NCBI GenBank assembly: GCA_964501515.1 | Contig: CAZCSS010000002.1 | Coordinates: 1 to 44,471, forward strand | Direction of reading: 5' to 3' | Origin: an uncultured archaeon | GTDB lineage: Archaea > Aenigmatarchaeota > Aenigmatarchaeia > QMZP01 | DNA length: 44,471 nt | Position numbers and translations under genes: made by a program | The notes under the pieces: generated by a model | Seen by the model: the letters and a program-made list of their open reading frames with translations, nothing else | Told to the model about the DNA's origin: nothing | Database searches by the model: none | Part shown: positions 1-44,471 of the stretch, piece after piece | Numbering within the stretch: the stretch's first letter is position 1 | Layout of the letters: every line of letters starts with the position of its first letter

Positions 1-1628
1 GGCTCGAACGAGTCTTTCACTGCGTTTTCCACAGAGGCTATTCTGGTGTTCATGTCCTCTATGAAATTGTTGTATTTTCTTATCCTTTCCTCAACCTCCT
101 CTGCCTTCAGGCTGCTCTGGTTTTTTATGTTCTGCACGGTCTGGTTAAGGGAGTCTATCTTTTTGCTGAGATTGTCGAAATGGGAGTTTATCTCATTGAG
201 CCTGTCTGATACAGCATCCGGGACCGCTCTGGCGGCTTCGTCTTTTTTAAAGTGCCTAAAACCTTCTTTCTCAAGGACCTTAATTATGTCATCATCTGAG
301 GGGATTTCCTTTTCAGCTGCATTAATATCCTCCTCCAGGGAGGCAATCCTGGACTTCATGTCGCCCAGCTGCTGTTCCACTATCTGCTTTAGTTTCTCCT
401 CTGAAATCCCTGCAGCCTGCTGCTGGACAGATTTCATGTCATCCCGGAGCCGGGCCAGTTCTTTCTCAAGGGAATGAACCCTGTCCAGTTCCCTCTTTTC
501 CAGCCCGGGCTTTCCTGTGGCCATGGATTCAAGCCCGGCAATCCTCTCAGACAATTCCCTGAGGCCTGAACTGGTTTCCTGAATCTGCGAAAGGAGTCCG
601 CTTTTTTCTGCATCAGCGCTCCTCAGGGATTCCTCAAGGGACTCTATTCTCGAGAAAAGGTTGTTTATGCTTCCCTTTATGGAGCCTGTCTTCCTGTTCA
701 TGGCCTCGAGTATGCTCATCCTGAGATCGTCAGGTGCCTTCTCAAAGGATGCGAGCCTGGCCTCGAGTCTTTCCAGTCTGGCCTCAAGGGAGTCCAGCTT
801 TGCAGGGTCTTCCTGCTTCTTCCTTATATCCTCGACAAGGAGATTCAGGTTCTTCAGTTTGTCTTCAAGGTCCTGCCTGAGCTCATTCACCATATCCTCG
901 GGCGAATGTTCCCTGATGTTCTGAATCATAAGGTCAAGCCTCTGCTTCTCGGCTTTCAGCCTGTCCCTTATCATGCCCTCTATGTCAGGCTCCTGCCTGA
1001 ACTCAATGTCGTCAATCCTCTTGGCAATCTTCTCTATTTCGGTGTGGAACCTTTCTTTGTCCACAAGCTCTCCTGCGAGGGAGTTCACGCTTTCCCTTAT
1101 CTGGTCTATCTCCTTCTTCAGGACATTTCTCACCACATCCTCTATTGTCTGGTTGCCAAAGTCAAGCCCGTCTATCCTGGCATTGGTCTTTTCAATCATC
1201 TCCCTGAGCCTGCGAATCTCCATGGTGTCCTTTCTGACAGAGCCTATGTTTGCATACACATCAGCCAGCTCTCCCTTGAGGATTTCCTCCACTATCCTCT
1301 CTATGCCTGCATGCTTTTCAAAATCAAGTTCGTCAAGCTTTTCGTCAATTCTCTGGAATTTTCTGTGCACATCCTTGCTGAACCTGGCAAGCTCCTTTGA
1401 CATGGATGAAACCTGCCTGTGATCAGGCAGGGACTCGAGCTTCTTCACCCTCTCGCTGACTCTGGCCTCTGCATTCCTAAGCGCAATCTCCAGGTTCTTT
1501 ATGTTCTCTGCGTTTTTCTCCACAAGGGCCATCACATCCCTGGCCAGGAAGTCGTACCCCATTCTCCATTTCTCTTCATCTGTCTTGAGCCTCAGTATGG
1601 CCTCCTCTATCTTCTGGTACGTGCTCAT
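1..1628 (-). CDS. Coiled-coil protein, 3' end cut by window edge (at least 542 codons visible)
   Basis: Absent from the ORF track because there is no stop inside the window. The ATG is the reverse complement of cat at 1626..1628, 2 nt after the TGA (1631..1633) of the upstream gene. My manual minus-strand translation reads MSTYQKIEEAILRLKTDEEKWRMGYDFLARDV...NTRIASVENAVKDSFE with no stop down to base 1. Composition is E/K/L/R/S/I-rich and heptad-like, as in its neighbours. The plus-strand S/L/F-rich ORFs (46..477, 661..924, 906..1400, 973..1422) are its antisense shadows. Confidence 0.75.
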   Translation of the reverse strand, partial: MSTYQKIEEAILRLKTDEEKWRMGYDFLARDVMALVEKNAENIKNLEIALRNAEARVSERVKKLESLPDHRQVSSMSKELARFSKDVHRKFQRIDEKLDELDFEKHAGIERIVEEILKGELADVYANIGSVRKDTMEIRRLREMIEKTNARIDGLDFGNQTIEDVVRNVLKKEIDQIRESVNSLAGELVDKERFHTEIEKIAKRIDDIEFRQEPDIEGMIRDRLKAEKQRLDLMIQNIREHSPEDMVNELRQDLEDKLKNLNLLVEDIRKKQEDPAKLDSLEARLERLEARLASFEKAPDDLRMSILEAMNRKTGSIKGSINNLFSRIESLEESLRSADAEKSGLLSQIQETSSGLRELSERIAGLESMATGKPGLEKRELDRVHSLEKELARLRDDMKSVQQQAAGISEEKLKQIVEQQLGDMKSRIASLEEDINAAEKEIPSDDDIIKVLEKEGFRHFKKDEAARAVPDAVSDRLNEINSHFDNLSKKIDSLNQTVQNIKNQSSLKAEEVEERIRKYNNFIEDMNTRIASVENAVKDSFE

Positions 1629-1630
1629 AT

Positions 1631-4600
1631 TCACTCCTTAAGGATCTTGTACAGCCTTTCCTGCTGTTTCTCATTCATCACGGCCATGTCCTTCATGAAC
1701 CTTGCAAACTCCTTCCTCATCCTGGCAAGCTCGGCGTTCATTATCTCGTCATTGAGTTTCATCCTGGCCTCGATCTGTTCCCTGAGCTGCTTCAATGAGC
1801 CAGCATCGCCTGTTTTCTGGGACTCAAGCTTGTCCAGGATTTCAGAAAGTATGGTGTCTGTCCTTTTTCTCAATTCAGAGAGTTTGGACTCAAACTGCCT
1901 TACAAGACCCTCAGAACGCCTCACCCTGGCCTTTATTTCCTCAGGGTCATAGCTCTTCTTTGAAAGGATTTCCGCCTGCTTTGCAATGCCTGAAACAGTA
2001 GCATACAGGTTGCTCTTCTCATTCTCCAGGCGGGCAATCCTGTTCCCCAGCTCCCTTATCTGGGAATTGAGGCTCTCCTCAAGCACAGCCTCCTTTGCCC
2101 CCAACTGTGTCCTGGAACTTTCTATCTTCTGCTCAAGGGTTTTCTGGTCCAGCATCCTGCCGCTTATCTCCTTCCTGAGGGAACTGATCGCAGAGTTCAT
2201 GCCGGATACCAGACCTTCGAATGATTCTATTCTCTTCTCAAGCTTCAGCCTCTCTGCCCTCATGCCTGCTATCTCGTCAAGCGCCTTTCTGGTGAAGCGG
2301 GAATCTGCTTCGCGGAATTTGGCTTCCAGCGCATCAGCCGCTGCCTTCACCCTGTTCTCCAGCCGGGGCTCTATCCTCTTTATCATTCCCTCGAGAACAC
2401 TGTCCTCGATGCCTGCCTTTCCTATCTTGCTGGAAAGCGAGTTTATCTCATTTTGGAGTTCTCTCTTTATGCTCCCTGTTATCTGCTTGTGGGACTTCAG
2501 GGCGCTCTCAAGGCTGGAGATTCTTGAGGAGAGGTTCTCTTGGGCAGTGATTATCTTGTTGCTGAAATCTGCATCAATGCTGTCCATCCTGTTAGCCAGG
2601 GAGCTTATGGTGCTTTCGAGTTCAGAGTCCTTTATTCCGGATATCTGGGCATCCTTTTTCAGTTCTGATATCCTTGACAGCGCGTTCTTGGTGGCGCTTT
2701 CGAGCGCGTTAATTCTTGATGATATATCCTGCTGCGCACTGGTCACTTTGCTGAGTTCATTCTCCATCCTTATCTGAACATCTGCATCATGCTCCTTCAG
2801 CTGCTTCTCAAACAGGTTTTGCTCGGATGTAACAAGGGAATCCAGTCTGTCGGAAAGGGATTTTATAGAGTTCCTGTCCTTTGAGAGGCCCAGTCTCATG
2901 CCCTGAATGGTATTTTTCATTTCTTCAAGGGACTTTGCAAACTCCTTGTTCAGGCTTTTATAATCCAAAAGCTTCTGCCTGATGTCCTGCTGGGAGAGCG
3001 CTATTCTGGAATCAAGCTTCTTCTCATCCAGCCTGGATTTCTGCACCTCGTTTTTTATCTCTTCTATCTTGTCTGAAAGCATTCTTTCAGTGATTTCAGC
3101 AGTTTCTATTCTCTTCAGCAGGCTGCTGGTTTGCTGGCCGACGGCATCGGAAAATTCCTTTTGCTTTCTCTCAAACTCTCTTCTTAGGGACTCGATGATG
3201 TTTTTCAGGTTTTTCTCGTTGAGGCTCCCTGCACTGGCTTTTCTGCCCAGTTCGGAAAGCCTGGAGTTCACAGAAACCATGGCCTTCTCAAAACTGTCAA
3301 GTCTTTTCTCCATGTCCGTCTGCAGCCTGCCTACATTGAATGCAATCTCAGAGTCTTTCCTGCTGGCAAAGTCCCTGAGAGAGTCTAGCTTGTCCTGAAT
3401 CTCCTTTCCTGTAAGCGTGCTTTCCCTTATTTGATTCTTGAAATTTTCAACATCCCTCTGGATGCCCTGAAAGAATGAGCGGGATTTCTGTATCTCATCT
3501 GCCATATCTTTCCTCAGAGCTTCCAGTTTGCTGTTAAAGAGTTTGTCGTCAAGCCGGTCAGACTGCATGGTTTTTTCAAGTTCGGACATTCTTTTCAGCA
3601 GGCCCTGCATGCCCGCATCCTGCTTTGCAACCCTGTCTTCAAGGGATTCAATTTCCTGCGCAAGCGCCCGGCTGCTGCCGGCAAGTTTGTTCTCAAAATC
3701 CTTCCCGAGCGAGTCTATCATTCCCTCGATATGTTTTTCAGTGAATCTCTCCTCCTGGAGGGCTTTCTCAAGACCCCCAAGTTTTTCAGACAGTTCCTTC
3801 AGGGCCTTCTGACCCTTCAGGAGTTCCATTTCCATCCCGCTCCTTGTCTGCTCTATCAGCATACGGTTCTCCTTCACAGACTTGTCTGTATCGTCCTTCA
3901 GTCTGGAGAGTCTTTCATCAAGGCGCCTGTCGGTTACTGAAAGCCTGTTATGCAGCGAGGTCTCGGCTGCCTTGATTCTGGTCTCAGATGATCTCAATGT
4001 GTCATTTATCTTCTTGTCCAGGCCGTCCCTGACAGACTTGAGCTGCATGTCAAGAAAACCCTTCATCTCAGAGAGTTCGGACTCTATTCTTTTCTCATCA
4101 ATGCCTGCTTTTTCCATCTCTCTGGCAAGGCCGGAAAAATCAGACTGCATCCTGTCTGCTGTCTTCTCAAGGGCATCCAGCCTGGAGGCAAGCTTCTGCT
4201 GGGATGCTTTGAGGGAGCTGCTCATGTCGAGCATCTTCTTGTCAGCCATTCTCGAGAAATCATTCAGCTTGCTGTCAAAAACATTCCCCTCGGCCTTTAT
4301 CAGCCCGTCCACCACATTCCTTACATCATCAATCCTCTGCCTGTTCTTGTCCTCTCTCTGCTTTGCAAAGGAGAGCTGCCTGCTGAATTCAGCAAGGTCG
4401 GAGCGGATTTTTGCTGCCATGTCAGCCAGGGTTTTCTCGAACCTCTTCATGTCCTCTTCGGCCTTGCCAATCCTTTCCTCCAGCTTGGAATCCCTTTTCC
4501 AGGATTCGTCCCTGATAGAGTCCACTGACTTTCTGATAGAGTCCTCTGCGGTCTTTATCATGGTCTCTGACGACAGTTTGAACTCATTCAGTTTTTCAGA

Positions 4601-5881
4601 GAGACGCTCCCCGTCTGCGCCTGCCTTCACTATCTTCTTGTCGAGGTTCTTGAGGCCGGAGGCAAACTCCTTTTTCACGTTCTCTAGCATCAGCCCGATT
4701 TTTGAGGCAAAATTCTCAGTATTGGCTATCCTGGTTTCAAGCTCCTTCCTGCTTTTCGAGAGCGCCTTCTCAGCATCTGAGCCTGCGCGGGCAGACTCCC
4801 TGAATGCATTTTCTATCTTTTTCTCAAGAATGTCCCTGGTGAGCTTCATGCTGTCTTCAAGGTGCTCCTTGATTTCCGAGAACCTGGACTCTATCCTCTT
4901 CTCATCAAGGCTGGCCTCTGCGAGTTTTTTGCTGAAATCCTTCATGGCAAACTCTGCCTGCTTTATGGCGTTCTCAGAGGCCGTCAGTCTCTTGTCAAGC
5001 CTGTTCAGGGATTCGCTCATCCTGGAGCAGGATTCCCTGTTCAGCTTCTCAGCATCCCTTGCGACTCTCTCTATGCCTTTCTCAAAAAACTCCTTATTCA
5101 GTTTGAGCTTGTCCTCAAGAAATGACCTGAACTCGGCAATGCTGCTCTCTGTGCGCTTCTCATCAACCCGGGTTTCTGCAAGAATCTTCCTGAACTCGGC
5201 AACAGCCTTTTCAAGTCTTTGGGAGAGGTTCTTTGAGTAGATTTCTGCGGATTCCAGCCTTGCCCTGAGGACTGTTTCTGACCTTTCCATGGATTTCTTC
5301 AGTTCCGTCAGGTCCTTCTCCAAGGCTGCTTTGTCCTCTTTCAGCCTCCTCTCTGCAGCGCTCCTGAACTCACTGAACTGCCTGCCGGCGGCGTCTTCAG
5401 CCCTTGCGAGTGCGGCCAGTTTTTTGTCCAGCTCTGCAACCCTTGCGCCCATTTCAGAAGCAATGCTTTTTGAGAGGGTTTCGTTGGCCGCTATCCTCTT
5501 GTTGACCTGCTCCAGCGTTGATTCGAGCCTCTGGAAGGAGACAGCATCTGACCTTTCCAGCCTCTTCACAATCTCTGAAATCCTTTCTTCAAGGCTGCTC
5601 TTCCACTCCCTGTTCGCTCTGGAAAATTTCTTCAGCTCTTCTGCAAGCTCCTGTATTCTTCCCTTCAGTGGGCCGGTTTCCTTTTCAGTGAAGTCCAGTA
5701 TCCTCTTTCCGGCTTCCTCGTACACGGCGTATGCCTCGTTCAGCTTCTGGGCCAGGTATTTTGACCTCTCCAGAAGAAGGTCCCTCTCCTTCTGCAGGCT
5801 CCTGATGGCCCTTTTGTGGTTTTCGCTCTCCCTTTTCAGCCTCATTATGCCGCTTCTCAGAGAGGACATCTCGCTGCTCAT
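1631..5881 (-). CDS. Giant coiled-coil protein, 1,416 aa, no TM segment, built from degenerate helical repeat units
   Basis: Uninterrupted 4.25-kb ORF. Its ATG overlaps the upstream stop in an ATGA (5878..5881). The sequence is almost entirely E/K/R/L/S/I/D. About 15 units open with a signature like h-D-E-K-x-h-E-S (VDEKRTESS, LDEKRIESR, IDEKRIESE, FTEKHIEGM, LNEKNLKNI, LDEKKLDSR, IEDSVLEGM, LDQKTLEQK). No hydrophobic stretch and no nucleotide-binding motif seen. Confidence 0.88.
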   Translation of the reverse strand: MSSEMSSLRSGIMRLKRESENHKRAIRSLQKERDLLLERSKYLAQKLNEAYAVYEEAGKRILDFTEKETGPLKGRIQELAEELKKFSRANREWKSSLEERISEIVKRLERSDAVSFQRLESTLEQVNKRIAANETLSKSIASEMGARVAELDKKLAALARAEDAAGRQFSEFRSAAERRLKEDKAALEKDLTELKKSMERSETVLRARLESAEIYSKNLSQRLEKAVAEFRKILAETRVDEKRTESSIAEFRSFLEDKLKLNKEFFEKGIERVARDAEKLNRESCSRMSESLNRLDKRLTASENAIKQAEFAMKDFSKKLAEASLDEKRIESRFSEIKEHLEDSMKLTRDILEKKIENAFRESARAGSDAEKALSKSRKELETRIANTENFASKIGLMLENVKKEFASGLKNLDKKIVKAGADGERLSEKLNEFKLSSETMIKTAEDSIRKSVDSIRDESWKRDSKLEERIGKAEEDMKRFEKTLADMAAKIRSDLAEFSRQLSFAKQREDKNRQRIDDVRNVVDGLIKAEGNVFDSKLNDFSRMADKKMLDMSSSLKASQQKLASRLDALEKTADRMQSDFSGLAREMEKAGIDEKRIESELSEMKGFLDMQLKSVRDGLDKKINDTLRSSETRIKAAETSLHNRLSVTDRRLDERLSRLKDDTDKSVKENRMLIEQTRSGMEMELLKGQKALKELSEKLGGLEKALQEERFTEKHIEGMIDSLGKDFENKLAGSSRALAQEIESLEDRVAKQDAGMQGLLKRMSELEKTMQSDRLDDKLFNSKLEALRKDMADEIQKSRSFFQGIQRDVENFKNQIRESTLTGKEIQDKLDSLRDFASRKDSEIAFNVGRLQTDMEKRLDSFEKAMVSVNSRLSELGRKASAGSLNEKNLKNIIESLRREFERKQKEFSDAVGQQTSSLLKRIETAEITERMLSDKIEEIKNEVQKSRLDEKKLDSRIALSQQDIRQKLLDYKSLNKEFAKSLEEMKNTIQGMRLGLSKDRNSIKSLSDRLDSLVTSEQNLFEKQLKEHDADVQIRMENELSKVTSAQQDISSRINALESATKNALSRISELKKDAQISGIKDSELESTISSLANRMDSIDADFSNKIITAQENLSSRISSLESALKSHKQITGSIKRELQNEINSLSSKIGKAGIEDSVLEGMIKRIEPRLENRVKAAADALEAKFREADSRFTRKALDEIAGMRAERLKLEKRIESFEGLVSGMNSAISSLRKEISGRMLDQKTLEQKIESSRTQLGAKEAVLEESLNSQIRELGNRIARLENEKSNLYATVSGIAKQAEILSKKSYDPEEIKARVRRSEGLVRQFESKLSELRKRTDTILSEILDKLESQKTGDAGSLKQLREQIEARMKLNDEIMNAELARMRKEFARFMKDMAVMNEKQQERLYKILKE

Positions 5882-8800
5882 TCCCTCAGCTCCTTAAGGA
5901 GTTCTGATATCCTTGACTTCTCCTTATTCAGCCTTTCCGTGAGCTCCTTTTTCTCCCTCTCATATTCCCTAGTGGCTGCCCTGTATTTCAGCCTGTCTGC
6001 CCTGATCTGCTCCTCAAGGGCCGACTGCTTTTCCTGCACGGCCTGCATCAGCTTCTCCAGACCGCTGACCTTCCCGGACAGCAGCTGGTTTTGCACAGTC
6101 TTTTCATGGAGCTCTTTCTCTCCTGCCTCGAGGTCTGAAACCCTTGTTTTGAGGGTCTCCATCTCTGATACGGATTTCTGCAGAAGGGACAGGTCCCTGT
6201 TAAGCCTGCTCATCTCTGACCTCTGGCTTGAGATGAAGGACTTGAGTTCCTCTTCTGTCTCGATTATTCTCCTTGAATCCTGCTCAAACCCTCTCAACTG
6301 GGATTTCAGTATATCAGACACCCTGGACTCCATGTCCTTCTTCAGGGCGTCGCTCTTTGCAGCCAGCGCCTGCAGCATCTTTCTCTCTATGTCTGTGAGT
6401 TTTTCTGTCTCGCCTGACAGCTGCTCCTTGAGGTTCTCCATCTCTGAGGCCAGTATGTCAGCCCTGGCGGCCAGGGCGTTCCTGTCCTCGATCAGGCCTG
6501 AAATCACCTTCTCCTGGGAATCCAGTTTTGCCGGAATGTTCTTCAGGGAACGGAAACTGTCAACAAGTCTGGAAAGGCCTGCCTCGCTCTTATCCTGCCT
6601 TCCCGCTAATTCCTTCAGAGAATTCTCTGCAGAAGCCGCGCTGCTCCTGAGGGAGGAAATCTCTGTGCGTGTTCCCTCAAGGGCCTTCTTCAGGGTTTTG
6701 ACATCAGCAGAGAGCCTTGCATCAATGCTGTTCAGTTTGTCACTGAACAGGTTTTTGAGGCTCTCCTGTGCGGACTTCATGACCTTCTCGTCCCCAAGGG
6801 ATTGCACTATCATTTCCCTCAAGCTGCCGCTCCTCTCCGACAGGTTCTTCAGAGCGTCTTCTGTTTTTTTCTCAACCCCCTCTATTCTGGCGGATATTGT
6901 CCTTATGGTCTGGATGAACTCATCATCTGAAACGTATTTTTCGCTGATTTTTGAGAAGTCTGTTTCCCTTCTTTCAATGGAATCAAGCCTCTTTCTTATT
7001 GAAGGAAGCTCGGATATTATCGAGCGCACGGAGTCAATTTCCTTCAGAACCTCCCTCAATTCAGCCTCCTTGGTCTTCAGGCTTTCTTCTATGACCGATA
7101 TCCTTCCTATCTGGCCCTTCAGGTCTTTCATGCTGCTTTTGGAGACCTCTGCCAGCCTTGCATTGAACATCTTTCTCATGTCAGCCAGTTCGGCCGAGAA
7201 GTTCCTGGCAAGCGACTGTTCCGCACTGGATATCCTGTCAGACTCGCTGGTAAGCCTGTTATTAAGGTCTTTTATCTCCTTTCCAAGGTCTTCTGTTCTC
7301 TTGTCTAAGGTGTCGCCTGACTCCATGAGTTTTATCAAAAGGTTTGAGTGCGACTCCGTCTTTTTGGAAAGTGGCTCTGTAATGGATTTAAGAGCCTTTA
7401 TCTCAGCGCCAGTGTCTGACTTCAGTTCCAGGAGTTTGGACTGCATGGCAGAGGTGCTGTTCCGGACAGAGAGCATGGCGGCGTCAATCTCCTTTCTTAT
7501 ATCATGAGTTATGCTCTTTGCAAGGCTGCTGATTGCTGAATCACCCTTCTCTGCTCTCTTCTCCAGCTCGGATATAAGGGATTCCGCCTTCCCTATTCTG
7601 GTATTATAATCCTTCAGTGCGGTTTGCAAAGAGGACTCTGCAGAAGACAGCCTCTCGGCTTCAGCGTAAACCTTTTCCTCAAGAACACCCATCCTTCCTG
7701 CAAGCTCGTCAGCCCTTTTGAAAAAGAGGTCCTTGGAATCAATCAGTTTGGAGAGGGCTGCAGTGTGCTCATCGATCCTTTTCGAGAACCTGTTAAGAGT
7801 CCTCTCGGCCAGTTTTAGGCCCTCCCTGAGGCTGTTCAGCCCGTCGGCCTGCCTTGCTATGTCCTTTTTTGCATTCTCTATGTCAGGAGTAATCTTCTTC
7901 TCTATTTCCTGCAGTCTGGTTTCTGCCCACCGCTTTATGCTCTCCGGGGCCTCCATCTCCTCTATCATTTTCCTGAGTCTGGTATCATGCTCCTCAAGGT
8001 CATTGGATTTCTGCTCAAAGAATGCCTGGTTTCTCTCAAGCTCCTGAAACCTTTTCTCGAAGAGGACAGTCACGATATCCTTCACATTGGACTCTATTGT
8101 GGCATAGTCAGACGCCTCTTTGAGGGACTGCATATCCCTGTTCATCTTTTCTGCCAGCTTGTCCATCTTCTTCTTTATGTTGTCCTTCAGAATCTGCAGC
8201 CCGTCCAGAAACTTGGCCTCCTCCTCGGCAAATCTCTTGTACAACCTGTCTTTCTCAAGCCTGAACTCATTAAGCGTGTCTCTCATCCTTGAGAGGTCTC
8301 TGATTTCTGACCTCAGGATGTTCACCTTTGAACTCAGTTCCTTCACAGCCCCACGGGTGTTCTTGAGGCTGGTCACCAGGGGGTCCAGCCTGTACCTGAA
8401 CTTCTTGTTGATAATGTCAGGGATGACCTCGTCAGTGAGTTCATCTGCATTGAACACAAGCCTTTTCAGGCGCTGAACATTCTCAGAGCCCAGCTTTTCA
8501 ACAAGCTCCTGATAGTTCTTCTCAAGCACAGGAAGTTTGTCCAGTTCTCTGACTCTGTCCTCAAGGTTCCCCAGACTGTAGTCCCATTTCTTTGAGAGTG
8601 TGTCTATGTTCTTTTTCAGAAAATCTATCTGCTTCTTCAGCTCAAGAAGTTCTTCGTGGAAATTGATTTCCTGGCCAAAGGAGGCCAGCCCGGTTGAGAC
8701 AGATGAGCCCTCCATGCTTGGGTGGGGAAGAGACATCTGTGCCATGGCACCCAGAACAGAGGGCTCTTCATGGCCTGCAGGAACGGGCTTCGGGGAACCC

Positions 8801-9681
8801 GCGGCGGGAAGCGATGAGGGTCTCATGGTTTCGGCAAGCGCAGCTATCCTGTCCAGGCCCTTGAGCTTTTCGGATATCTCATCAAATCTCGAGTCCACCA
8901 CCTTCTTTATCATGCTTGATATCTTCTTTGCATCGGCCCTGGGCTCTGATGCATCCTTCCCCTCCTTTGCCTCGGGGGATTCTGTTTTTTTCTCTTCGCC
9001 TGCCATACCTTCAACCTCCTTTTTGCCCCCTGCTCCGGCAGGGGCTGTCTTTTTTTCCAGCTTTTCTTCAAGTTTTTCTTCAAGCTCATCAAACTTCTGC
9101 TCAAATCTCGATACAAGCTTTTCATCAGCATCCCCGGATTCCCTGGAACCGGAAGGGGCGGGGGATTCCTCCTGCCTGGAGATTTGCTCTATTATTTTTG
9201 CAAGAGACTTTTTTTCATTCTCAAGACTTTCTATCAGGGACTTCTGCTCTTCGAGTTTTTTTCTCAGGTCTTCACTTTTTGCTGCAGATACCGGCCCGGG
9301 CTTTGAACCGGAAATGCGGGGCTTCTCATCCCCTTTCTTTTTTCCGGGCTTTGCGGACCCTTCTTGGGGGTGTCTTGTATCAGGTTTGGGCTTTTTGGTT
9401 GGTTCCTCTTTTTTCTCTTTCTCTTCGGAATCCGCGCCGGGTTTCTCTCCGGCATTTTCCTGCTTCTCAAGCTCTGTCACTTTTTTGTCAAAATCCTGGA
9501 ATCCCAGACCCATTTCTTGATTTTTTTGTTCCTCGTAATCAAGCTCCTTGGAAATCTCCTCTCCCCTTTCCATCAGGTCTGCTTTCTGGCCCTCAAGCAG
9601 GGAAGCCCTGGCTCTTAGGTTCTCCGCCTCCTTTTCGATGTCTTCTGCATCAGTCCTTTTCTTCCTGCCCATCTTAACCAC
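5878..9681 (-). CDS. Giant coiled-coil protein, 1,267 aa, with a roughly 330-aa E/K/P/G/S-rich low-complexity N-terminal region
   Basis: Uninterrupted 3.8-kb ORF. The track start at 9681 is GTG. An in-frame ATG at 9672 (MGRKKRTDAEDIEKE...) lies 1 nt after the TAA of the upstream small gene and is an equally good start. The N-terminal third is charged and Pro-rich (EKPGADSEEKEKKEEPTKKPKPDTRHPQEGSAKPGKKKGDEKP). The remainder is heptad-like helix with no TM and no Walker motifs. Confidence 0.87.
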   Translation of the reverse strand: MVKMGRKKRTDAEDIEKEAENLRARASLLEGQKADLMERGEEISKELDYEEQKNQEMGLGFQDFDKKVTELEKQENAGEKPGADSEEKEKKEEPTKKPKPDTRHPQEGSAKPGKKKGDEKPRISGSKPGPVSAAKSEDLRKKLEEQKSLIESLENEKKSLAKIIEQISRQEESPAPSGSRESGDADEKLVSRFEQKFDELEEKLEEKLEKKTAPAGAGGKKEVEGMAGEEKKTESPEAKEGKDASEPRADAKKISSMIKKVVDSRFDEISEKLKGLDRIAALAETMRPSSLPAAGSPKPVPAGHEEPSVLGAMAQMSLPHPSMEGSSVSTGLASFGQEINFHEELLELKKQIDFLKKNIDTLSKKWDYSLGNLEDRVRELDKLPVLEKNYQELVEKLGSENVQRLKRLVFNADELTDEVIPDIINKKFRYRLDPLVTSLKNTRGAVKELSSKVNILRSEIRDLSRMRDTLNEFRLEKDRLYKRFAEEEAKFLDGLQILKDNIKKKMDKLAEKMNRDMQSLKEASDYATIESNVKDIVTVLFEKRFQELERNQAFFEQKSNDLEEHDTRLRKMIEEMEAPESIKRWAETRLQEIEKKITPDIENAKKDIARQADGLNSLREGLKLAERTLNRFSKRIDEHTAALSKLIDSKDLFFKRADELAGRMGVLEEKVYAEAERLSSAESSLQTALKDYNTRIGKAESLISELEKRAEKGDSAISSLAKSITHDIRKEIDAAMLSVRNSTSAMQSKLLELKSDTGAEIKALKSITEPLSKKTESHSNLLIKLMESGDTLDKRTEDLGKEIKDLNNRLTSESDRISSAEQSLARNFSAELADMRKMFNARLAEVSKSSMKDLKGQIGRISVIEESLKTKEAELREVLKEIDSVRSIISELPSIRKRLDSIERRETDFSKISEKYVSDDEFIQTIRTISARIEGVEKKTEDALKNLSERSGSLREMIVQSLGDEKVMKSAQESLKNLFSDKLNSIDARLSADVKTLKKALEGTRTEISSLRSSAASAENSLKELAGRQDKSEAGLSRLVDSFRSLKNIPAKLDSQEKVISGLIEDRNALAARADILASEMENLKEQLSGETEKLTDIERKMLQALAAKSDALKKDMESRVSDILKSQLRGFEQDSRRIIETEEELKSFISSQRSEMSRLNRDLSLLQKSVSEMETLKTRVSDLEAGEKELHEKTVQNQLLSGKVSGLEKLMQAVQEKQSALEEQIRADRLKYRAATREYEREKKELTERLNKEKSRISELLKELRE

Positions 9682-9949
9682 TCAACTCGTTTATAAGCTT
9701 TGACATCACCTTTTCCTGCTTCTCAAGCCTCCTCTCAAAATCAGAAACAAGACCCTCCAGACTATCGATCCTGACCTTAAGTTCTATGTCAGACATACCC
9801 GTGTACAAATTTTGAAATCCCTTGGGGTCAGGCAGCAGGCCTGCATGCCCCTGAGAGAGCCCAGAAGAGGGGGACCTAAGCCGCCAGAACTCGTAAAACA
9901 TGAACGCAGCTGCTGCAACCACAACGCCCAAAAGCAGTACATCTAACAT
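9674..9949 (-). CDS. Small membrane-anchored coiled-coil protein (91 aa: N-terminal TM helix plus C-terminal heptad segment)
   Basis: The track ORF 9674..10081 starts in the A/T-rich intergenic region. I prefer the internal ATG at 9947..9949, giving MLDVLLLGVVVAAAAFMFYEFWRLRSP...IELKVRIDSLEGLVSDFERRLEKQEKVMSKLINELSG. That is one hydrophobic helix followed by basic residues (tail predicted cytoplasmic), then coiled coil. A TATA-like TTTAATTAATAAA lies about 22-34 nt upstream on the minus strand. The stop lies against the start of the next gene. Confidence 0.6.
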   Translation of the reverse strand: MLDVLLLGVVVAAAAFMFYEFWRLRSPSSGLSQGHAGLLPDPKGFQNLYTGMSDIELKVRIDSLEGLVSDFERRLEKQEKVMSKLINELSG

Positions 9950-10133
9950 GGTTAAATAATAAATTAGGGGTTTATTAATTAAACTTATATATATGTAATA
10001 GTGAAGACATATTAATTTTTTGTCAAAAATTCTTTTTGAAAAAGTAACATTGTAAGCACGGTTTAAGGCAAAACCCCTCAAAAGGAAAGGGTTTTATATT
10101 ATATTTATATAATATTTAACAGAAGGGGTATGA
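9950..10133. promoter_or_regulatory. Divergent A/T-rich promoter region with TATA-like boxes for both flanking genes
   Basis: This 184-nt stretch is the most A/T-rich in the window. The minus-strand box TTTAATTAATAAA ends about 22 nt before the ATG at 9949. On the plus strand, tttatataat (10104..10113) lies 21-30 nt before the ATG at 10134, with GAAGGGG at 10122..10128 as a possible short SD. Spacing fits archaeal TATA to TSS distances and short or absent leaders. Confidence 0.4.
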
Positions 10134-10781
10134 ATGAAAAAGCTGACTGACTACAAAAACTTCTGGCTCATATGGCTGAGCGCCGCAGGAGACCAGAGAG
10201 GCATGTCGCTTTTTAGCATTCAGAATCTCTGGGGCATAAAAACTAACTATCTTTACCATGATGAGGCCGGATTGGGAAAACCGTTGTACCTGTCTATGAT
10301 AAGACAGGGATATGTGGAAAAACAGGGGAAGCGCCTCAGGGCAAGATTCGAATGGGTTGTGCCGTTTATGAAAGAACGCTATGGAGCGCTTACACCGCCG
10401 GGGATGTGGACGCCAAACGGCATTATACTCTCAAAATGGCCTGTTGTGCAGGAGTTCATACAGAACAACCCCGAGAAGCTGTTCGGGGCAAGGGCACTGA
10501 AGATTCTGTACAGGAACAGCAGGGACGCGCTCGGGATTTCCGGGAGATACATATTTGCTGACATATTCCTTTATGTCATGTTTTCCAATCTCATAGTGTT
10601 TTGCAGGAAATACAATGCCAGCATAGTCCTGAGAATAATACTCACTGCCACCTCGATGTTCACCGACAGGAACCTTCTCGGGTATATGCAGCACCTGAAC
10701 GCAGAGATGAAGGGGAGGTATCCTGTGATAATAGCCAATGAGGTTGAACTCAACAGAATGATGGCTCCATTCAACTGGTAA
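10134..10781 (+). CDS. Hypothetical protein, 215 aa, no family recognised
   Basis: Clean ATG ORF with non-repetitive globular composition, sitting downstream of the TATA-like box. The N-terminal part (SIQNLWGIKTNYLYH...LSMIRQGYVEKQGKRLRARFEW) could be a winged-helix-like fold, but that is only a guess. Overlapping ORFs on both strands (10352..10561, 10431..10799, 10571..10774) are shorter and less plausible. Confidence 0.6.
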   Translation: MKKLTDYKNFWLIWLSAAGDQRGMSLFSIQNLWGIKTNYLYHDEAGLGKPLYLSMIRQGYVEKQGKRLRARFEWVVPFMKERYGALTPPGMWTPNGIILSKWPVVQEFIQNNPEKLFGARALKILYRNSRDALGISGRYIFADIFLYVMFSNLIVFCRKYNASIVLRIILTATSMFTDRNLLGYMQHLNAEMKGRYPVIIANEVELNRMMAPFNW

Positions 10782-10826
10782 GGAAATGCCGGGTTTCACT
10801 AATGTGCTTGCACCTGTTCTATAAAC

Positions 10827-10834
10827 TTATATAA
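10827..10834 (+). promoter_or_regulatory. TATA-like box upstream of the MinD/ParA gene
   Basis: ttatataa lies 28-35 nt upstream of the GTG start at 10862. This fits an archaeal promoter producing a leaderless or near-leaderless mRNA. Confidence 0.35.
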
Positions 10835-10861
10835 CAATCGGTAAATAAGTAAATAAAGGCG

Positions 10862-11668
10862 GTGTGCGTGACTAGAATACTCGGGGTTGTTTCTGGAAAG
10901 GGTGGTGTGGGAAAGACCACGCTTGTGGCCAATCTGGGAGCAATTCTTGCCAACCACTTCAGGAAAAGGGTCATTGCAGTTGACTGCAACATATCAACAT
11001 CCCATCTCGGGCTTTATCTTGGAATGTATTACTATCCTGTTTCGCTGAACCAGGTGCTCAGTGGGGAGGCGCAGATAGAGGAAGCAGTATATAATTACAG
11101 CGTTCCGGGGATGCAGATTATTCCGGCCTCGCTGTCAATGGACGAGCTGAGGGGGGTTGATGTTTCCATGCTGAAGAATGTCATAAAGAAGCTTTTTGGG
11201 AAAGCAGACATAGTTCTTCTTGACGCTGCTCCGGGCCTTGGAAGGGAAGCCATGGCGGCCATAAGAGCGAGCGACGAGCTTGTGTTCGTAACAGTTCCGT
11301 TTGTTCCGCCCATAGTGGACATAATAAAGTGCGGGCAGGCGGCAAAAGAAATGGATGCGAGGCCGCTCGGGGTGGTCCTGAATATGACCGGGGAAGGCAG
11401 GCATGAACTCACTCCTGAAGAAGTGGAGCAACTTGTGGAGCTTCCTGTAATAGCCAGCATACCAAGGGACAGGGCTGTCTTGAGAAGTTTGTCTGCAAGA
11501 GTGCCTGTAATGGATATCAGTCCGAGGTCACCTGCCACAAGGGAGATAATGAAGCTGGCCGCATTCATTATAGGCGAAGACTACAGAGAGCCCGGGATGA
11601 TGAGCAGGATAAAAGGGATTTTCAGGCGAAAAAGCCGGACCGAGAAGGTCCTGGAAGTCAGGATATAG
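10862..11668 (+). CDS. minD: MinD/ParA-family (SIMIBI) P-loop ATPase, archaeal MinD-like, 268 aa
   Basis: Deviant Walker A at the extreme N-terminus (VVSGKGGVGKTTLVANLG). Walker B-like hydrophobic strand plus Asp (ADIVLLDAAPG). Length and layout are typical of MinD/ParA. The C-terminal basic amphipathic tail (MMSRIKGIFRRKSRTEKVL) resembles a MinD membrane-targeting sequence. Start is GTG at 10862, with an alternative GTG at 10868. Confidence 0.9.
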   Translation: MCVTRILGVVSGKGGVGKTTLVANLGAILANHFRKRVIAVDCNISTSHLGLYLGMYYYPVSLNQVLSGEAQIEEAVYNYSVPGMQIIPASLSMDELRGVDVSMLKNVIKKLFGKADIVLLDAAPGLGREAMAAIRASDELVFVTVPFVPPIVDIIKCGQAAKEMDARPLGVVLNMTGEGRHELTPEEVEQLVELPVIASIPRDRAVLRSLSARVPVMDISPRSPATREIMKLAAFIIGEDYREPGMMSRIKGIFRRKSRTEKVLEVRI

Positions 11669-12148
11669 TCATCCGAATTTTCTCAGCACATATTTATTGC
11701 CTGTTTTCTCAAGAACGCAGTTATAATAGGGTTTTTCCCTGGACCTTACCATCCTTTCTATTATCAGGAAATCGCTGGGTATTATTTGCTCTTTCATGCC
11801 TTCCAAGGCTTTCATACCAAGCCATCTCAAATCGCTTTCATGGCAGCTGCTGGTTTGTTTGGCCGGAAGAGCAAGCTCGCAAATATGCAGCAGAAAATGT
11901 CTGGATATTCTGTTGTTCTCTATGAGATGCTCGGAAACTGTGCCGAGCATACCCTTGAACTCAGCCCTGATTCCAGTCTCCTCCAGAACCTCCCTGACTG
12001 CGGCTTCCGAAATGTGCTCATTCTTCTCAATCTTTCCCCCCGGCAGGGCCCACAGCCCGGCGTAGTCCCCCCCTGCTCTTTTTATCAGAAGTGTCTTTCC
12101 GTTGCTTCTCAGCACAGAAACCGCCACCGGAACAGGAGTGTTATCCAT
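11669..12148 (-). CDS. NUDIX hydrolase, about 159 aa
   Basis: Perfect Nudix box G-x5-E-x7-R-E-U-x-E-E-x-G-U: GKIEKNEHISEAAVREVLEETGI. The track start at 12184 is a TTG. I prefer the ATG at 12146..12148 (MDNTPVPVAVSVLRSNGKTLLIKR...), which has a TATA-like box about 22-30 nt upstream. The stop codon abuts the MinD stop (convergent genes). Confidence 0.85.
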   Translation of the reverse strand: MDNTPVPVAVSVLRSNGKTLLIKRAGGDYAGLWALPGGKIEKNEHISEAAVREVLEETGIRAEFKGMLGTVSEHLIENNRISRHFLLHICELALPAKQTSSCHESDLRWLGMKALEGMKEQIIPSDFLIIERMVRSREKPYYNCVLEKTGNKYVLRKFG

Positions 12149-12167
12149 GATTGTTTTGTGGGGGTTT

Positions 12168-12179
12168 GATATAAATATC
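12168..12179 (-). promoter_or_regulatory. TATA-like box for the NUDIX gene
   Basis: The minus strand reads GATATTTATATC followed by 19 nt and then the ATG at 12148. This spacing fits a leaderless archaeal transcript. Confidence 0.4.
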
Positions 12180-12260
12180 AGCAAAGGAATAATATTATAT
12201 TAGTTCTGATGCGCTGCGGCTTCCGCGGCCTGTCCCCTTTCAGATGTGGCCTCTGTGTGG

Positions 12261-12266
12261 AAAAAA
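12261..12266 (-). terminator. Oligo-T tract (T6 on the minus strand), candidate archaeal terminator downstream of the 1,959-aa gene
   Basis: This is the only T run of 6 or more on the coding strand in the 233-nt spacer between the stop at 12418 and the NUDIX promoter. A small AGGGA-NNNN-TCCCT hairpin lies just upstream of it at 12285..12298. Weak, sequence-only evidence. Confidence 0.2.
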
Positions 12267-12417
12267 GTGGTTTCGTCCAACCTAAGGGATTTTTCCCTAG
12301 CTCTCATTATCTGCTCCTATATAGTTTCGCTGCTAAGATCAGAACTGACAATAGCGGCAACGGGCATAATGATGGGTATCTATTTCGGGCTCAAGATAGA
12401 AAGCGACATGTCCCTGC

Positions 12418-15400
12418 CTAACTGAGCTTTCTGTTTATCTCAGCCAGCCTGGTTTCGGTTCTTTTCTTCAGGCTGTTATATGCCTCCTGTGATATTATGC
12501 CCTGCTTGCGCTGCTGCTCCAGAAGGTTGAGCATTCTCTCAAGGCGGTTCTTCTCCACCTTCAGTTTCTCGCTGTCATCCTCCCTCTTCACAGAGGAGGT
12601 AAGCTTGCCTATTTCCGTTGTCCTTCCCCTTATAAGCGTCTTCAAGCTCGTGCTTATTCTTCTTATGTAAATCACAAGCATTGCAACAACTATGCCGAAC
12701 GCTATTATCAGTGCGAGCCACCATGGAAACACAAAGAGATTCGGCGCTGTTGAGAGAAGATATTCTGCCTTGTCAAGCAGGTTCCATCCGGCATATATGG
12801 CATCAAGCGCATCCTCGTACCTTTCATCAGAGAGGTATCTCTCGGCCTTTGATATCTGCTTCTCTATCTCATCAACAAGCAGGAGGACATCTGTAAGGTC
12901 TTTGATGTTTCTGGCATTGTCCACCTTTATCATAAACTCGTCCAGGGCATCCTTGAGCCTTTCAAGCTCATAATGCACCAGCTCCTTCATGGACGTGAAT
13001 ATCAGCAGGTCAAATGTTTTCTCGTCCCTTGAATCACCGGAAACAGCTGCTATTATCACCTTCCTTTTCCCTGCCTTTGTTCCTCCTGGAACAAGTATTC
13101 TGAACGTGAAGACTGTTGTTTCATTTGGGTTCAGCAATGCCACTGACTTGGGGCTGATGTCATACCACTCCGGCGGGATTCCAGACACTTCAAGCGTGAC
13201 ATTGGTCAGGTTTGTCCCTCCGGGATTTCTGACATGTATGTTGGGGAACCTGGCAAGACCAACCATAACCGCTACCTCGGTGGGGTATTTGGAGATTTCT
13301 ATTTTGGGCGTGGGCGGCGCCCCCCCACCTCCGGCAGGTGCAGCCGGGCCAGTCGGTCCGGGTCCGGGAGGTCCGGGCGGGGCCCCGCCTGGAAGGACCT
13401 TGAATGTCACACTTGTTTCTGACCCTGCATCGGTGAGGGTGTCATTTATGGTTGCATGGAGCGTGTATATTCCAGGCGGCTGGTCAGAGAAGATAAACAC
13501 CCTCGTCCCTGGAACAGTTATGTTCTGGCCTGCGGGGGTATAGGTGGGCTGGGCATCAGGAAGGGAATACCAGGTCTGGCCAGCACCCTCTACCCAGTAT
13601 CTGAGGTCAACGTCTCTCCCGTATTCTCCCTTGTTGTCAATAATAAGATTGAAGTTAAACCACTGACCTTGCTGAACCTCGGCCGTGATGAGTTCTATCC
13701 TGAGGTCATAAGGCCCCCAGGCAGCTATGCTGAACGCCCTGCTGGCCACGGTATGCAGGCCGCCTTTTGTAGCCTTGAGAACAGCCCAGTAGTCTCCTGA
13801 CTGGATTGTGGTTCCCATCACATAGCTGACCAGATAGCGTCCTGTGGAGTTCTTGTTCATTGCAGGGTTTCCGTTCGTGAGATTGGTCTCAAAAAGTACA
13901 TTGCCCAGTATGGGGTTTCCGTAGTAAACAGTCATGTTCATTGTGTCAGGATCAATGGGCAGACCGGCAGCGTCCTTTACCAGAAGGTCAAACGTCATTG
14001 TGCTGTTCGGGAACCAGACGTCCCTGGTCACAATCTCGGCGTCCATGCCAATGCTGTCATACACATCAAAATAGTTTGTTGTGGTATCAGTCACATTCCA
14101 GGGAACAATATTATCATAAAAAAGCGAGTGCGTGGTTATGGCGTATCTGCCTTCAGGATAATCTGATTTTATGGTGAAAAGGTCGGGGTACGGCGAACTT
14201 GCAGGTGTTCCATTCTGGTTGGTTGTATAGGTATTGTTTACCAGAACATACCCCGCCGGGTCTGTTATGGTTACTGTTGCGTTCACGTTGCTGAGATTCT
14301 CATTGTTCATGTCCATTACATGGTATCTGAGCGTGACCGAATCGCCTGTTTTGTATACAGGCTTCCCTGTGGTAGACGTCACTGCGAGATCAGCATATAT
14401 CCGTAAGGTCTCATTTTTTGTGGTGTTGACACTGCTGTTGTCCTGGATGAAGATGCTGACTGTGTAGTTGCCTCTTAGGATGGTATTGCCCCATACATCT
14501 CCGAGGTAGTCAGGGTATGCCGTCGTCCAGTAGGATGTCCCTGAAACCTGGCCGCCGTTGTATTGAAGTGTGTGATTGCTCACATTTCCATCAGGCCGAT
14601 AGACATATGCCATAATGGTGCAGTTCACGGGCGGCGGACCCTCATCATCACATCTGATGGGATTCCCGGAGAGGCTGGTTACTGTGACATCTATATCCAC
14701 ATTGCTTATCTGCTGTGTGATGTTCGGGCTGAGAACTATGATAATATTGGCCTCTATTTGGGGGTTGAGGGCCACGAAAAGGAACCTCTCTCCAGGAACA
14801 GAGTAGTTATAAGTGGCATTGATGCTGTAGTTCGAGTATTGCCACTGCTTGGGTTCGCCCTGACCCGTTATGTCAAAATACACTGCAAATATGTGATAAT
14901 CTTGCTTTGCAACACTGAAATTGGTGTCTGTTATGTAGGTGTAGTTTTCATACAGCGGGGTTATGTTAAAATTGAGCAGCATATTGCCCGTGTTGTTCAC
15001 GCTCACATTGCACACTATTCCTGTATCCTCATTCTGGAAGCGCTCGCAATATTCAGGAATCATCACCCAGCTCCCGTTCTCCGGGACTGTTATGCTTAGG
15101 TTTATTATGTGATAACCATTGTTGCCAGTGGTTACATTGATGCTGCCGTTGTAGACCCCCGGATCATGGCCTGCAGAAGCGGTTAGATTGGCCGACACAA
15201 TTATAACATCACCCGGGCTCATGTTGAAGGGAAAGTCAGGGGTGAAGTTGAAGGTAAAACCAGCCATGCCCGTTATGGTGTAACTCACGTTGATTATCTT
15301 GGAGTTGCCGGTGGAGTTCAGGGTTATGTTTCCGAGAAATGTTGTGGTGTTATGCTCCATGGTGTCTGTGAACTGATTCTCCGGAACCAGAAGTATCACG

Positions 15401-18297
15401 TTTGATGTGACCGTGACGTTGGTCCTGCTCTCATTTGTCCTTGCCGCTATCCCTATATCAGTCCAGTGGGCTGTGGAATTTATTGTATAATTTCCCGGGG
15501 CAGTGTTATTGACTATTGTTATAGTGAAATTATATGAGCACGAACTGCCTGCAGTGAGGTTGCCGCAATAGTAATAATCCTGCGGGGTGGTAAAGTTTCC
15601 GGGAAGACTCAGGGTGATGTTGGTGAAGAAGGATGTGATATTTCCTGTGTTGGTTACATTGACCTTGAGGTCAAATGACTGGCTCTGATAATAGGTCACC
15701 TGGCCGGCAGTGAATCCAGACGGCTCATTGGTGATTGTGAGGTTTGTTCCTGTTACGATTACCTCGAATGTTATGTTTTCGTGGTTGGTGTTGTTGGTTG
15801 TGACGTTAAGGATTCCCTGGTATATCCCCGGGTTCTGGTCAGGGCTTATGTTCACATTTGCCTGAACAACCTGGGAACTCCCGGCAGACAGGCTTGTTAT
15901 GTTCCCGGGGACGAATGTCACTGTTATGTTGGGATCGAGCCCTGTGATGTGGTAGGTTACATTAAGGAGCTCGTCATTTCCATAGGAGAGGACAGTGAAG
16001 TTCACAGTGCTCTGATTTCCCGGCCCTTCAATAGCAGTCAGGGACTCTTCTATTACATCGAGTATGGGGTTGCTTTCCACTGTTATGTTGAACACAGTGT
16101 AGTTGAAACCAGTGGAGTTATCAAAGTTGGTCCAGTTCACGGTGAGATTGACAAAAAGGGTCTGCGGGGCGGTTGCGTTAAGGACTGTGATGTTAAAGCC
16201 CAGTGTGGCATTGGCTTCAGGTGGTATAGTTCCCAGACTCTCATGTGGCAGGGTCTGGTTGGACACAATCTCAGAGGGGAGAACAAGGGAGAAGTTGGCA
16301 GTGTACATGGAGGAGAATCCTGTGTTGTTTATGAACACCTCGAGATAGAAGGTTTCATTATCAAACCATGTCACATTGTAGGCTGTATAGTTTTCGGGTG
16401 TGGGGGTGATAGAGATTGTTGTATTTGCGGCCTCTACATAGTAAGGAGCGGTATCTGTCCCGAAGTTATTATCCCTCGTGGCATTGCAGACGAGATAGTA
16501 TGTTCCCCTGTTCAGGGGAGCTGAAAACTGGACAAGATAAGTGCCGTCTCCATTATCGGTTATGTTGTTTTCTTCTACAGGAACCCCGTCGGCCTCGCAT
16601 GTTACATTGCAGGATGGATATTCCGTATCCTGCCTGTAGTTCGTGATGTTTAGCGTGGCATTTACTATCCTTTCGCCGAGACCGTTTTGGTTCTCAAAGG
16701 TTATATTGGCAAAGAGCTCATCGGTAACAGTGAATGAGCCATTGCTTTCGTTGAGAAAGTATCCGCTGGGATCATAAACCCTGATCGTGAAGTTCCACTC
16801 CCCGAGGACAGAATTGTTTGTGAGGTTGTAATAGGAGGACCAGACGCTGTCAGCAGAAAGAGTGTCACCATGAGAGCCGTCGTCATAGAGAATGATTGTC
16901 ATGTCATCCGAGGGGTTGGTGGTCCCGTTATCAAGTGTGGCATTCACATTGTTTGTCAGGTTCCAGCTGTCAGAGGTTATGTTGCCCATTATTATGGAGG
17001 ATTCGTTGAGGTTGTAATAGAGATGGTCTGTAAGAGGTCTTATATCAACAATCCATCTCTCCGCGCTTCCCAGCGTCACATTTACAGGGTTCATTATCCT
17101 CTTCTGGAAGTCATTCATGTCAAGGATACCTGTGCTGGCGCCACTGACGTTTGTCACGATTATTGTCTCGTGGTAGAGTGATTCATTGGGCTGAATCTCA
17201 ATCTCGTCCATCCAGATTCCTACAGGACCAGTACTGGTTGCACTGGTGTTTGCATAAAAGTTTGCATAGGATTCATTGAGGTTCAGGTAGGCTGCCCACG
17301 GCCTGCCGCCTGATTCCTGCGCAAGAACCCATGAACCCGGGTCAGTAGTGTTCTTGTCGGTTCGGTAGCCGCTCCCGAGGTTGAAGGCCTCGTAAGCATC
17401 AAGCGCCAGCGCGCTGCCATTGGCAGTTCTGTTCACTGGGTTTGTATCCTTGTTCGTGACATTCTGGCTGACTTTTAGCCATGCAGTGCTTTTGTAGAAG
17501 TAGTATCTCTTGTCAAGATAAAGCTGACCTGTCTTGTTGCCGGATTCATTCCAGTATATCTCATCTCCCTCCTGCTTCACTGTTATCCTCACAGGGCCAT
17601 CTGTTATCGTGGCATTGCTTGCGAGGTCAAATCCAAACCTGTCGCTCTCGTTCCCAAACTCTGTCCATTCCCTGGTTCTGTCATTGTCACCGCAGACTAC
17701 CTCGAAGACATAGGCATTTCCGGGTATGTCAAAGATGTCGTATATGCCGGATGTGTGTTCTCCTCTCACTGTATCGATGTTTACAACGAGTCTTGTGGTG
17801 TTTACCTCAATTTCCTCACCGTCCCAAGTCGCATTCATCCCGGTGTCGTAATTCTGCCTGTTGTGGGACTGCTTTTCTTTGATGTCAAAATACAAGGTGA
17901 AATACCTGAGCGTGTTCTGCGGATTGGTCCCGTTAAGAAGGAATACGAGGTCGCCTACAGCGTTGAAGGATGCATTAAAGTCGTCGGCAGGATCGAACTG
18001 GCTCGGGAAGTTTGAATCAATAATCCATCCGGAGGAATTGGTCTCAAAGAGGATGGTGGAATTCTCATCGAACGTGCCTGAAACATTCAGCTGCTGCAAT
18101 ATCTGGGTGAAATTGATGCGGTACTCCACAGGCCAGTCTGTTCTTGTATAGCCGGTTGTGTTGACCGTAAGGGATATCCTGTAATGCCATGTGTTGTTCC
18201 ACCAGGGCACGTCGGGTTGTGAATGCGCGGGCTGGTAGCTGAGAAGCAGGGCGATTGCAAACGTTATAAATACAACTACCAAAATCCTCTTCTTCAT
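12418..18297 (-). CDS. Large secreted, sequon-rich cell-surface protein, 1,959 aa, with C-terminal TM anchor and cytoplasmic coiled-coil/SHOCT-like tail
   Basis: ATG start with a classical signal peptide (MKKRILVVVFITFAIALLLSYQPAHS). There is a long series of beta-strand-like, N-x-S/T-dense modules. They include paired modules ending in PG-h-Y-x-G motifs (DQNPGIYQGILNVTT, GHDPGVYNGSINVTT), typical of CARDB/NEW3/S-layer-type beta sandwiches. Then come a Pro/Gly linker, one more beta-sandwich, a helical segment, a TM helix and an 81-aa charged tail. Confidence 0.9.
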   Translation of the reverse strand: MKKRILVVVFITFAIALLLSYQPAHSQPDVPWWNNTWHYRISLTVNTTGYTRTDWPVEYRINFTQILQQLNVSGTFDENSTILFETNSSGWIIDSNFPSQFDPADDFNASFNAVGDLVFLLNGTNPQNTLRYFTLYFDIKEKQSHNRQNYDTGMNATWDGEEIEVNTTRLVVNIDTVRGEHTSGIYDIFDIPGNAYVFEVVCGDNDRTREWTEFGNESDRFGFDLASNATITDGPVRITVKQEGDEIYWNESGNKTGQLYLDKRYYFYKSTAWLKVSQNVTNKDTNPVNRTANGSALALDAYEAFNLGSGYRTDKNTTDPGSWVLAQESGGRPWAAYLNLNESYANFYANTSATSTGPVGIWMDEIEIQPNESLYHETIIVTNVSGASTGILDMNDFQKRIMNPVNVTLGSAERWIVDIRPLTDHLYYNLNESSIIMGNITSDSWNLTNNVNATLDNGTTNPSDDMTIILYDDGSHGDTLSADSVWSSYYNLTNNSVLGEWNFTIRVYDPSGYFLNESNGSFTVTDELFANITFENQNGLGERIVNATLNITNYRQDTEYPSCNVTCEADGVPVEENNITDNGDGTYLVQFSAPLNRGTYYLVCNATRDNNFGTDTAPYYVEAANTTISITPTPENYTAYNVTWFDNETFYLEVFINNTGFSSMYTANFSLVLPSEIVSNQTLPHESLGTIPPEANATLGFNITVLNATAPQTLFVNLTVNWTNFDNSTGFNYTVFNITVESNPILDVIEESLTAIEGPGNQSTVNFTVLSYGNDELLNVTYHITGLDPNITVTFVPGNITSLSAGSSQVVQANVNISPDQNPGIYQGILNVTTNNTNHENITFEVIVTGTNLTITNEPSGFTAGQVTYYQSQSFDLKVNVTNTGNITSFFTNITLSLPGNFTTPQDYYYCGNLTAGSSCSYNFTITIVNNTAPGNYTINSTAHWTDIGIAARTNESRTNVTVTSNVILLVPENQFTDTMEHNTTTFLGNITLNSTGNSKIINVSYTITGMAGFTFNFTPDFPFNMSPGDVIIVSANLTASAGHDPGVYNGSINVTTGNNGYHIINLSITVPENGSWVMIPEYCERFQNEDTGIVCNVSVNNTGNMLLNFNITPLYENYTYITDTNFSVAKQDYHIFAVYFDITGQGEPKQWQYSNYSINATYNYSVPGERFLFVALNPQIEANIIIVLSPNITQQISNVDIDVTVTSLSGNPIRCDDEGPPPVNCTIMAYVYRPDGNVSNHTLQYNGGQVSGTSYWTTAYPDYLGDVWGNTILRGNYTVSIFIQDNSSVNTTKNETLRIYADLAVTSTTGKPVYKTGDSVTLRYHVMDMNNENLSNVNATVTITDPAGYVLVNNTYTTNQNGTPASSPYPDLFTIKSDYPEGRYAITTHSLFYDNIVPWNVTDTTTNYFDVYDSIGMDAEIVTRDVWFPNSTMTFDLLVKDAAGLPIDPDTMNMTVYYGNPILGNVLFETNLTNGNPAMNKNSTGRYLVSYVMGTTIQSGDYWAVLKATKGGLHTVASRAFSIAAWGPYDLRIELITAEVQQGQWFNFNLIIDNKGEYGRDVDLRYWVEGAGQTWYSLPDAQPTYTPAGQNITVPGTRVFIFSDQPPGIYTLHATINDTLTDAGSETSVTFKVLPGGAPPGPPGPGPTGPAAPAGGGGAPPTPKIEISKYPTEVAVMVGLARFPNIHVRNPGGTNLTNVTLEVSGIPPEWYDISPKSVALLNPNETTVFTFRILVPGGTKAGKRKVIIAAVSGDSRDEKTFDLLIFTSMKELVHYELERLKDALDEFMIKVDNARNIKDLTDVLLLVDEIEKQISKAERYLSDERYEDALDAIYAGWNLLDKAEYLLSTAPNLFVFPWWLALIIAFGIVVAMLVIYIRRISTSLKTLIRGRTTEIGKLTSSVKREDDSEKLKVEKNRLERMLNLLEQQRKQGIISQEAYNSLKKRTETRLAEINRKLS
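12664..12738 (-). other. C-terminal transmembrane helix of the 1,959-aa protein
   Basis: Reverse-complement translation gives LFVFPWWLALIIAFGIVVAMLVIYI, followed by RRISTSLKTLIRGR. The positive-inside rule puts the tail in the cytoplasm. Confidence 0.8.
13306..13392 (-). other. Pro/Gly-rich linker (PGGAPPGPPGPGPTGPAAPAGGGGAPPTP) in the 1,959-aa protein
   Basis: Read directly from the sequence as a local G+C-rich patch. An analogous linker sits in the same relative position in the giant protein (21949..22044). Confidence 0.8.
18220..18297 (-). other. Signal peptide of the 1,959-aa protein
   Basis: It has a basic n-region (MKKR), a hydrophobic h-region (ILVVVFITFAIALLL) and a small-residue c-region (PAHS, then QPD). 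Confidence 0.7.
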
Positions 18298-18320
18298 AAT
18301 AAATAATTAATCAAACCATG

Positions 18321-18329
18321 TAATAAAGC
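18321..18329 (-). promoter_or_regulatory. Possible internal TATA-like box in the 39-nt spacer before the 1,959-aa gene
   Basis: The minus strand reads CTTTATTAC at about -32 to -24 relative to the ATG at 18297. The spacer is otherwise A/T-rich (TTGATTAATTATTTATT directly before the ATG). This could equally be a co-transcribed spacer. Confidence 0.3.
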
Positions 18330-18336
18330 TTCGATA

Positions 18337-20079
18337 TCAGGCACCAAACCCGAGCATTTTCCTTGTCTTTTCGTATGCCTCCCGGCTGATCAGGCCCTTT
18401 CTAAACGAGTTCTCAAGAGCCTGCAGCATTCCATGGTTCTGGGGGTGCCCTGCCGGCCGGGTCTTTGTGGCAACTGGTTCGGAACTCGCGGGCTTCTTCT
18501 CTGCTATAGCATTTTCTTTCGGCATATCCTTCTTCGCATCATCCGGTTTGCCTTTTTCCTCTGATGCTTCTGGTACGGGTTTTGGCCCGGGTTGCATTTT
18601 CCCTGGTTCGGGCTTTCCTGACACGGCCTGTCCGGGTTTTTCAGAAGGCTTTGTCTTGTCATTCTTCATGGCTTCGGGTTCTTCTGGCTTTTTTGTTTTT
18701 TCGTCCTCTGGCCCGGTCTCTGAAGCAGATGGGGATGCTTTGCCGGCAGCAGCTGTTTCCTCTGCCATTATCTGCTTCTCTATATCTTCAAGCCTCTTCG
18801 TGTTTATTTTCTTGGTCTTCTCATAATCTGCCTTGCTTATCTTCTTGGACGCAAGCTGTTCATCAAGCATTGCAAGCAGGCCCTCAATCTCTTCTCTCTG
18901 GGTTTCCAGTTGCCTGAGTTTTGGAGATTTTGAAGAAACAGCGTTACCTGCCCCCCCGGAGGATGCGACCTCAGCAATCCTCTGTTCAACTGTGTTTCTG
19001 AGCATTTCAAGGTCCTCCTTTGAGGCAAATCCCTCAATCTTTGTATTTATCTCCTCAAGAGACTTCATGGTCTCCTGGGAAAGTTCATCCAGGGTCTGCT
19101 GCTTTACCTTGTAAAACATGAATTCTTCAAGTCTCTTGTTAAGCTCTATGAAGATTGAATTCACCCTGTCAGCGAGTTTGGTTATCTTGGCCTCCCTGTC
19201 ATCGATCTCCTTTATCTTGGCCGCCAGACCCTGACTGAACCTGGCCACGTTCTCCAGGCTCCCGAGATCCTTGAATGCGTCCTCTATTGTAGTTACCTTC
19301 TTTATCAGCATGGAAAGCATGTCATCGATCTTGTCCAATCTGGCCTCATGGGTCTTGATTTCGGTTTCCTTTCTCTGCAGGTCTCTGACAAACTGGTCAG
19401 TTTTGAGGTATTTCATGGTGGAGATTGCTTCCTCCATCTTTATCTCCTGCTCGCTCATCCTGCTTTCGAGACTGTTCACGCCCGAACGCAGCTCCCCTAT
19501 CTCCTCCATAATTCTTCTTATGTTTTCCTCTGTGTCTGTTTTTTCATCCTTGATCGCATCAACAAATGTCCTGAGCTTTTCAAACTGTATAGCCAGCTTC
19601 TCGAGTTTTTCTCCAATGCCAGAGGTTTCGGGCCTCAGCTCCTTAACAAATTTCTGGAGGACATCCTGCAGGTCTTTTACAGAAAGGGTTTCAGAAGGCT
19701 TTCCTACAGGGAGGGTTTCAGAAGGCTTCTCCTCGAATTTCTCTTTTTTTTCCTTTCCTATTTCAATCCCTGCAATACTTTCCTCCTCAACAGGTTGGGA
19801 GACCGGAATTTCCATTTCAGCAGCAATCATTTCCCCCACAGTCTTGGGTTTCTTCTCCTCTTTCTTGGGCCTGCCGCCTTTCCTGGATGTCTCCCCTGCC
19901 TTGCTGCTCATCTCATTTATTTTTTTTTCAATCTCCTGGAGGGATTTCTCGTTTTTTTCCTTAACTTCCTTGTAATGCTCCTCTGTTATGCTGGCATCGT
20001 TATATGCTTCTTCAAGCGTCTTCAGGAGCGTTTTGATGTCCTCTCTCTTCTTCTCCAGTTCCTCAAGCGTTTCAGCCAT
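18337..20079 (-). CDS. Cytoplasmic coiled-coil protein, 580 aa, with three SHOCT-like motifs and two E/K/P-rich disordered spacers
   Basis: The ATG is 9 nt after the TAA of the giant gene. There is no signal peptide or TM. The central region (about aa 140-370) is heptad-like helix. SHOCT-like motifs are LLKTLEEAYNDASITEEHYKEVKEKNEKSL (N-terminal), LLAMLDEQLASKKISKADYEKTKKINTKRL (middle) and MLQALENSFRKGLISREAYEKTRKMLG (C-terminal). Confidence 0.87.
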   Translation of the reverse strand: MAETLEELEKKREDIKTLLKTLEEAYNDASITEEHYKEVKEKNEKSLQEIEKKINEMSSKAGETSRKGGRPKKEEKKPKTVGEMIAAEMEIPVSQPVEEESIAGIEIGKEKKEKFEEKPSETLPVGKPSETLSVKDLQDVLQKFVKELRPETSGIGEKLEKLAIQFEKLRTFVDAIKDEKTDTEENIRRIMEEIGELRSGVNSLESRMSEQEIKMEEAISTMKYLKTDQFVRDLQRKETEIKTHEARLDKIDDMLSMLIKKVTTIEDAFKDLGSLENVARFSQGLAAKIKEIDDREAKITKLADRVNSIFIELNKRLEEFMFYKVKQQTLDELSQETMKSLEEINTKIEGFASKEDLEMLRNTVEQRIAEVASSGGAGNAVSSKSPKLRQLETQREEIEGLLAMLDEQLASKKISKADYEKTKKINTKRLEDIEKQIMAEETAAAGKASPSASETGPEDEKTKKPEEPEAMKNDKTKPSEKPGQAVSGKPEPGKMQPGPKPVPEASEEKGKPDDAKKDMPKENAIAEKKPASSEPVATKTRPAGHPQNHGMLQALENSFRKGLISREAYEKTRKMLGFGA

Positions 20080-20088
20080 GCTTTATTT

Positions 20089-23000
20089 TTAGCCTCCTGC
20101 CTTTTCAAGCCTCTTCTTCACAGAGTCTATGTAAGTCTTGGCCATGGTAAACATGGTCTGGCGGGTCTTGTCTTTCGCAAGCTTGAGCTCGAACTCGATG
20201 TCTGTGGTGTCAATCTTCCTGTCTTTGAGGGCTTTAGTCCTTCTCTCGAGCTCTGCTATTTCCTTATCGTATTTTATGTACTCTGCTATGTCCTTGTCAG
20301 AAAGCCTTCCTGTATCGTGCAGGAGCGGCCTGAACTCGATGAAGTAAGGCTTTCCGTCATTGTATTCCGCATTCTGGACCTGGCCTGTTCCTGTCTTTAG
20401 TTTAGTTATTGTTGCCGCGTAATTAAATCCGTACTTCTCCTTGACCCTCCTGATGTCGCCTGTATACTTGGTTCTGAGCTGTATCTCTGTCGAGATGTTG
20501 GCCCTGATGGCTCCCTTGAAGTCCATCAGAACCTGGGATATGAGCCAGAGCCCTATTCCCCATTTTCGGAACTCCCTGCAGCCCCTTTCAAGGGCGACAT
20601 AGCCGCCCTTTCCGCCGTACTTGGGCAGCAGTCTGTGGACCTCGTCATAGAATATCATGCACTTCAGGCTTGTTGCCTCTGGCCAGGGTATCTTGAATAT
20701 ATCTGAAATGGTTTTCCTGACAAAGCCGTCCAGAACCGCGGGCTCAAACTTGTTTATCAGGAACACTGTTATCTCTCCCGGATTCATGTAGTTCCGGATG
20801 TCTATGTCCATGTTGGGGTCTTCAACCTGAACGATGCGCCCCTTGAATCTTCTGGCATCTGTTGGTTTCAGGCCGAACTTGGGATAGAGCTTGAGCATCT
20901 TGGGGTCCCTGCACGGCCTCAGGAAGCCGGTCCACTGGCATGTCGGGTCGAACACTATTACAGGTATCTTTCTCTTGAGCAGCTCCTCGGCACACACCAT
21001 GGCCGAGACCGACTTGCCCGAACCTGTGGAGCCGGCTGATATGCCGTGCATTCTGAGCTGCTGCATATCCCAGTAAGCAACCACATCGGTCTCGGCTATC
21101 TTGCCCACAGGGAATGTGTTTGGTCCTGGCTGCGGGAGTTTCTTGAAGTCCATCGGGAAGATGTATCTGGCCTTCTTGGCGGTTTTCTCTTTGTAATACA
21201 TGTATGCGCGCCTTCCTATATAGAAGCTCGGGAGTATGGCGAAGAGAATGAGATATGTTCCCCAGAACCAGAAAATGTTCCTCAGGGCCACAAGAACAGG
21301 GGGGAGTTCTATCACATCAAAGGTATCTACTGCGATGGCTGCCTTCCTGCCGTTCCAGTAGGTCACATTGGCCTCGAGGGTGTAGCGATCATAAGGTATG
21401 TCTTCTGGAAGGGATATCTGATGCTTCATGGTCTTGACCTGGTCCACAGCGAGTGTTTCCTTTGTCATGTACATCAGTTTTTCGTCCGAAAGCCGCTTGA
21501 CTTTGAATTCTGCCACAATGTCATTGATTGATGCTGTTTCTCCCATGTTTATCAGTGTAAGTTCAAATGTGAGGTTGCCGCCGGGCTCAATGGCTTTTGT
21601 GAGGACTCTGACCTTGACGTCAAGAAGCGGCTCGGGTGTTCTCTCAATCCTGACGGTGACAGGCGTCCTGTGCGTGATGTTCCTGCTGACTATCTCTGTT
21701 ATTATGTCTCCTGTGTATATGCCTGGTGGGGTTGTGGGAAGGGCGTAGAGTTTAACCTTGAGGATGCCCGTATCCTTTCCTGATATGTTCATCTCGGGCT
21801 TTTCTATCTGCACAAGTTCCCATACGTTTCCTTCAACCCGCGTCTTTGCCTGTATCATTGTATCCCTGTTGTTCAGAATCTCTACTGAGTGGATCTCGAA
21901 CTCGCCCTGCTCAAGCGTGACGAATATCAGGGTGGATTTTATCTCAACCGGAACCGAAGGCATGCCGGGCGGGGCCACCATGGCTGCTCCGCCTCCTCCC
22001 CCGCCTGCTGACGGCGGTGGCGGCGGCTGGGGTGTAGGAAGCGGACAGTCAGAGGGGCAGGAAGTGGTAGACTCCCCGTAAGAGGCCTCGCAGGTCCCGT
22101 CGCCGCAGATGAACTGGGCCAGAACATAGACATCTCCCAGCGTAGTGTCAGATGCCGTTACTGTTTCATTTATAACATCAATTGTGCTGGCAAGCCTCGT
22201 CCACGTCCCGTTGCATCTTGTATACTGCTTCCAGCTGTCGCATTTGTACAGAGCAAGGTTGTCTATTGTGAACATGTCAGCGGACTGGGAGTAGTCCATT
22301 GTGATATTGAAACTGCTCGAGTTCATGGCGGTCCTGATGAGGACCCCATTCCTTATGGGGCCGTTTCCTATCTTCATCCTGTTAATGCTACCAAACGTGT
22401 AGGGGTTGTAAACGTCAGCCAGGAGCGGGGTGTTGTATGTTGTGAACGTGTCATTCCATATCCTGGTCACGATGTCATAGTTCCTTCCGTCTATTGTTGC
22501 GTTATAATATCCCGTGTCCGGGTCGCTTGTTACATTTATTATGAGTGTGCTTGATCCGTTTCCGTAAAAGTCAAAGGTCACATTCAGGGGAGCAACATAA
22601 GGCTTTTCAATATCCTCTGCGATTCCCTGGAAGTTCACCGAGGGATATATTTCAAAACTGGTGTTGGTGGTGTTGCAGTTACCTGACTTGTCGCATGCTG
22701 TTACATTCACTGCATATACGCCAAGCTGGGATGTGTCATTCAGGTAGAGTTTGTAGGTATGGACAATGCCTGAACTTGAAACATAGATAAAATCGTACGG
22801 GTATGTGGTTGTGTTCGGGAATGTTATCTCTCCTGCTACACTCTGAACGCCCCCGCCTTCTGTGATGTTGGCTGTTATCACAGCTGTGGTATTGGCAGGT
22901 ATCAGGGGTGGGACATAAAGATCAATGTCTGGTGGATTGGGGTCAAAGTATACAATGGAATCGTGCTCAAAGTCAGACAAAACCAGAGATATGTTGGTGA

Positions 23001-26000
23001 TGGAAGTGTTGGTGTAGTTTGCTGTCACATTAAGGCCGAATGCTCCTTCCTGGCTTACATTGGGAGCCTGGAAGGAAAGGACCCAGTAGCCGTTAGAGGG
23101 GGAATACGTGCTGCTGTTGAGGGTTATTGGTATGCTTGTGGAACTGTTTGACATGATAACAGCAAATTCTACACCACCGGTTACTGGTTCTGTTGTGTAA
23201 TTCACATACGCTATGACATCTATCTGGTCGCTTGCATTAACGTTGATCTTGGGATTGCTGCTCGTCGGGCTGGTGACATTGACAAAATAGGGATGAACTG
23301 TCATGTTGACAAGGCTTATTCTCTCTGGTGGGTTGCCTGATGTGTTCTGAGTTTTTATGTATCCAGAATAGGTGTATTTGCTGTAAACCACGGGCGCACT
23401 GTAATTGACATAGAAATCATAATAATCATTCATCTCCACATCTACTGGTGTGTTATCATTGAACCAGGCATAGCCAAAACCGAATATATTGCCCCAGTAC
23501 GTAACACCCAGCCTGACGGGAGCGTTGCCTGTGTTATGAATCTCTATTGTTCCCAATTCCCCTGTTGTCCCCTGTATAACCTCTTTTGTGAGATTCTCAG
23601 GCAGCTGGGTCCATGAAATGTTCTGCGGTATTGTTAGGAAGAGTTCAATCCATGCAGAGACGTTCTCGGAACTGTTTGCCCGTATGGTAGTGTTATACGT
23701 GCCTGCGGGATATGTACCAGGGACAGATATTGTTATATTCACCGAGGCGTTCTGACCTGATTCCAGAACCGGCACCCAGTCAGGGGTAAGATGCACAGAA
23801 AAGTTCTCACAGAAATATGGTGTGCTGTTACCAGAATCATCGCACCACAGGGTTATGTTTGTTACATTAACATTGCCTGTTGACAGCAGGATGGTGGTGG
23901 CATTGGCCGTGGCATTGGCAGCAATAATGGTTGTTATGTTTTCATCAAGGAACTCCATTGCGGGATTGGAAAAGACATTCACCAGTATGCCGGTCAGATT
24001 GTAAGCAGTTGTATTGTCCATATTGGTCCAGTTGGCTGTTACATTAACAGTGTAATTGCCCGGGGCTGTTCCGTTTGCCACTGTTATCCTGCTCTGGTTC
24101 TGGCCTGATGTGTATTTAAGCAGGTCGCCGAAAAAGAAATAATCCGGCGAGGCGCTCCAGTTCAGGGGAAGTGTGATGTTGGAGGATATGTTGAACGCCC
24201 TTGCCCAGGCCGGAGTAATGTTTATAGCGATGTCAAAGCTCTCGCCCCAGTATATGGTTATGTTGGTTATGTTCACCTGCGTCACGTTCAGGATTATATC
24301 TATTGGTGTGCTGCTCGCGGCTGTTATTTCATAATACTGGGTACAGGAAAGCAGGCCCATGGTGTCATTTGCGCATATCCTGAGCATATGGGTTCCGTTT
24401 ATCTCTGAACTGTAGCTGGAAAGATATGTGGGCGCATATGTGTTGTTCATGTCAAAGGAAAGGTGGTTCTGGTCCTGGACAGAATAGCTCAGGTAGGTCA
24501 GGTAAGAGGCATTTGCGGGCGAACCGCTCTGATTCTGTATTGTAAGATTGATTGACTGATTGCCCGGGAGGATGAAACTTGTACCTGCCTGAACAGCGTC
24601 AATGGTGAAGTTCTGTCCGTCTGAAAGGGACTGGTTTTCAGCAAGTAGAAGACCATTTATTGTGAGGTTAAAGTACATCGCTGTCCCATTGATGTTCTGG
24701 ACTGTGATGTTGAAGAAGAGCATAGTGGTTGTATAGTTGGTGCCAATCTGCTCAGTGTAATTGAACCCCTGGTCAGGGTCAGTGGCGTTGTGAATGAGCT
24801 TTGACTCGTTGATGTAAAACGTATCATTGGGCCGAACAGCTTCCACCCATGCATGGGACACTACAAAATTGTCTGTTATGTTGGCGCTTATGTTGACCTG
24901 CTCATAATACATCTCAAAAATCATGGGATTGAAAACCACGTCAGTTATGTTTGGTGGTATGTCAGTGACATTAAGCCAGAAGTCCACTACTCTCTCCTGC
25001 GGCGTGGCACTGCTGTTCCTGGTAAGCAGCTGGACGTAATACATTCCTTCGGGCTGGCTTCCGGGAACAAGATAAGTGACATTCACTGTTTTGGAGAGTT
25101 GTTTGCCAAGTTCAAAATACTCATCGCTCAGGAAGACCAGCCCTGAACCATTCTGGGTTTTGTATATCCTGAATGCTATCTTGATGTTCCCTGTGTTGTT
25201 TACCTGTATTTTGCCCACTGTTCCGTTTGTGTTTATGGGCGCGAGGAATGTGCCGAATGTCGCGGGAGACTGGGTCCAGGTGCTGTTCACCGGGACAGAC
25301 ATATTTATTACAGCCTCGTCATATTCAGCATTGTCAGAAGTTGCCCTCATAAGAGTCCAGTATGTTCCCGGGTCCTGGCCGAGAGAGATGTTTGCGGTCA
25401 CATCAACCGTGAAGTTTGAACCGGCGTGCAGGTATCCCCAGTTTGTTGGAATGAGTATTATATTGCATGTCGGGCATTCAACACCGAAATTCCCCCCGAC
25501 AAGGGAGAGTTGTACGTTCTCCACAGCGTCATTCCCTGTGGCCCCCACGGTGAAGCTGCCCACATAGGTCTCCTCTCCGTTCGGGGTGACATTGTATATC
25601 ATTTCCTCTGTTATATTGAGTATTGGGTTCTCAGCCACAGGTAGATTGGTGACATTCTGGGTGGTGTTTACGGTTCTATCAGGGTTGGTCCATGTGGCAT
25701 TTACATAGAGTTTAATCAGTATTGGAGGTGTTCCGGCCGGAACCTCCACATGCAGGTCCCAGATACAGCTTGTGTTTGCTGACATGTTCCCGCACTCCTC
25801 GAAGGTGTCATTGATAATCAGGGTGTTGTTTGGGTCGTCAAAAGAGGTCAGATTCACGTAATACATATGCGCTGGGCCGGTGCTGGTGAAGTTTATCTCC
25901 ATATCGAATTCGAAGTTATCTGTCTGTGTTATTCCGTAAACAAGAATCTCTTCTGTCTGGTTTATCCAGCCGTAGGACTTGCCCCATACAGTGAAGTTGC

Positions 26001-29000
26001 CCGCAAACGTGGAGTTCATGTTGGATTCAGGCGGGCTGTCCCATGCATATATTGTGACATTATAGAGTCCTCCTATGGGCGGGAGATACTGGACCCTGTA
26101 TGTGGTGTCGGTGAAATTGGCCATGGTCAGGTTCACGACCGACTGGTTGGGCATGGTTATGGATGCTGTTACAGTGTCCACCGCAGTGTCGTCGGTTACA
26201 TCAGATGTTATATTGGTAGTGTTCAGCCAGGCCTCTATGCTGGTGTTGGGGACTATGGAAACGTTTGAGAATTCGGGCGGGTACACGTCACGGACAAATA
26301 TGAGCGCTGTGGCATTGTTTATATTGGCGCTGAGCTCCATGCTCTCGTTGTCTGTTATGTTGCAGATGAATGTGACATTCCCTTTCTGCGAGGGGGTGAA
26401 CTCCTGTGTCACATAACCTGTCTGGTTGGTGGGAAAGGTTCCCACATAGGTCCATTCCGTGTCATTGTACCAGACCTCCACTGGATAGTTCTCTATCGGA
26501 GTAAATGACTCGCCATCAAGCACGCGGCAGGTATAGTTGAAGGATAGCGGATATTCCATTATTGAGAGGTTCGGAGGAGATATCCAGTAGACATCAGCCA
26601 GTCCGCCCAGTTTCAGGGTGACGTAGTCGATTCCGTTGTCATAAAACTCCCTTGTGGCTTCGGCCTTGAATGTCCTGTTCCCTGTGCTCTGGTAGAGGAG
26701 ATATATTTGCGTGTCGTTCCCGCTGGCCAGCCAGTCAGTCTCATTGTACCAGTTCACTGTTGTGGTGGTGTTTATTCCCATCTCGTCATAGACCCATGCT
26801 GAGAAATTCTGGATGCTGTTCTTGCTCACAAAGGTGTTGTTCTCAGGTTTCACTATCTCCGTTGTCAGGACGCCTTTCACGGTAATGTTGGTCTTCACTG
26901 TTTCGGAATCCTCCAGGCCCGGCTTGGTGGCGTTTATGTATATCGTGTAGTTGTTCGGGACAGCGTCATCAACCGGGTTGTAGGGGGTGTCTATCGTGCA
27001 CCATCCTGTCCCGTTTGTGGTGCAGTTGCCTATCAGCCCTGTGGAATTGAAGAAGGACACATTTGCTCCTGAGGCATTCCCCACATTGGCATCGCGGACA
27101 TGAACTGTGATATTGGTCTCATACGGGGTGTAACTGTCATTCCTGTGTATGCTCTGGTTGCCAACCAGGATATCATCTATTATCAGGGGTCTGCTGACTA
27201 ATATCAGGCTGTATATTGCTGTAACAGAATCATTGTAGTAAAGCGTGGAGTTGTCTGTTATGTTGCATTTTATTTCATACCAGCCCGGGGTTTCCTGACC
27301 TGTTGCCCAGAGCCATGTGACATAGCCTGTCTGGTTGGTCTCGGTTGAGAGATTGAGCGTGTTGTTGTTGTACACATTAACCGTGTAATTCGCTATTGGC
27401 TGGTTGAGATTAAGGTCGCTGACATGGCAGGTTACGCTCACATTGGTGCCTGATATTACGTTGGTGTAGTTCTCCGGATAAATCAGGCCAAGCCCGCTCC
27501 AGCCATATATGTATATGCCTGTGGTGTTGTATCCGAAGTCATGATATGACAGCGTGGAGTTTATCTTTATGGTTTCAGGTCCGAGGGGATAATTATAGGA
27601 TATATTCCATGTGGAATTGTAGAAGCTTGCACTGGTTCCGTTTGTGGTGCTGATTACATCCCATGTCTGATTGAACCAGGTAACATTGGATGTGTTTATG
27701 AAGTTTGTGCAGTCATCGAGCACTGATATGTTCAGGTTATATGTCATGTTTCTGTTGAGAACCTCACCACCATAGGGGTGATATGGCTCAGTATAAAGCT
27801 GACCGTACACATCAAGGCTGGCCGGGCTTGTATTTATCATCTGATAGCAGGAGTCTGTGGAGCCGCCTATCCACTTCTGGACACCTGTCAGGGAGGAGCA
27901 GCTTGCATTGTAATACACCCTGCAGTACCCGCTGCTGGAATCACAGTCAAGGGAAACAGTGTAGTTGTTGTGGTCCTCTGTCACCCATACAGTCCCGTTC
28001 ACGCCATCAGGATAGGTATTCAGAAAGTCTGTATCCTGTATCCTGAACGTCAGGTTCGCATAATCATCTCCCAGCCTCCTGACCTCAGTGTCGCTTGTTT
28101 GCAGGGACACAGTCACATTGTCAGGCTGTATGTAAAGGATTCTCACGCCCGCTGTGTAGTTCAGGTAGACGTTATAAGCCGAGTAATCACCCCCTCCAGA
28201 ACCATTACTGACCGAGAGTATTACGGTCTGGTTCTTGGGGATGGTGTCGTCATCACTCGGCATATTGAAAGAGGCGCCTGCCTGAACAGCGTCAATGGTG
28301 AAGTTCTGGCCGTCTGAAAGGGAATGGTTTTCAGCTACAAGATAGCCATTCACTGATATGTTGAAGTGCATGGCAGAGCCCTTTTTGTTTTGCACGGTTA
28401 TGTTGAAGTAATCCATTATCCCGGACACTGATATGGTTTCTGTATGGACAAAACCATTGTCAAGCACAGCATATTCCAGATATGCTCTGTAGTTTGCGCC
28501 GAGCGGGGAACCTGAGTCCGTTCCTATCGAAAGGTTTATTGTCTGGTTTCCTGGCAGGGCAAAGGCCGCGCCTGCCTGAACAGCGTCAATGGTGAAGTTC
28601 TGGCCGTCTGAAAGGGATTGGTTTTCAGCAAGGAGAAGACTGTTCACTGTGAGGTTGAGGTACATGTCACCCCCGTTCAGATTCTCTATTGTGACATTGA
28701 AGAACTCCAGATAGCCGGATTCATTTATGTCCTCTGTGTAATTGAATCCTGTGTCCGGTGTGGCGGACGAATCGTGAATGAGTTCTGAGATGTTGAGAAT
28801 CGTGTAGTTACCCCCTCCGGAAGAATGGATTATTTTGTTGTTCACTACTGTTGTGTTTACAAATGGTTCTTCCTGCTGACTGGCTGTGGGGTCATAGTTA
28901 CTGTCATCCCAGTAGTTGAGATCGTCAGTGCTTCTGAGCTTGAAGTATCTCTTGCCTATGTCCGGGCAGGAGAATCTCTGCCAGAAAACCGGATTGTATA

Positions 29001-32000
29001 TGGTCTTTCCTGAATCATATGTATAGTTTATCAGGGTCCAGTTCTCCCTGTTCTCACTCATCCAGAGTGTTATGTTGTTGCTGTCGCCGTCGGGATCTAT
29101 CACCCTTGCGGTGAACTTATAGTATTCGCCCCAGCCCGCTGCCATGTCCCAGTAGGCAAACGGCAGGGACGGCTGCACCTGCTCTATCTTGAACTTGTCA
29201 ATGTAGGGCTCATAACCAACATGGAACGCATCAATCTTCATGGTGGTGTTTTCCCCGTAATACTGCTTCGCTGACTTCATTGTGGCATTGTACCACCCGG
29301 TGTAGTCTGCCCTCCATGTGCAGTTGTAATACCCCCCTCCCAGCTCGGTCTGGTTGGTGCATGTATATTGATTCCTCCCGCTTATTACCTTCCATGTTAT
29401 GGTGGCATTCTCCACGGGCCTGCAGTCGTCCTCCAGATAGCCATGCAGGGTTATATACTGGTTCAGCAGGTAACCTGTGCTGTTCGGAAGGAGTATAACA
29501 GGATTGAGATTGGACTTGAGAAGGACAAAATAGTCGCTTGAGTTCTGGTCCTTCCAGCACGAGTCTCCACGGGTTCCTCCCTTCCAGCGGAGTGTCCCCA
29601 CGGTATAATTGCAGTTTTGCCTGGGGGCGTCTGCTATGAAGTTGTATGTTATATGCCCTGTCCCGTTAGTAAAGGCGTCTGTTCCCTCGTCCCATGAATC
29701 CGGGTCAGAGGCGTTTGTGGTGGACCAGAAATGGGCATTCCTTCCGCCTGCAAGGGTGTCATTGCTGTCGTTATCAATAAGACGGAGTACAAGGGGGATA
29801 GAACCTGTTCCGTTCCTCCACACCTCGCTCATGTTGCCGAAAGAGTATTCCACCCTGATGTCGTCTTTCTCAAGCGTGAAATTGTGCGGATTTGTTTCAT
29901 CGATGTTGCTCCTTTTGTCTATGGCCTCAAAGTAGTATGACCAGTTGCCCAGTTCGCAGAACAGCTGGTTTCTCCACTCCAGGGCAATCTGCGTGTTGTT
30001 GGGCCCTGCCACCTCGGTTGTGTTCTGCAGGCTCCAGCTGGGCGCCTCGGGCTCCATGTCCTTCACATAAAGGTTAATTGTAACGTTGTCAAGGTCCTCG
30101 TCAGTGATATTCACGTAAAAAATCTGGGTCTCGTTCCATCCGACCGGGTCTTTCTGGGCGTATTCCCCGGAAAGCACGGGATTTGTGTATACGAAGAAAT
30201 GATAGTATGTGGCGTTTGTGGCATTGAAGTAGTACGTTCTTGATGTATTGACCTCGGTGTGATACCATCTTGCCAGCATGCCTGTAGTGTTCCTTGTGCA
30301 TTCGTACAGCCCTGCACCAAGGGGATCAACATAGCATTCATACTCTGTCTCGTTATTCTCATTAATAAGGTATGCGGTGGCAAGGTCGGCGTCTATTCCC
30401 ACGCCGCAGTCTGATTTCAGATTGAACTGTATTGTTGCGTTCTCCTCTCCCCTGGAATAGTTGTGGCCGATCTCAGGGGAGGTTATGAGAATCTCAAGGT
30501 TTCCGTATATGTTTAATTCGAGCTGCTCTGTCAGGTTGGCATTCTGATAGCACTGATCACTTATTCCGGCCTTCCATCTCTGTGGGCCTGTCCTGTAATA
30601 GGGATTTACATCGCATGAGGGATCAAAATAGTAGTTGGCATACCCCGAGCTGTTGGTCTGGGTGATGTTGCCGGCCTGCCAGGAATCCGGGTCACTGGAG
30701 TTCCATGTAACCCAGAATGTTATGTTATGGCCTGCTGGTACGGGTGCCCCAAGGTCATCATCCGTGGCGTTCACTATGAGAAGGGTTGTGTTGTATCCTG
30801 TTCTGGTCACGTTGCTCTCGTTCCCGAAGATATAGTATATTGATGCGTTCTGCGGCTCAATGGTATAGCCGGATTGCGCGGTGGTGTTGAAGTCATTCCC
30901 CAGGGTTCCGTCATCCAGCCAGAACTTATATTGATTGTCGCTTCCTATATCAGTGCAGTCAAATGTGGCCAGAAGAGAGCAGTTGCCCTGACCACCGTAG
31001 ACAATGGTTTCATTCTTGTATACCCAGGTGGACCCCCCGTCGGTTGATGTGTAGAGGATGCAGGTTACGTTGTCCTGCTGCTGGTCCCGGACCGATGTAT
31101 TGAAAGTGAATGTCATGGCCCACCCTTCTGCCGGCGGGTCAACACTGAAATTCCCAACTTCAGGGGGGGTGTTGTTCAGGAAGAACCTGTCCTCCCATAA
31201 GGTGGAGTTGGAGGAGTGATAAATCCTGCTCGTGTTTATCATTATATCCCACCACCCGCCTTCATGGAGGGATGTATCCAGGGTGTAATTATACCATCCG
31301 TTCCCCAGATCAAAGGGTGTGTATGATTCGGGTGAGCCCGTGGGGGATATGTAGGTTATGGTGGATGTGGTCTGGTTTACCATTGTCCCGCAGTCATCCG
31401 TCACATTGAATGTGGTGTTGACAGGATTCCCTACCGCGGTTTCATTCCCCTGTTCAGGAAGCTCGAGATAAACCCTGAGGGAGCCGTTTATGGTAAGGTT
31501 TATGGGGGTGCTGTTTGCATTTGCATAATAGCATTCATCGCCTGTGACACCTGCCTTCCACTCCTGGATGCCCGGCTTGTACTCGGGCGTGCAGTTTGGG
31601 TCAAAGTGCACAATCAGGTCACCGCTTGGATTAGTGGAGTTGAAGTGGCCGCTGTCCCAGCTTCCTGTCCCGCTTCCATTGACGGTTATCCATACTGTTC
31701 CGTTCACCCCGGAACCTACGGTGGTGTAACCATAATCCAGGTCAACAAAGTATGCGGTTATCTGCAGAGAATCCCCGCCCTCTCTGATTACAACCCTGTC
31801 AGGGGCGCAGGACCCTGATCCCGGATTGCAGTATGCCGCTGTTCTGTCCTTGAGCAGGTCAAAATTGTTGACAGTGGTTTCGTTGTAATCCCCCCACTTG
31901 TCAGTGACATCGATCATAAAGTAGTTGGTTCCTATATCAGGGCATGAGAAGTTGTGGGAAAAGGTTTCAAGAATCTCGTTGTCGCCATTGTATGTGGTGA

Positions 32001-35000
32001 AATTCCTGTTTTCCACGAGAACCCAGTTGTAGGGTGAGGTTGTATTGCTCCTCCAGAGGGTCAGGTTCAGAACATCATCAGTGGAGGTTTCATAATCCCT
32101 GACTCTGAGGCGGAAGGTATGGGTGGCTCCCCAGCCCTCTGAGGGTGAGGATGTCTTCCATACAGGAGAATCCCAGCGTATTTCAGGAGGAGTGGAGAAG
32201 TAAAAAGAATCGTTATCCACTGTGAGGCTGGAATCGTTGTAGTATGCCTTCTGGGCAATAGCAGTTGTGTTGTACCAGCCAATGCAGGAGGGAACAGGCC
32301 AGTTCTGTGTATCATAATCTGCAAATGTGCAGTTGTACCACCCTGCAGGACCCCCCTGATTGCCCTCATCAATATAGTTGGAGCATGTGTAACTGCACGG
32401 CCCCTCGGCCTTCAGGGTCATGGTAGCGTTTGTGACCGCGCCCGTGCCCTCGCTCTCGCAGTCATCGCTCACGTACATCCTCATTGTTATGTTGTCTATC
32501 CCTCTTCTGTAGTGCTCCCCGTCCGGGATTGTCATGTTAACATCCAGGGGGTCTGTCCATATCGTAAGATTCCATGTGTCAGACTGGTTGTCCAGATAGC
32601 ACTGGGAACCCACGGTCTCGGCCCTCCATGTCTGCGGCCCGACCGAGTATTTGGGACTGCACCCGGGATCAAATGTGTAATTGGCAAAGCCGCTTCCATC
32701 GGAATACCTGTATCCGCTGCTTATCTCTGAACTCCCCGGTCCGTTCTGGGTAACAAAGAACTCTGTCTGCTGCCCGGGGGTTTTGACATATTCATTCCTT
32801 CCAACATCAAAGAGCCTGACCACAAGTGTCTCGGAGCCGCTCGGCCTGTATATATAGGTATCGTTCCCATAGAAATGGTCTATCCGGACCTCTCCTTTTG
32901 TGAGCGTGAAGTTCTCTGTCGGGGTTTCGTCTGTGTCGCTCGGGCCTGGCGGGTCATCTGTAGCATTGAACTTGAACTCCCTGAGCGAGGTGTCATTGTT
33001 GCTGAGGTCATTGCAGCTGAAATCCCCTTTTGTGAATGTTATGGTGTTGGTAGTGTTGCAGTTGTAGCATTCGGCGTAGTAGTTCCCTCCAGGACCCAAA
33101 AGCGGAGAGCCCCAGCTGGTTTCACCGTATTCTCTCTGGTAGGCGTAAACCCTTACATCATCGCCGTCCTCATCGCTCACATTAACGCTGAAGTTGAAGT
33201 AGGATCCCCAGCCGCTGACGGTCGGGGTGACGCCCACCATTGTAAGGACCGGAACGGTTTCGAGCCAGAAGGAATTGTCCACATATGTGGTGTTGGCATT
33301 ATAGTAGGTTTTATTGGCTTTTACATAGAGGTCAAGCCAGCCTGCCCTGAGTTCGCTGCTGTTGAATGTGCAGTTGTATTTTCCGTTGCCCTCGTAATAG
33401 ACATTCTGGCAGTAGAATGTCTCACCTGTCTGATCGCTTACAGCGCTTATATTAAGATTAACGCCGGATATGTTATTTCCGCAGTTGTCTGTTATGGTTA
33501 TGTTTATGGTGACATTGTCGCCTTTATAATAACTAGTGTCTCCTACAGGACCTGTTACATTAATGTTGAGGTCGTCCATGATTATTATGGTGAGGTTTTC
33601 AGGTGTGTTTTCAGGGTCATAGTAGTTGTCGGTTGTTCCTGCAAACCAGAGCTGGGGACCGACTGAATAAGAGCAGTTGGGGTCAAAGAACACATTGGCA
33701 TAGCCGGTTGCATTGGTTGCTGTGAGGTTGCCCTGGTCATGGCCGGATTCGTTGAAATAAACCCAGAATGTGACATTCACTCCGGAGGGAAACCAGTTGC
33801 CCTGGGAGGCGTTGTCAGTGTCGTTCACTCTTACTGCAAGAAGTTCCGAGTCTCCTGATATGTTGACCTTGGTGTTGTTCTGTGTTATGAACTCCAGGGT
33901 TACGTTTGAGGGTTCAAGGTGGGGGCCGGAGACGTTGGAGGTGTTGTAGTAATTGGAGGGTTCTCCGTTCTGGATGAAGAATTTGAATACATTGTCTCCT
34001 ATGTCTTCTCCTGTGAAGTCGTGGATAGTAACAGAGCATTGCTGGTTGTTTATTCCGTTGGGGTCGTAAAGCGTTTGCATTCCCTTGTAGGTCCAGCCCT
34101 GACCGTTGTATTTGTCTATGTAGAGGGAGCAGTTTATTCTGTCAGAGTCAGGGTCTGTTATGTTCACGGTGTAGGTGTATTCTCTTGTCCAGCCGTCGCT
34201 TGCCGGGGTGACTGACATGTCAGAGTAGGTGGCGTTGAGATTTTCCAGCCAGAACCACTGGGAAAAGAAGGTGTTGTTGTCATTAAGGTAGGTTTTTGAG
34301 GCATTGATCTGGATTCCCCAGTAGCCTTCCCTCTGGTCAGAGGAGTCCCAGGTGCAGTTGTACCAGCCCTCTCTGGAGCCGGTCTCGTTTATCACCGGCT
34401 CGCAGGTGAGCCAGGATGTGTTCGGGGAGAGGAGCTGTATGGTTATGTAGGTCTGGTTCTGGAGGCCCTCCTGGGCGGGGCAGTCTGTTGTGATGTTGAG
34501 GGAGATGTTGATCTGGTCTGTTACGTTGTATGTGTCCCCCTGGACAGGGGAGTAGAGGTTTAGCTTGAGCTGACCGATTACATGGATGGGGGATTCCGAA
34601 GAGTTTCTCGGGCTGTAGCATTTGTCATTGTATATTCCTGCCAGCCATTTCTGGTTTCCGTATCTGTGGTCGCACCCCGGGTTGAAAGAGTATCGGAGCA
34701 TGCCCGAGAAGTCGGTCTGGTTGGTGTACGAAGTGTTGTATTCACTTCCGTTGGTGGTGACATAGAAGGTCCCGTTCACGCCGCTGCTTACATTAACATC
34801 AGCACCCCTGTCAGTGTCATTCACCTGAACAGAAAGTATCTGGATGATATTGCCCTCCCTGTTGATATCAGTATCATACCCGTCCACAACGGTCAGAGAG
34901 ACATTGTCACTGACTATGGTGAAGTTGAAGGGATAGGTTTCATCGGTGAAGTTCCACTGGTCTGATGCATTGAACTTGAACGAACTGTTCTCTCCCGTGG

Positions 35001-38000
35001 GGGTGATGTCACTGCAGCCAAAATCATTTATTGTGAATGTCTTTGTTATGTAACCCGGCCAGGAAGAGCATGACTGTATATCAAGAAGCTCCCAGTCAGA
35101 TGCGGGGGTTTTCCTCTTCCACAGGGAGATGTTGAATCCTGCTGTGTCGTCCCTGTCCCTGCACCTGACCTTGAATGTCCATGTCTCTCCCCATCCGCCA
35201 TCGCCTGTGGAGGAATAGACATTGCTGAGCGGCGGGTAGGCGTCGTAGGTTATGTCAGGCCTGTAGCCAAGAACGAATGAATTGTTTCTGGTCTTGTTTA
35301 TTCCAGCATAATAGTCGCTCAGGGCCTCTATTGTTATGTTATACCAGCCGCTTGCCTTTTCAGGAGACATGGTGCTCCAGTTGTGGGAATAGGTTCCGTC
35401 CCCGTTGTCCGCGACGCTGCCGTTTTCCACGTAGTAGGTTGACGTCCCTGCGAGGGTTATCCTAGTGTAGTTTATGGCTGCTGTTCCATCGCCGCATTCA
35501 TCAAACACCGTGTAATTTATTGGAACATTGCTTCCTGTCTCAATCGGATAGGCTTCTCCGTCCGGTGTGTTTATGGTCATGTTCAGGTAGGACCATATCT
35601 CAACCGTGTATTCGCTTGAGTTAAGGTCCTTGAATTCTGTGTTGTTATGTATCCCGATAATCCATTTCTGGATTCCGACACTGTATTCGCATCCGCTGTC
35701 GGGATCAAATGACTTGTTGATGAACCCGCCCGGGGAGTTGGTGAATGTTCCGAATGTTGTTATGTTCCCGTATATGGCATGGTCTTTGGTTACCCAGACT
35801 GTAGCATTGGCTTCCCCTGCTGAAAGGAGCCTGTTATTCTGGTCTACGGAGCGCACCTGGACAGAAAGCGTGTAGGAGTCAGAGCCGTTCCTCCATATGA
35901 AGGCCCCGTCTCCGTCATAAAGCGTTATGTTCATATCGTCCTTTTCCACAGTATAGTTGTAGCCCAGAATTTCATAGCTGTATGAGGTGCCCCCTGGCTT
36001 CGGGCTGTCAGCATTGTCTGTGGCGTTCATCTTGAACTGCCATGTTCCCAGGTCAGTGGACGGATCGTATTCAGTAGGGTCGTTTGGGTATCCCTGCTCC
36101 CAGGCGAAAACAATGGACTGGTCGCAGTCGCCGCCGCATGAGTTGGGGTATATTTCCTCCCAGGAACCCCAGCCGCTTCCGGGGTTCCATTTTCTCTTGT
36201 AGAAAGTGACAGTGACTGAATCCCCGTCCTCATCTGTAACCCGGACCGAATGGTTCCAGCTTTCTGACCACGAGCCGGAGTTTGCCCCGTCATACGAGGA
36301 GTTTATCATGGGCATTGTGAGGACCGGGGTGGTTTCTATGAAGAATGAGTTGTTCTGGGTGTCTGAATAGTAGAGCGTCAGGTTGCCGGGGTTGTAGTAT
36401 GTCTTGTTGACAGTTATCATCAGGTCATAACCCCTTGCCGCCATGCCTGATGTATTGAGCGTGCAGTTGTACCAGCCGTTTCCTTCTTCAATGGTGCCAC
36501 CGCAATAGTAGTAACTCCCGTTCAGCTGGCTTATCATCGTGATGTTGATGTCAGGGATTCCGGTTATGTTGTTCCCGCAGGAGTCATTCACGTAGAATCT
36601 GAATGTGACATTGGTTCCCCTGAGGTACTCCTCTCCGAGGGGGGAGTCCATGTTAATGTTGAGGTCGTCCATGATTATTATGGTGAGGTTTTCAGGTGTG
36701 TTTTCAGGGTCATAGTAGTTGTCGGTTGTTCCTGCAAACCAGAGCTGGGGACCGACTGAATAAGAGCAGTTGGGGTCAAAGAACACATTGGCATAGCCGG
36801 TTGCATTGGTTGCTGTGAGGTTGCCCTGGTCATGGCCGGATTCGTTGAAATAAACCCAGAATGTGACATTCACTCCGGAGGGAAACCAGTTGCCCTGGGA
36901 GGCGTTGTCAGTGTCGTTCACTCTTACTGCAAGAAGTTCCGAGTCTCCTGATATGTTGACCTTGGTGTTGTTCTGTGTTATGAACTCCAGGGTTACGTTT
37001 GAGGGTTCAAGGTGGGGGCCGGAGACGTTGGAGGTGTTGTAGTAATTGGAGGGTTCTCCGTTCTGGATGAAGAATTTGAATACATTGTCTCCTATGTCTT
37101 CTCCTGTGAAGTCGTGGATAGTAACAGAGCATTGCTGGTTGTTTATTCCGTTGGGGTCGTAAAGCGTTTGCATTCCCTTGTAGGTCCAGCCCTGACCGTT
37201 GTATTTGTCTATGTAGAGGGAGCAGTTTATTCTGTCAGAGTCAGGGTCTGTTATGTTCACGGTGTAGGTGTATTCTCTTGTCCAGCCGTCGCTTGCCGGG
37301 GTGACTGACATGTCAGAGTAGGTGGCGTTGAGATTTTCCAGCCAGAACCACTGGGAAAAGAAGGTGTTGTTGTCATTAAGGTAGGTTTTTGAGGCATTGA
37401 TCTGGATTCCCCAGTAGCCTTCCCTCTGGTCAGAGGAGTCCCAGGTGCAGTTGTACCAGCCCTCTCTGGAGCCGGTCTCGTTTATCACCGGCTCGCAGGT
37501 GAGCCAGGATGTGTTCGGGGAGAGGAGCTGTATGGTTATGTAGGTCTGGTTCTGGAGGCCCTCCTGGGCGGGGCAGTCTGTTGTGATGTTGAGGGAGATG
37601 TTGATCTGGTCTGTTACGTTGTATGTGTCCCCCTGGACAGGGGAGTAGAGGTTTAGCTTGAGCTGGCCGATTACATGGAAGGTCTCGTTGCTGGTCATTG
37701 AACCAACAGGATTGTAGCATTTGTCGTATTTTATCCCTGCGGACCATTTCTGCGCCCCGTAAGTGTATTCGCATGTGGCATTAAAGTCCAGGTTGAGGTA
37801 GCCTGTTCCGTTTGTGGTGGTATTTATCTCAGATCCCCACGAGTTTCCGTCTGTGGTCACAAGGAATGTGCCGTTATAGCCTGCCTTGAGGTCTTCATAG
37901 TTTCTGTCAAAATCCTGAACAAGGACGCTGAAGTATGCGGTGTCATCCCCCTCCCTGTTGAGTGACGGGTCCCCTGCTCCTGATTGTATTGTATACCACA

Positions 38001-41000
38001 CAGTGTCTGCTGTCACATCAAACTGCTGGGATGGCTCTGATTCTGAAGAGTAATTGAACGGGTGATCGGTTGCATTAAACTTTATTTCGTTTGTTCCCAC
38101 ATCAGAGCAGGAGAAGTTCACGAAATCAAAATTCATGGTCTTCGGATTGGCCTGGTCATCAGAGCAGGGGTCGCATTCCTTCTGGTCAAGAAGCTCCCAG
38201 TCATCCCATACACCAGGGGAGAGCTCAACCCTTTTCCAGAGATAGACCGTGACTGTGTTATTGTCCAGGTCATAGACATCAATGCTGAAGTTGAAGTTCT
38301 TGCCCCACGGGCCTGAAGGGAACTGCTGAACCTGGGCATTCTGGAGCACTGGCCGCGAGGCTAGATAGAAGGTCTCAGGGAAGGTCACGCTCGCATTCGG
38401 ATAGAATTCCTTTGAGGTGTTTATGGTTATGTTGTACCACTTTCCGTATTCAAATCCCGGAAGTGTGGTGTCACCCACCGTGGCATTGTACCAGCCTGAA
38501 CCATTGCCAGTGCCGTAATATATGTACTCTGATGTATAGGGCATCCCGTCTATATGGGCTACGGTATCTGCTCCCGGAACCAGGCCGCAGTTCTGAGCCA
38601 GGTCTGTGACATTGAATGTGATATTGAATGTGCTTCCCCTCAGTATGCTCTGGTTAACAGGATACCATAATTCAGGCTCGAATTCAGAGGTTATATTCAG
38701 GTAGTAGATGGCCGTGTCGTTTGTCGGTTTGTAATAGTTCTGTCCGGGATCTTCCACAAGTCCGACCCTCCATCTCTGCACGCCCACGCCATACGTGCAG
38801 CTTCCATCGGGGTTGAAATCCAGCTGCAGTCTTCCGAGAGAATCAGTGGTGTCCGGGGTTCCGGCATCCCAGGAATTCTGGTCAGAGGCGTTGGTGGTTA
38901 TCCAGAACATCCCGGGCGCGTTTGTGGCATTCGGATTTGATGGATTGTCTGAATCATAAACCCTGATGATCAGGGTAGTGGAATCCGATCCCACCCTGTT
39001 CACAACAGAATTGTTGCCCTGAACATAATCAAATCCCACATCGTCTCTCTCCACAGTAATGTTCACTACAGGTGTCTCGGAGTATCCGAAATCGTCCATG
39101 GTGGTGTTGAATTTTATGGAGATGTTGTCTCCTATCCTGCTGACACCCCAGACCTTGGACAGATTTATAACAACATCTGTCCCGCTTGTCTGGTTCTGGG
39201 CCTCGAATGTCCAGTCGCCCGAAGGGAGGATTTTCCAGTAAAGTCTGGTTGTTATGGTATCAAGGTCCTCGTCTGTGGCATTCACAGTGAAGTAAAAGGT
39301 CTCGCTCCATCCGCCGACCTTGGGAGTGGCGTTCGCATCCTCCAGAATCGGGTTGGTCTCAACCCAGAAGGAAGTCTCGTCAAGGACGAATATTTTTGTG
39401 ACAGAATCATTGTTGTAGTTTGGCCTGGTGCTGTTCATGGTGAAGTTGTATGCCCTGGTTTCCCAGCCTGTTGTGTTCAGGGAGCAGTTGTAGTACCCGT
39501 TGCTCTCATTTGTAACATTGTCCCCGGTGCAGTAATACTTCCCTCCGCTCTCGCTCGTGAATGTGAAACTCACAACAGAGTCATTTATCGAATATCCGCA
39601 CCAGGAAGAAACATTCGCCCTTATGGTGAGGTTCTTCTCCCTGAGGATTTTGGTCCCGTTCGGGATCTCAATCTGATTTACCAAATCGCCTTGGATGAAG
39701 ATGGTGTAGTTTTCCAGCGTCCTGTTGATTTCATACCGGTCGTCAGTGGTCTCTGCATACCAGAGCTGTTCTGCCACAGAGTAATCGCAGTCCGGATTGA
39801 AGAAGAAATTCGAATGCCCCGAGCCGTTCGTGTAGACAAGTGTTCCGTTATCAAAGTTGGAGTCATTGTATGTGACGTAAAATGTCACATTCATGCCGCT
39901 CGGATATTCGTTTTTGTCTGTGTCATATATTCTCACCACAAGCGTAGTGTTCTGGTCATAACTTCTGTTGACATGCGCCTCCTGGCCTCCTGTGTAGTTC
40001 CCGTAATTGAATGTTATGGAGACATTGTCCTCCTCAAGATAAGGTCCGGTGAAGTTGCTCGTCCAGTATGTATTGAAGGTGTCATTTATCCTGAACGTGT
40101 AGTTAGTATAACCCATCTCACCTGGCGTGAAATCTGAAACCTGAACTGAGCAGTTTCCCCCGCCGTCATATACAACATCATATCCTCTTTCCACAAAACC
40201 CAGGGACGTGTTGGTGTAAAGCGTGCATGTGACATTGTCCCAGTCAGGATCATCTATTGTTATGTTGTATGTGTACGTGGCACCCCAGCCGTCCCTTGAA
40301 GGGGTGACGTTCTCATTTGATGAGAGGGGATCTCTGTTCTCAAGCCAGAACCTGTAAGGCCAGGATGTGGTGTTCCCGTTGTAGAAGACCTTTGTGGCTG
40401 TTATATTTATTGACCAGTTGCCTTCGGGCTGCCATGAAGAATTCCATGTGCAGTTGTAATCACCGTCGCCCTCGTCGTGCGGTCCCCCGTAGGAGCATCC
40501 TGAGGTGTTTCCACCCAAGTAAAGGACGAGGTTGTTGTTCACTCCTGATATGTTGCCCTCCTCAGCATAGCAGTCGCTGTAAACCGTCCAGTTGATGAGC
40601 ACATCATCCGTGACGTTGAAGCTTGACTGATCAGGGGGCTGGTCAAGGGAAAGCTTGAGCTGGCCGATTACACTAAAGCCCTGTGTGGTGGAGTTCTCAT
40701 CATCATAACACTGGTCATCAATCACACCTGCCTTCCAGTAGAGGTTGTCCGCAGAATAGTTGCAGTCGGGGTTGAAGGTATAGTTCAGATACCCGCTGGA
40801 GTTAGTGACCCTTCTCGTGCCGTTGTCCTCATCACCAATGGTGTTGAGACTGATCCATACTGACCCGTTCACGCCCCCTGGAACAGGCTCGCCTTTGTCA
40901 ATATCATTAACCTGCACCACAAACAAATCAGTATCTCCGCCCTCTCTGTTGACCTCTGTGCTTTGGGTGTAAAAGTTCGTGAAGGATACGTTGTCCTTCT

Positions 41001-44000
41001 GCAGAGTGAATGTAACTTCCTGGGTATCGTTTGTGTATCCGAAACTGTCATTGGCAGTGAAGTAGAAATAACCCACACCATTGAGATAATCCTGGCATGT
41101 GAATATATGATAGAATGTTGTGTTCTCCCATGAGCATCCGCTAACATAATTGGAATCTATGTATGTCCAAGGCCCTCCTGACTGATTGGATACCCAGAGG
41201 GAAATGTTGACAGTGTCTGCCCCCATGTCTTGGTCGCAGTACTCAACCTTGAAAGTGAAATTATACCCCCAGCCCTCAAGATTCGTATCTATAGTGGGTT
41301 CTCTTAGCTGCGGCTTCACAACCAGCCTGAGCGCGTCATCTTCCTGGTCAAAGCCCGGGGAGTAGGAGTAGTTGCTTGAGTTCACAGTGATGTAGTGGAG
41401 CCCTATGCTGCCCTCCCCGCTGGCCCATGTGGCATTGTAGGTTCCGTTCTTCCAGTCATAGACGCTTCCAGGATTCCATGTACCTGATATGCGGAAGGCA
41501 ACCGAGATGTTTGCAACAGGGCCGCAGTCATCCTCAACCTCACCCCATATTGGGACATTGGTTCCGCGCAGGAAAGGCACTGTCCCTGTGGGATAGGTTA
41601 TGTTGTTTGCAAGACTGCCATTGATTGTAAGGTTATATTCTGTTGAATTTACATTGTAATAACATATCGGGTTGTCACTGCTGAAATCGAGCCCCACCTT
41701 CCATAACTGATCGCCCACATAATATTTTGGTGAAGAACACCCGGGGTTGAAGTCGTAGGTAAATGCAGAGGAGGAGTTTGTGGTATTGAAATATCCGTCA
41801 CTCCATTTGCTCCCGTCAGTAGTCACGTACAAATAGCCGTTCTTTCCTCCAAGACCCACTGTTCCTCCGGTATAGTTGTCATAGGCCTGAACCGTCAAAC
41901 TCGTGGCATTGCTTCCGATCCTGCTCACATTCACATTGTTCCCTGTGAGAACAGAGAACGTAACATTTCTTCTCAGGACTTCTATCTGATCATCCCCGCC
42001 AGTGGTGTCATTTCCTCCGTAGTTATCAGAGATGTTTATCAGATAATACCATGTTCCGTTGGGGTTGGTGTCTTGGCAGGAGGTGTGGATTGTGGTAAGA
42101 AGAACCTGCTGGTTTATGCAGTCTGTGCAGGTATCCTGATCAGAAAGAATCCAGCTCCCCGGCGAGCCCTTGGATTCCCAGAGATAGATTGTTACGGTGT
42201 CATCATCGTCCGTTATATTAACCGTGAAATTGAATCTGGACTTTTCAGGATTATCCCCCCACGGCAGGGATGTGGGACTTACTCCGTAATAGTCTATTAC
42301 AGGCGCAATTTCGTGGAAGAACATGTCAGGATAGATTACGCTGTGAGGGTTGTAGTAAACCCTTGAGGCGTTCATGTAAACCGAGTAGTTTCCGCCCGGG
42401 TTGCCTGTGACATCCCATGAGCAGTTGTAATATCCACTGCTCTCATTATTCACAGGGACGCACTGCTCTGTAAAGGAGTCGTGCTGAACAGTATAGTTCA
42501 CATTGGTATCATTTATGAGAACACTGCACTCATCGCTCACATTCCCCCTTATGGAGACATTCTCATTGTCATAGCACACCCAGCCGGCCGGGCAGCTCAC
42601 GTTGGAGATATTCAGGACCATGTCTCCGTATATGGTCATTGTAAAACTGGATGTTGTGTTTTTGTCTTCATAGCAGAGGTTGTCATATGTTCCTGCTTTC
42701 CAGCTTCTTTCGCCCGGGGAATACATACAATCAGGATTCACTATGAAGAGGCCGTATCCTGAAGCATTGGTCACATTGCTCCATCCATTGTCGTAATTTG
42801 TTCCGTTATAAGTCAGCCAGAGCGTGACATTGTTGTCCTGGCTGATATAGGTCAGGTTGTCGTCATCATACACCCTGATTATCATGTACGGGGAACTCCA
42901 CTGGTCTCCTGACCTGTTCACTGTTACGCCTGAACCTCCCTGAATGACAGAGATTGTGACATTGTCCTTCTCCACAAGGAAGGACTTAGCTGTTGTGGTT
43001 GCTGAACCCCCTGCACCATCAGAGGCATTGAACCTAAACCATCTTGTCTTATTGGCATCAGCGCATGTATGATAAACAGAAACATTAATGAAGAGCGGGT
43101 TGGCGCAATACTTGCATTCGCTTGTGTTCAGAAGAGTCCAGGGTCCTGAAGAAGAATTGCCTTCCCAAAGCCAGACAGTGACGTTGTCGTTGTCGACATC
43201 CTCCACTTTTACAGTGAAATTGGTAAGGGCGCCCCACCCTTCAGGGAAGACCTGGTCATGGGAGAGGAGAGGATTGTTGTTCTCATATGACTTGAGGAAG
43301 AACACATCCTCTCTTAAGGTGGAATTGGGGTTATAATACGGAGGGTTCTCTGCATAAACCTTGATGTCATAATAACCAGTCGGGTCCTGTTTGGTGGTGT
43401 TCCATTGACATGTATAGTTCCCGGGGTTCTGCTCTTCCAGAGGAGACGGTCCGCAGGTGTAATTCACGCTTTCATTGAATATCAGGGTTACATTAACATC
43501 TGCCCCGCTTATCATATTTCCGCACTCATCCGTGAGGTTCACATAGACGGTTATGTTTTCCTCCTGATGGTAGGAGGTGTTGTCTGTCCAGGGATAAGGC
43601 TCCAAGAACCCGATAATCGTGACATTATACACTCCTGATTGGCCGAACTTGTAACAGGCCTCGCTCTCATCTGTGTATCCTGTCCAGTTCTGCAGGCCGA
43701 CCTCATATTCACAGCCCGGTGAGAACTCATAAGTTGCATAACCGCTGCTGTTTGTGAGATTGTAGCCGTCTTTTGTATAGTTTGAGCCCGAACCGTTTAT
43801 GGTGATGTTGAAGGCCACCTTCATGGCCGGGTTGTAGGCCTCCTGCTGCCTGTCAGTGTCATTTACAAACAGCGTGAGAATCGCGGTTCCGGATGTCCTG
43901 TTGACCTGGGAGCCGTTGCCTGCTGCATAATGAATTTCTATGTCCTGCTTTTCCATAATAAAGGTGTTGTCATTGTCCGCATAATCCCCGTTCACAACAG

Positions 44001-44471
44001 AGGTTTCATAGCTGTTCTGGGGATTGGCATCGTCAGTGGCATTGAACTTGAAGTAAAAGGTGACCTGGTCCTGACCGTTCAGGTCACTGCAGGAATAACT
44101 CTCATTCCAAGCCAATGTTGTGTTGTCGCAGTTGGTGCACTGCTTGTTTCCGTCAACCTGTGTCCACTGGCTCTGGCCTGAACGCCTCCTCCAGAGCTGC
44201 GCCGTTACCGTGTCGCTCTCCTCCTCGCTCACATTCACGGTGAAGTTTCTCTGGAAAGACCATCCATCCTGTCTCGGTGTGACATTGGCCTCCTTGAGTC
44301 TGGGAGCTATTTCCAGATAGAATGCATGTATAGGGGATGTGACATTCGGGTAGACGTAGCTCTTCTCATCGCTGTAGTAGGTGTTTTCCGTTGATTCTGT
44401 CGCATTCATCGTGATATTGTACCATCCGCCGGGCTTTCCTCCTGTTGTAGGCCAGTAGTGGCGATAGAATC
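20089..44471 (-). CDS. Giant modular cell-surface protein fused to a C-terminal TM helix and cytoplasmic HerA/FtsK-like ATPase; 5' end lies beyond the window (at least 8,126 codons visible)
   Basis: The track gives 8,106 aa from the ATG at 44409. However, the frame stays open to base 44471. The upstream residues (..FYRHYWPTTGGKPGGWYNIT-MNATESTENTYY) continue a motif (GWYN-h-T ... YY) that recurs through the array, so the true start is upstream. There is no stop over 24.38 kb. The protein is a highly repetitive beta-rich modular sequence with N-x-S/T about every 15 residues (7 in the first 107 aa by my count). The stop is TAA at 20089..20091. Confidence 0.9.
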   Translation of the reverse strand, partial: FYRHYWPTTGGKPGGWYNITMNATESTENTYYSDEKSYVYPNVTSPIHAFYLEIAPRLKEANVTPRQDGWSFQRNFTVNVSEEESDTVTAQLWRRRSGQSQWTQVDGNKQCTNCDNTTLAWNESYSCSDLNGQDQVTFYFKFNATDDANPQNSYETSVVNGDYADNDNTFIMEKQDIEIHYAAGNGSQVNRTSGTAILTLFVNDTDRQQEAYNPAMKVAFNITINGSGSNYTKDGYNLTNSSGYATYEFSPGCEYEVGLQNWTGYTDESEACYKFGQSGVYNVTIIGFLEPYPWTDNTSYHQEENITVYVNLTDECGNMISGADVNVTLIFNESVNYTCGPSPLEEQNPGNYTCQWNTTKQDPTGYYDIKVYAENPPYYNPNSTLREDVFFLKSYENNNPLLSHDQVFPEGWGALTNFTVKVEDVDNDNVTVWLWEGNSSSGPWTLLNTSECKYCANPLFINVSVYHTCADANKTRWFRFNASDGAGGSATTTAKSFLVEKDNVTISVIQGGSGVTVNRSGDQWSSPYMIIRVYDDDNLTYISQDNNVTLWLTYNGTNYDNGWSNVTNASGYGLFIVNPDCMYSPGERSWKAGTYDNLCYEDKNTTSSFTMTIYGDMVLNISNVSCPAGWVCYDNENVSIRGNVSDECSVLINDTNVNYTVQHDSFTEQCVPVNNESSGYYNCSWDVTGNPGGNYSVYMNASRVYYNPHSVIYPDMFFHEIAPVIDYYGVSPTSLPWGDNPEKSRFNFTVNITDDDDTVTIYLWESKGSPGSWILSDQDTCTDCINQQVLLTTIHTSCQDTNPNGTWYYLINISDNYGGNDTTGGDDQIEVLRRNVTFSVLTGNNVNVSRIGSNATSLTVQAYDNYTGGTVGLGGKNGYLYVTTDGSKWSDGYFNTTNSSSAFTYDFNPGCSSPKYYVGDQLWKVGLDFSSDNPICYYNVNSTEYNLTINGSLANNITYPTGTVPFLRGTNVPIWGEVEDDCGPVANISVAFRISGTWNPGSVYDWKNGTYNATWASGEGSIGLHYITVNSSNYSYSPGFDQEDDALRLVVKPQLREPTIDTNLEGWGYNFTFKVEYCDQDMGADTVNISLWVSNQSGGPWTYIDSNYVSGCSWENTTFYHIFTCQDYLNGVGYFYFTANDSFGYTNDTQEVTFTLQKDNVSFTNFYTQSTEVNREGGDTDLFVVQVNDIDKGEPVPGGVNGSVWISLNTIGDEDNGTRRVTNSSGYLNYTFNPDCNYSADNLYWKAGVIDDQCYDDENSTTQGFSVIGQLKLSLDQPPDQSSFNVTDDVLINWTVYSDCYAEEGNISGVNNNLVLYLGGNTSGCSYGGPHDEGDGDYNCTWNSSWQPEGNWSINITATKVFYNGNTTSWPYRFWLENRDPLSSNENVTPSRDGWGATYTYNITIDDPDWDNVTCTLYTNTSLGFVERGYDVVYDGGGNCSVQVSDFTPGEMGYTNYTFRINDTFNTYWTSNFTGPYLEEDNVSITFNYGNYTGGQEAHVNRSYDQNTTLVVRIYDTDKNEYPSGMNVTFYVTYNDSNFDNGTLVYTNGSGHSNFFFNPDCDYSVAEQLWYAETTDDRYEINRTLENYTIFIQGDLVNQIEIPNGTKILREKNLTIRANVSSWCGYSINDSVVSFTFTSESGGKYYCTGDNVTNESNGYYNCSLNTTGWETRAYNFTMNSTRPNYNNDSVTKIFVLDETSFWVETNPILEDANATPKVGGWSETFYFTVNATDEDLDTITTRLYWKILPSGDWTFEAQNQTSGTDVVINLSKVWGVSRIGDNISIKFNTTMDDFGYSETPVVNITVERDDVGFDYVQGNNSVVNRVGSDSTTLIIRVYDSDNPSNPNATNAPGMFWITTNASDQNSWDAGTPDTTDSLGRLQLDFNPDGSCTYGVGVQRWRVGLVEDPGQNYYKPTNDTAIYYLNITSEFEPELWYPVNQSILRGSTFNITFNVTDLAQNCGLVPGADTVAHIDGMPYTSEYIYYGTGNGSGWYNATVGDTTLPGFEYGKWYNITINTSKEFYPNASVTFPETFYLASRPVLQNAQVQQFPSGPWGKNFNFSIDVYDLDNNTVTVYLWKRVELSPGVWDDWELLDQKECDPCSDDQANPKTMNFDFVNFSCSDVGTNEIKFNATDHPFNYSSESEPSQQFDVTADTVWYTIQSGAGDPSLNREGDDTAYFSVLVQDFDRNYEDLKAGYNGTFLVTTDGNSWGSEINTTTNGTGYLNLDFNATCEYTYGAQKWSAGIKYDKCYNPVGSMTSNETFHVIGQLKLNLYSPVQGDTYNVTDQINISLNITTDCPAQEGLQNQTYITIQLLSPNTSWLTCEPVINETGSREGWYNCTWDSSDQREGYWGIQINASKTYLNDNNTFFSQWFWLENLNATYSDMSVTPASDGWTREYTYTVNITDPDSDRINCSLYIDKYNGQGWTYKGMQTLYDPNGINNQQCSVTIHDFTGEDIGDNVFKFFIQNGEPSNYYNTSNVSGPHLEPSNVTLEFITQNNTKVNISGDSELLAVRVNDTDNASQGNWFPSGVNVTFWVYFNESGHDQGNLTATNATGYANVFFDPNCSYSVGPQLWFAGTTDNYYDPENTPENLTIIIMDDLNINMDSPLGEEYLRGTNVTFRFYVNDSCGNNITGIPDINITMISQLNGSYYYCGGTIEEGNGWYNCTLNTSGMAARGYDLMITVNKTYYNPGNLTLYYSDTQNNSFFIETTPVLTMPMINSSYDGANSGSWSESWNHSVRVTDEDGDSVTVTFYKRKWNPGSGWGSWEEIYPNSCGGDCDQSIVFAWEQGYPNDPTEYDPSTDLGTWQFKMNATDNADSPKPGGTSYSYEILGYNYTVEKDDMNITLYDGDGAFIWRNGSDSYTLSVQVRSVDQNNRLLSAGEANATVWVTKDHAIYGNITTFGTFTNSPGGFINKSFDPDSGCEYSVGIQKWIIGIHNNTEFKDLNSSEYTVEIWSYLNMTINTPDGEAYPIETGSNVPINYTVFDECGDGTAAINYTRITLAGTSTYYVENGSVADNGDGTYSHNWSTMSPEKASGWYNITIEALSDYYAGINKTRNNSFVLGYRPDITYDAYPPLSNVYSSTGDGGWGETWTFKVRCRDRDDTAGFNISLWKRKTPASDWELLDIQSCSSWPGYITKTFTINDFGCSDITPTGENSSFKFNASDQWNFTDETYPFNFTIVSDNVSLTVVDGYDTDINREGNIIQILSVQVNDTDRGADVNVSSGVNGTFYVTTNGSEYNTSYTNQTDFSGMLRYSFNPGCDHRYGNQKWLAGIYNDKCYSPRNSSESPIHVIGQLKLNLYSPVQGDTYNVTDQINISLNITTDCPAQEGLQNQTYITIQLLSPNTSWLTCEPVINETGSREGWYNCTWDSSDQREGYWGIQINASKTYLNDNNTFFSQWFWLENLNATYSDMSVTPASDGWTREYTYTVNITDPDSDRINCSLYIDKYNGQGWTYKGMQTLYDPNGINNQQCSVTIHDFTGEDIGDNVFKFFIQNGEPSNYYNTSNVSGPHLEPSNVTLEFITQNNTKVNISGDSELLAVRVNDTDNASQGNWFPSGVNVTFWVYFNESGHDQGNLTATNATGYANVFFDPNCSYSVGPQLWFAGTTDNYYDPENTPENLTIIIMDDLNINVTGPVGDTSYYKGDNVTINITITDNCGNNISGVNLNISAVSDQTGETFYCQNVYYEGNGKYNCTFNSSELRAGWLDLYVKANKTYYNANTTYVDNSFWLETVPVLTMVGVTPTVSGWGSYFNFSVNVSDEDGDDVRVYAYQREYGETSWGSPLLGPGGNYYAECYNCNTTNTITFTKGDFSCNDLSNNDTSLREFKFNATDDPPGPSDTDETPTENFTLTKGEVRIDHFYGNDTYIYRPSGSETLVVRLFDVGRNEYVKTPGQQTEFFVTQNGPGSSEISSGYRYSDGSGFANYTFDPGCSPKYSVGPQTWRAETVGSQCYLDNQSDTWNLTIWTDPLDVNMTIPDGEHYRRGIDNITMRMYVSDDCESEGTGAVTNATMTLKAEGPCSYTCSNYIDEGNQGGPAGWYNCTFADYDTQNWPVPSCIGWYNTTAIAQKAYYNDSSLTVDNDSFYFSTPPEIRWDSPVWKTSSPSEGWGATHTFRLRVRDYETSTDDVLNLTLWRSNTTSPYNWVLVENRNFTTYNGDNEILETFSHNFSCPDIGTNYFMIDVTDKWGDYNETTVNNFDLLKDRTAAYCNPGSGSCAPDRVVIREGGDSLQITAYFVDLDYGYTTVGSGVNGTVWITVNGSGTGSWDSGHFNSTNPSGDLIVHFDPNCTPEYKPGIQEWKAGVTGDECYYANANSTPINLTINGSLRVYLELPEQGNETAVGNPVNTTFNVTDDCGTMVNQTTSTITYISPTGSPESYTPFDLGNGWYNYTLDTSLHEGGWWDIMINTSRIYHSSNSTLWEDRFFLNNTPPEVGNFSVDPPAEGWAMTFTFNTSVRDQQQDNVTCILYTSTDGGSTWVYKNETIVYGGQGNCSLLATFDCTDIGSDNQYKFWLDDGTLGNDFNTTAQSGYTIEPQNASIYYIFGNESNVTRTGYNTTLLIVNATDDDLGAPVPAGHNITFWVTWNSSDPDSWQAGNITQTNSSGYANYYFDPSCDVNPYYRTGPQRWKAGISDQCYQNANLTEQLELNIYGNLEILITSPEIGHNYSRGEENATIQFNLKSDCGVGIDADLATAYLINENNETEYECYVDPLGAGLYECTRNTTGMLARWYHTEVNTSRTYYFNATNATYYHFFVYTNPVLSGEYAQKDPVGWNETQIFYVNITDEDLDNVTINLYVKDMEPEAPSWSLQNTTEVAGPNNTQIALEWRNQLFCELGNWSYYFEAIDKRSNIDETNPHNFTLEKDDIRVEYSFGNMSEVWRNGTGSIPLVLRLIDNDSNDTLAGGRNAHFWSTTNASDPDSWDEGTDAFTNGTGHITYNFIADAPRQNCNYTVGTLRWKGGTRGDSCWKDQNSSDYFVLLKSNLNPVILLPNSTGYLLNQYITLHGYLEDDCRPVENATITWKVISGRNQYTCTNQTELGGGYYNCTWRADYTGWYNATMKSAKQYYGENTTMKIDAFHVGYEPYIDKFKIEQVQPSLPFAYWDMAAGWGEYYKFTARVIDPDGDSNNITLWMSENRENWTLINYTYDSGKTIYNPVFWQRFSCPDIGKRYFKLRSTDDLNYWDDSNYDPTASQQEEPFVNTTVVNNKIIHSSGGGNYTILNISELIHDSSATPDTGFNYTEDINESGYLEFFNVTIENLNGGDMYLNLTVNSLLLAENQSLSDGQNFTIDAVQAGAAFALPGNQTINLSIGTDSGSPLGANYRAYLEYAVLDNGFVHTETISVSGIMDYFNITVQNKKGSAMHFNISVNGYLVAENHSLSDGQNFTIDAVQAGASFNMPSDDDTIPKNQTVILSVSNGSGGGDYSAYNVYLNYTAGVRILYIQPDNVTVSLQTSDTEVRRLGDDYANLTFRIQDTDFLNTYPDGVNGTVWVTEDHNNYTVSLDCDSSSGYCRVYYNASCSSLTGVQKWIGGSTDSCYQMINTSPASLDVYGQLYTEPYHPYGGEVLNRNMTYNLNISVLDDCTNFINTSNVTWFNQTWDVISTTNGTSASFYNSTWNISYNYPLGPETIKINSTLSYHDFGYNTTGIYIYGWSGLGLIYPENYTNVISGTNVSVTCHVSDLNLNQPIANYTVNVYNNNTLNLSTETNQTGYVTWLWATGQETPGWYEIKCNITDNSTLYYNDSVTAIYSLILVSRPLIIDDILVGNQSIHRNDSYTPYETNITVHVRDANVGNASGANVSFFNSTGLIGNCTTNGTGWCTIDTPYNPVDDAVPNNYTIYINATKPGLEDSETVKTNITVKGVLTTEIVKPENNTFVSKNSIQNFSAWVYDEMGINTTTTVNWYNETDWLASGNDTQIYLLYQSTGNRTFKAEATREFYDNGIDYVTLKLGGLADVYWISPPNLSIMEYPLSFNYTCRVLDGESFTPIENYPVEVWYNDTEWTYVGTFPTNQTGYVTQEFTPSQKGNVTFICNITDNESMELSANINNATALIFVRDVYPPEFSNVSIVPNTSIEAWLNTTNITSDVTDDTAVDTVTASITMPNQSVVNLTMANFTDTTYRVQYLPPIGGLYNVTIYAWDSPPESNMNSTFAGNFTVWGKSYGWINQTEEILVYGITQTDNFEFDMEINFTSTGPAHMYYVNLTSFDDPNNTLIINDTFEECGNMSANTSCIWDLHVEVPAGTPPILIKLYVNATWTNPDRTVNTTQNVTNLPVAENPILNITEEMIYNVTPNGEETYVGSFTVGATGNDAVENVQLSLVGGNFGVECPTCNIILIPTNWGYLHAGSNFTVDVTANISLGQDPGTYWTLMRATSDNAEYDEAVINMSVPVNSTWTQSPATFGTFLAPINTNGTVGKIQVNNTGNIKIAFRIYKTQNGSGLVFLSDEYFELGKQLSKTVNVTYLVPGSQPEGMYYVQLLTRNSSATPQERVVDFWLNVTDIPPNITDVVFNPMIFEMYYEQVNISANITDNFVVSHAWVEAVRPNDTFYINESKLIHNATDPDQGFNYTEQIGTNYTTTMLFFNITVQNINGTAMYFNLTINGLLLAENQSLSDGQNFTIDAVQAGTSFILPGNQSINLTIQNQSGSPANASYLTYLSYSVQDQNHLSFDMNNTYAPTYLSSYSSEINGTHMLRICANDTMGLLSCTQYYEITAASSTPIDIILNVTQVNITNITIYWGESFDIAINITPAWARAFNISSNITLPLNWSASPDYFFFGDLLKYTSGQNQSRITVANGTAPGNYTVNVTANWTNMDNTTAYNLTGILVNVFSNPAMEFLDENITTIIAANATANATTILLSTGNVNVTNITLWCDDSGNSTPYFCENFSVHLTPDWVPVLESGQNASVNITISVPGTYPAGTYNTTIRANSSENVSAWIELFLTIPQNISWTQLPENLTKEVIQGTTGELGTIEIHNTGNAPVRLGVTYWGNIFGFGYAWFNDNTPVDVEMNDYYDFYVNYSAPVVYSKYTYSGYIKTQNTSGNPPERISLVNMTVHPYFVNVTSPTSSNPKINVNASDQIDVIAYVNYTTEPVTGGVEFAVIMSNSSTSIPITLNSSTYSPSNGYWVLSFQAPNVSQEGAFGLNVTANYTNTSITNISLVLSDFEHDSIVYFDPNPPDIDLYVPPLIPANTTAVITANITEGGGVQSVAGEITFPNTTTYPYDFIYVSSSGIVHTYKLYLNDTSQLGVYAVNVTACDKSGNCNTTNTSFEIYPSVNFQGIAEDIEKPYVAPLNVTFDFYGNGSSTLIINVTSDPDTGYYNATIDGRNYDIVTRIWNDTFTTYNTPLLADVYNPYTFGSINRMKIGNGPIRNGVLIRTAMNSSSFNITMDYSQSADMFTIDNLALYKCDSWKQYTRCNGTWTRLASTIDVINETVTASDTTLGDVYVLAQFICGDGTCEASYGESTTSCPSDCPLPTPQPPPPPSAGGGGGGAAMVAPPGMPSVPVEIKSTLIFVTLEQGEFEIHSVEILNNRDTMIQAKTRVEGNVWELVQIEKPEMNISGKDTGILKVKLYALPTTPPGIYTGDIITEIVSRNITHRTPVTVRIERTPEPLLDVKVRVLTKAIEPGGNLTFELTLINMGETASINDIVAEFKVKRLSDEKLMYMTKETLAVDQVKTMKHQISLPEDIPYDRYTLEANVTYWNGRKAAIAVDTFDVIELPPVLVALRNIFWFWGTYLILFAILPSFYIGRRAYMYYKEKTAKKARYIFPMDFKKLPQPGPNTFPVGKIAETDVVAYWDMQQLRMHGISAGSTGSGKSVSAMVCAEELLKRKIPVIVFDPTCQWTGFLRPCRDPKMLKLYPKFGLKPTDARRFKGRIVQVEDPNMDIDIRNYMNPGEITVFLINKFEPAVLDGFVRKTISDIFKIPWPEATSLKCMIFYDEVHRLLPKYGGKGGYVALERGCREFRKWGIGLWLISQVLMDFKGAIRANISTEIQLRTKYTGDIRRVKEKYGFNYAATITKLKTGTGQVQNAEYNDGKPYFIEFRPLLHDTGRLSDKDIAEYIKYDKEIAELERRTKALKDRKIDTTDIEFELKLAKDKTRQTMFTMAKTYIDSVKKRLEKAGG
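20314..21114 (-). other. HerA/FtsK-superfamily (DUF87-like) P-loop ATPase domain at the cytoplasmic C-terminus of the giant protein
   Basis: Walker A GSTGSGKS at 21010..21033, verified on the DNA (ggc tcc aca ggt tcg ggc aag tcg). It is followed by ...LLKRKIPVIVFDPTCQW, which parallels the HerA G-x-TGSGKS...h-h-h-D-P-h-G-E-Y layout. Walker B is CMIFYDEVHRLLP (about 20638..20661). Next is RKWGIGLWLISQVLMDFKGAIRANISTEIQLRTKYTGDIRRV, matching the HerA pattern RK-x-G-h-G-h-h-h-h-[ST]-Q ... h-Q-h-R. Confidence 0.75.
21217..21276 (-). other. Single transmembrane helix separating the extracellular body from the cytoplasmic ATPase of the giant protein
   Basis: Translation gives IFWFWGTYLILFAILPSFYI, followed by GRRAYMYYKEKTAKKAR (positive-inside rule puts this side in the cytoplasm). 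This is the only strongly hydrophobic segment I can see in the visible protein. Confidence 0.8.
21949..22107 (-). other. Cys-motif (CGDGTCEASYGESTTSCPSDC) plus Pro/Gly linker (PLPTPQPPPPPSAGGGGGGAAMVAPPGMPSVP) at the base of the giant ectodomain
   Basis: Read directly from the reverse-complement translation. The Cys-motif is at 22045..22107 and the linker at 21949..22044. Confidence 0.8.
24584..24645 (-). repeat. Conserved roughly 60-nt core (encodes LAENQSLSDGQNFTIDAVQAG), copy 3 of 3
   Basis: cctgcctgaacagcgtcaatggtgaagttctgtccgtctgaaagggactggttttcagcaag. It is nearly identical to the cores at 28277 and 28571, while the surrounding roughly 90-aa domain is much more diverged. Confidence 0.85.
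28277..28335 (-). repeat. Conserved roughly 60-nt core (encodes VAENHSLSDGQNFTIDAVQAG), copy 2 of 3
   Basis: cctgcctgaacagcgtcaatggtgaagttctggccgtctgaaagggaatggttttcagc. Confidence 0.85.
28571..28632 (-). repeat. Conserved roughly 60-nt core (encodes LAENQSLSDGQNFTIDAVQAG), copy 1 of 3
   Basis: cctgcctgaacagcgtcaatggtgaagttctggccgtctgaaagggattggttttcagcaag. Confidence 0.85.
33560..34586 (-). repeat. Near-identical intragenic direct repeat, copy 1 (1,027 bp, one full three-domain module)
   Basis: It aligns base for base with 36653..37679 at an offset of exactly 3,093 bp. By eye I find a single mismatch (34573 a versus 37666 g, synonymous). The identical shadow ORFs in the track (33585..33776 = 36678..36869; 33919..34215 = 37012..37308) confirm it. 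Confidence 0.9.
36653..37679 (-). repeat. Near-identical intragenic direct repeat, copy 2
   Basis: Same evidence as copy 1. The encoded 342 aa (IGQLKLNLYSPVQGDTYNVTD...ENLTIIIMDDLNIN) occur twice in the protein. Flanking sequence on both sides is diverged. Confidence 0.9.

Follow-up and report, generated by a model that had tools for sequence, protein, structure and literature searches.

A conserved operon encoding a small membrane anchor and three long coiled-coil proteins, adjacent to an archaeal MinD gene in Aenigmatarchaeota: a possible membrane-tethered scaffold

In Bacillus subtilis, a membrane-binding MinD, which has a C-terminal amphipathic helix, is combined with the coiled-coil landmark DivIVA and the transmembrane (TM) adaptor MinJ. 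In Myxococcus xanthus, the ParA/MinD-family ATPase PomZ, for which the surface is the nucleoid, is encoded beside the coiled-coil scaffolds PomX and PomY, with one large positioned assembly per cell. Hubs of the HubP/TipN type are large, repetitive, membrane-anchored landmarks that recruit MinD/ParA-like ATPases (FlhG, ParC) and envelope machines to one site; HubP itself combines acidic repeats with a LysM domain in a single TM protein. In archaea, the MinD4 protein of Haloferax volcanii, whose MTS is essential, positions envelope machines (archaella and chemosensory arrays) and not the division Z-ring (bioRxiv 10.1101/2020.04.03.021790). The SPEARE proteins of Nanohaloarchaeota combine a huge ectodomain with a C-terminal TM and, on the cytoplasmic side, a conserved NTPase-like part that was described as restriction-enzyme-like (PMC6642349). 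Cryo-ET of other DPANN archaea has revealed filaments in the cytoplasm as well as large attachment organelles, neither of which had proteins assigned to it (PMC11420986).

We describe here a coiled-coil operon, for which we found no earlier paper, in a 44,471-nt stretch of DNA from an uncultured member of the Aenigmatarchaeota; this whole stretch is referred to as the window. The archaeal origin supposed at the outset is supported by the genes beside the operon, which point to this phylum. Its relevant features are as follows, the three coiled-coil proteins being designated CC1, CC2 and CC3.

1..1628, minus strand: CC3, at least 542 aa and continuing beyond the window edge; N-terminal module and 4-5 copies of an ~85-aa repeat
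1631..5881, minus strand: CC2, 1,416 aa, pI 9.1; conserved N-terminal module, then ~85-aa tandem repeats
5878..9672, minus strand: CC1, 1,264 aa; N-terminal helix, P/G/K/E linker, conserved core, long C-terminal coiled-coil extension
8272..8694, minus strand: family-defining core of CC1, residues ~330-470, from the alignment and the conservation profile over 40 orthologues
9674..9949, minus strand: membrane anchor, 91 aa by translation; N-terminal TM helix at residues ~3-21, then a C-terminal cytoplasmic helix
9950..10133, no strand: AT-rich divergent promoter region, flanked by the anchor and 215-aa genes; TATA-like boxes in either orientation
10134..10781, plus strand: phylum-specific 215-aa protein; winged-helix-like N-terminal part and helical C-terminal domain
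10862..11668, plus strand: archaeal MinD ATPase; TIGR01969 minD_arch at 222.1 bits against a cutoff of 201.75
12418..18297, minus strand: 1,959-aa glycoprotein-like surface protein; signal peptide, C-terminal TM and short cytoplasmic tail; conserved synteny
18337..20079, minus strand: 580-aa coiled-coil protein, charged and cytoplasmic, in which the ~85-aa repeat occurs twice; conserved synteny
20089..44409, minus strand: SPEARE-like giant surface protein, at least 8,106 aa; C-terminal TM and cytoplasmic HerA/DUF87 P-loop ATPase; conserved synteny

The anchor, CC1, CC2 and CC3 genes, in that order and co-oriented on the minus strand, form a translationally coupled operon, and all 4 genes, their positions and their junction sequences read as the initial annotation had described them. 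The anchor/CC1 junction (9676..9670) reads TAA-G-ATG, though a start at GTG 9681 would create an 8-nt overlap instead; the CC1/CC2 junction is ATGA at 5881..5878 and the CC2/CC3 junction is TGA-AT-ATG at 1633..1626. Among orthologous CC1-CC2 junctions, 30/33 fall within -4..+4 nt, and at 19 the genes overlap by 4 nt. The sizes first given for the anchor, CC2 and CC3 also stand, but CC1, which had been counted as 1,267 aa, is 3 residues shorter because the orthologues begin MA/GRKKR, which places its start at ATG 9672.

The start of the anchor gene, ATG 9949, is the same in ~25 orthologues, and an archaeal-type TATA-like box is located ~37 nt upstream. These ~25 proteins also share the TM and a positive-inside distribution of charges; the latter predicts an N-out/C-in topology in all orthologues, in agreement with the original description of the anchor as a single-TM membrane protein. 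Its cytoplasmic helix ends in the conserved sequence '...QE.V..KLI.EL.G'.

CC1, CC2 and CC3 are helical, heptad-patterned proteins of repeat character: the heptad pattern covers 84-96% of residues, as compared with ~30% in shuffles, and the shift-7 autocorrelation has z values from 5 to 10.8. They had been characterized as pure, almost continuous coiled coil, and the heptads are indeed far above chance; yet the proteins are repeat-built and partly disordered and do not form a uniform coiled coil, since CC1 contains a linker and a specific core and the CC2 repeats are interrupted by helix breaks. The CC1 linker (residues ~75-330, roughly 250 aa) is non-helical, of low complexity and rich in Pro, Gly, Lys and Glu. 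The core that follows carries the motifs 'GLASFG', 'LP.LE' and 'GSEN..L..L.FNADE...E.IP', and when 1.84 billion representatives were searched with its profile, only 52 proteins reached E<=1e-3. The C-terminal extension of CC1 is absent from most orthologues, whose median length is 660 aa.

The conserved N-terminal module of CC2 occupies residues 1-75 and includes the motif 'YEEAGKRILDF'; residues 59-1416 comprise ~16 tandem repeats of ~85 aa. The autocorrelation of CC2 peaks at shift 86 (z=8.7), and with a repeat HMM the copy number was 15 to 16 according to the E-value cut-off chosen, as compared with 0 in residue shuffles. Helix breaks fall at 'G-I/L-D-E-K' joints. An AlphaFold2 model of residues 1-700, which is of low confidence (pLDDT 62, pTM 0.20), is helical throughout apart from breaks at 237-240, 323-326 and 593-595. 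The N-terminal modules of CC2 and CC3 may be paralogous, as suggested by an hhalign probability of 84%. Complete CC3 orthologues range from 179 to 1,131 aa and showed no further domain, only sub-threshold generic coiled-coil matches.

The composition of CC2 bears on a quite improbable alternative, that the operon specifies a set of membrane-coating amphipathic helices of the apolipoprotein/perilipin kind. Basic CC2 would then lie flat on the inner leaflet via 11-residue repeats and, instead of forming rods, would have a membrane-shaping or membrane-stabilising function, for instance at a cytoplasmic bridge. A hendecad-compatible pattern is present in 43% of CC2, as compared with 4% in shuffles, CC1 and CC3 are acidic, and both CC2 and orthologues repeatedly match Apolipoprotein and ApoLp-III models below threshold. 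However, the shift-7 signal exceeds the shift-11 signal (z 7.7 vs 4.7), the hydrophobic content agrees with a coiled-coil a/d stripe, and the scores against PF01442 (20.3 bits for CC2 and 45.4 bits for one CC3 orthologue) are below the cutoff of 90. CC2 contains 0.2% proline, in contrast to the proline-punctuated 11/22-mer repeats of apolipoproteins, and the presence of dedicated TM anchors suggests rods that have no membrane binding of their own.

The CC products look cytoplasmic, as had been supposed at the outset. We observed no signal peptides in the products of the operon, and N-glycosylation sequons number 0-0.7 per 100 aa in the CC products, which is at or below expectation, as opposed to 5.9-6.7 in the neighbouring surface proteins; the true surface proteins reach 3.5x the expected density. 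Cysteines are almost absent (0, 1 and 0 in CC1, CC2 and CC3, respectively). These properties, and the predicted display of the anchor helix on the cytoplasmic side, make it extremely improbable that the CC proteins are secreted fibres, exported alongside the giant proteins as surface-layer stalks, even though the operon adjoins surface-protein genes and CC3 has one weak SlaB-type match.

Judged by the searches described below, the CC proteins are outside every known family (SMC/Rad50, crescentin, EzrA, DivIVA). With SMC/Rad50/MukB, the archaea-specific SMC-related proteins, LmuB and JetC they share very long coiled-coil arms, and automatic pipelines call them 'chromosome segregation ATPase' or 'SbcCD ATPase subunit'. 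Unlike SMC/Rad50/MukB, they are devoid of Walker A/B heads, hinge and zinc hook. Pfam, NCBIfam and regex searches found no Walker A, SMC or Rad50 heads in CC1-3 of the window; in the CC1-3 proteins of 40 loci, 75,642 aa altogether, the Walker A regex gave a single chance match, and in the window it gave 0. There was no SMC_hinge match, the cysteine counts given above leave no place for a CxxC zinc hook, and matches to SMC, Rad50 and ASRP models were confined to coiled-coil arms, with scores of 20-65 bits where the cutoffs are 300-1,087. The absence of SMC/Rad50 heads, which had been noted for the visible part of the operon, extends to the complete CC3 orthologues; because these orthologues have none, the possibility raised initially, that completion of the truncated gene would uncover such heads, does not refute a scaffold reading. 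PADLOC matches to the defence SMC-like proteins Lamassu LmuB, Wadjet JetC and Zorya ZorA were coiled-coil stretches only (for example LmuB 533-849 of 1,007), and no Lamassu, Wadjet or Zorya partner genes are present.

Crescentin, FilP/Scy and EzrA resemble the CC proteins in being long heptad-patterned helical proteins that lack nucleotide-binding domains, and these known proteins lie under the membrane. The CC proteins differ from them in having no head-rod-tail layout, in being built from an ~85-aa repeat and not an ~106-aa spectrin-like unit, and in having their anchor on a separate polypeptide; EzrA carries its N-terminal TM and helical repeats on one protein. The crescentin model Rod_CreS matched one orthologue only, at 19.8 bits against a cutoff of 100, and EzrA matched CC1 only, at 19.4 bits against 39.6. 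No DivIVA match was found at E<=0.01 for any of the 4 operon proteins, and there was no Filament-family match; the architecture is one of ~85-aa tandem repeats over 1,350 aa. With these and other models so far below their cutoffs, the comparison to intermediate filaments and crescentin that was drawn initially is retained as an analogy only.

The ATPase encoded next to the operon is, by its match to the minD_arch model, an archaeal MinD. Models for bacterial MinD and for ParA remained below their cutoffs, the ParA_partition score being 50 bits against 180. The protein has the deviant Walker A sequence SGKGGVGKTT at residues 11-20, with the signature lysine, and a predicted C-terminal amphipathic membrane-targeting helix, 'GMMSRIKGIFRRK', which we take to resemble the B. 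subtilis MinD tail; the amphipathic F/L/K/R pattern is kept in the 45 orthologues listed of 49. The 215-aa protein, a constant neighbour of both MinD and the CC operon, has 95 homologues, all named ones being from Aenigmatarchaeota. It gave no Pfam or NCBIfam match and no significant fold or sequence match in the PDB, and its AlphaFold2 model has a pLDDT of 89 and a pTM of 0.86. These two proteins, the most informative partners of the operon, were overlooked in the initial annotation.

The part of the 215-aa protein that looks like a winged helix might indicate a function on DNA instead of at the membrane. We weighed a role in chromosome segregation or organisation, with the 215-aa protein as DNA-binding adaptor, a MinD/ParA motor, and SMC-like CC proteins tethering DNA to the membrane. 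The resemblance of the modelled N-terminal part to winged-helix regulators is weak; the ATPase does belong to the ParA/MinD superfamily, and 'chromosome segregation ATPase' is the JGI label for the CC proteins. Nevertheless, such a role seems highly unlikely to us: the ATPase passes the MinD and not the ParA model and has a predicted membrane-targeting helix, the SMC-type matches are those to arms described above, and TM proteins are encoded at the start of the operon and, in relatives, also at its end.

In its arrangement the locus is like DivIVA-MinJ-MinD, a membrane-helix MinD being encoded beside coiled-coil proteins and a TM protein, but the anchor and CC1-3 have no sequence relation to DivIVA or MinJ, the coiled-coil component is 5-10 times larger and divided among three proteins, these form one array with MinD, and there is no MinC. 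It differs from PomXYZ in the membrane helix of MinD, in the scaffold's own TM anchors and in the lack of homology, and from HubP in having its anchor on a polypeptide of its own, of 91 aa, and helical repeat units of ~85 aa. The likeness to MinD4 lies in an archaeal MinD with a C-terminal membrane-targeting helix, predicted in the present case; unlike MinD4, for which a dedicated coiled-coil partner operon is not known, the proposed cargo here is a host-contact apparatus, in a DPANN symbiont.

The operon is part of a gene cluster that is conserved across the tiny symbiotic Aenigmatarchaeota (DPANN). Anchor, CC1, CC2 and CC3 genes lie beside the 215-aa gene and MinD in ~40 related genomes, in most of them directly downstream of this pair in one co-directional array; in ~25 genomes a single strand carries them in the order 215-MinD-anchor-CC1-CC2-CC3, with ~30-nt gaps. 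MinD and the 215-aa gene are present at every CC1 locus with enough flanking sequence, and a few genomes (L004, L005, L015, L037, L046) have this pair with no operon nearby. In relatives the operon is often closed by a small, basic-tailed TM protein of N-out orientation, whose positive-inside topology is conserved. The genes just past CC3 are housekeeping genes (GlmS, TIM), and therefore the cluster boundary is placed there. Homologues of the 1,959-aa surface protein occur at 32 loci, and orthologues of the 580-aa protein are flanked, at 16 or more loci, by the giant gene on one side and the ~2,000-aa gene on the other. The giant has the SPEARE layout (PMC6642349), a likeness in described architecture, which concerns the neighbour genes, as does that to attachment organelles, and not the CC proteins; its cytoplasmic domain scores as HerA/DUF87, in contrast to the restriction-enzyme-like part described for SPEARE. 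The proposed link between the operon and this surface cluster was borne out by co-occurrence in relatives, the cluster being within 10 kb at 28/39 CC1 loci; at 8 CC1 loci, in the subclade nearest the window, it is not within 10 kb.

Those 8 loci would suit a division-site or cell-shape cytoskeleton, in which MinD and the CC proteins place or regulate the division machinery, or stiffen the envelope, independently of the surface proteins. The constancy of MinD as a partner and the weak EzrA and crescentin-rod matches would also fit. We regard this reading as unlikely, as we do a division role for MinD in archaea generally. In Haloferax, the only archaeon tested, 0/4 MinD genes affected division or Z-ring placement (bioRxiv 10.1101/2020.04.03.021790), no FtsZ, SepF or Cdv genes occur in 57 mapped neighbourhoods, the EzrA and crescentin scores are far below cutoff, and the surface cluster adjoins the operon at most loci.

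The interpretation that we favour, with confidence and doubt about equally balanced, is that the operon encodes a membrane-tethered cytoplasmic coiled-coil scaffold which MinD positions or accompanies as a partner and which lies beneath a host-contact apparatus. The anchor would insert N-out/C-in and display its conserved cytoplasmic helix, on which CC1, CC2 and CC3, made in coupled amounts, would assemble into long rods or a sub-membrane lattice; CC2 fully extended would measure ~210 nm, which approximates the width of a DPANN cell. In relatives, the second small N-out TM protein with its basic tail would complete the set encoded by the operon. Scaffold, 215-aa protein and archaeal MinD would constitute one conserved module, in which MinD would bind the membrane via its C-terminal helix and, in its ATP form with the 215-aa protein as partner, would place the scaffold at, or confine it to, a single site on the membrane. 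The SPEARE-like giant, with its HerA-type ATPase domain in the cytoplasm, the 1,959-aa surface protein and the 580-aa protein as adaptor would be held there by the scaffold, and together these would make up the host-contact apparatus of the symbiotic archaeon. That the CC proteins assemble with one another, are positioned by MinD and serve the surface apparatus is what we infer from gene order and protein features; it should be noted that, where genomes are small and compact, genes can stay neighbours with no functional coupling between them.

The window differs from most of its relatives in one respect, namely that the operon is divergent from MinD and is not co-transcribed with it. The intergenic region that separates the anchor gene from the 215-aa gene contains a tandem repeat, TTTATATAATA, at 10093..10118.

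The coiled-coil operon and the regulatory region 5' of it were mapped as follows.

9949..9674, minus strand: anchor gene, encoding a membrane protein of 91 aa
9672..5878, minus strand: CC1, 1,264 aa
5881..1631, minus strand: CC2
1628..<1, minus strand: CC3, at least 542 aa, open at the window edge
5' of the anchor gene: divergent promoter region of 184 nt, AT-rich, with TATA-like boxes
10134..10781, plus strand: phylum-specific 215-aa protein, transcribed divergently from the anchor gene

Comparison with orthologues settled two of the start codons. They are the ATG at 9949 for the anchor and the ATG at 9672 for CC1 (MGRKKR, to be compared with MARKKR in P0099, its closest relative), the latter giving CC1 a length of 1,264 aa. 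The junctions TAA-G-ATG, ATGA and TGA-AT-ATG were found in the sequence as the initial annotation had reported them. An 11-nt tandem repeat within the divergent promoter region (TTTATATAATA, 2.4 copies, 10093..10118) probably represents TATA-box-like elements of the 215-aa gene. Plus-strand ORFs are also present within the coiled-coil genes (3882..5240, 452 aa; 5816..7507, 563 aa; and others in 1..9700); these lie opposite conserved minus-strand genes, and we read them as antisense shadows of a biased coding strand and not as genes. Scans of the window for Rfam families, tRNAs, DNA tandem repeats and bacterial promoters or terminators gave nothing relevant. Exact-product look-ups for the 3' end of CC3 gave no match with CC1 or CC2, and only 2-kb contigs with the 215-aa protein.

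Charged residues make up 36-39% of CC1, CC2 and CC3, which contain 0-1 cysteines. We scored 28-residue windows for hydrophobic a/d positions and polar residues elsewhere, and observed heptad coverage of 84% in CC1, 93% in CC2 and 96% in CC3, against approximately 30% in shuffled sequences. Also, BLOSUM autocorrelation peaked at shift 7 in all 3 proteins (z = 10.8, 7.7 and 5.0, respectively). An AlphaFold2 model of CC2 residues 1-700 was helical throughout, with the low confidence (pLDDT 62, pTM 0.20) that is expected of an isolated rod; the model was discarded for fold search on account of that confidence. The earlier description of these products as almost continuous heptad-like helix is too strong: the proteins are not featureless, CC1 containing a linker and a core and CC2 being divided into repeat units. 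The CC1 linker, rich in Pro, Gly, Lys and Glu, occupies residues ~75-330 and is followed by a conserved core (residues ~330-470) with the motifs GLASFG, LP.LE and GSEN..L..L.FNADE...E.IP. A second copy of a core motif, GLGFQDF, is located near the CC1 N-terminus (residues ~56-62) and is common to the window and P0099. A C-terminal coiled-coil extension (residues ~800-1264; 5878..7280, minus strand) makes the window's CC1 about two times as long as the median orthologue.

CC2 opens with a strongly conserved module, ..L.sGI..LK....K......L.kE...L.eR...L..KL.EA...YEEAGKRILDF, after which it is composed of ~16 tandem units of ~85 residues. Its autocorrelation was highest at shift 86 (z = 8.7) and showed harmonics at shifts 172 and 348. 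A repeat HMM detected 15 to 16 copies, all in register and scoring 75 bits at best, the count varying with the E-value cut-off. The same HMM found no copies in residue shuffles and 6 weak matches, of 12.8 bits at most, in 7-mer block shuffles of CC3. The G-I/L-D-E-K joints between units coincide with helix breaks in the AlphaFold2 model. The ~85-aa unit also occurs in CC3 and in the neighbouring 580-aa protein, and from profile alignment the N-termini of CC3 and CC2 may be paralogous (hhalign probability 84%). No tandem repeat was found at the DNA level in the coiled-coil genes, from which we conclude that the repeats are old.

Public annotations of these proteins read "hypothetical", "chromosome segregation ATPase" or "SbcCD ATPase subunit". 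The latter 2 names are coiled-coil artefacts. No Pfam or NCBIfam family was reached by the coiled-coil proteins of the operon; all matches to SMC, Rad50, ASRP, EzrA, apolipoprotein, Baculo_PEP_C and DUF1664 fell well below cutoffs, and those to SMC, Rad50 and ASRP were confined to coiled-coil stretches. The initial annotation had seen no SMC-type heads in the operon, and had noted that the truncated CC3 might conceal one. We observed no extra domain in complete CC3 orthologues from relatives (179-1,131 aa), and a single Walker A pattern, taken as chance, in 75,642 aa of CC1-3 from 40 loci; the search for a hidden head was therefore negative in relatives. Sub-cutoff matches to LmuB, JetC and ZorA were likewise restricted to coiled-coil stretches, and membership in a defence system was rejected. 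PDB sequence and profile searches with CC1, CC2, the CC2 N-terminal module and the 215-aa family gave nothing above noise, and neither this operon nor an array of 215-aa, MinD and coiled-coil genes turned up in full-text searches of the literature.

Word-indexed homologue searches with CC2 or the CC1 core were swamped by coiled-coil candidates and yielded just 2-3 true relatives; the productive route was synteny via the 215-aa protein. This family comprises 95 homologues of 43-84% identity without domain annotation. A source name was available for 9 of the 95, and those named for an organism were Aenigmatarchaeota/Aenigmarchaeota, which is a phylum of the DPANN, except for one "uncultured archaeon". 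A scan of species-representative genomes with the 215-aa family gave 57 loci, in all of which ORFs were mapped; their lineage, where recorded, was nearly always Aenigmatarchaeota, the remainder being "uncultured archaeon" MAGs. CC1 was present in 39 loci, accompanied by the 215-aa and MinD genes in every one with enough flank. In the first of 2 layouts (~25 genomes), the genes for the 215-aa protein, MinD, anchor (87-93 aa), CC1 (~640 aa), CC2 (680-1,400 aa), CC3 (400-1,130 aa) and a small TM protein follow each other on a single strand with ~30-nt gaps or overlaps. In the second, found in the subclade to which the window belongs, the anchor-CC block has the opposite orientation and diverges from 215-MinD. 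Translational coupling has been conserved: the distance from CC1 to CC2 is -4 to +4 nt at 30 of 33 junctions (19 of them 4-nt overlaps), and that from CC2 to CC3 is -8 to +1 nt at 20 of 25. Orthologue lengths range widely (CC1, 566-1,267 aa; CC2, 434-1,913 aa; CC3, 179-1,131 aa), which fits repeat gain and loss.

The CC1 family is rare and confined to this lineage: out of 1.84 billion cluster representatives, a CC1-core profile matched no more than 52 proteins at E<=1e-3. At least one of the weaker matches in that search, a sea-cucumber protein (E=7e-14), was a coiled-coil false positive. The cluster ends just past CC3, as the next genes are housekeeping ones (GlmS, TIM). A mobile-element origin was rejected because the cluster resides in a complete chromosome, CP070801 (215-MinD also in CP070804), with housekeeping genes at its flanks.

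The genes beyond the divergent promoter are listed here.

10862..11668: MinD ATPase gene, next to the gene for the 215-aa protein
11669..12184, minus strand: NUDIX hydrolase gene, between MinD and the surface cluster, seen in the window only and not in related loci
12418..18297, minus strand: surface protein of 1,959 aa
18337..20079, minus strand: charged protein of 580 aa
20089..44409, minus strand: giant ORF of 8,106 aa or more, running off the right end of the window

The density of N-x-S/T sequons per 100 aa is 5.9 and 6.7 in the neighbouring surface proteins, which is 3.5 times the expectation from composition. In the anchor, CC1-3 and the 580-aa protein it is 0-0.7, at or below expectation, and no signal peptide was found in any of them. 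In ~25 anchor orthologues, an acidic residue precedes the TM helix and 2-5 basic residues lie behind it, which by the positive-inside rule argues for an N-out/C-in orientation; a conserved helix, ...QE.V..KLI.EL.G, closes the protein. The last operon gene in many relatives encodes a 50-63-aa protein of anchor-like topology with a very basic tail, and the array would therefore have membrane attachments at its start and, in relatives, at its end. Secreted fibres, one of the rival readings, are very unlikely in view of both the sequon and the topology data.

The ectodomain of the giant ORF bears 519 N-glycosylation sequons. Residues ~7707-7735 form a TM segment, and the cytoplasmic part behind it holds a P-loop ATPase of the HerA/DUF87 type, scored above Pfam cutoffs and with GSTGSGKS as Walker A, and a C-terminal coiled coil. 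Across 16 Aenigmatarchaeota loci, identity over the C-terminal ~400-780 aa is 53-71%. The layout matches that of the SPEARE proteins of Nanohaloarchaeota, which have a giant ectodomain, a C-terminal TM segment and a most-conserved part in the cytoplasm, and similar sequences were noted in Aenigmarchaeota by the same authors (PMC6642349). The cytoplasmic tail of the 1,959-aa protein showed sub-threshold matches to SHOCT (16 bits) and FIMAH (23.7 bits). The 580-aa protein has I-S/T-x-x-E-Y-x-x-x-K-type motifs near both ends and two ~85-aa CC2 repeats; it may be a cytoplasmic adaptor joining the surface proteins to the scaffold. The initial annotation had tied the operon to this surface cluster. 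Homologues of the window surface genes lie within 10 kb in 28 of 39 CC1 loci, and in 16 of the 28 the giant, a 480-740-aa charged protein, a ~2,000-aa surface protein and 215-MinD-anchor-CC1-3 succeed one another in this order, all co-directional. However, in the subclade nearest the window, eight loci have no such cluster within 10 kb, so that the link is frequent and not universal.

The ATPase at 10862..11668 passed the curated archaeal MinD model (222 bits, cutoff 201.75) and failed the bacterial MinD and ParA models; its Walker A motif is of the deviant type. At the C-terminus lies an amphipathic helix (GMMSRIKGIFRRK), the pattern of which is kept in the 45 orthologues listed of 49 and which looks like a membrane-targeting sequence. 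The 215-aa protein, phylum-specific and almost always preceding MinD, was modeled as a winged-helix-like N-terminal part plus a helical domain (pLDDT 89, pTM 0.86), with no significant match to solved structures or curated families (none at E<0.5 in the fold search). Candidate roles for it are MinD regulator and DNA-binding adaptor.

We draw the whole interpretation from sequence and synteny. The best-supported reading is that the operon would encode a membrane-tethered cytoplasmic coiled-coil scaffold, which with MinD and the 215-aa protein would form one functional module, usually beside a SPEARE-like host-contact apparatus. By analogy with the archaeal MinD4, MinD would place or confine the scaffold at a single membrane site, where the scaffold would arrange the giant surface proteins from their cytoplasmic side. 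The bacterial MinD/ParA-landmark pairs DivIVA-MinJ-MinD, PomXYZ and HubP offer a similar analogy; the operon resembles such coiled-coil landmarks in kind, and in composition is unrelated to any of them. With a rise of 0.1485 nm per residue, an extended CC2 would measure ~210 nm, similar to the diameter of a DPANN cell, so that the rods would need to lie along the membrane or span the cell. A division or cell-shape cytoskeleton, a DNA segregation system and an apolipoprotein-like membrane coat are rival explanations, each of them less likely than the scaffold reading. MinD4 positions archaella and chemosensory arrays, requires its MTS and leaves division unaffected (bioRxiv 10.1101/2020.04.03.021790).

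We tentatively suggest, as a possibility we hold to be rather doubtful, that the ~10-gene array (the SPEARE-like giant with its cytoplasmic HerA ATPase, the 580-aa adaptor, the ~2,000-aa surface protein, the 215-aa protein, MinD, the anchor, CC1-3 and the small TM protein) lists for the first time the genes of a DPANN host-contact organelle, in which a MinD-positioned rod lamina holds and spaces a giant adhesin/translocase at the host contact. The tethered rods would then measure ~60-280 nm, matching the width of the cell, and the number of ~85-aa repeats gained or lost would set their length. Life in attachment to other cells is the rule for DPANN archaea. Cryo-ET of other DPANN has shown large attachment organelles and cytoplasmic filaments, with no protein assigned to either (PMC11420986), which makes the scaffold proposal testable and does not imply direct support. 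The candidate set is conserved phylum-wide, consisting of MinD together with its own scaffold operon, a partner protein specific to the lineage and adjoining SPEARE-like giants, and makes the building and placement of a contact apparatus addressable by experiments on protein-protein contacts and localisation. With it, the few coiled-coil cytoskeletal systems known from archaea gain a further family, repeat-built and non-homologous, and the set is relevant to archaeal and DPANN cell biology and to the binding partners of archaeal MinD.

In relatives where no coiled-coil operon follows MinD, a KaiC-like DUF7504 protein is next instead (L004:2318-2878, L007:10158-10781, L015:2681-3208), followed in L007 by a four-PAS-domain protein. 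In outgroup MAGs with Nanohaloarchaea/Nanobdellati labels, 215-MinD is followed by one coiled-coil protein of 220-513 aa (L051:8917-10458, L052:11673-12335, L056:2693-3424, L059:11729-12448), the NPFGMLG motif of which is reminiscent of GLASFG in CC1. This arrangement may be a simpler, minimal ancestral form of the module; 2 of these loci, L056 and L059, also have a giant surface gene, placed a few kilobases downstream.

Follow-up and report, generated by a model that had tools for sequence, protein, structure and literature searches.

The DPANN archaea account for a large part of archaeal diversity and rely on physical contact with a host. The main candidate for their host-contact apparatus is SPEARE, so far treated as a group of single giant proteins with disputed domain annotations. 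The locus described here, from an uncultured member of the Aenigmatarchaeota, the group to which its best matches also point, raises the question whether such a giant belongs to a conserved assembly and in which process this assembly takes part. Our main reading, held at a probability of roughly 0.6, is that the locus represents an Aenigmatarchaeota-type version of the DPANN SPEARE apparatus, with a presumed platform beneath the membrane and a job in host contact and ATP-driven transport.

Gene arrangement and the giant stalk-ATPase

The analyzed stretch of 44,471 nt (the window) contains three genes co-oriented on the minus strand (Table 1). The spacers of 9 nt (20080..20088) and 39 nt (18298..18336) given in the initial annotation were borne out. 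The longer one, upstream of S1959, contains a TATA-like TTTATTA, hence separate transcription of S1959 may also be possible. No tRNA gene was detected in the window. The reading frame of the giant continues without an in-frame stop from 44409 to the window end, and its upstream translation (..GGWYNIT-M..) carries on the repeat motif, so that the 5' part of the gene is cut off by the window edge. The seeming lack of a signal peptide thus results from this truncation, and a giant devoid of this signal was rejected.

Table 1 Features of the locus with their positions in the window
Feature	Residues	Position	Strand	Evidence or remark
Protein a215, 215 aa		10134..10781	+	No family match; homologues beside S or MinD gene in 7 close relatives
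Archaeal MinD (b268)		10862..11668	+	TIGR01969, 222.1 bits vs cut-off 201.75
S1959 gene	1,959 aa	12418..18297	-	Paralogous stalk, signal peptide
SHOCT-like motif, extreme C-terminus of S1959	aa 1911-1959	12421..12567	-	Motif HMM, E 1e-7
TM helix of S1959	aa 1860-1878	12643..12720	-	Hydropathy 2.84
M580 gene	580 aa	18337..20079	-	Soluble coiled-coil protein, three SHOCT-like motif copies
M580 motif copy 3	aa 551-574	18358..18429	-
M580 motif copy 2	aa 390-437	18769..18912	-
M580 motif copy 1	aa 7-54	19918..20061	-
Giant SPEARE-type gene	at least 8,126 codons	20089..44471	-	Open at window end; listed ORF 20089..44409 (8,106 aa)
Cytoplasmic HerA/FtsK-superfamily ATPase of giant	aa 7735-8106	20092..21207	-	Pfam DUF87, motifs, AF2, Foldseek
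Single TM helix of giant	aa ~7712-7732	21214..21276	-	Moderately hydrophobic; then RR..K..K..KK on C-terminal side
Two juxtamembrane beta-sandwich domains of giant	aa 7488-7702	21304..21948	-	Alignment; S-family HMM E 3e-13 (aa 7541-7702)
Cys-rich knob (CGDGTCE..CPSDC) and Pro/Gly linker of giant		21949..22110	-	Read from sequence
Membrane-proximal ectodomain of giant, paralogous to S1959 middle	aa 6152-7260	22630..25956	-	S-family HMM, blastp, Pfam NEW3
Stalk of giant, 15 tandem super-repeats of ~330 aa each	aa 30-5067	29209..44322	-	Alignment, 22-37% identity

The giant consists of an ectodomain of at least 7,700 aa, one transmembrane (TM) helix and a cytoplasmic part of 374 aa with a single sequon. 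Each super-repeat of the stalk comprises three beta-sandwich (MG/Ig-like) domains. The AF2 model of one super-repeat is all-beta (pLDDT 86), and Foldseek matched it to the MG domains of complement C5, CD109 and A2M and to the giant adhesins SiiE and 6xi3. Bacterial adhesins (SiiE, MpIBP/'large adhesion protein') and the MG arrays of alpha-2-macroglobulin and complement are thus the best structural matches, although bacterial Ig-repeat adhesins are T1SS substrates and have no cytoplasmic motor. Neither a thioester nor a bait region was detected in the stalk of the giant. Ig, MG and NEW3 beta-sandwiches are present in the ectodomain; laminin-G had no Pfam match at E<=0.01. The membrane-proximal ectodomain contains two copies of a NEW3/CARDB-type module of ~400 aa (Pfam NEW3, PF10633, 28.1 bits versus a cut-off of 24.4). 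The Cys-rich knob and the Pro/Gly linker (CPLPTPQPPPPPSAGGGGGGAAMVAPPGMPSVP, 21949..22044) are kept in homologues of 722-730 aa. Sequons number 519 against ~146 expected from composition, a 3.5-fold excess confined to the predicted ectodomains, and the cytoplasmic parts and M580 have 0-1. A word-indexed protein search with the N-terminal 700 aa returned 16 fragmentary matches and no full-length relative, its candidates being saturated by Asn-rich words, and the gene carries an exact internal duplication of 1,013 bp (33560-34572 = 36653-37665).

The cytoplasmic ATPase region ends in a three-helix C-terminal tail. Walker A (GSTGSGKS), Walker B (YDEVH) and the motif REFRKWG were invariant in an alignment of 43 sequences, Pfam recognized the HerA central domain (DUF87, 28.9 versus a cut-off of 23.2) and the AF2 model reached a pLDDT of 91.4. 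The top Foldseek match of this model was Sulfolobus HerA (4d2i, E 1e-12; identity ~15%, TM-score ~0.5), and the nearest structures were hexameric HerA, the coupling protein TcpA and FtsK (E 1e-12 to 1e-8). With HerA, FtsK and TcpA the domain has in common the RecA-like P-loop fold, Walker A and B and, following the latter, a conserved Arg-rich motif, and by the Walker motifs and the fold it affiliates with the HerA/FtsK superfamily. An assignment to HerA proper was rejected: the TM helix directly precedes the ATPase where HerA has a HAS-barrel N-domain, the NCBIfam HerA models scored 15-17 bits against cut-offs of 800-970, and the NurA partner is absent from the window. The anchor differs as well, being one TM helix that leads to the ectodomain in the giant, an N-terminal polytopic domain in FtsK and two TM helices in coupling proteins. 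The Ced DNA import system of Crenarchaeota also employs an archaeal membrane-associated HerA-like ATPase implicated in cell-to-cell DNA movement, and CedD was the best NCBIfam match of the giant ATPase. This match was weak (27.5 bits versus 600, P-loop only), none of the polytopic partners CedA, CedA1 and CedA2 was present and the architecture is entirely different, so that a Ced system was dismissed too. All NCBIfam HerA, CedD and Tra models stayed far below their cut-offs. A viral-contig scan for giant-type ATPases gave no match, and a literature search found no paper joining DUF87 with DPANN.

Judged by sequence homology, the giant is a member of the SPEARE family and not a new kind of protein. 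Its residues 6660-8101 align colinearly with residues 416-1848 of the C-terminal fragment of NAR1_1133 (blastp, 27% identity, E 8e-117, 1,508 columns; NAR1_1133 sequence from Hamm et al. 2019, SI Fig. S18). The alignment of these last ~1,440 aa spans the NEW3 modules, the G-rich linker, the juxtamembrane beta-sandwiches, the TM helix and the ATPase, and covers the whole cytoplasmic domain. The general plan, a giant adhesin-like ectodomain, one TM helix near the C-terminus and a P-loop ATPase of ~370 aa with a helical tail, equals the topology in SI Table S2 of Hamm et al. 2019 (PMC6642349). Known examples are NAR1_1133 of Ca. Nanohaloarchaeum antarcticus (5,998 aa), a protein of 8,553 aa from Ca. 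Nanopetramus SG9 and SVXNc_0300 of Ca. Nanohalococcus occultus (9,409 aa) (PMC6642349, PMC10266531); short forms of ~720 aa occur both among SPEARE proteins and in the present family. SPEARE is expressed in culture, and homologues were listed for Aenigmarchaeota, Micrarchaeota, Woesearchaeota and Altiarchaeales (Hamm et al. 2019, SI Table S3; PMC6642349). The distal stalks differ: here it is a regular array of triple-beta-sandwich super-repeats, numbering at least 15 and extremely dense in sequons, whereas the distal region in Nha. antarcticus is a Gly-rich beta-helix, described as 'toxin-like'.

Partner proteins and conservation of the module

S1959 starts with a signal-peptide-like segment (MKKRILVVVFITFAIALLLSYQPAHSQ) and a family-specific head of ~430 aa, followed by Ig/NEW3/MG2 modules and a Pro/Gly linker (LPGGAPPGPPGPGPTGPAAPAGGGGAPPTPK, 13306..13392). 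A NEW3 domain, an extracellular helical region, the TM helix and a cytoplasmic tail complete the protein. Pfam identified NEW3 (9e-24, 83.8 bits over three stretches) and MG2 (6e-10), and 116 sequons stand against ~33 expected. For the head, Pfam and PDB profile searches yielded weak Ig/filamin matches alone, and the word-indexed protein search gave one match, again with candidates saturated by Asn-rich words. Homologues of ~1,900-2,050 aa are found in 49 of 65 loci. The signal peptide of S1959, both Pro/Gly linkers and the single C-terminal TM helix of each membrane protein, strong in S1959 and moderate in the giant, agree with the initial annotation.

Homology of the two membrane-proximal regions and conserved synteny had been set beforehand as refutation tests of the module. 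The regions are homologous: about 1,550 aa of the giant are paralogous and colinear to S1959. The S-family profile matched the giant at aa 6152-6555 (E 1e-48), 6699-7132 (E 4e-46) and 7541-7702 (E 3e-13), with a further match within aa 6152-7260 (E 3e-10), and blastp of the membrane-proximal region against S1959 gave E 1e-20. The sequon-rich module motif ascribed to both proteins recurs at aa 6261-6380 and 6815-6935 of the giant and at aa 966-1079 of S1959, but its N-[IS/ST]-W-T-Q ending is exact in the giant only, the S1959 module ending in NGSWVM.

Of the related loci with sufficient sequence beyond the ATPase gene, 77 of 77, from several DPANN phyla, have a co-oriented M580-type gene downstream of it; the locus scan covered two peptide patterns and 80 loci. 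The two genes overlap or are at most 2 nt apart in 28 of the 79 pairs scored, often with overlapping stop and start codons, and M-S, M-MinD and S-MinD pairs are likewise tightly spaced. S1959-type genes and archaeal MinD usually neighbor the ATPase-M pair, and four loci (L003, L079, L081, L085) carry a minimal four-gene form (722 + 527 + 344 + 252 aa). The hypersaline nanohaloarchaeal loci L089-L098 likewise have an M-family gene after the ATPase. The flanks in the nanohaloarchaeal scan had no S-type gene except in L109 and MinD only in L113, and Nha. antarcticus has no M gene after SPEARE (NAR1_11 contig, L086). The giant-ATPase family as a whole is widespread in DPANN, with at least 567 loci and 356 clusters at 50% identity. 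A genome may hold several copies, with short modules occurring next to giant ones.

M580 lacks hydrophobic segments, in line with its proposed lack of export signals. A motif of ~49 aa, present three times in M580, once at the C-terminus of S1959 and in addition in one MinD fusion, was matched by its HMM at the same C-terminal position in 30 S-type homologues. The motif resembles SHOCT domains (PF09851; PMC3581485, PMC11237479) in being short and helical, in its pattern L..L...G.I[ST].EEY...K..L and in its cytoplasmic, juxtamembrane placement, C-terminal in S1959 and repeated in M580. It differs in its greater length, its restriction to the module and scores everywhere below the Pfam cut-off (no match in M580; 16.1 bits versus 27 in the S1959 tail). 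The SHOCT label of the initial annotation thus holds as a resemblance and not as a Pfam assignment. Among 29 M-family members, Pfam SHOCT was sub-threshold in three (best E 7e-4), and five matched GvpG instead. The motif HMM found no match in any other ORF of 85 related loci and none in the long coiled-coil proteins X1267 and Y1416. These two are encoded downstream with a third large coiled-coil gene, Z; Pfam and NCBIfam searches on M580, a215, X1267 and Y1416 produced generic coiled-coil noise only.

The motif was not found in the tail of the giant itself. Consequently, sequence support exists for the M580-S1959 link, and the giant is linked to M580 through synteny. A fusion of ATPase and M-family protein was not encountered among 65 ATPase family members with C-terminal extensions >120 aa, which consist of linkers, acidic or rich in Pro, and a small repeated domain of another type. 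The initial idea of M580 as an adaptor between both tails is therefore favored on the side of S1959 only, and the putative heteromeric trans-membrane assembly is partly supported, by synteny and paralogy together with this motif. The three-gene module itself is real, as evidenced by the conserved operon, the paralogy and the shared motif.

Archaeal MinD is a recurrent fourth component that the initial annotation had missed. In 21 of 65 loci it adjoins M or S genes with gaps of at most 36 nt, and in this window it is encoded on the strand opposite to the three genes. The MinD fusion with the SHOCT-like motif is a paralogue in locus L077 and bears two copies of it. The neighboring a215 is possibly an accessory component. 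Descriptions of the partner genes (M580-type, S1959-type, MinD) were not found in the searchable literature.

Proposed function and alternative explanations

In the proposed apparatus, the giant would be exported via an N-terminal signal located outside the window and would display an N-glycosylated chain of beta-sandwich beads, at least 7,700 aa in ~70 domains, which would form a fibre a few hundred nm long if extended. It is predicted to cross the membrane once and to end in a catalytically intact HerA/FtsK-type P-loop ATPase. By analogy with its structural relatives, this ATPase probably forms a ring beneath the membrane, likely a hexamer, bundling several stalks. S1959 is a paralogue of the stalk base with its own head domain, in which a coiled-coil tail replaces the ATPase. 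M580 would be cytoplasmic, and the motifs probably tie it and S1959 into a sub-membrane platform beside the ATPase ring, a role comparable to the assembly of sub-membrane complexes proposed for SHOCT-like domains in other systems (PMC11237479). MinD may position or pattern this platform. The likeliest job is host-cell contact, linked to the movement of a macromolecule there at the expense of ATP. The fold shared with HerA, FtsK and coupling proteins makes DNA our best guess for the substrate. With one TM helix per membrane component and no polytopic channel protein in the module, the proposed transport has no evident route across the membrane, which counts against this reading. Further points against it are the lack of the motif in the tail of the giant, the missing M gene in Nha. 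antarcticus, the scarcity of S-type and MinD genes in the nanohaloarchaeal flanks, the possible promoter of S1959, the opposite strand of MinD and the low similarity of the ATPase to HerA. A more far-reaching version, in which the four genes form a DPANN-wide trans-envelope machine assembled through SHOCT-like motifs, positioned by MinD and carrying DNA, or some other macromolecule, between symbiont and host through a HerA-like ring at host contact sites, is put forward tentatively, as a possibility with the odds against it. If true, this machine would represent an archaeal equivalent of conjugation and Ced-type systems, with a membrane architecture of another kind.

We consider it rather unlikely that the locus encodes a housekeeping machine of envelope or division, in which the FtsK/HerA-like ATPase, MinD and coiled coils would segregate DNA or organize the envelope and a coiled-coil skeleton during division and the ectodomains would serve as cell coat. 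The adjacent MinD, weak EzrA, SMC and CreS-like matches of M580, X1267, Y1416 and Z, the near lack of a stalk in the minimal 722-aa forms and the wide occurrence in DPANN would all suit such a role. However, Ca. Nanohalobium constans, a cultivated and dividing nanohaloarchaeon, lacks the family (PMC10266531), as reportedly do Parvarchaeota (PMC6642349), and the family occurs in multiple copies, with four in Ca. Nanopetramus SG9 and with short and giant modules together elsewhere; this patchy, multi-copy distribution fits host interaction better than housekeeping. The fast divergence of the ectodomain, apparent from the fragmentary N-terminal matches and the exact duplication, also looks like that of an interaction surface. 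Archaeal MinD proteins are not known to select division sites.

Reva et al. (2023) proposed a type IV secretion-like 'straw', through which a VirB4/TraG homologue would inject effectors into the host by way of the giant (PMC10266531). The coupling protein TcpA among the structural neighbors and weak NCBIfam P-loop matches to TraB, TraC and TraD agree with this proposal, yet we judge it improbable for the present locus. Identification of the ATPase as VirB4/VirD4 was rejected, with VirB4 and TraC/TraD models at 11-16 bits versus cut-offs of 325-800 and HerA, not VirB4, as the best structural match. Other T4SS components are missing from the window and from 85 mapped related loci. The strains of Reva et al. 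have a second VirB4/TraG ATPase downstream, whereas the gene in this position here encodes a coiled-coil protein, and no lumen is apparent in the string of beta-sandwich beads.

The original SPEARE interpretation, a protease/toxin-like pore-forming ectodomain with a cytoplasmic type III restriction enzyme to break down DNA after its import (Hamm et al. 2019), draws on a published annotation (PMC6642349) and on the similarity of the P-loop domain to helicase-type ATPases, but is very improbable: Pfam finds no protease, toxin or nuclease domain in the giant, its cytoplasmic part consists of the HerA-like ATPase and helices only, and Reva et al. came to the same conclusion (PMC10266531). Since these authors dispute such domains as features of the family, their lack does not exclude the giant from SPEARE. 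Equally strongly disfavored are three independent genes that are merely adjacent and resemble each other through generic domain shuffling among archaeal surface proteins, where NEW3, CARDB and Ig domains are indeed common; a possible internal promoter before S1959 is outweighed by the invariant ATPase-M order with overlapping stop and start codons across several phyla, by the extent of the colinear paralogy and by the module-specific motif.

Significance for DPANN archaea

To the SPEARE giants the present analysis adds a specific coiled-coil partner that almost always follows the SPEARE-type ATPase, a paralogous stalk and MinD that usually accompany it, and a private cytoplasmic motif that these partners share. 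It also adds a four-gene minimal version of about 720 + 530 + 340 + 250 aa. The module thereby offers a tractable, testable set of components for this candidate host-contact apparatus, and its minimal version spares the expression of a 1-MDa protein.

The giant SPEARE protein and its ATPase

SPEARE proteins of Nanohaloarchaeota are giant and mostly extracellular; their single transmembrane (TM) helix lies close to the C-terminus, and their intracellular part is conserved (PMC6642349). A later study re-interpreted this part as a VirB4/TraG-like ATPase with a coiled coil (PMC10266531). The family is already known, and SPEARE-like sequences in Aenigmarchaeota, Micrarchaeota, Woesearchaeota and Altiarchaeales were noted in 2019 (PMC6642349). 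The last 1,433 aa of the SPEARE of Ca. Nanohaloarchaeum antarcticus, as printed in the SI of PMC6642349, aligned colinearly with aa 6660-8101 of the giant protein (27% identity, E 8e-117); the best matches of the window were Aenigmatarchaeota MAGs. The SI topology table places the TM helix of this protein at residues 5611-5633 and residues 5634-5998 in the cytoplasm, and it includes a short form of 717 aa with a TM helix at 323-345 (PMC6642349), in parallel to the giant and its 722-730 aa homologues. Judged by sequence, the giant is a SPEARE protein and a further member of the known family.

From 44409 to the window edge the giant frame stays open, and the residues encoded upstream prolong the repeat pattern. 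The window thus contains a truncated gene of at least 8,126 aa, whose N-terminal signal would lie outside it. The distal stalk (aa 30-5067) consists of 15 tandem super-repeats of ~330 aa with mutual identities of 22-37%. The AF2 model derived from the repeats within the window was confident (pLDDT 86) and predicted three beta-sandwich domains per unit; its best structural matches were MG domains of complement C5, CD109 and alpha-2-macroglobulin, and Ig-repeat giant adhesins. Two copies of a NEW3/CARDB-type module of ~400 aa (aa ~6150-7260) are followed by a Cys-rich knob, a Pro/Gly linker, two juxtamembrane beta-sandwiches, one TM helix and a 372-aa cytoplasmic domain. The gene also contains an exact in-frame direct duplication of 1,013 bp (33560-34572 = 36653-37665, offset 3,093 nt) with sharp borders, beyond which identity drops to background; a very recent duplication or gene conversion between super-repeats would explain it, as would an assembly artefact.

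The cytoplasmic domain matched Pfam DUF87, the HerA central domain, above the cut-off, and its Walker A (GSTGSGKS), Walker B (YDEVH) and REFRKWG motifs were invariant among 43 homologues. Its sequence is distant from every curated HerA, VirB4, Tra and Ced model. The nearest structures to its AF2 model (pLDDT 91.4) were HerA complexes, with the hexameric Sulfolobus protein as top hit (E 1e-12), along with the conjugative coupling protein TcpA and the FtsK motor. About a quarter of the family representatives (P0203, P0228 and 63 others) extend 140-480 aa past the ATPase as acidic or Pro/Ala-rich linkers, and close reading of P0203 and P0228 revealed, in addition, a small domain that is repeated and contains ..DYNHFADWI.GVFH..; the window giant has no such extension. 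In two loci (L055, 8531/8658; L098, 10116-10126) ATPase domain and giant ectodomain are separate ORFs, possibly through a frameshift or a sequencing error, or because the gene is truly split.

Composition and conservation of the gene module

The ORF map bore out the three consecutive genes of the initial annotation, on the minus strand and with spacers of 9 and 39 nt, for the giant, the soluble coiled-coil protein M580 and the stalk protein S1959. The Pro/Gly linkers and the single C-terminal TM helices of giant and S1959, the sequon-rich module motif in both, the S1959 signal peptide and the lack of hydrophobic segments in M580 were likewise recovered.

Genes of the window discussed in the text
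Feature	Coordinates	Strand	Remarks
Giant ORF	20089..44409	-	8,106 aa as listed ORF
M580	18337..20079	-	580 aa
S1959	12418..18297	-	1,959 aa
Nudix hydrolase	11669-12184	-	between S1959 and MinD
MinD	10862..11668	opposite to module	TIGR01969 above cut-off
a215	10134-10781	+	215 aa; hydrophobic segment aa 139-157; directly upstream of MinD
X1267	5878..9681	-	long coiled coil
Y1416	1631..5881	-	long coiled coil; 4-nt overlap with X1267
Third coiled-coil gene	from near 1628, past window start	-	at least 542 aa

N-glycosylation sequons were 3.5-fold over-represented in the predicted ectodomains only (giant, 519 observed vs ~146 expected; S1959, 116 vs ~33), with 0-1 in the cytoplasmic tails and M580. 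This distribution provides an independent sequence signal for the predicted topology. The AT-rich spacer before S1959 (18298-18336) contains TTTATTA ~23-29 nt upstream of the ATG, which may serve as an archaeal TATA box for leaderless transcription of S1959; a possible internal promoter here is a weak point of the mechanism proposed below. The M580 ATG has a GGAGG 13 nt ahead of it, within the end of the giant gene (20080-20100).

A pattern scan of species-representative genomes yielded at least 567 ATPase-family loci in Aenigmatarchaeota, Micrarchaeota, Nanoarchaeia/Woesearchaeota, Altiarchaeota and 'Nanohalarchaeota', and ORFs were mapped by phmmer in 85 loci. Wherever at least 1.5 kb of downstream DNA was available (77 loci), an M580-type gene followed the ATPase gene on the same strand, in 63 cases at a distance of no more than 150 nt; 28 of the 79 ATPase-M pairs scored were at most 2 nt apart or overlapped. 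S1959-type genes were present in 49 of the 65 loci with at least 4 kb downstream, encoding mostly 1,900-2,050 aa (325-344 aa in minimal loci). Archaeal MinD was found in 21/65 loci, a count bounded by the 8-kb flank; in the 21 pairs with MinD directly behind M or S in the same orientation, at most 36 nt separate the two genes. The window MinD lies on the opposite strand, and so does that of the closest relative (L005). Giant size is usual: the ATPase ORF spanned the entire 8-kb flank (at least 3,200 aa) in 46 loci, and cluster representatives reach 7,852 aa. The claimed three-gene module is real by synteny, with more than three genes in fact, and the locus comparison shows conservation at operon level across DPANN archaea.

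M-family genes also occur 12-40 nt downstream of the ATPase in the hypersaline loci L089-L098 (profile E 1e-21 to 1e-27); the profile did not match the unrelated coiled-coil proteins X1267 and Y1416, used as specificity control. The source contig of the Ca. Nanohaloarchaeum antarcticus SPEARE, NAR1_11, was recovered as L086. In this type locus (11092-21089) the giant gene is not followed by genes of M, S or MinD type; those that come next lie on the opposite strand and by eye resemble methionine aminopeptidase and malic enzyme.

Several genomes hold a minimal module together with a giant one. Two SPEARE-type loci were seen in each of four MAGs (L043+L081, L041+L085, L048+L082, L074+L083); a minimal ~725-aa module stands beside the giant in three (L081, L085 and probably the contig-cut L082), while L074 and L083 are both giant. 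Modules of the L081/L085 type form a single tight ATPase-M-S-MinD operon, and the minimal forms are one clade in an NJ tree of ATPase domains.

Among other neighbours, a215 had no family match; seven close relatives (L005, L014, L015, L017, L019, L020, L076) carry a homologue that adjoins the gene for MinD or the S-type protein. The Nudix hydrolase is not a conserved neighbour (nearby only in L025 and L113). Positions 1-9681 of the minus strand encode three tandem, very long coiled-coil proteins lacking TM segments and sequons; L005 likewise has a coiled-coil gene after MinD and a215. Plus-strand ORFs in 1-1950 appear to be antisense artefacts.

The paralogous stalk and a shared motif

A profile built from 22 S-type proteins matched the giant in colinear order at aa 6152-6555 (E 1e-48), 6699-7132 (E 4e-46), 7160-7260 (E 3e-10) and 7541-7702 (E 3e-13). 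This makes S1959 paralogous to the membrane-proximal region (~1,550 aa) of the giant, in agreement with the homology initially proposed. It has its own conserved head of ~430 aa, and a coiled-coil tail where the giant has the ATPase.

An HMM was built from a conserved ~49-aa M-family motif (consensus ..LLKSLEEQYKEGKISKEEYEKAKEKN.KKL..). Searched against every ORF of the 85 loci, it matched only the M-family (184 domains spread over 80 proteins, three of them in M580), the extreme C-termini of 30 S-type proteins and a MinD paralogue in L077; in a separate search of the window proteins, it matched S1959 aa 1911-1959 (E 1e-7). The L077 protein (5378-6736, Altiarchaeota MAG) is a 452-aa MinD paralogue fused to two motif copies; a plain second MinD follows, and the S-type protein has only 596 aa. 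The motif is absent from the three long coiled-coil proteins of the window. It resembles SHOCT in pattern, but Pfam scores stay under the cut-off (sub-threshold SHOCT in 3/29 M-family proteins, GvpG in 5/29), and the initial SHOCT label for M580 falls short of the Pfam threshold. SHOCT-like domains are proposed assemblers of sub-membrane complexes (PMC11237479). Of all the evidence here, the shared motif speaks most strongly for M, S and MinD being physically linked, a link that it suggests at sequence level.

Proposed function of the module

We show that a predicted glycosylated bead-string fibre is joined through one TM helix to an apparently intact HerA/FtsK-type ATPase, in a module that also has an ATPase-less paralogous fibre, a cytoplasmic multi-motif coiled-coil protein and MinD. 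The ATPase would form a ring, like all its structural relatives, while M580 and the S1959 tail would build a sub-membrane platform via the shared motif, placed by MinD. Such a machine may work at host contacts and move a macromolecule there, DNA being the leading candidate. Weak points are that the module contains no polytopic channel component and that the motif HMM found no match in the giant's tail, so that no motif tying M580 to the giant was found.

The main rival, a role in division or the envelope, is disfavoured, as the family is missing from a cultivated nanohaloarchaeon, the ectodomains are multi-copy and diverge fast, and short and giant modules coexist within one genome. A bona fide T4SS is not supported: VirB4/Tra models are far off by sequence, HerA is the best structural neighbour and the locus maps lend no support. 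The original protease/restriction reading of SPEARE found no support in a Pfam search of the giant.

No description of the M-type coiled coil, S-type paralogue and MinD as SPEARE partner set, of their private shared motif or of the four-gene minimal form was found in the searchable literature. Together, partner set, motif and minimal form offer a concrete handle on how SPEARE works.

Follow-up and report, generated by a model that had tools for sequence, protein, structure and literature searches.

The window analysed here, a stretch of 44,471 nucleotides of archaeal DNA, carries on its minus strand an open-ended reading frame (20089..44471). The frame is a real gene on the chromosome of a DPANN archaeon, most likely one of the Aenigmatarchaeota, and very probably encodes a member of the SPEARE family, in which a giant extracellular region is joined through a transmembrane (TM) helix to a cytoplasmic, HerA-like ATPase. 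SPEARE proteins are the leading candidates for the means by which DPANN archaea hold on to their hosts and draw material from them. These proteins have been studied so far only in halophiles, and the window presents a largely complete non-halophilic example without its N-terminal part. All features described below are given in window coordinates and lie on the minus strand, except where the plus strand is stated.

Translation of the frame from position 44469 downward yielded 8,126 sense codons followed by a stop at 20089–20091, with no other stop between that position and the window edge; the 5' end of the gene lies outside the window. Judged from base composition, a stop-free run of this length has a chance probability of about 1e-180. 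The open reading frame listing places the gene at 20089..44409 (minus strand; 8,106 aa counted from the first ATG). The original prediction held that the frame is unbroken from the window edge and that this ATG is internal, and both points are borne out: the residues encoded before it (FYRHYWPTTGGKPGGWYNIT...) continue a repeated module, and a public ortholog (P0129) aligns across them. That ortholog is collinear with the visible protein over 1,944 aa at 52% identity, in an alignment that begins inside the ortholog (aa 2525 onward). The residues at the window edge therefore correspond to the interior of P0129, placing at least 2,500 N-terminal residues beyond the window, and the full-length protein probably exceeds 10,600 aa. 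If that estimate holds, it would be longer than the largest archaeal proteins in the SPEARE papers cited here (9,409 aa). West-Roberts et al. reportedly describe a small number of archaeal proteins that exceed 10,000 aa, most of them from Asgard archaea. The further suggestion that the gene stands at the extreme of prokaryotic gene lengths was overstated, since archaeal SPEARE proteins of 8,553–9,409 aa have been published (PMC6642349, PMC10266531).

The first 5,601 visible residues (27667..44469; about 16.8 kb) form an array of ~330-residue modules, as delineated by a jackhmmer self-search, a pairwise identity matrix, AF2 modelling and Foldseek comparison. The array comprises 15 complete modules, a 16th that an insertion interrupts, and a further one cut off by the window edge. 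A repeated module of three domains had been anticipated, and the AF2 model of a module indeed consists of three beta-sandwiches (pLDDT 87); its best Foldseek matches include adhesin extender repeats (4p99 and 6xi3) and arrays of macroglobulin (MG) domains. Pairwise amino acid identity between modules is 20–37% (with the exception of the pairs m8/m11, m7/m10 and m5/m8), and the repeats are ancient and diverged. The three-domain module is also present across several DPANN phyla, and the same collinear architecture was found in 49 independent assemblies. Together with the domains that follow, the ectodomain is predicted from these models to be an array of about 70 beta-sandwich domains.

The insertion in module 16 consists of two tandem domains of ~105 residues (motif LLLAENQSLSDGQNFTIDAVQAG; about aa 5205–5436; 28162..28857), identified by translation, as DNA repeat family D2, and as a gap in the module matches. 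A third copy, evident in the translation and as a DNA repeat with 71–77% DNA identity to the other two, is located at about aa 6548–6660 (24500..24830), within a heterogeneous, sequon-rich region of beta-sandwich domains (aa 5602–7400; 22270..27666; about 5.4 kb). Pfam scans of that region returned matches to Big_7, CarboxypepD_reg, Invasin_D3, bMG3, Filamin and NEW3, all of them weak or sub-threshold. The Pfam families originally suggested for this protein thus fared poorly for the most part (CarboxypepD_reg scored 21.7 bits against a cut-off of 32.3), with the exceptions of NEW3, which reached 28.1 bits against 24.4 only in a scan of the whole half-protein, and Big_7 (28.5 bits against 24.1). 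No known adhesin, lectin or laminin-G domain scored above the Pfam threshold in the visible ectodomain, and the same scans detected no protease or toxin-like domain in the visible part. Laminin_G in particular gave no match in the 8,126 visible residues, a part of the protein that excludes 2,500 or more residues at its N-terminus.

The heterogeneous region is followed by a conserved membrane-proximal domain (aa 7401–7476; 22042..22269) containing the motif LALYKCDSW..C..WTR and a cysteine motif, FICGDGTCEASYGESTTSCPSDCP (about aa 7453–7476). The domain is recovered in alignment A1 and also aligns to the SPEARE protein. A Pro/Gly-rich linker that is disordered in the AF2 model (aa 7477–7507; 21949..22041) then leads to two conserved beta-sandwiches beside the membrane (aa 7508–7720; 21310..21948), which are modelled with pLDDT above 90, are recovered in alignments A1 and A3, and match tandem Ig/FnIII-like proteins in Foldseek. 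A single TM helix (aa ~7722–7752; 21214..21306), assigned from the AF2 model and sequence analysis, follows the pair and is itself followed by a basic cluster, RRAYMYYKEKTAKKARY. The C-terminal part as a whole (the two beta-sandwiches, TM helix and ATPase) was modelled with a pLDDT of 91. The order of parts thus agrees with the one originally described, running from modules through a mixed region, cysteine motif, Pro/Gly linker and two beta-sandwiches to the TM helix and ATPase. The saturation with N-x-S/T sequons noted at the outset was likewise confirmed: 521 are observed where 144 are expected from composition, and 520 of them precede the TM helix, with one after it. The position of the sequons ahead of the helix, the basic cluster behind it (as expected from the positive-inside rule) and the AF2 model support a type-I topology, with at least 7,720 residues predicted to lie outside the cell.

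The cytoplasmic portion contains a P-loop ATPase of the HerA-like (DUF87) type (aa ~7780–8057; 20299..21132), identified by Pfam, Foldseek, profile search and invariant alignment columns. Its Walker A (GSTGSGKS; 21010-21033) and Walker B (MIFYDE; 20641-20658) motifs are intact and its arginines are conserved; the Walker motifs and the sequence REFRKWG are invariant in 94 aligned sequences. The domain matches Pfam DUF87 (PF01935) with 28.9 bits (cut-off 23.2), the top Foldseek match of its fold is HerA (4d2i), and HerA is also the best match of its profile against PDB sequences (2e-8), a search in which DotL appeared as a weak match (E 0.037). VirB4, VirD4 and TrwB are all missing from the top 50 structural matches. 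By fold prediction and profile comparison the ATPase is thus closest to HerA rather than VirB4, a relationship apparently unreported for the SPEARE family in the cited literature. The protein ends in modelled helical hairpins or a coiled coil (aa 8058–8126; 20092..20298), a feature that has also been described for the nanohaloarchaeal giants (PMC10266531).

[quoted passage not shown] S18), which the giant protein matches in blastp with 371 bits (E 1e-114). The alignment covers 1,066 collinear residues at 29% identity (about 45–50% in the ATPase core) and spans the ectodomain-proximal domains, TM helix, ATPase and coiled coil. The two proteins have in common the motifs YKCDSW..C..WT, DPTxQW, YDEVHRLL, REFRKWG and FRPLLH, as well as the Gly-rich linker and the two membrane-proximal beta-sandwiches. 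This collinear C-terminal homology places the gene in an already described family (Hamm 2019; Reva 2023), whose published giants include Ca. Nha. antarcticus NAR1_1133 (5,998 aa) and a protein of Ca. Nanopetramus SG9 (8,553 aa) (PMC6642349, PMC10266531), together with SVXNc_0300 (9,409 aa) and BNXNv_0298 (8,880 aa) (PMC10266531). Their published layout comprises a Sec signal, an Ig-like array, a TM helix, an ATPase and a coiled coil (PMC10266531), with at least one laminin-G domain in the SPEARE ectodomain (Hamm 2019, PMC6642349). For Ca. Nha. antarcticus, synthesis of the protein has been shown by proteomics and a role in host attachment proposed (PMC6642349). The original reading of the window's protein as a very long, glycosylated, membrane-anchored stalk or adhesin is supported by the beta-sandwich array, the type-I topology, the DPANN relatives and the SPEARE homology; glycosylation and adhesion themselves we infer from the sequence.

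Related intracellular regions had earlier been noted in Aenigmarchaeota, Woesearchaeota, Micrarchaeota and Altiarchaeales (Hamm 2019, PMC6642349). Our searches for the cassette recovered 444 homologs, headed by Aenigmatarchaeota, whose MAGs provide the closest relatives, and at least 580 loci in GTDB species genomes, mostly from Aenigmatarchaeota, extending over several DPANN phyla and for the most part giant; the family appears to be concentrated in host-dependent DPANN lineages. An open reading frame of at least 3,400 aa, running up to the edge of the fetched flank, is present in 46 of the best 80 loci, while relatives with a complete sequence are between about 722 aa and 5,175 aa long. Three family members (P0123, P0126 and P0127) have signal-like hydrophobic segments at their N-termini. 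The ectodomain differs greatly between lineages: some forms have no module or a single one, P0126 has 17 or more full modules, and in one locus (L005) it consists of an entirely different S/T/R-rich repeat. At the lower end, complete short forms (~722–728 aa) have a signal peptide and almost no ectodomain, retaining the two extracellular beta-sandwiches and the cysteine motif, and keep the same operon with minD directly adjacent; in some genomes short and giant paralogs occur together (L042 and L083, for instance, come from a single MAG). The ATPase cassette is the conserved, family-defining part of the protein and the giant ectodomain is the variable part. The window thus points to a conserved unit, a HerA-like membrane ATPase cassette whose operon is fixed, that is present in at least 580 species-level genomes and carries a modular and rapidly diversifying ectodomain array.

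The giant gene sits within that conserved operon together with genes for a coiled-coil partner, for another large surface protein and for MinD. The partner, p580 (18337..20079), begins 9 nucleotides past the stop of the giant gene and encodes a 580-residue cytoplasmic coiled-coil protein that lacks a P-loop and any ATPase match in Pfam or NCBIfam; of 85 related loci, 81 have a homolog immediately downstream. The next gene, p1959 (12418..18297), encodes a second large, sequon-rich surface protein of ~1,950 residues. It has a signal peptide, three NEW3 plus MG2 domains, a Pro/Gly linker and, towards the C-terminus, a TM helix with a coiled-coil tail in the cytoplasm, and it is syntenic in most related loci. 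On the plus strand, an archaeal MinD-type ATPase (10862..11668; NCBIfam TIGR01969, 222 bits against a cut-off of 201.75) is syntenic in 33 related loci, and beside it lies a gene for a conserved 215-aa protein of unknown function (10134..10781, plus strand) that is syntenic in 11 close relatives. The loci of relatives adjoin ribosomal and translation genes. No relatives were found in IMG/VR, and plasmids yielded only remote DUF87 proteins, which together with the housekeeping neighbours supports a cellular origin. Compared with the cited SPEARE literature, the apparently new elements are the spread over at least 580 loci, the occurrence of the module across DPANN phyla, the syntenic coiled-coil, p1959 and MinD genes, and the inferred length above 10,600 aa.

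One feature of the gene bears directly on its integrity. An exact duplicate of 1,013 nucleotides is present in two direct, in-frame copies (36653..37665, about aa 2269–2606; and 33560..34572, about aa 3300–3637) offset by 3,093 nucleotides (1,031 codons). It may reflect recent duplication in frame or gene conversion; alternatively it marks an assembly-resolution risk, as the repeat is long enough for a short-read assembler to mis-resolve; the module count could accordingly be off by three modules. The orthologs in public assemblies are moreover often broken internally and shortened by gene callers, and the cytoplasmic/TM and ectodomain peptides of the Ca. Nha. antarcticus protein were recovered in different size fractions, suggesting post-translational cleavage (PMC6642349). 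All three observations could be taken to mean that the frame is a chimeric or mis-resolved assembly, a set of separate genes or a pseudogene, with no single product above 8,000 aa, but we consider this very improbable. A 24.4-kb frame free of stops does not arise readily by chance; apart from the duplicate, the divergence of the modules leaves nothing for an assembler to confuse, collapse or chimerise; and mis-resolution of the duplicate itself would change the length by exactly 1,031 codons and leave the frame intact. Dozens of independent assemblies furthermore show the same order of parts, as do complete proteins of 3,586 and 5,175 aa; the match to P0129 extends over nearly two thousand residues, and cleavage after translation would not imply several genes. 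The broken orthologs point instead to a general lesson: giant genes of the SPEARE type are systematically fragmented or cut short, both in public assemblies and by gene callers.

On balance, the observations as a whole are best explained by a SPEARE-type giant stalk with a HerA-like motor acting at the contact with a host. The mechanism by which it might combine adhesion with motor activity is proposed tentatively, by analogy, as a real possibility. A Sec signal peptide on the N-terminus beyond the window would export the ectodomain, and its sequons would be glycosylated. The cytoplasmic domains would form a hexameric ring, like other FtsK-HerA ATPases, and the ring would bundle six stalks into a fibre roughly 250–300 nm long, if each domain adds about 4 nm. 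The host cell would be bound by the variable distal part. With the coiled-coil partner organising it and MinD setting its position, the ring might then spend ATP on moving a polymer (DNA or protein) or on mechanical work where the cells touch. A more ambitious and rather unlikely extension is that the giant protein, its coiled-coil partner, p1959 and MinD constitute an undescribed, DPANN-wide, envelope-spanning contact apparatus in which a hexameric HerA-like ring in the membrane of the symbiont anchors a six-stranded, host-recognising glycoprotein fibre and pumps DNA or other polymers between cells. If true, it would be the machinery behind host-dependent acquisition of nutrients and genes in DPANN archaea, with the module array as a determinant of host range.

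The short family members bear on these proposals, since their retention of the operon indicates that the core needs no giant stalk, which weakens a primary role in adhesion. They can be accommodated if the core, made up of the TM-anchored ATPase, p580, p1959 and MinD, is instead a machine that serves the cell's own envelope or division, pumping the chromosome as FtsK does or organising the envelope or cell pole, and if the glycosylated ectodomain has been added to it as a protective coat or sheath. That reading, which we consider fairly unlikely, would also suit the coexistence of short and giant paralogs, the setting of the locus amid housekeeping genes, the presence of MinD and of long coiled-coil proteins, both of which typify systems for positioning and division, and the kinship of the ATPase with the DNA pumps HerA and FtsK. 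Extracellular domains are not obviously needed by a DNA pump acting in division, yet even the short forms keep two of them together with the cysteine motif, and the hypervariability of the ectodomain in length and type is the pattern expected of a partner-recognition surface, in a family concentrated, apparently, in host-dependent DPANN. It is distinctly less probable that the locus encodes the type-IV-secretion-like apparatus modelled by Reva et al. 2023 (PMC10266531), with a VirB4/TraG-like ATPase and the stalk serving as a 'straw' for injecting effectors into the host. The architecture is identical to that of SVXNc_0300 and BNXNv_0298, for which the model was conceived (PMC10266531), precomputed Pfam assignments of some family members include T4SS-DNA_transf, TrwB_AAD_bind and AAA_10, and a TM-anchored FtsK-like ATPase resembles type IV coupling proteins, among which DotL gave the weak match noted above. 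Against this, the fold and profile searches of the ATPase lie nearest HerA; the downstream position is occupied by the coiled-coil protein p580, which lacks a P-loop, and not by a further ATPase of the VirB4 kind; Pfam and NCBIfam searches of the giant frame and its neighbours found neither the VirB4 N-terminal domain (PF03135), nor the all-alpha domain of coupling proteins, nor other type IV secretion components; and a string of beta-sandwiches offers no evident conduit.

The stalk-and-motor reading can be set beside several known systems. HerA, which is a hexameric DNA translocase of DNA end resection, shares with the giant protein a RecA-like DUF87 core with Walker A and B motifs (as in Sulfolobus solfataricus HerA, 4d2i, and the bacterial HerA of SIR2-HerA defence systems) and is its best structural and profile match, yet identity in the structural alignments is only about 10–14%. 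True HerA has an N-terminal HAS-barrel that is absent here, where the TM helix is modelled to end about 20–30 residues before the first ATPase strand, and it is not fused to a giant extracellular protein. No NurA, Mre11/Rad50 or SIR2/DUF4297 effector was found in the window or in the related loci examined, and with neither HAS-barrel nor NurA partner, DNA translocation is not simply transferable from HerA. The FtsK-HerA-superfamily membrane pumps move DNA or protein across or along the membrane, and FtsK/SpoIIIE, Streptomyces TraB, TrwB/VirD4/DotL, EccC/EssC and the archaeal Ced ATPase share with the giant protein a common logic, in which a TM anchor is joined to a cytoplasmic ring ATPase of the same superfamily. 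CedD, TraB, DotL and FtsK gave weak matches at the level of the P-loop, far under family cut-offs (25.9 bits against 600 for CedD), and no partner components of the FtsK, TraB, T4CP, T7SS or Ced systems are present at the locus. The giant protein differs from these pumps in having one TM helix per protomer, which lies N-terminal of the ATPase only in the sense that a giant ectodomain precedes it.

Among surface proteins, the Marinomonas primoryensis adhesin MpIBP, RTX adhesins of the LapA/SiiE type and archaeal halomucin also have a long extender of Ig-like beta-sandwiches and reach sizes of 8–15 thousand residues. These proteins are exported by T1SS or secreted, are anchored in an outer membrane or released, and have near-identical repeats; unlike the giant protein, they carry neither a TM helix nor a cytoplasmic ATPase. 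Archaeal S-layer proteins are abundant surface glycoproteins that form a lattice and usually have no enzymatic domain in the cytoplasm. The heavy sequon load and C-terminal TM anchor seen here are compatible with such a protein, and the giant protein may have an S-layer-like coat role, whereas the fused ATPase and extreme length are atypical. The closest counterparts are the nanohaloarchaeal SPEARE proteins of DPANN episymbionts, which follow the same plan of a giant Ig-like ectodomain, a single C-terminal TM helix, a P-loop ATPase and a coiled coil. They differ in their acidic composition, Gly-rich repeats and laminin-G domains, in place of which the protein described here has three-sandwich modules saturated with N-x-S/T, and in the gene directly downstream, which encodes a second ATPase of the VirB4/TraG family in the nanohaloarchaeal giants (PMC10266531) and the coiled-coil protein p580 here.

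Read from the window edge, the giant frame on the minus strand comprises 8,126 sense codons followed by a single stop at 20089–20091. A stop-free run of this length has a chance probability of about 1e-180 given the base composition of the window, so that the giant ORF of the original prediction is real and was well described. The called gene (20089..44409) counts 8,106 amino acids from the first ATG; the residues located 5′ of that codon (…GGKPGGWYNIT…) are part of a repeat module, which bears out the earlier claim that the ATG is internal and indicates that the gene extends past the window edge. The protein contains 521 N-x-S/T sequons where its composition predicts 144, in agreement with its description as a sequon-saturated surface protein, and all but one of them precede its sole strongly hydrophobic helix (aa ~7722–7752, counted from the window edge), which is directly followed by a basic cluster (RRAYMYYKEKTAKKARY). 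The ectodomain is high in N, T and S and low in K and R; in the cytoplasmic part, K and R are abundant and N makes up 2.4%.

Self-comparison of the protein by blastp returned the identity match alone, and the modules were delimited by a jackhmmer self-search. This defined 15 complete modules of ~330 residues (aa 15–5042), an incomplete module at the window edge, and a 16th (aa 5046–5266 and 5437–5601) that is interrupted by two copies of a ~105-aa domain, all encoded on the minus strand. Pairwise module identity is 20–37% with three exceptions (m8/m11, 90%; m7/m10, 50%; m5/m8, 44%), the first two of which are due to one exact 1,013-nt direct duplicate (33560–34572 and 36653–37665, minus strand; offset 3,093 nt, in frame). 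An assembly artefact as the source of the ORF is very unlikely, and we rejected a collapsed or chimeric repeat array because the modules otherwise share so little identity. The 1,013-nt duplicate is the sole stretch open to short-read mis-resolution, where an error could add or remove exactly three modules and would leave the frame intact.

A confident AlphaFold2 model of one module (pLDDT 87, pTM 0.72; the alignment consisting of the paralogous modules) contains three beta-sandwich domains, as had been anticipated for the three-domain repeat. Foldseek matched this model to the macroglobulin-domain arrays of complement and alpha-2-macroglobulin, and also to extender repeats of giant adhesins (4p99, 6xi3), mastigoneme proteins and FN3 arrays; as modelled, the array is a generic stalk of Ig-like domains. 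C-terminal of the modules lie ~1,800 residues of mixed beta-sandwich domains with weak Pfam matches (Big_7, CarboxypepD_reg, Invasin_D3, bMG3, Filamin and NEW3). The Pfam comparison that had been suggested, run both on the complete ORF and in slices of 400 aa, recovered beta-sandwich families with marginal or sub-threshold scores only; the same searches found no lectin, protease, toxin or laminin-G domain in the visible part of the protein.

The ~105-aa domain, which carries a strongly conserved motif (LLLAENQSLSDGQNFTIDAVQAG), is present three times in the ORF: as two tandem copies inside module 16 (28162–28857, minus strand) and as a third copy about 1,100 aa beyond them (about 24500–24830, minus strand). 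The copies share 71–77% DNA identity, far more than the surrounding modules, and gave no Pfam match. The domain is a candidate for a ligand-binding or recently spread cassette.

In the model of the last 650 residues (pLDDT 91.3; 94-sequence alignment), a disordered P/G linker leads into two beta-sandwiches, after which come a long TM helix, a RecA-like ATPase and, at the C-terminus, helical hairpins; this reproduces the order of linker, sandwiches, helix and ATPase first read from the sequence. Walker A (GSTGSGKS), Walker B (MIFYDE) and several basic positions, REFRKWG among them, do not vary within the family. The ATPase passes the Pfam threshold for DUF87, the HerA central domain (28.9 bits versus a cut-off of 23.2). 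Its best structural match is Sulfolobus HerA, a hexameric DNA translocase (4d2i, Foldseek E 8e-13); SIR2-HerA and HerA-NurA complexes come next, and the best 50 include no VirB4, VirD4, TrwB or FtsK. Similarly, a family profile searched against PDB sequences ranked HerA first (2e-8), with DotL and FtsK at only about 0.04. Because these three lines of evidence all favour HerA, we assign the ATPase as a divergent HerA-like member of the FtsK-HerA superfamily, which differs from HerA in having neither a HAS-barrel nor a NurA neighbour. Membership in a curated NCBIfam family was rejected, since matches were at the level of the P-loop alone and far under the cut-offs (CedD, 25.9 bits versus 600; TraB; HerA_Thermprot). 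A defence-system reading was likewise rejected, because PADLOC gave weak matches (HerA, 36 bits; mad8, 34 bits) and partner defence genes are absent.

A search with the C-terminal 647 residues retrieved 444 proteins, of which the top matches are DUF87-annotated Aenigmatarchaeota proteins, most of them truncated and the best with 75% identity. Complete short members of ~722–728 aa consist of a signal peptide and the conserved C-terminal part (Cys motif, P/G linker, two beta-sandwiches, TM helix and ATPase; hereafter the cassette). Scanning one genome per GTDB species for the cassette yielded at least 580 loci. Thirty-one of the best 80 are named Aenigmatarchaeota; others carry the name Micrarchaeota, Parvarchaeota, Woesearchaeota, Nanoarchaeota, Altiarchaeota or Nanohalarchaeota, and the labels of the rest say no more than uncultured or unnamed archaea. 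When the cassette ORF was traced upstream in these 80 loci within a 10-kb flank, it reached the flank edge at a length of at least 3,400 aa in 46, was closed at 727–2,757 aa in eight and was broken by a contig end in 26. The HMM of the window's module detected modules in tandem in 49 of these 80 ORFs; there, as in the window, about 2,450 aa separate the end of the final module from the C-terminus.

A word-indexed search with one module found two matches, whereas a profile searched exhaustively against 1.84 billion cluster representatives found 834 module-bearing proteins (344 at E ≤ 1e-30); the former number therefore reflects limited sensitivity, not rarity. Among the matches listed, module proteins reach 6,938 aa and 18 matched stretches; those that are complete measure 3,586 aa, with one module, and 5,175 aa, with six; larger ones are all truncated, and no cassette-bearing protein attains the length of the window ORF. 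One public ortholog (P0129) is collinear with aa 1–1944 at 52% identity, and upstream of the aligned part has at least 2,524 more residues, of which at least 1,055 form a head region and the others five more divergent modules. From this upstream extension we infer a probable length of >10,600 aa for the full product of the window gene.

The same cassette can carry an entirely different ectodomain: in locus L005 (JGI Ga0480576_000008, 727-kb contig; 1–9290) it follows more than 2,000 residues of S/T/R-rich ~33-aa repeats (…SRLSSLYRSITSYFT…). The L005 ORF is still open where the contig begins, and of its product the last 969 aa alone appear in the public gene call. Public contigs very often stop inside or just upstream of the cassette gene (L001, L002, L003, L005 and many of L006–L085), and gene callers give C-terminal fragments only (for example, 485–932 aa), so that the size of the family is systematically underestimated in protein databases.

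The gene starting 9 nt after the giant gene's stop (18337–20079, minus strand) encodes a 580-aa coiled-coil protein, p580, without a P-loop; in 81 of 85 loci the cassette gene is immediately followed by a homolog of it. Next is p1959 (12418–18297, minus strand), a sequon-rich surface protein of 1,959 aa, in which a signal peptide, three NEW3 domains, MG2 and a P/G linker precede a C-terminal TM helix and a coiled-coil tail in the cytoplasm; the large surface protein comes next in most of these loci as well. A similar helix motif, (I/L)(S/T)x(E/A)xYxxxK…L, occurs on the minus strand in p580 (three times), the p1959 tail (12418–12600) and the C-terminal helices of the giant protein (20092–20298), and may be a shared oligomerisation motif. 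It resembles SHOCT (IS.EAY...K), but only the p1959 tail matched that Pfam family (17.4 bits versus a cut-off of 27), its SHOCT/FIMAH matches being weak and below cut-off.

An archaeal MinD gene (above the TIGR01969 cut-off) lies near the giant gene on the opposite strand and is present in 33 of 85 loci. In the closest relatives (11 loci) it is always adjoined by a gene for a conserved 215-aa protein (10134–10781, plus strand) without a family match; a 135-aa protein with one hydrophobic segment (9674–10081, minus strand), also without a family match, is found in three loci. The NUDIX hydrolase gene between the p1959 gene and MinD (11669–12184, minus strand) is probably a local insertion, since relatives mostly lack it at that position (present in two of 85 loci). 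Two long cytoplasmic coiled-coil proteins of 1,416 aa (1631–5881) and 1,267 aa (p1267; 5878–9681) are encoded back to back on the minus strand with a 4-nt stop/start overlap; Pfam gave weak coiled-coil matches and no enzymatic domain. At the p1267 position, L010 has a homolog and L002 a 901-aa gene annotated ‘Rod_CreS (weak)’. Both proteins may be cytoskeletal or scaffold proteins tied to the surface-protein locus. Some genomes carry two paralogous loci (L042/L083 in MAG CAYGBE01, L047/L085 and L057/L082), each with a p580-like gene directly downstream; the L042/L083 pair comprises one giant and one short (~728 aa) form.

The giant gene and its operon are a chromosomal, cellular system, and relatives stand among ribosomal and translation genes. 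A viral or mobile origin was rejected, because relatives were not found in IMG/VR and plasmids (haloarchaeal) yielded only remote DUF87 proteins (23–24% identity). No tRNA or Rfam family was found in the window.

Sequence, homology and models together predict the topology, a stalk of ~70 beta-sandwich domains, a conserved operon and an apparently catalytically intact ATPase. In such a system the ectodomain would be exported by Sec and its sequons N-glycosylated; the ATPase would hexamerise, as does the FtsK-HerA superfamily as a whole, so that six stalks would be bundled. The stalk might reach roughly 250–300 nm, while its variable distal part would bind a host and ATP would power translocation or mechanical work where the two cells touch. 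The main alternative sees the core as a cell-autonomous machine for the envelope, for division or for positioning, and the ectodomain as its coat. The presence of MinD and of coiled-coil proteins fits this explanation, as do the short forms, which keep the operon: their second surface protein is a short version of ~340 aa, and MinD is adjacent (as at L083). A T4SS-like secretion ‘straw’, as proposed for nanohaloarchaeal giants (PMC10266531), is weakened as a model by the HerA-like affinity of the ATPase and the entire absence of T4SS components.

The proposed host-contact stalk has a published counterpart. Hamm et al. (2019) described ‘SPEARE’ proteins of Nanohaloarchaeota, which reach 8,553 aa. 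Most of such a protein lies outside the cytoplasm, its TM helix is close to the C-terminus and its intracellular region is conserved; one of them was detected by proteomics, and similar intracellular regions were reported in Woesearchaeota, Aenigmarchaeota, Micrarchaeota and Altiarchaeales (PMC6642349). Reva et al. (2023) re-analysed them together with two giants of 9,409 and 8,880 aa, describing an architecture in which a Sec signal and about 75 Ig-like domains precede a TM helix, an ATPase termed ‘VirB4/TraG-like’ and a coiled coil (PMC10266531). Apart from the remark of Hamm et al. on intracellular regions, we found no published description of the giant form or operon beyond Nanohaloarchaeota, and no literature on DUF87 with DPANN.

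We compared the last 1,115 residues of the Ca. Nanohaloarchaeum antarcticus SPEARE protein (SI Fig. S18 of Hamm et al. 2019; PMC6642349) with aa 7000–8126 of the window protein. The alignment (371 bits, E 1e-114) is collinear over 1,066 residues, spanning the membrane-proximal domains, TM helix, ATPase and coiled coil, and on this basis the giant protein is a member of the SPEARE family. It differs in its ectodomain, built of a three-sandwich module saturated with sequons, and its visible part showed no laminin-G, protease or toxin-like domain. The nanohaloarchaeal giants are followed by a second VirB4-like ATPase, whereas the window has a coiled-coil partner at that position, and their own ATPase was described as VirB4/TraG-like, whereas our searches place that of the window next to HerA. 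The giant protein is therefore a new and very large addition to a known family and not a new kind of system; what is added here is a picture of the family as a whole, with its conserved cassette and operon, the module, how widely the family occurs, how systematically databases fragment it, and the probable full length.

Follow-up and report, generated by a model that had tools for sequence, protein, structure and literature searches.

The giant gene and its locus

The window, by which we mean the whole stretch of 44,471 nucleotides that was analysed, carries a giant gene on the minus strand that takes 24 kb of its 44 kb; the features of this gene and its neighbors are listed in Table 1. By minus-strand translation the frame ends with a stop codon at 20089-20091, and the ORF scan finds it open over 24.4 kb, as far as the window edge at 44471. 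An ATG at 44409 was rejected as the start, since the frame stays open beyond it to 44471. The closest genomes are those of Aenigmatarchaeota, and the source genome is probably ~1 Mb in size.

The relatives of this protein extend further upstream. Some have a homologous extension of more than 500 residues and others of at least 3,333, and in a colinear relative the frame is open for another 3,333 residues upstream of the position matching the window edge. Hence the whole protein of this copy, as judged from its relatives, probably has more than 11,000 residues (about 11,400 aa or more). Among homologues of the N-terminal part, the search found nothing longer than fragments of 1,550 aa, and in all five metagenome loci the ORF is open at both ends. 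Full-length relatives of 2,900-7,852 aa (P0287, P0216, P0191 and others) have signal-peptide-like starts. The preliminary description called the protein signal-less, which is an artefact of the window, because the ORF is cut by the window edge while its relatives extend upstream and begin with signal peptides when they are complete.

Table 1. Features of the giant gene and of the neighboring genes, with their positions in the window
Feature	Position	Strand	Remarks
Giant ORF	20089..44471	-	8,126 codons plus stop; 5'-incomplete, leaves the window at the right edge
Stalk, predicted extracellular, heavily N-glycosylatable	21277..44471	-	7,731 residues within the window; Asn/Thr/Ser-rich, Lys/Arg-poor
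Repetitive part of the stalk (residues 1-5400)	28270..44469	-	Diverged copies of a multi-domain super-module; chunked self-BLAST
Cys motif ICGDGTCE...CPSDCP, then Pro/Gly-rich linker	21955..22110	-	Predicted disordered, pLDDT <50; motif kept in relatives
Two membrane-proximal all-beta (Ig/CARDB-like) domains	21313..21948	-	AlphaFold model and alignments
Single TM helix IFWFWGTYLILFAILPSFYI	21217-21276	-	Kyte-Doolittle scan and 730-aa model
Basic juxtamembrane segment (GRRAYMYYKEKTAKKARY...)	21118..21216	-	Fits the positive-inside rule
RecA-like ATPase core, HerA clade (very probable)	20320..21117	-	Pfam, AlphaFold, profile, Foldseek
Walker A GSTGSGKS	21010-21033	-	Lys7819
VIVFDPT Asp	20941-20961	-	Catalytic Asp
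Walker B MIFYDEVH (DE)	20635-20658	-	Minus-strand translation
REFRKWGIGLWLISQ: REFRKWG arginine finger plus SQ sensor	20533-20577	-	Minus-strand translation
EIQLRT	20470-20487	-	Minus-strand translation
C-terminal three-helix (coiled-coil-like) tail	20092..20298	-	AlphaFold; kept in relatives and in SPEARE
Partner 1, 580-aa cytoplasmic coiled-coil protein	18337..20079	-	No TM helix, no P-loop
Partner 2, 1,959-aa surface protein	12418..18297	-	Conserved in the synteny comparison
Partner 3, MinD/ParA-type ATPase	10862..11668	+	Pfam CbiA/ParA/AAA_31
215-aa protein, no assigned family	10134..10781	+	11 loci, 46-51% identity
Two very long cytoplasmic coiled-coil proteins (1,416 and 1,267 aa)	1631..9681	-	Downstream of the giant gene

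Topology and the stalk

The Kyte-Doolittle scan of the 8,126 residues gives no other convincing TM segment than the one near the C-terminus; one further hydrophobic stretch, at residues 5751-5770, lies within the ectodomain. In the AlphaFold model of the last 730 aa the TM helix is part of one long helix that would reach into the cytoplasm (residues 328-370), and the residues directly after it are rich in Lys and Arg. Sequons (N-x-S/T) number 520 in the stalk, or 6.7 per 100 aa, versus 0.27 in the tail after the helix. This asymmetry, the basic stretch and the signal peptides of the full-length relatives support a predicted topology with the stalk outside the cell and the ATPase domain in the cytoplasm. 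The preliminary description had placed the ATPase on the cytoplasmic side of the only TM helix, with 375 residues following it, and on all three points our results agree with it, the count being exact.

The stalk contains Ig-like domains recognized by Pfam (Big_7, MG2 and NPCBM_assoc). Internal matches cover 94-100% of the residues in its repetitive part based on chunked self-BLAST, and one duplication is recent, with 36163-37962 matching 33106-34866 and a stretch of 169 aa being 100% identical between the two copies. Judged by these sequence repeats the stalk is fast-evolving and internally duplicating. The strands of the two membrane-proximal beta domains are predicted at residues 112-213 and 220-323 of the last 730 aa, with pLDDT of ~85-92, and alignments indicate that these domains are common to the giant forms and to the short forms of ~725 aa in the family. 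Giant fibrillar adhesins of bacteria with tandem Ig-like domains, such as RTX adhesins and the Giant1-5 proteins of Apilactobacillus, likewise have stalks of several thousand residues, made of tandem beta-sandwich domains and growing by internal duplication. However their anchors are secretion-system plugs or cell-wall motifs, and none of them is known to have a cytoplasmic motor.

The C-terminal domain is very probably a HerA-type ATPase

The preliminary description had assigned the C-terminal domain to the HerA/DUF87 ATPases through a Walker A motif, a Walker B motif and a third segment with IQLRT. These motifs are all present as described, their coordinates are confirmed, and the checks that we ran by Pfam, family profile and Foldseek all place the domain with HerA. 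The Pfam families DUF87 (PF01935, the HerA central domain) and HerA_C (PF05872) match with E-values of 5.8e-8 and 2.6e-7, at 33.5 bits against a cut-off of 23.2 and 30.1 bits against a cut-off of 22, and the HerA models of PADLOC match the ATPase domain at 1e-9. The AlphaFold model of the last 436 aa has a mean pLDDT of 92, and its best Foldseek matches, ranks 1-17, are HerA hexamers with E-values of 3e-12 to 8e-10. These are followed by DndH, TcpA and the packaging ATPase of STIV2, the first coupling protein (TcpA) being at rank 27. The family profile matches the Sulfolobus HerA structure 4d2i with an E-value of 2e-11 and six other HerA structures with 1.5e-8 to 6e-7, versus 0.024 for TcpA, 0.046 for FtsK, 0.066 for DotL and 2 for TrwB; no VirB4 structure matches this profile.

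The residues K154, D176, E356 and R381 are critical in the HerA of S. solfataricus, with their roles given in PMC4351679. In the profile alignment they correspond to K129, D151, E253 and R278 of the last 436 aa, so the equivalents of the catalytic Lys, Asp and Glu and of the arginine finger, whose loss would have spoken against the assignment, are present; they are invariant in 92 relatives.

The domain differs from HerA at its N-terminal side. We found no N-terminal HAS beta-barrel; the AlphaFold model has only two short strands between the TM helix and the RecA core, and the alignment to HerA starts at the last strands of the barrel. According to the model, the TM helix and the basic juxtamembrane segment stand in the place of the HAS barrel. 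From Walker A to Walker B there are ~95 residues, which are modelled as short helices and two strands with no clear four-helix bundle. In the DUF4297-HerA paper the DNA contacts lining the pore sit in a helical insertion, and an insertion of this type may be absent from the SPEARE ATPase family to which the domain belongs (see below). With the HAS barrel missing and the helical insertion not evident, the channel may differ from that of HerA. The coiled-coil tail of roughly 70 aa in the preliminary description is indeed there as a three-helix tail of ~68 residues (368-435 of the last 436 aa), with helices at 368-393, 399-413 and 417-435 and pLDDT above 90.

HerA proteins (4d2i of S. solfataricus, HerA-NurA, Sir2-HerA and DUF4297-HerA) thus provide the best match to the domain in both profile and fold, sharing the Walker A Lys, the Asp after strand 2, the Walker B Glu and the trans-acting Arg-Lys finger. 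Unlike them, the present ATPase is anchored in the membrane and fused to an ectodomain, with no HAS barrel, no obvious four-helix insertion and no NurA, Sir2 or nuclease partner. Pfam finds no NurA, Sir2, nuclease or DNA-binding partner in the window, and no NurA or other nuclease or effector partner adjoins the ATPase gene in 88 loci. A role in anti-phage defence was considered and rejected: the PADLOC matches are to generic HerA models only, an effector partner is missing, and the conserved synteny extends across DPANN. We hold with high confidence that the domain is at once a member of the HerA clade, a probably active ATPase, cytoplasmic and of the SPEARE family.

A new and very large member of the SPEARE family

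As tiny symbionts, DPANN archaea depend on their hosts for lipids, nucleotides and other building blocks, which must cross from one cell to the other. SPEARE-type genes are the most conspicuous ones in DPANN genomes. The preliminary description knew of no described family in which such a motor is joined to a giant stalk. This does not hold, as the SPEARE giant proteins of DPANN have been published. Hamm 2019 (PMC6642349) described proteins with a huge part outside the cytoplasm, a TM helix close to the C-terminus and a conserved domain inside the cell, and already listed relatives in Aenigmarchaeota. Reva 2023 (PMC10266531) described the order Sec signal, ~75 Ig-like domains, TM helix, cytosolic ATPase and C-terminal coiled coil.

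The cytoplasmic domain of the present protein is 40% identical over 359 aa to that of the SPEARE of Ca. Nanohaloarchaeum antarcticus (BLASTP E-value 5e-96, using the C-terminus printed in SI Fig. S18 of PMC6642349). The protein is mostly extracytoplasmic by prediction, with one TM helix on the C-terminal side, tandem Ig-like domains and a terminal coiled coil, as in the nanohaloarchaeal SPEARE, which also combines an Ig-like stalk and one TM helix with a P-loop ATPase. Hamm 2019 also described at least one laminin-G domain and serine protease or toxin-like regions (PMC6642349), and the protease assignment was disputed by Reva 2023 (PMC10266531). Among the 8,126 residues present Pfam finds no laminin-G, serine protease or toxin-like domain; a further N-terminal part of at least ~3,300 residues lies outside the window. 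By sequence, then, the giant protein is a new and very large SPEARE member of an architecture already published. The published giants are NAR1_1133 (5,998 aa), Ca. Nanopetramus SG9 (8,553 aa), SVXNc_0300 (9,409 aa) and BNXNv_0298 (8,880 aa) (PMC6642349, PMC10266531); with >11,400 aa this copy would surpass every one of them and be among the largest archaeal proteins.

Short versions of ~650-720 aa occur both in the nanohaloarchaeal SPEARE and in the present group. The published giants are nanohaloarchaeal, whereas the present protein is Aenigmatarchaeota-like and non-halophilic. The next gene downstream encodes a coiled-coil protein here and a VirB4-type ATPase in the nanohaloarchaeal homologues (PMC10266531), and the domain is assigned to HerA here but to VirB4/TraG or a restriction enzyme in the published accounts. 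The new points are the HerA placement, the giant fusion in about 50 DPANN assemblies and the conserved flanking genes. The surveys by Makarova and Koonin and the papers on 'huge proteins' and 'giant genes' do not mention the SPEARE ATPase family.

Distribution and conserved neighbors

The database search proposed in the preliminary description shows that the same architecture recurs: the giant fusion is found in about 50 independent DPANN assemblies, and the ATPase domain sits at the C-terminus of representative proteins as long as 7,852 aa. Where a full 10 kb of upstream flank is available, most of the loci (about 50) keep the ORF uninterrupted over all 3,333 codons. The best 80 genome matches come from DPANN lineages only, except for one bin labelled Heimdallarchaeota. 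The 'shorter' genome matches are giants whose frame is interrupted by a frameshift, an N-gap or a single in-frame stop. In the operons of the short forms an upstream protein of 2,165 aa was considered as the other half of a fission or fusion and rejected, as it has no BLAST similarity to the present ectodomain.

A homologue of partner 1 directly follows the ATPase gene in 84 of the 88 loci, the copy in locus L003 being 28% identical to ours (E-value 3e-22). In partner 2 a signal peptide, Ig-like/NPCBM_assoc/MG2 domains, a helical stalk and a TM helix are combined with a short cytoplasmic coiled coil. The MinD-like ATPase (partner 3) is 51% identical to its L003 homologue and is encoded within 10 kb of the ATPase gene in 33 loci; in the closest relatives the gene next to it encodes the 215-aa protein, which has no Pfam match. 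The two very long coiled-coil proteins are uncertain parts of the system. A comparable long coiled-coil gene is found at the same place in loci L006 and L011, and one of the long coiled-coil proteins of the window has a weak EzrA-like Pfam match (E-value 3.7e-4, far below the cut-off).

Possible roles of the system

Our analysis suggests that the ATPase would work as a ring, most likely a hexamer, because of its homology to HerA/FtsK proteins, and to our knowledge all the characterised HerA/FtsK relatives work as rings. In HerA the HAS barrel caps one face; with the TM helix in its place, the ring could lie flat beneath the membrane, and several stalks would then be gathered at one site. Together with the coiled-coil protein, the second TM-anchored surface protein and the MinD-type ATPase it may form an apparatus for contact with the host. 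As its putative activity we prefer one in which ATP would drive a polymer through the ring where it meets the host. Taken jointly, the identity of the domain and the ring at the membrane make a likely model. The two ideas put forward in the preliminary description, bundling of six stalks into one fibre and transfer of a substrate at the contact, are both plausible.

Several membrane motors have a comparable layout. TdtA of Thermus, TraB of Streptomyces, FtsK/SpoIIIE and TcpA/TrwB/VirD4 are N-terminally anchored ring ATPases with the pore axis facing the membrane, and these motors serve DNA transfer between cells or across septa. Unlike the present protein they lack a large ectodomain, and they have either no TM helix or more than one. 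Their sequence similarity to the domain is weak (E-values of 0.02 to 2), and the present protein has no DNA-recognition domains. DNA is the likelier substrate, as every characterised close structural relative handles double-stranded DNA: the solved relatives among the Foldseek matches are all dsDNA motors, and TdtA, a HerA-like hexamer that binds to membranes, pushes DNA from cell to cell. On the other side, a ring whose protomers have a single TM helix each would have no more than six helices around its axis, a poor conduit for dsDNA, and EssC and VirB4, which are FtsK-HerA relatives, act on proteins. The published interpretation also favours secretion of effectors (PMC10266531). Translocation of DNA specifically is a tentative proposal, with the balance tilted against it.

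We speculate that the SPEARE ATPase protein may be the core of an unrecognised, DPANN-wide membrane machine, with its three conserved neighbors as the other parts, that moves DNA or another polymer across the membrane of the symbiont at the contact with the host, with the ring below a fibre bundle of several hundred nm; we consider this rather improbable. If true, DPANN would have a way of acquiring nucleotides or genes that is distinct from type IV pili, ComEC and the classical T4SS. Three results provide concrete hypotheses for the cultivated nanohaloarchaeal systems: the firm placement of the domain with HerA, a group in which the characterised relatives are motors for double-stranded DNA; the conservation of the fusion in dozens of DPANN lineages that are not halophilic; and the conserved set of partner genes. 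The literature holds three incompatible readings of the cytoplasmic domain, namely a restriction enzyme, a VirB4/TraG secretion ATPase and a tool for invasion.

An alternative hypothesis could be that the ring does not translocate anything and serves as a hub, with the ring and the tail tying the surface fibres to a cytoplasmic coiled-coil scaffold, the MinD-type ATPase positioning the assembly, and ATP turnover controlling assembly, clustering or outside-in signalling on host contact. The tight synteny with partner 1, the cytoplasmic coiled coil of the second TM protein, the MinD-like ATPase, the conserved helical tail and the two further coiled-coil proteins downstream all fit this, and ATPases of the MinD/FleN type are common regulators of archaeal surface machines. 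However the catalytic and arginine-finger residues are all invariant, as a working motor needs and beyond what a scaffold requires, and the characterised HerA-clade proteins include no purely structural one. We regard this alternative as possible but rather doubtful.

The ATPase could also be of the VirB4/TraG kind and inject effector proteins into the host through a type IV secretion-like 'straw', with the stalk binding the host, as was proposed for the nanohaloarchaeal homologues, where a VirB4-type ATPase is the next gene (PMC10266531). The superfamily of the domain also includes VirB4 and VirD4, some relatives have weak precomputed Pfam matches to T4SS-DNA_transf, TrwB_AAD_bind and AAA_10, and the conjugation coupling protein TcpA is among the Foldseek matches. 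But none of the T4SS ATPase families (CagE_TrbE_VirB, T4SS-DNA_transf, TraG) reaches an E-value of 0.01 in the giant protein, and the family profile puts HerA 9-11 orders of magnitude before TcpA, DotL and TrwB, with VirB4 unmatched. The gene downstream encodes a coiled-coil protein without a P-loop both here and in the 84 loci mentioned above, Pfam finds no other T4SS component in the 44-kb window, and a chain of Ig-like domains makes a fibre and not a tube. Taken together, these points make the 'straw' quite unlikely.

That the protein is a membrane-anchored analogue of FtsK for chromosome segregation or cell division, its ectodomain being incidental, is very unlikely. HerA/FtsK motors do pump chromosomal DNA, and a MinD-type ATPase and long coiled-coil proteins, including the one with the EzrA-like match, are encoded nearby; yet this would leave unexplained an ectodomain of 7,700+ residues that evolves fast and duplicates internally, as well as the paired second giant surface protein. 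FtsK_SpoIIIE scores 18.8 bits against a cut-off of 24 and matches the P-loop region only, there is a single TM helix and a helical tail instead of the multi-pass N-terminal anchor and the extra C-terminal domain (gamma, for DNA recognition) of FtsK, and the family, among the best 80 genome matches, is confined to DPANN bar the Heimdallarchaeota-labelled bin.

The published annotation of the intracellular domain as a type III restriction endonuclease for the degradation of imported DNA (Hamm 2019, PMC6642349) goes back to matches to the helicase part of such enzymes (PMC6642349, PMC10266531). It is extremely unlikely, as the RecA-like HerA core and the helical tail account for all 375 aa with no nuclease family or fold among them, and Reva et al. 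did not find an endonuclease domain either (PMC10266531).

Finally, there is practically no chance that the fusion is an artefact of assembly or gene calling that joined an adhesin gene to a separate ATPase gene: short forms of ~725 aa with their own signal peptide exist and several relatives are split, but the frame is continuous here and in the about 50 independent assemblies, the called giants show the same layout, and the nanohaloarchaeal protein was detected by mass spectrometry (PMC6642349). In these proteomics data the cytoplasmic-plus-TM part and the ectodomain were found in different size fractions (PMC6642349), and the two parts may be separated after synthesis.

The giant protein belongs to the SPEARE family

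The giant protein is a new member of the SPEARE family of DPANN archaea, of Aenigmatarchaeota type and exceptionally large. The C-terminal 358 residues of the SPEARE protein from Ca. Nha. antarcticus, taken as printed in the supplement of Hamm et al. (PMC6642349), align end to end with the domain in the window at 40% identity and E 5e-96, which places the protein in this family. The preliminary description regarded the architecture as undescribed; given this direct homology it has in fact been in the literature since 2019 (Hamm et al. 2019; Reva et al. 2023). Hamm et al. found Nanohaloarchaeota SPEARE proteins of up to 8,553 aa, mostly extracytoplasmic with a TM domain toward the C-terminus; conservation is highest in their intracellular part, which was annotated as a type III restriction enzyme. 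They also reported short versions of 655 and 717 aa, SPEARE-like sequences in Woesearchaeota, Aenigmarchaeota, Micrarchaeota and Altiarchaeales, and confirmation of protein production by mass spectrometry (PMC6642349); gel fractions in that study hint at cleavage of the ectodomain off the TM-ATPase part. Reva et al. re-analysed these proteins with SVXNc_0300 (9,409 aa) and BNXNv_0298 (8,880 aa). In their description a Sec signal peptide is followed by ~75 Ig-like domains and a TM helix; the cytosolic part is a "VirB4/TraG-like ATPase" with a coiled coil at the C-terminus. They proposed a type IV secretion-like "straw" (PMC10266531). What our data add is the HerA clade assignment, the conserved gene neighborhood, the stalk structure and the size, the architecture itself being already known.

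The stalk-ATPase fusion is genuine and common. Scanning one genome per species gave at least 590 stretches encoding a relative. The best 80 of these are nearly all from DPANN, with Aenigmatarchaeota predominating; the others among them come from Micrarchaeota, Nanoarchaeia, Woesearchaeota, Parvarchaeota, a Nanohalarchaeota bin, Altiarchaeota and Ca. Haiyanarchaeum. About 50 loci have a full 10-kb upstream flank, and in most of them the ATPase frame is unbroken over all 3,333 upstream codons; the few seemingly shorter genes are giants whose frame is interrupted by frameshifts, by N-gaps or by one in-frame stop. An exhaustive representative search gave 356 clusters (50% identity) at E <=1e-30, many of them of 3,000-7,852 aa with the ATPase domain C-terminal. 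Two relative loci, L054 (~8533-8535) and L071 (~3020-3025), have one in-frame stop in an otherwise continuous giant ORF, which could be a sequencing error, pseudogenization or read-through. The family is not uniform in architecture at its cytoplasmic end: in P0293, P0250, P0210 and P0197 another 190-450 residues follow the ATPase, which is thus not at the extreme C-terminus there.

The reading frame is cut by the window edge

The ORF caller gives a single enormous minus-strand frame of 8,106 aa in the window. The span 20092-21276 is bounded exactly by the first TM residue and the last codon, with 375 residues after the TM helix. All the motifs quoted in the preliminary description are present in the translation in identical order, and its single TM helix also holds, as scanning the entire protein for hydropathy gave no second convincing TM segment.

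Features of the giant protein and the genes next to it
Feature	Position	Strand	Basis
Giant frame	20089..44409	minus	ORF caller
TM helix IFWFWGTYLILFAILPSFYI	21217-21276	minus	translation of ORF 3' end
Basic stretch GRRAYMYYKEKTAKKARY, right after TM helix		minus	translation of ORF 3' end
Walker A GSTGSGKS	21010-21033	minus	translation
Walker B MIFYDEVH	20635-20658	minus	translation
REFRKWG...SQ segment, REFRKWGIGLWLISQ	20533-20577	minus	translation
EIQLRT	20470-20487	minus	translation
Charged helical tail, protein ending ...KRLEKAGG-stop		minus	translation
Stalk duplication, copies	36163-37962 and 33106-34866	minus	chunked self-BLAST
Coiled-coil partner, directly after ATPase gene	18337-20079		window
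Second surface protein, next after coiled-coil partner	12418-18297		window
Nudix hydrolase	11669-12184	minus	Pfam NUDIX, E 5e-20
MinD/ParA-type ATPase, third partner	10862-11668		window
135-aa protein	9674-10081	minus	
Two long coiled-coil proteins	1631-9681	minus	

The frame upstream of the ATG at 44409 is still open at base 44471 and reads ...GGKPGGWYNIT-MNATEST, a stalk-like sequence. The relative fragments P0121-P0123 align exactly to the window-edge point and have >500 extra residues before it. Over the first 3,831 window residues the metagenome contig L090 is colinear, at 50% identity, and it stays open 3,333 residues farther upstream; if it and the giant protein are colinear throughout, the complete protein would have at least ~11,460 residues. 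This copy is probably longer than 11,400 aa. Full-length relatives in the representative library (e.g. P0287, P0216, P0191, P0234, P0166) have 2,900-7,852 aa and N-termini with typical signal-peptide-like segments, e.g. MSELEKIKILPLLLAVLLAVALVGADAS. Since the frame is open at the edge and the relatives extend upstream, the "signal-less" ectodomain proposed earlier is an artefact of the window edge. Four relatives (P0237, P0238, P0259, P0282) begin with a conserved basic motif, MV(Y/H)(K/E)KYIKR(G/D)G..YGPY.YESYR..G.V..(K/R)Y(I/L/V)G, rather than a classical signal peptide, which suggests, from sequence, an alternative anchor or export signal; a hydrophobic stretch lies directly behind it in P0237.

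The cytoplasmic domain is a HerA-type ATPase

Profile and predicted fold place the domain in the HerA clade of the FtsK-HerA superfamily. The Pfam family DUF87 ("Helicase HerA, central domain") matches at E 5.8e-8, its 33.5 bits lying above the curated cut-off of 23.2, and HerA_C matches with 30.1 bits against 22; at the sequence level this HerA-type match is far beyond chance. FtsK_SpoIIIE is under its cut-off in the giant protein (18.8 vs 24 bits). The last 436 residues were modelled with AlphaFold2 from 92 relatives (mean pLDDT 92, pTM 0.83). From N to C, the model opens with the end of a beta-domain and a long helix that includes the TM segment; two short strands then precede a RecA-like alpha/beta core, and three terminal helices (368-435) follow. 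HerA hexamers take ranks 1-17 in Foldseek against the PDB (E 3e-12 to 8e-10), including Sulfolobus HerA 4d2i, Sir2-HerA and HerA-NurA, and they are followed by the DndH C-domain, by TcpA, a conjugative coupling protein, and by the genome-packaging ATPase of STIV2. The ranking of PDB proteins by the family sequence profile agrees with this: SsoHerA (4d2i) at E 2e-11, six other HerA entries at 1.5e-8 to 6e-7, TcpA at 0.024, FtsK at 0.046, DotL at 0.066 and TrwB at 2, with VirB4 unmatched among the PDB proteins. Profile and fold thus mark the domain as HerA-like rather than as a restriction enzyme or as specifically VirB4/TraG-like.

Mutagenesis of Sulfolobus HerA found K154, D176, E356 and the trans-acting R381 to be critical (PMC4351679). 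They correspond in the HMMER alignment to K129, D151, E253 and R278 of the 436-aa fragment, and these four residues and the adjoining K279, which corresponds to the R455/K456 finger pair of DUF4297-HerA, are invariant across the 92 relatives. The ATPase looks catalytically competent by this conserved active site. Placement in an unrelated P-loop family or missing catalytic or arginine-finger residues had been named as grounds against HerA; profile and Foldseek point to HerA and the residues are all there. Canonical HerA has a HAS barrel, whereas the domain here has a TM helix in its place, and the DNA-contacting helical insertion of DUF4297-HerA is not evident in the model. Pfam found neither NurA nor another nuclease partner in the window.

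Topology and structure of the stalk

The ectodomain (7,731 aa) has 520 N-x-S/T sequons, 6.7 per 100 aa, while the 375-aa tail has one (0.27 per 100 aa); Lys and Arg make up 4.5% of the ectodomain and 18.4% of the cytoplasmic tail. This contrast, the basic segment that follows the helix, and the signal peptides found on both full-length and short relatives place the stalk outside and the ATPase in the cytoplasm, the topology assumed previously. Modelling of the last 730 residues (pLDDT 83) gave a disordered linker with a Cys-motif and Pro/Gly, two well-predicted membrane-adjacent beta-sandwich domains, and then the TM helix, followed by the ATPase and its helical tail. The short forms of ~725 aa (P0040, P0047, P0057) are the same 620-residue core with their own signal peptide.

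Residues ~1-5,400 of the stalk are diverged super-module repeats by chunked self-BLAST, and the membrane-proximal ~2,300 are mostly non-repetitive. A recent duplication covers ~600 residues; its copies are offset by 1,031 residues and share 76-100% identity, with a 169-aa stretch at 100%. The perfect 507-nt repeat in the stalk, with copies 3.1 kb apart, is a possible source of misassembly with short-read data.

Conserved gene neighborhood

A cytoplasmic coiled-coil protein of 520-590 aa follows the ATPase gene in the window and in 84 of 88 loci, whereas a VirB4-type ATPase was reported next in nanohaloarchaeal SPEARE loci (PMC10266531). A second surface protein and a MinD/ParA-type ATPase (49-66% identity among close relatives) are usually present too, in that order. 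The surface protein has a signal peptide and carries Ig-like domains and a helical stalk; it also has a TM helix, and its cytoplasmic coiled coil is short. Its length is ~1,950 aa in giant systems, against ~340 aa in the short-form ones. We found no published description of this neighborhood.

A SHOCT-resembling motif, G-(I/L/M)-I-S-x-E-x-Y-x-x-(L/T)-(K/R), occurs at the cytoplasmic C-termini of three proteins: the coiled-coil partner (KGLISREAYEKTRKML), the 1,959-aa surface protein (12418-12560, QGIISQEAYNSLKKR) and the 344-aa short-form homologue (L003, 8277-9311). It has no Pfam match and may be a shared oligomerization or docking motif. The Nudix gene between the surface protein and MinD-like genes has no counterpart at that position in related loci, the one homologue found (27% identity) being elsewhere in locus L084. 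Farther downstream, two cytoplasmic coiled-coil proteins of 1,416 and 1,267 aa (~39% charged, no TM helix or P-loop) adjoin the gene for the 135-aa protein, which has one TM helix and a coiled coil. Loci L006 and L011 have a comparable long coiled-coil gene after the cluster, and such proteins could form a cytoskeleton-like scaffold for the apparatus. Short-form operons (L003 1-4434; L088 218-9024) have four extra genes upstream, all without BLAST similarity to the giant stalk. One encodes a separate glycosylated surface protein of >2,000 aa that lacks a TM helix; the other three encode small proteins, membrane-anchored or secreted, of about 180-198, 193-194 and 303-308 aa.

Possible functions

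A membrane-anchored cytoplasmic HerA-clade ATPase with an intact active site is covalently joined to a very long glycosylated Ig-like stalk. The HerA assignment and the conserved partners make the question of the family's function sharper. Since the arginine finger of HerA acts in trans and R278/K279 are conserved, a ring oligomer would be implied; with the TM helix in the place of the HAS barrel, this ring would be parallel to the membrane on its inner side, its axis at a right angle to it. Such a ring would bring up to six stalks together at a single site, as in the earlier idea of a bundle, which seems reasonable.

DPANN archaea depend on external nucleotides, and the solved close relatives matched by Foldseek all move double-stranded DNA. 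On these grounds we tentatively favor, with low confidence, polymer translocation at the host contact, with DNA as the most likely polymer. The Thermus TdtA, a membrane-binding HerA-like hexamer that pushes DNA into another cell (PMC5365140), argues in the same direction. Six single TM helices would be a doubtful DNA conduit, so DNA translocation may use an extra channel component. A non-translocating hub or signaling role coupled to a coiled-coil scaffold fits the synteny but leaves the strict conservation of the motor residues unexplained. Secretion of protein effectors, as proposed by Reva et al. 2023, is weakened, since no T4SS gene was found in the window and HerA outranks VirB4 in the profile and fold comparison.

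Follow-up and report, generated by a model that had tools for sequence, protein, structure and literature searches.

The 44,471-nt stretch of DNA analysed here, referred to as the window, carries a giant gene (20089..44471) on its minus strand, as are all features given below. The gene comprises 8,106 codons after the first ATG and, because the frame is still open at the window edge at 44471, its 5′ end, with any signal peptide, is located beyond that edge. A gene for a 580-aa coiled-coil protein is found directly downstream, and the window contains no marker genes or tRNAs. The ectodomain of the giant protein consists of about 16 modules of ~335 aa with 519 N-x-S/T sequons, and these three-domain modules are assembled into super-repeats of ~1,030 aa, in which each third module is closest to the repeated block described below. 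The ectodomain yields Pfam matches to Big_7, MG2 and NPCBM_assoc, and its AlphaFold model is all-beta (pLDDT 89.7) with Foldseek matches to MG/Ig/FN3 arrays. A membrane-spanning segment is predicted from the hydropathy maxima at 21205..21297 (aa ~7705-7735), and the sequon density falls across it from 67 to 3 per 1,000 aa. Next to it lies a C-terminal P-loop ATPase domain of the HerA/FtsK/VirB4 clade, predicted to be cytoplasmic (20092..21132; Walker A motif GSTGSGKS), with matches to Pfam DUF87 (3.4e-7) and HerA_C (8.4e-6), to the HerA-like YjgR in the PDB (6e-5), and weakly to CedD, TraB and HerA, which are compatible with both the VirB4 and the HerA subfamily. Judged from its sequence, the protein is predicted to be a heavily N-glycosylated, membrane-anchored surface protein of beta-sandwich arrays with a cytoplasmic ATPase. 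Its homologues come overwhelmingly from metagenome-assembled genomes (MAGs) of Aenigmatarchaeota and other DPANN archaea; no relative exceeds 61% identity in any collection searched, and an exact 32-mer search of JGI contigs returned zero matches.

The predicted architecture is that of the DPANN "SPEARE-like" giant proteins. SPEARE proteins are giant membrane-anchored surface proteins of Nanohaloarchaeota and other DPANN archaea, presented in a re-analysis of Hamm et al. 2019 (PMC10266531). In the accessible text of that study they resemble the present protein in their size of 8,000-9,400 aa, in the long Ig-like beta-sandwich arrays and in having a membrane anchor ahead of a cytoplasmic VirB4/TraG/HerA-type ATPase domain. 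Here, the ectodomain is built of such arrays in a protein of >8,106 aa, and the C-terminal anchor and ATPase are represented by the predicted segment and the DUF87/HerA matches. In contrast, the nanohaloarchaeal giants are remote in sequence (one Nanohaloarchaea MAG match, 25% identity), the gene downstream of the present one encodes the coiled-coil protein rather than a recognisable second VirB4 ATPase, and the organisation into ~335-aa modules and ~1,030-aa super-repeats, like the conversion island discussed below, is not mentioned for SPEARE proteins in the accessible text of that report (PMC10266531). A tandem beta-sandwich fold is also shared with bacterial RTX and other large adhesins and with the MG arrays of alpha-2-macroglobulin and complement (PDB 4p99, 5irb, 6xi3, 8ayh; Foldseek 1e-8 to 1e-11), a generic likeness at 8-15% identity that says nothing of a common function; the global TM-scores are low because the inter-domain geometry differs.

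Two copies of a 1,027-nt block lie in frame within the giant gene. Copy 1 (36653..37679; aa 2245-2586) is the B-type three-domain module of super-repeat 3 in the within-window numbering, with an HMM score of 620 as B-type, and copy 2 (33560..34586; aa 3276-3617) is that of super-repeat 4, at an offset of 3,093 nt, or 1,031 codons. In the assembled contig, the single source for both identity and copy number, direct comparison finds one mismatch, 34573 A versus 37666 G, at the third codon base of Gly2248 (GGC) and Gly3279 (GGT), so the single synonymous mismatch that the earlier note had counted by eye is upheld in a computed alignment. Read in gene orientation, it sits 14 nt inside the upstream edge, which leaves 1,013 nt of strictly exact repeat (33560-34572 and 36653-37665); the 13 identical bases beyond it fall in a conserved HVIGQLKL motif, which is found at a third module as well (40652-40691). 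The same codon is used in 307 of the 307 identical block residues, as against a flank background of about 40-50% in a codon-aware alignment. Both ends are sharp: identity falls from 100% to about 50% over a few nucleotides, and ungapped identity drops immediately outside the block to 6-19 matches per 30 nt, while in the codon-aware alignment the flanks show 35-62% amino-acid and 42-67% nucleotide identity with the same-codon fraction at background. A near-exact match of 1 kb cannot arise by chance, and whole-window comparison reveals no second repeat near this length or identity, the next-best family in the window being 180 nt at 71-77%. In the AlphaFold model, both edges coincide with the junction of one module's third domain with the next module's first domain, the block running from the final strand of the domain before it into the first strand of the next module. 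The block had been described as exactly one three-domain module, in frame; the frame is as claimed, whereas the match to one module deviates by about 5 residues or less at either end.

The spacer between the copies (34587..36652; 2,066 nt, aa 2587-3275) holds two other modules of super-repeat 3/4 and is unique in the window. Its amino-acid identity to the remaining inter-block regions of the gene is 31-38%. Other species have an orthologue of the spacer at the corresponding interval, and that of the orthologue L011 is 46% identical over 673 aa. The L011 protein (identical in sequence to L077 and L078, and obtained unchanged from two JGI assemblies) is colinear with that of the window at 49% identity over 6,791 aa. 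The upstream flank of copy 1 (37680..38300) is a diverged paralogue of 34587-35200, with about 40% amino-acid identity, and the downstream flank of copy 2 (32950..33559) one of the region downstream of copy 1 (42%), which bears out the earlier view that diverged paralogues lie between and outside the copies. The latter flank clusters with the super-repeat-4 flanks of other species (NJ bootstrap by position 95/100, by species 0/100). The neighbouring B-type modules are not homogenised: that of super-repeat 2 (39673..40674) shares 43-44% of its amino acids with the block and 57% with the L011 orthologue, and that of super-repeat 5 (30487..31494), which clusters with the super-repeat-5 modules of other species, has 37-38% identity to the block.

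These surroundings bear on the reading in which a whole super-repeat was recently duplicated by unequal crossover, the block being the remnant of a young 3.09-kb tandem duplication. The copy spacing does equal one super-repeat period, and distant relatives vary in super-repeat number and relatedness, the L009 alignment including one extra N-terminal super-repeat and L014 having three related B modules with spacers 43-53% identical. However, after a young tandem duplication the 2,066-nt spacer should likewise be present twice at ~100%, whereas the sequences after the two copies are just ~42% identical, and both flanks have separate orthologues in L011 and L009, so that the two super-repeats predate the split of these species. 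Simple tandem duplication or unequal crossover alone is ruled out because the 2.07-kb spacer would have been duplicated too, while 1,027 of the 3,093 nt are alike and the rest is 31-42% identical at the protein level; a remnant of a young duplication is highly improbable.

The same module pair is homogenised in several other genomes. L011 has its own exact repeat of ~1,005 nt with copies 3,105 nt apart, which maps to window aa 2244-2576 and 3275-3607 and therefore to the same pair with the same starting residue, although the window and L011 are just 54-55% identical inside the block. The pair also shows 946 nt at 94.8% identity in L009, 168 nt at 96.4% at the contig start in L076, 138 nt of exact match running to the contig end in P0001, and 87% nucleotide identity in P0011, and P0003 has a 123-nt terminal overlap on a 3,069-nt period. 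In the KAU24 MAG the pair forms an amino-acid mosaic of 68-97% identity with the same codon in 61% of identical residues versus a background of about 49%; because the pair has diverged at synonymous sites in some relatives such as this one, conversion would be episodic rather than continuous. No homogenisation is found in the portion of the locus seen in P0006, and in some 45 other loci neighbouring B modules have a baseline amino-acid identity of 33-49%.

Outside the block, position in the gene governs similarity. Fragments of homologues align colinearly with 48-53% identity, which drops to 35-40% after a shift of one super-repeat, and the downstream flanks share 50% identity with their orthologous position but 41-42% with the other one. 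For the block pair, within-genome identity is 100% in the window, 98% in L011 and 87% in L009, and between-species identity is 54-65% whichever position is compared. In NJ trees of these three full-length orthologues, the blocks of super-repeats 3 and 4 cluster by species at 100/100 in each of the three species and by position at 0/100, whereas the modules of super-repeats 2 and 5 cluster by position at 100/100 and the downstream flanks by position at 85-95/100 and by species at 0/100; the upstream flanks are clean for the window and L011 only, and not for L009. The features of concerted evolution are thus present, namely within-genome copies that are closer than positional orthologues, positional orthology outside the tract (upstream for the window and L011 only) and synonymous identity with sharp ends. 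As the sequence outside the tract retains positional orthology, the duplication is older than the homogenisation.

An account without recombination would ascribe the likeness of the modules to purifying or co-evolutionary selection acting on the protein. Between species, conservation of the B module (54-55%) is slightly higher than that of its flanks (42-49%), and in the KAU24 MAG amino-acid identity, at up to 98%, lies far above codon identity, as such selection would predict. Protein-level selection, however, has no means of preserving identity at over 300 synonymous sites, as seen in the window, or across about 1,005 nt, as in L011, and abrupt changes in nucleotide identity are a mark of recombination. 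For the window this account is refuted by the codon identity within the block, and in general it is hardly credible.

The identity of the copies has to be weighed against the possibility that the assembler or polisher made the second copy or its exactness, and that the true copy number or arrangement is different, be it by a chimeric join, by a collapsed or mis-threaded repeat, or by polishing of two ~97-99% identical copies to one consensus. A 1-kb exact repeat exceeds typical short-read k-mers or inserts, and copies about 97% identical or more can be merged by assemblers and polishers. Homologue contigs terminate inside the block, a scaffold N-gap lies at the block in L008 and N-gaps recur every ~3 kb in CP070801.1, the 3,192-nt contig of P0003 is a cyclic path with its 123-nt overlap, and for the same population the MEGAHIT contigs from two ENA samples reach just 4.5-6.9 kb, all in agreement with the earlier note's warning that this is the kind of repeat on which short-read assemblers mis-join. 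Some assemblers may also walk a simple assembly-graph loop just once, in which case further block-plus-spacer units could exist, and the reproducibility of L011 in three assemblies may reflect this very heuristic. On the other hand, all four junctions are in frame and link sequences whose orthologues keep the same order in other species and, since the spacer is unique, flank-block-spacer-block-flank is the only path that uses every segment. In L014, a long-read contig of 1.1 Mb, same-type modules of 65-78% amino-acid identity lie about 3.1 kb apart, so that this arrangement is independent there of short-read repeat resolution, and the two L009 copies at 94.8% were assembled apart, so that assemblers can resolve copies differing by about 5%. 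An artefact might alter the copy number or mask a few differences, but the pattern itself could not come from one, and we regard an assembly origin as quite unlikely.

Both copies reside in a surface-protein gene, and DPANN archaea have been reported to carry diversity-generating retroelements that target surface proteins, which invites the idea of targeted diversification or a mobile element, whether as a retroelement pair, a silent-cassette donor for antigenic variation or an inserted mobile cassette. The repeat, however, is about 1 kb long with one transition difference rather than many adenine-specific changes, and both copies are in frame in one ORF and homologous to 14 other modules of it. 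Pfam scans of the giant gene and of the larger neighbouring ORFs in the window found no reverse transcriptase or transposase. A template/variable pair of a diversity-generating retroelement, which would be short (~100-150 nt) with adenine differences, is rejected for a repeat of 1,027 nt with a single difference and no reverse-transcriptase domain found, and the wider idea is extremely improbable.

The copy identity very probably reflects recent homology-dependent gene conversion between same-type modules of adjacent super-repeats, a process that appears long-lived at this pair. Gene conversion between adjacent super-repeats had already been suggested, and the suggestion gains from the synonymous identity, the sharp in-frame edges, the positional orthology of the flanks and the clustering of the blocks by species at 100/100. 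One copy would have been overwritten by the other via homologous recombination, probably of the RadA type, with the flanks unexchanged and either copy as a possible donor. Such an intragenic conversion would involve direct repeats spaced 3.09 kb apart, located either on a single chromosome or on two sister chromosomes. The same pair would have been under concerted evolution for a long time, through more than a single event, with the high identity inside the block making further conversion possible and thus likely self-perpetuating, whereas the ~50%-identical flanks would be unable to support strand invasion or heteroduplex extension. Because block identity permits conversion and the flanks block its spread, the island edges could stay nearly fixed at domain junctions while the sequence drifts between species; homogenisation may also bring a functional benefit.

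The case is a real, long-lived example of a well-known process in an archaeal surface-protein gene. Streptococcal alpha-C/Rib proteins contain identical tandem repeats, and human nebulin and titin contain near-identical triplicated exon blocks. Likewise, the long coding repeats of Argiope aciniform spidroins undergo intragenic homogenisation, or concerted evolution (PMC3933166). As in such homogenised repeats, the copies here are near-identical within a genome even at silent sites, diverged between species and part of one giant structural gene, and in both cases they are explained by gene conversion or unequal crossover and are prone to copy-number change and assembly error. The present case differs in that homogenisation affects only a single pair among some 16 modules, with 2 kb of long-diverged paralogous sequence lying between the copies instead of a head-to-tail arrangement. 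Homogenisation also recurs at this pair, with almost unchanged edges, in species with 49%-identical orthologues, and the host is archaeal. The multi-thousand-residue extracellular proteins Giant1-5 of Apilactobacillus kunkeei owe their diversity mainly to short intragenic recombination tracts (PMC12863079), but that recombination is allelic, between strains, whereas here it would occur between paralogous modules of one gene.

From the arrangement of the copies, unequal crossover at the 1-kb direct repeat could plausibly remove or add 1,031 codons in frame. The earlier note's idea of length or antigenic variation of the stalk is conjectural, and the analysis encountered no variant of ±3,093 bp. 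Two related nanohaloarchaeal giants are reported, in the accessible text on SPEARE proteins, to differ by a 529-aa stretch of tandem Ig-like domains, which is length variation of the kind proposed for the present stalk (PMC10266531). It is conceivable, though in our view rather unlikely, that the super-repeat 3/4 pair is a conserved, actively maintained conversion island under selection, with the same positions and domain-junction edges across Aenigmatarchaeota-type giant proteins of ~49% identity. If so, selection may favour two identical module copies, for example for bivalent binding of a host-surface ligand, or alternatively a permanent 1-kb recombination substrate that would let the stalk grow or shrink in frame by precisely three modules (1,031 codons). 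The converted block has raised third-position GC, namely 68% compared with 61-64% for the window and 88% compared with 73-80% for L011, which under the same premise would additionally suggest GC-biased gene conversion in a DPANN archaeon.

Direct comparison of positions 33560-34586 and 36653-37679, which lie 3,093 nt apart on the minus strand, shows two blocks of 1,027 nt each with a single differing base, A at 34573 against G at 37666, and thereby confirms the near-exact repeat with one synonymous mismatch that the earlier note had claimed by eye. In the orientation of the gene, the copies correspond to codons 2245-2586 and 3276-3617 of a long open reading frame (20089..44409, minus strand), and the mismatch falls at a third codon position, GGC against GGT, both glycine, and is therefore synonymous. 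It is located 14 nt inside the upstream edge, which leaves a strictly exact repeat of 1,013 nt, while the 13 identical bases beyond it are part of a conserved HVIGQLKL motif also present in a third module. Past either edge, identity falls away within a few nucleotides, and codon-aware alignment of the flanks yields 35-62% amino-acid and 42-67% nucleotide identity. Inside the block identical residues use the same codon in 307 of 307 cases, compared with only about 40-50% in the flanks. Chance was ruled out as the source of the repeat, and no other repeat of comparable identity is found within the window.

The giant reading frame comprises 8,106 residues when counted from the first ATG, but remains open to the window edge at 44471: the stretch 44410-44471 (minus strand) has no in-frame stop before that ATG and reads ...GGWYNITMNATES..., a normal domain motif, up to the edge. 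The gene is thus 5′-truncated by the window and longer than 8,126 codons. Self-comparison of the protein resolves about 16 modules of ~335 aa each, every third of which resembles the block most, defining super-repeats of ~1,000-1,030 aa. An AlphaFold model of residues 2215-2625, built from 24 module sequences (pLDDT 89.7), is all beta, and Foldseek searches with the modelled region matched MG/Ig/FN3-type arrays. In the model, the beginning of the block lies within strand 29-32, the final one of the preceding domain, and its end within strand 370-375, with which the next module opens. As read from the DSSP string rather than from coordinates, the block is therefore predicted to coincide with a single three-domain module, give or take about 5 residues per end; the earlier description of it as exactly one such module holds within that margin. 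A different, ~100-aa domain ("...GQNFTIDAVQAG...") is present as a tandem pair plus a third copy 1,328 aa downstream (24538-24717, 28231-28410 and 28525-28704; aa ~5205-5419 and 6533-6646). Its copies share 52-64% amino-acid and 71-77% nucleotide identity, clearly over the giant-gene background, which may reflect an earlier exchange between widely separated ectodomain regions.

Residues 1-7,700 contain 519 N-x-S/T sequons against 146 predicted by composition alone, an excess that fits an archaeal N-glycosylated ectodomain. This sequon-rich region is followed by a hydrophobic segment at about aa 7705-7735, and the last 366 residues hold a single sequon; sequons thus number 67 per 1,000 aa on the outer side of the membrane segment and 3 per 1,000 on its cytoplasmic side. 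The last ~350 residues constitute a P-loop ATPase of the HerA/FtsK/VirB4 clade, so that at 20089-21300 the ectodomain is joined via one membrane segment to a predicted cytoplasmic HerA/VirB4-clade ATPase, and the part to be exported is a glycosylated ectodomain exceeding 7,700 aa. On the same strand, the giant gene is followed by genes for a 580-aa coiled-coil protein (18337-20079), a 1,959-aa protein with NPCBM_assoc/MG2 domains (12418-18297) and, within 1631-9681, two coiled-coil proteins (1,267 and 1,416 aa) that gave weak SMC/EzrA-like matches. Together they have the look of a gene cluster for cell-surface functions or host interaction; genes for a ParA/MinD-type ATPase and a NUDIX protein are interposed among the downstream genes. 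Giant surface proteins are thought to attach ultrasmall DPANN archaea to their hosts, and to our knowledge almost nothing is known of how they evolve, since the genes rarely assemble; the homologues of the giant gene are almost all partial proteins from MAGs of Aenigmatarchaeota and other DPANN archaea. The nanohaloarchaeal "SPEARE" giants (PMC10266531) combine arrays of Ig-like domains with a membrane anchor and, in the cytosol, a VirB4/TraG-like ATPase, an architecture which the window protein matches; the gene is assigned to the SPEARE-like class of DPANN giant proteins. A secretion role is proposed in the same paper for the nanohaloarchaeal counterparts (PMC10266531).

The two copies are best explained as the product of recent gene conversion in which one block was copied onto the other, most simply by a non-reciprocal transfer of ~1 kb from one paralogous module to the other. 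Had a tandem duplication occurred recently, all 3,093 nt would be doubled, yet the likeness is confined to 1,027 nt: the spacer of 2,066 nt (34587-36652) shows 31-38% protein identity to the other inter-block regions, and the outer flanks of the two copies are 40-42% identical to each other. The two super-repeats carrying the block are old, as the colinear mapping of homologues and flanks closer to their positional orthologues show. Homologue fragments of other organisms are 48-53% identical in the colinear register versus 35-40% when shifted by one super-repeat, and the downstream flank of each copy is 50% identical to its positional orthologue in L011, a full-length orthologue from another assembly, versus 41-42% to the other position. 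Protein-level selection or convergence as the cause is excluded by identity at every synonymous site. A diversity-generating retroelement, a mobile element and a silent cassette were also considered and rejected, with neither a reverse transcriptase nor a transposase in Pfam scans of the giant gene and the larger neighbouring reading frames. Synonymous identity, diverged spacer and flanks and positional orthology of the flanks accordingly bear out the earlier proposal of conversion between adjacent super-repeats. A protein search returned no homologue above 56% identity, and neither a single-protein scan of GTDB genomes, nor an exact 32-mer scan of JGI contigs, nor searches with two neighbouring proteins yielded the window genome itself or a close relative.

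Scans with the B-module alignment, the B module being the block-type module of each super-repeat, gave 68 homologous loci in GTDB genomes, and a JGI metagenome scan gave 48. L011 (CAZAEI010000002.1) is colinear throughout, with 49% identity over 6,791 aa, and has its own ~1,005-nt exact repeat spaced 3,105 nt (1,013 nt at 99.8% by BLAST). In window numbering this repeat spans residues 2244-2576 and 3275-3607, so the module pair is shared, as is the residue at which the repeat starts; its end falls 10 residues earlier. The blocks themselves are only 54-55% identical between the window and L011. L077 and L078, two JGI assemblies made from further samples, match the 21-kb region of L011 base for base. 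The same pair is homogenised within the genome of L009, another full-length orthologue (946 nt at 94.8%, 88% at the amino-acid level), and in P0011 (87% nucleotide identity); in P0001 an exact 138-nt match reaches the contig end, and L076, a JGI contig matching locus L008, opens with 168 nt that match the end of the other copy at 96.4%. In the KAU24 MAG the pair is a mosaic of 68-97% amino-acid identity, with the same codon in 61% of identical residues against about 49% in the flanks. The baseline for adjacent B modules across about 45 other loci is 33-49%. In neighbour-joining trees of the window, L011 and L009 (100 bootstraps), blocks from super-repeats 3 and 4 cluster by species in 100/100 replicates for each of the three and by position in 0/100, whereas the modules of super-repeats 2 and 5 group by position in 100/100. 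Downstream flanks likewise cluster by position, in 85 and 95 of 100 replicates, and in none by species; upstream flanks behave similarly for the window and L011, with L009 noisier. Conversion at the same pair has been repeated, or is ongoing, in several lineages. Some lineages also have homogenised patches elsewhere in the array; L035, for example, has one of 1,772 nt (92%), L075 one of 648 nt (100%) and L080 one of 2,199 nt (86%). Conversion between super-repeats is therefore a trait of the giant-protein family.

We infer that the block would act as a self-perpetuating conversion island. Its high identity would allow homologous recombination, presumably RadA-dependent, while flanks at ~50% nucleotide identity would be unable to support it, such that the edges would stay fixed or slightly eroded. 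The block is 10 residues shorter in L011 and about 3 shorter in KAU24, and in P0001 its upstream end lies about 15 residues later. Similarity of the pair within genomes runs from 100% down to about 77%, a spread that agrees with episodes of conversion and subsequent drift. The edges may also be held at the domain junction by selection against chimeric domains, with an outcome that looks the same here as that of the identity limit. Third-position GC is 68% in the window blocks against 61-64% in the remaining B modules and the spacers of this gene, and 88% in the L011 blocks (6893-7924, 9998-11029) against 73-80%; L009, with older copies, has no clear excess. The two clear cases may point to GC-biased gene conversion.

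Short-read assemblies do break at the block, as had been anticipated, with a scaffold gap in L008, N-gaps in CP070801.1 and a cyclic P0003 contig. In CP070801.1 (L012, L030), which is labelled "chromosome", 100-N gaps recur every ~3 kb in the homologous gene and pieces of the gene lie 63 kb apart. The 3,192-nt P0003 contig closes on itself through a 123-nt overlap into a path of 3,069 nt, one super-repeat period, which hints at a higher copy number there, although assembler behaviour could give the same picture. Repeat-damaged public assemblies include CP070801.1, CAZCGK010000005.1 (L008) and QMMN01000148.1 (L003); one scaffold gap conceals a whole super-repeat, and several gene fragments are binned in bacterial MAGs (Deltaproteobacteria, Peribacteraceae, Zixibacteria and others). 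For the window, flank-block-spacer-block-flank is the sole path using every segment, with both the number of block-plus-spacer units and the exact identity of the copies taken as assembled. Two MEGAHIT contigs, L001 and L002 (ENA assemblies ERZ27248172 and ERZ27248458), match window 15870-22741 at 99.97% and 99.85%, and thus represent the same population in other samples; both end 10 kb or more short of the block. The block explains the fragmented, gapped or looped giant genes in many public MAGs, and super-repeat copy numbers from short-read assemblies, the window included, are untrustworthy without long reads.

As a direct in-frame repeat, the block is a ready substrate for changes in ectodomain length, and unequal crossover would delete or add 1,031 codons, although no product of this kind was seen. 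Weak supporting evidence for length variation comes from one extra N-terminal super-repeat in the L009 alignment, from three related B modules in L014 with spacers 43-53% identical, and from two nanohaloarchaeal giants which are noted to differ by a 529-aa stretch of the domain array (PMC10266531). L008 was rejected as a one-block deletion product: its super-repeat-3 block contains a 100-N scaffold gap, and L076 begins with the 168 nt that resemble the end of the other copy, so the apparent loss is a break in the assembly rather than a deletion.

Concerted evolution of intragenic repeats is a known process, familiar from bacterial repeat adhesins and from the triplicated regions of titin and nebulin. 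The block pair is an instance of it, as are the spidroins (PMC3933166), but differs in that conversion has touched a single module pair among some 16 modules, the copies do not lie in tandem but are interspersed, and the same island with its edges is kept in orthologues that are 49% identical. At this locus homologous recombination works inside a giant surface-protein gene at the resolution of modules, and over deep time it has made the members of one module pair alike again and again while the neighbours were free to diverge; either this module is special, or the pair exemplifies how a conversion island perpetuates itself.
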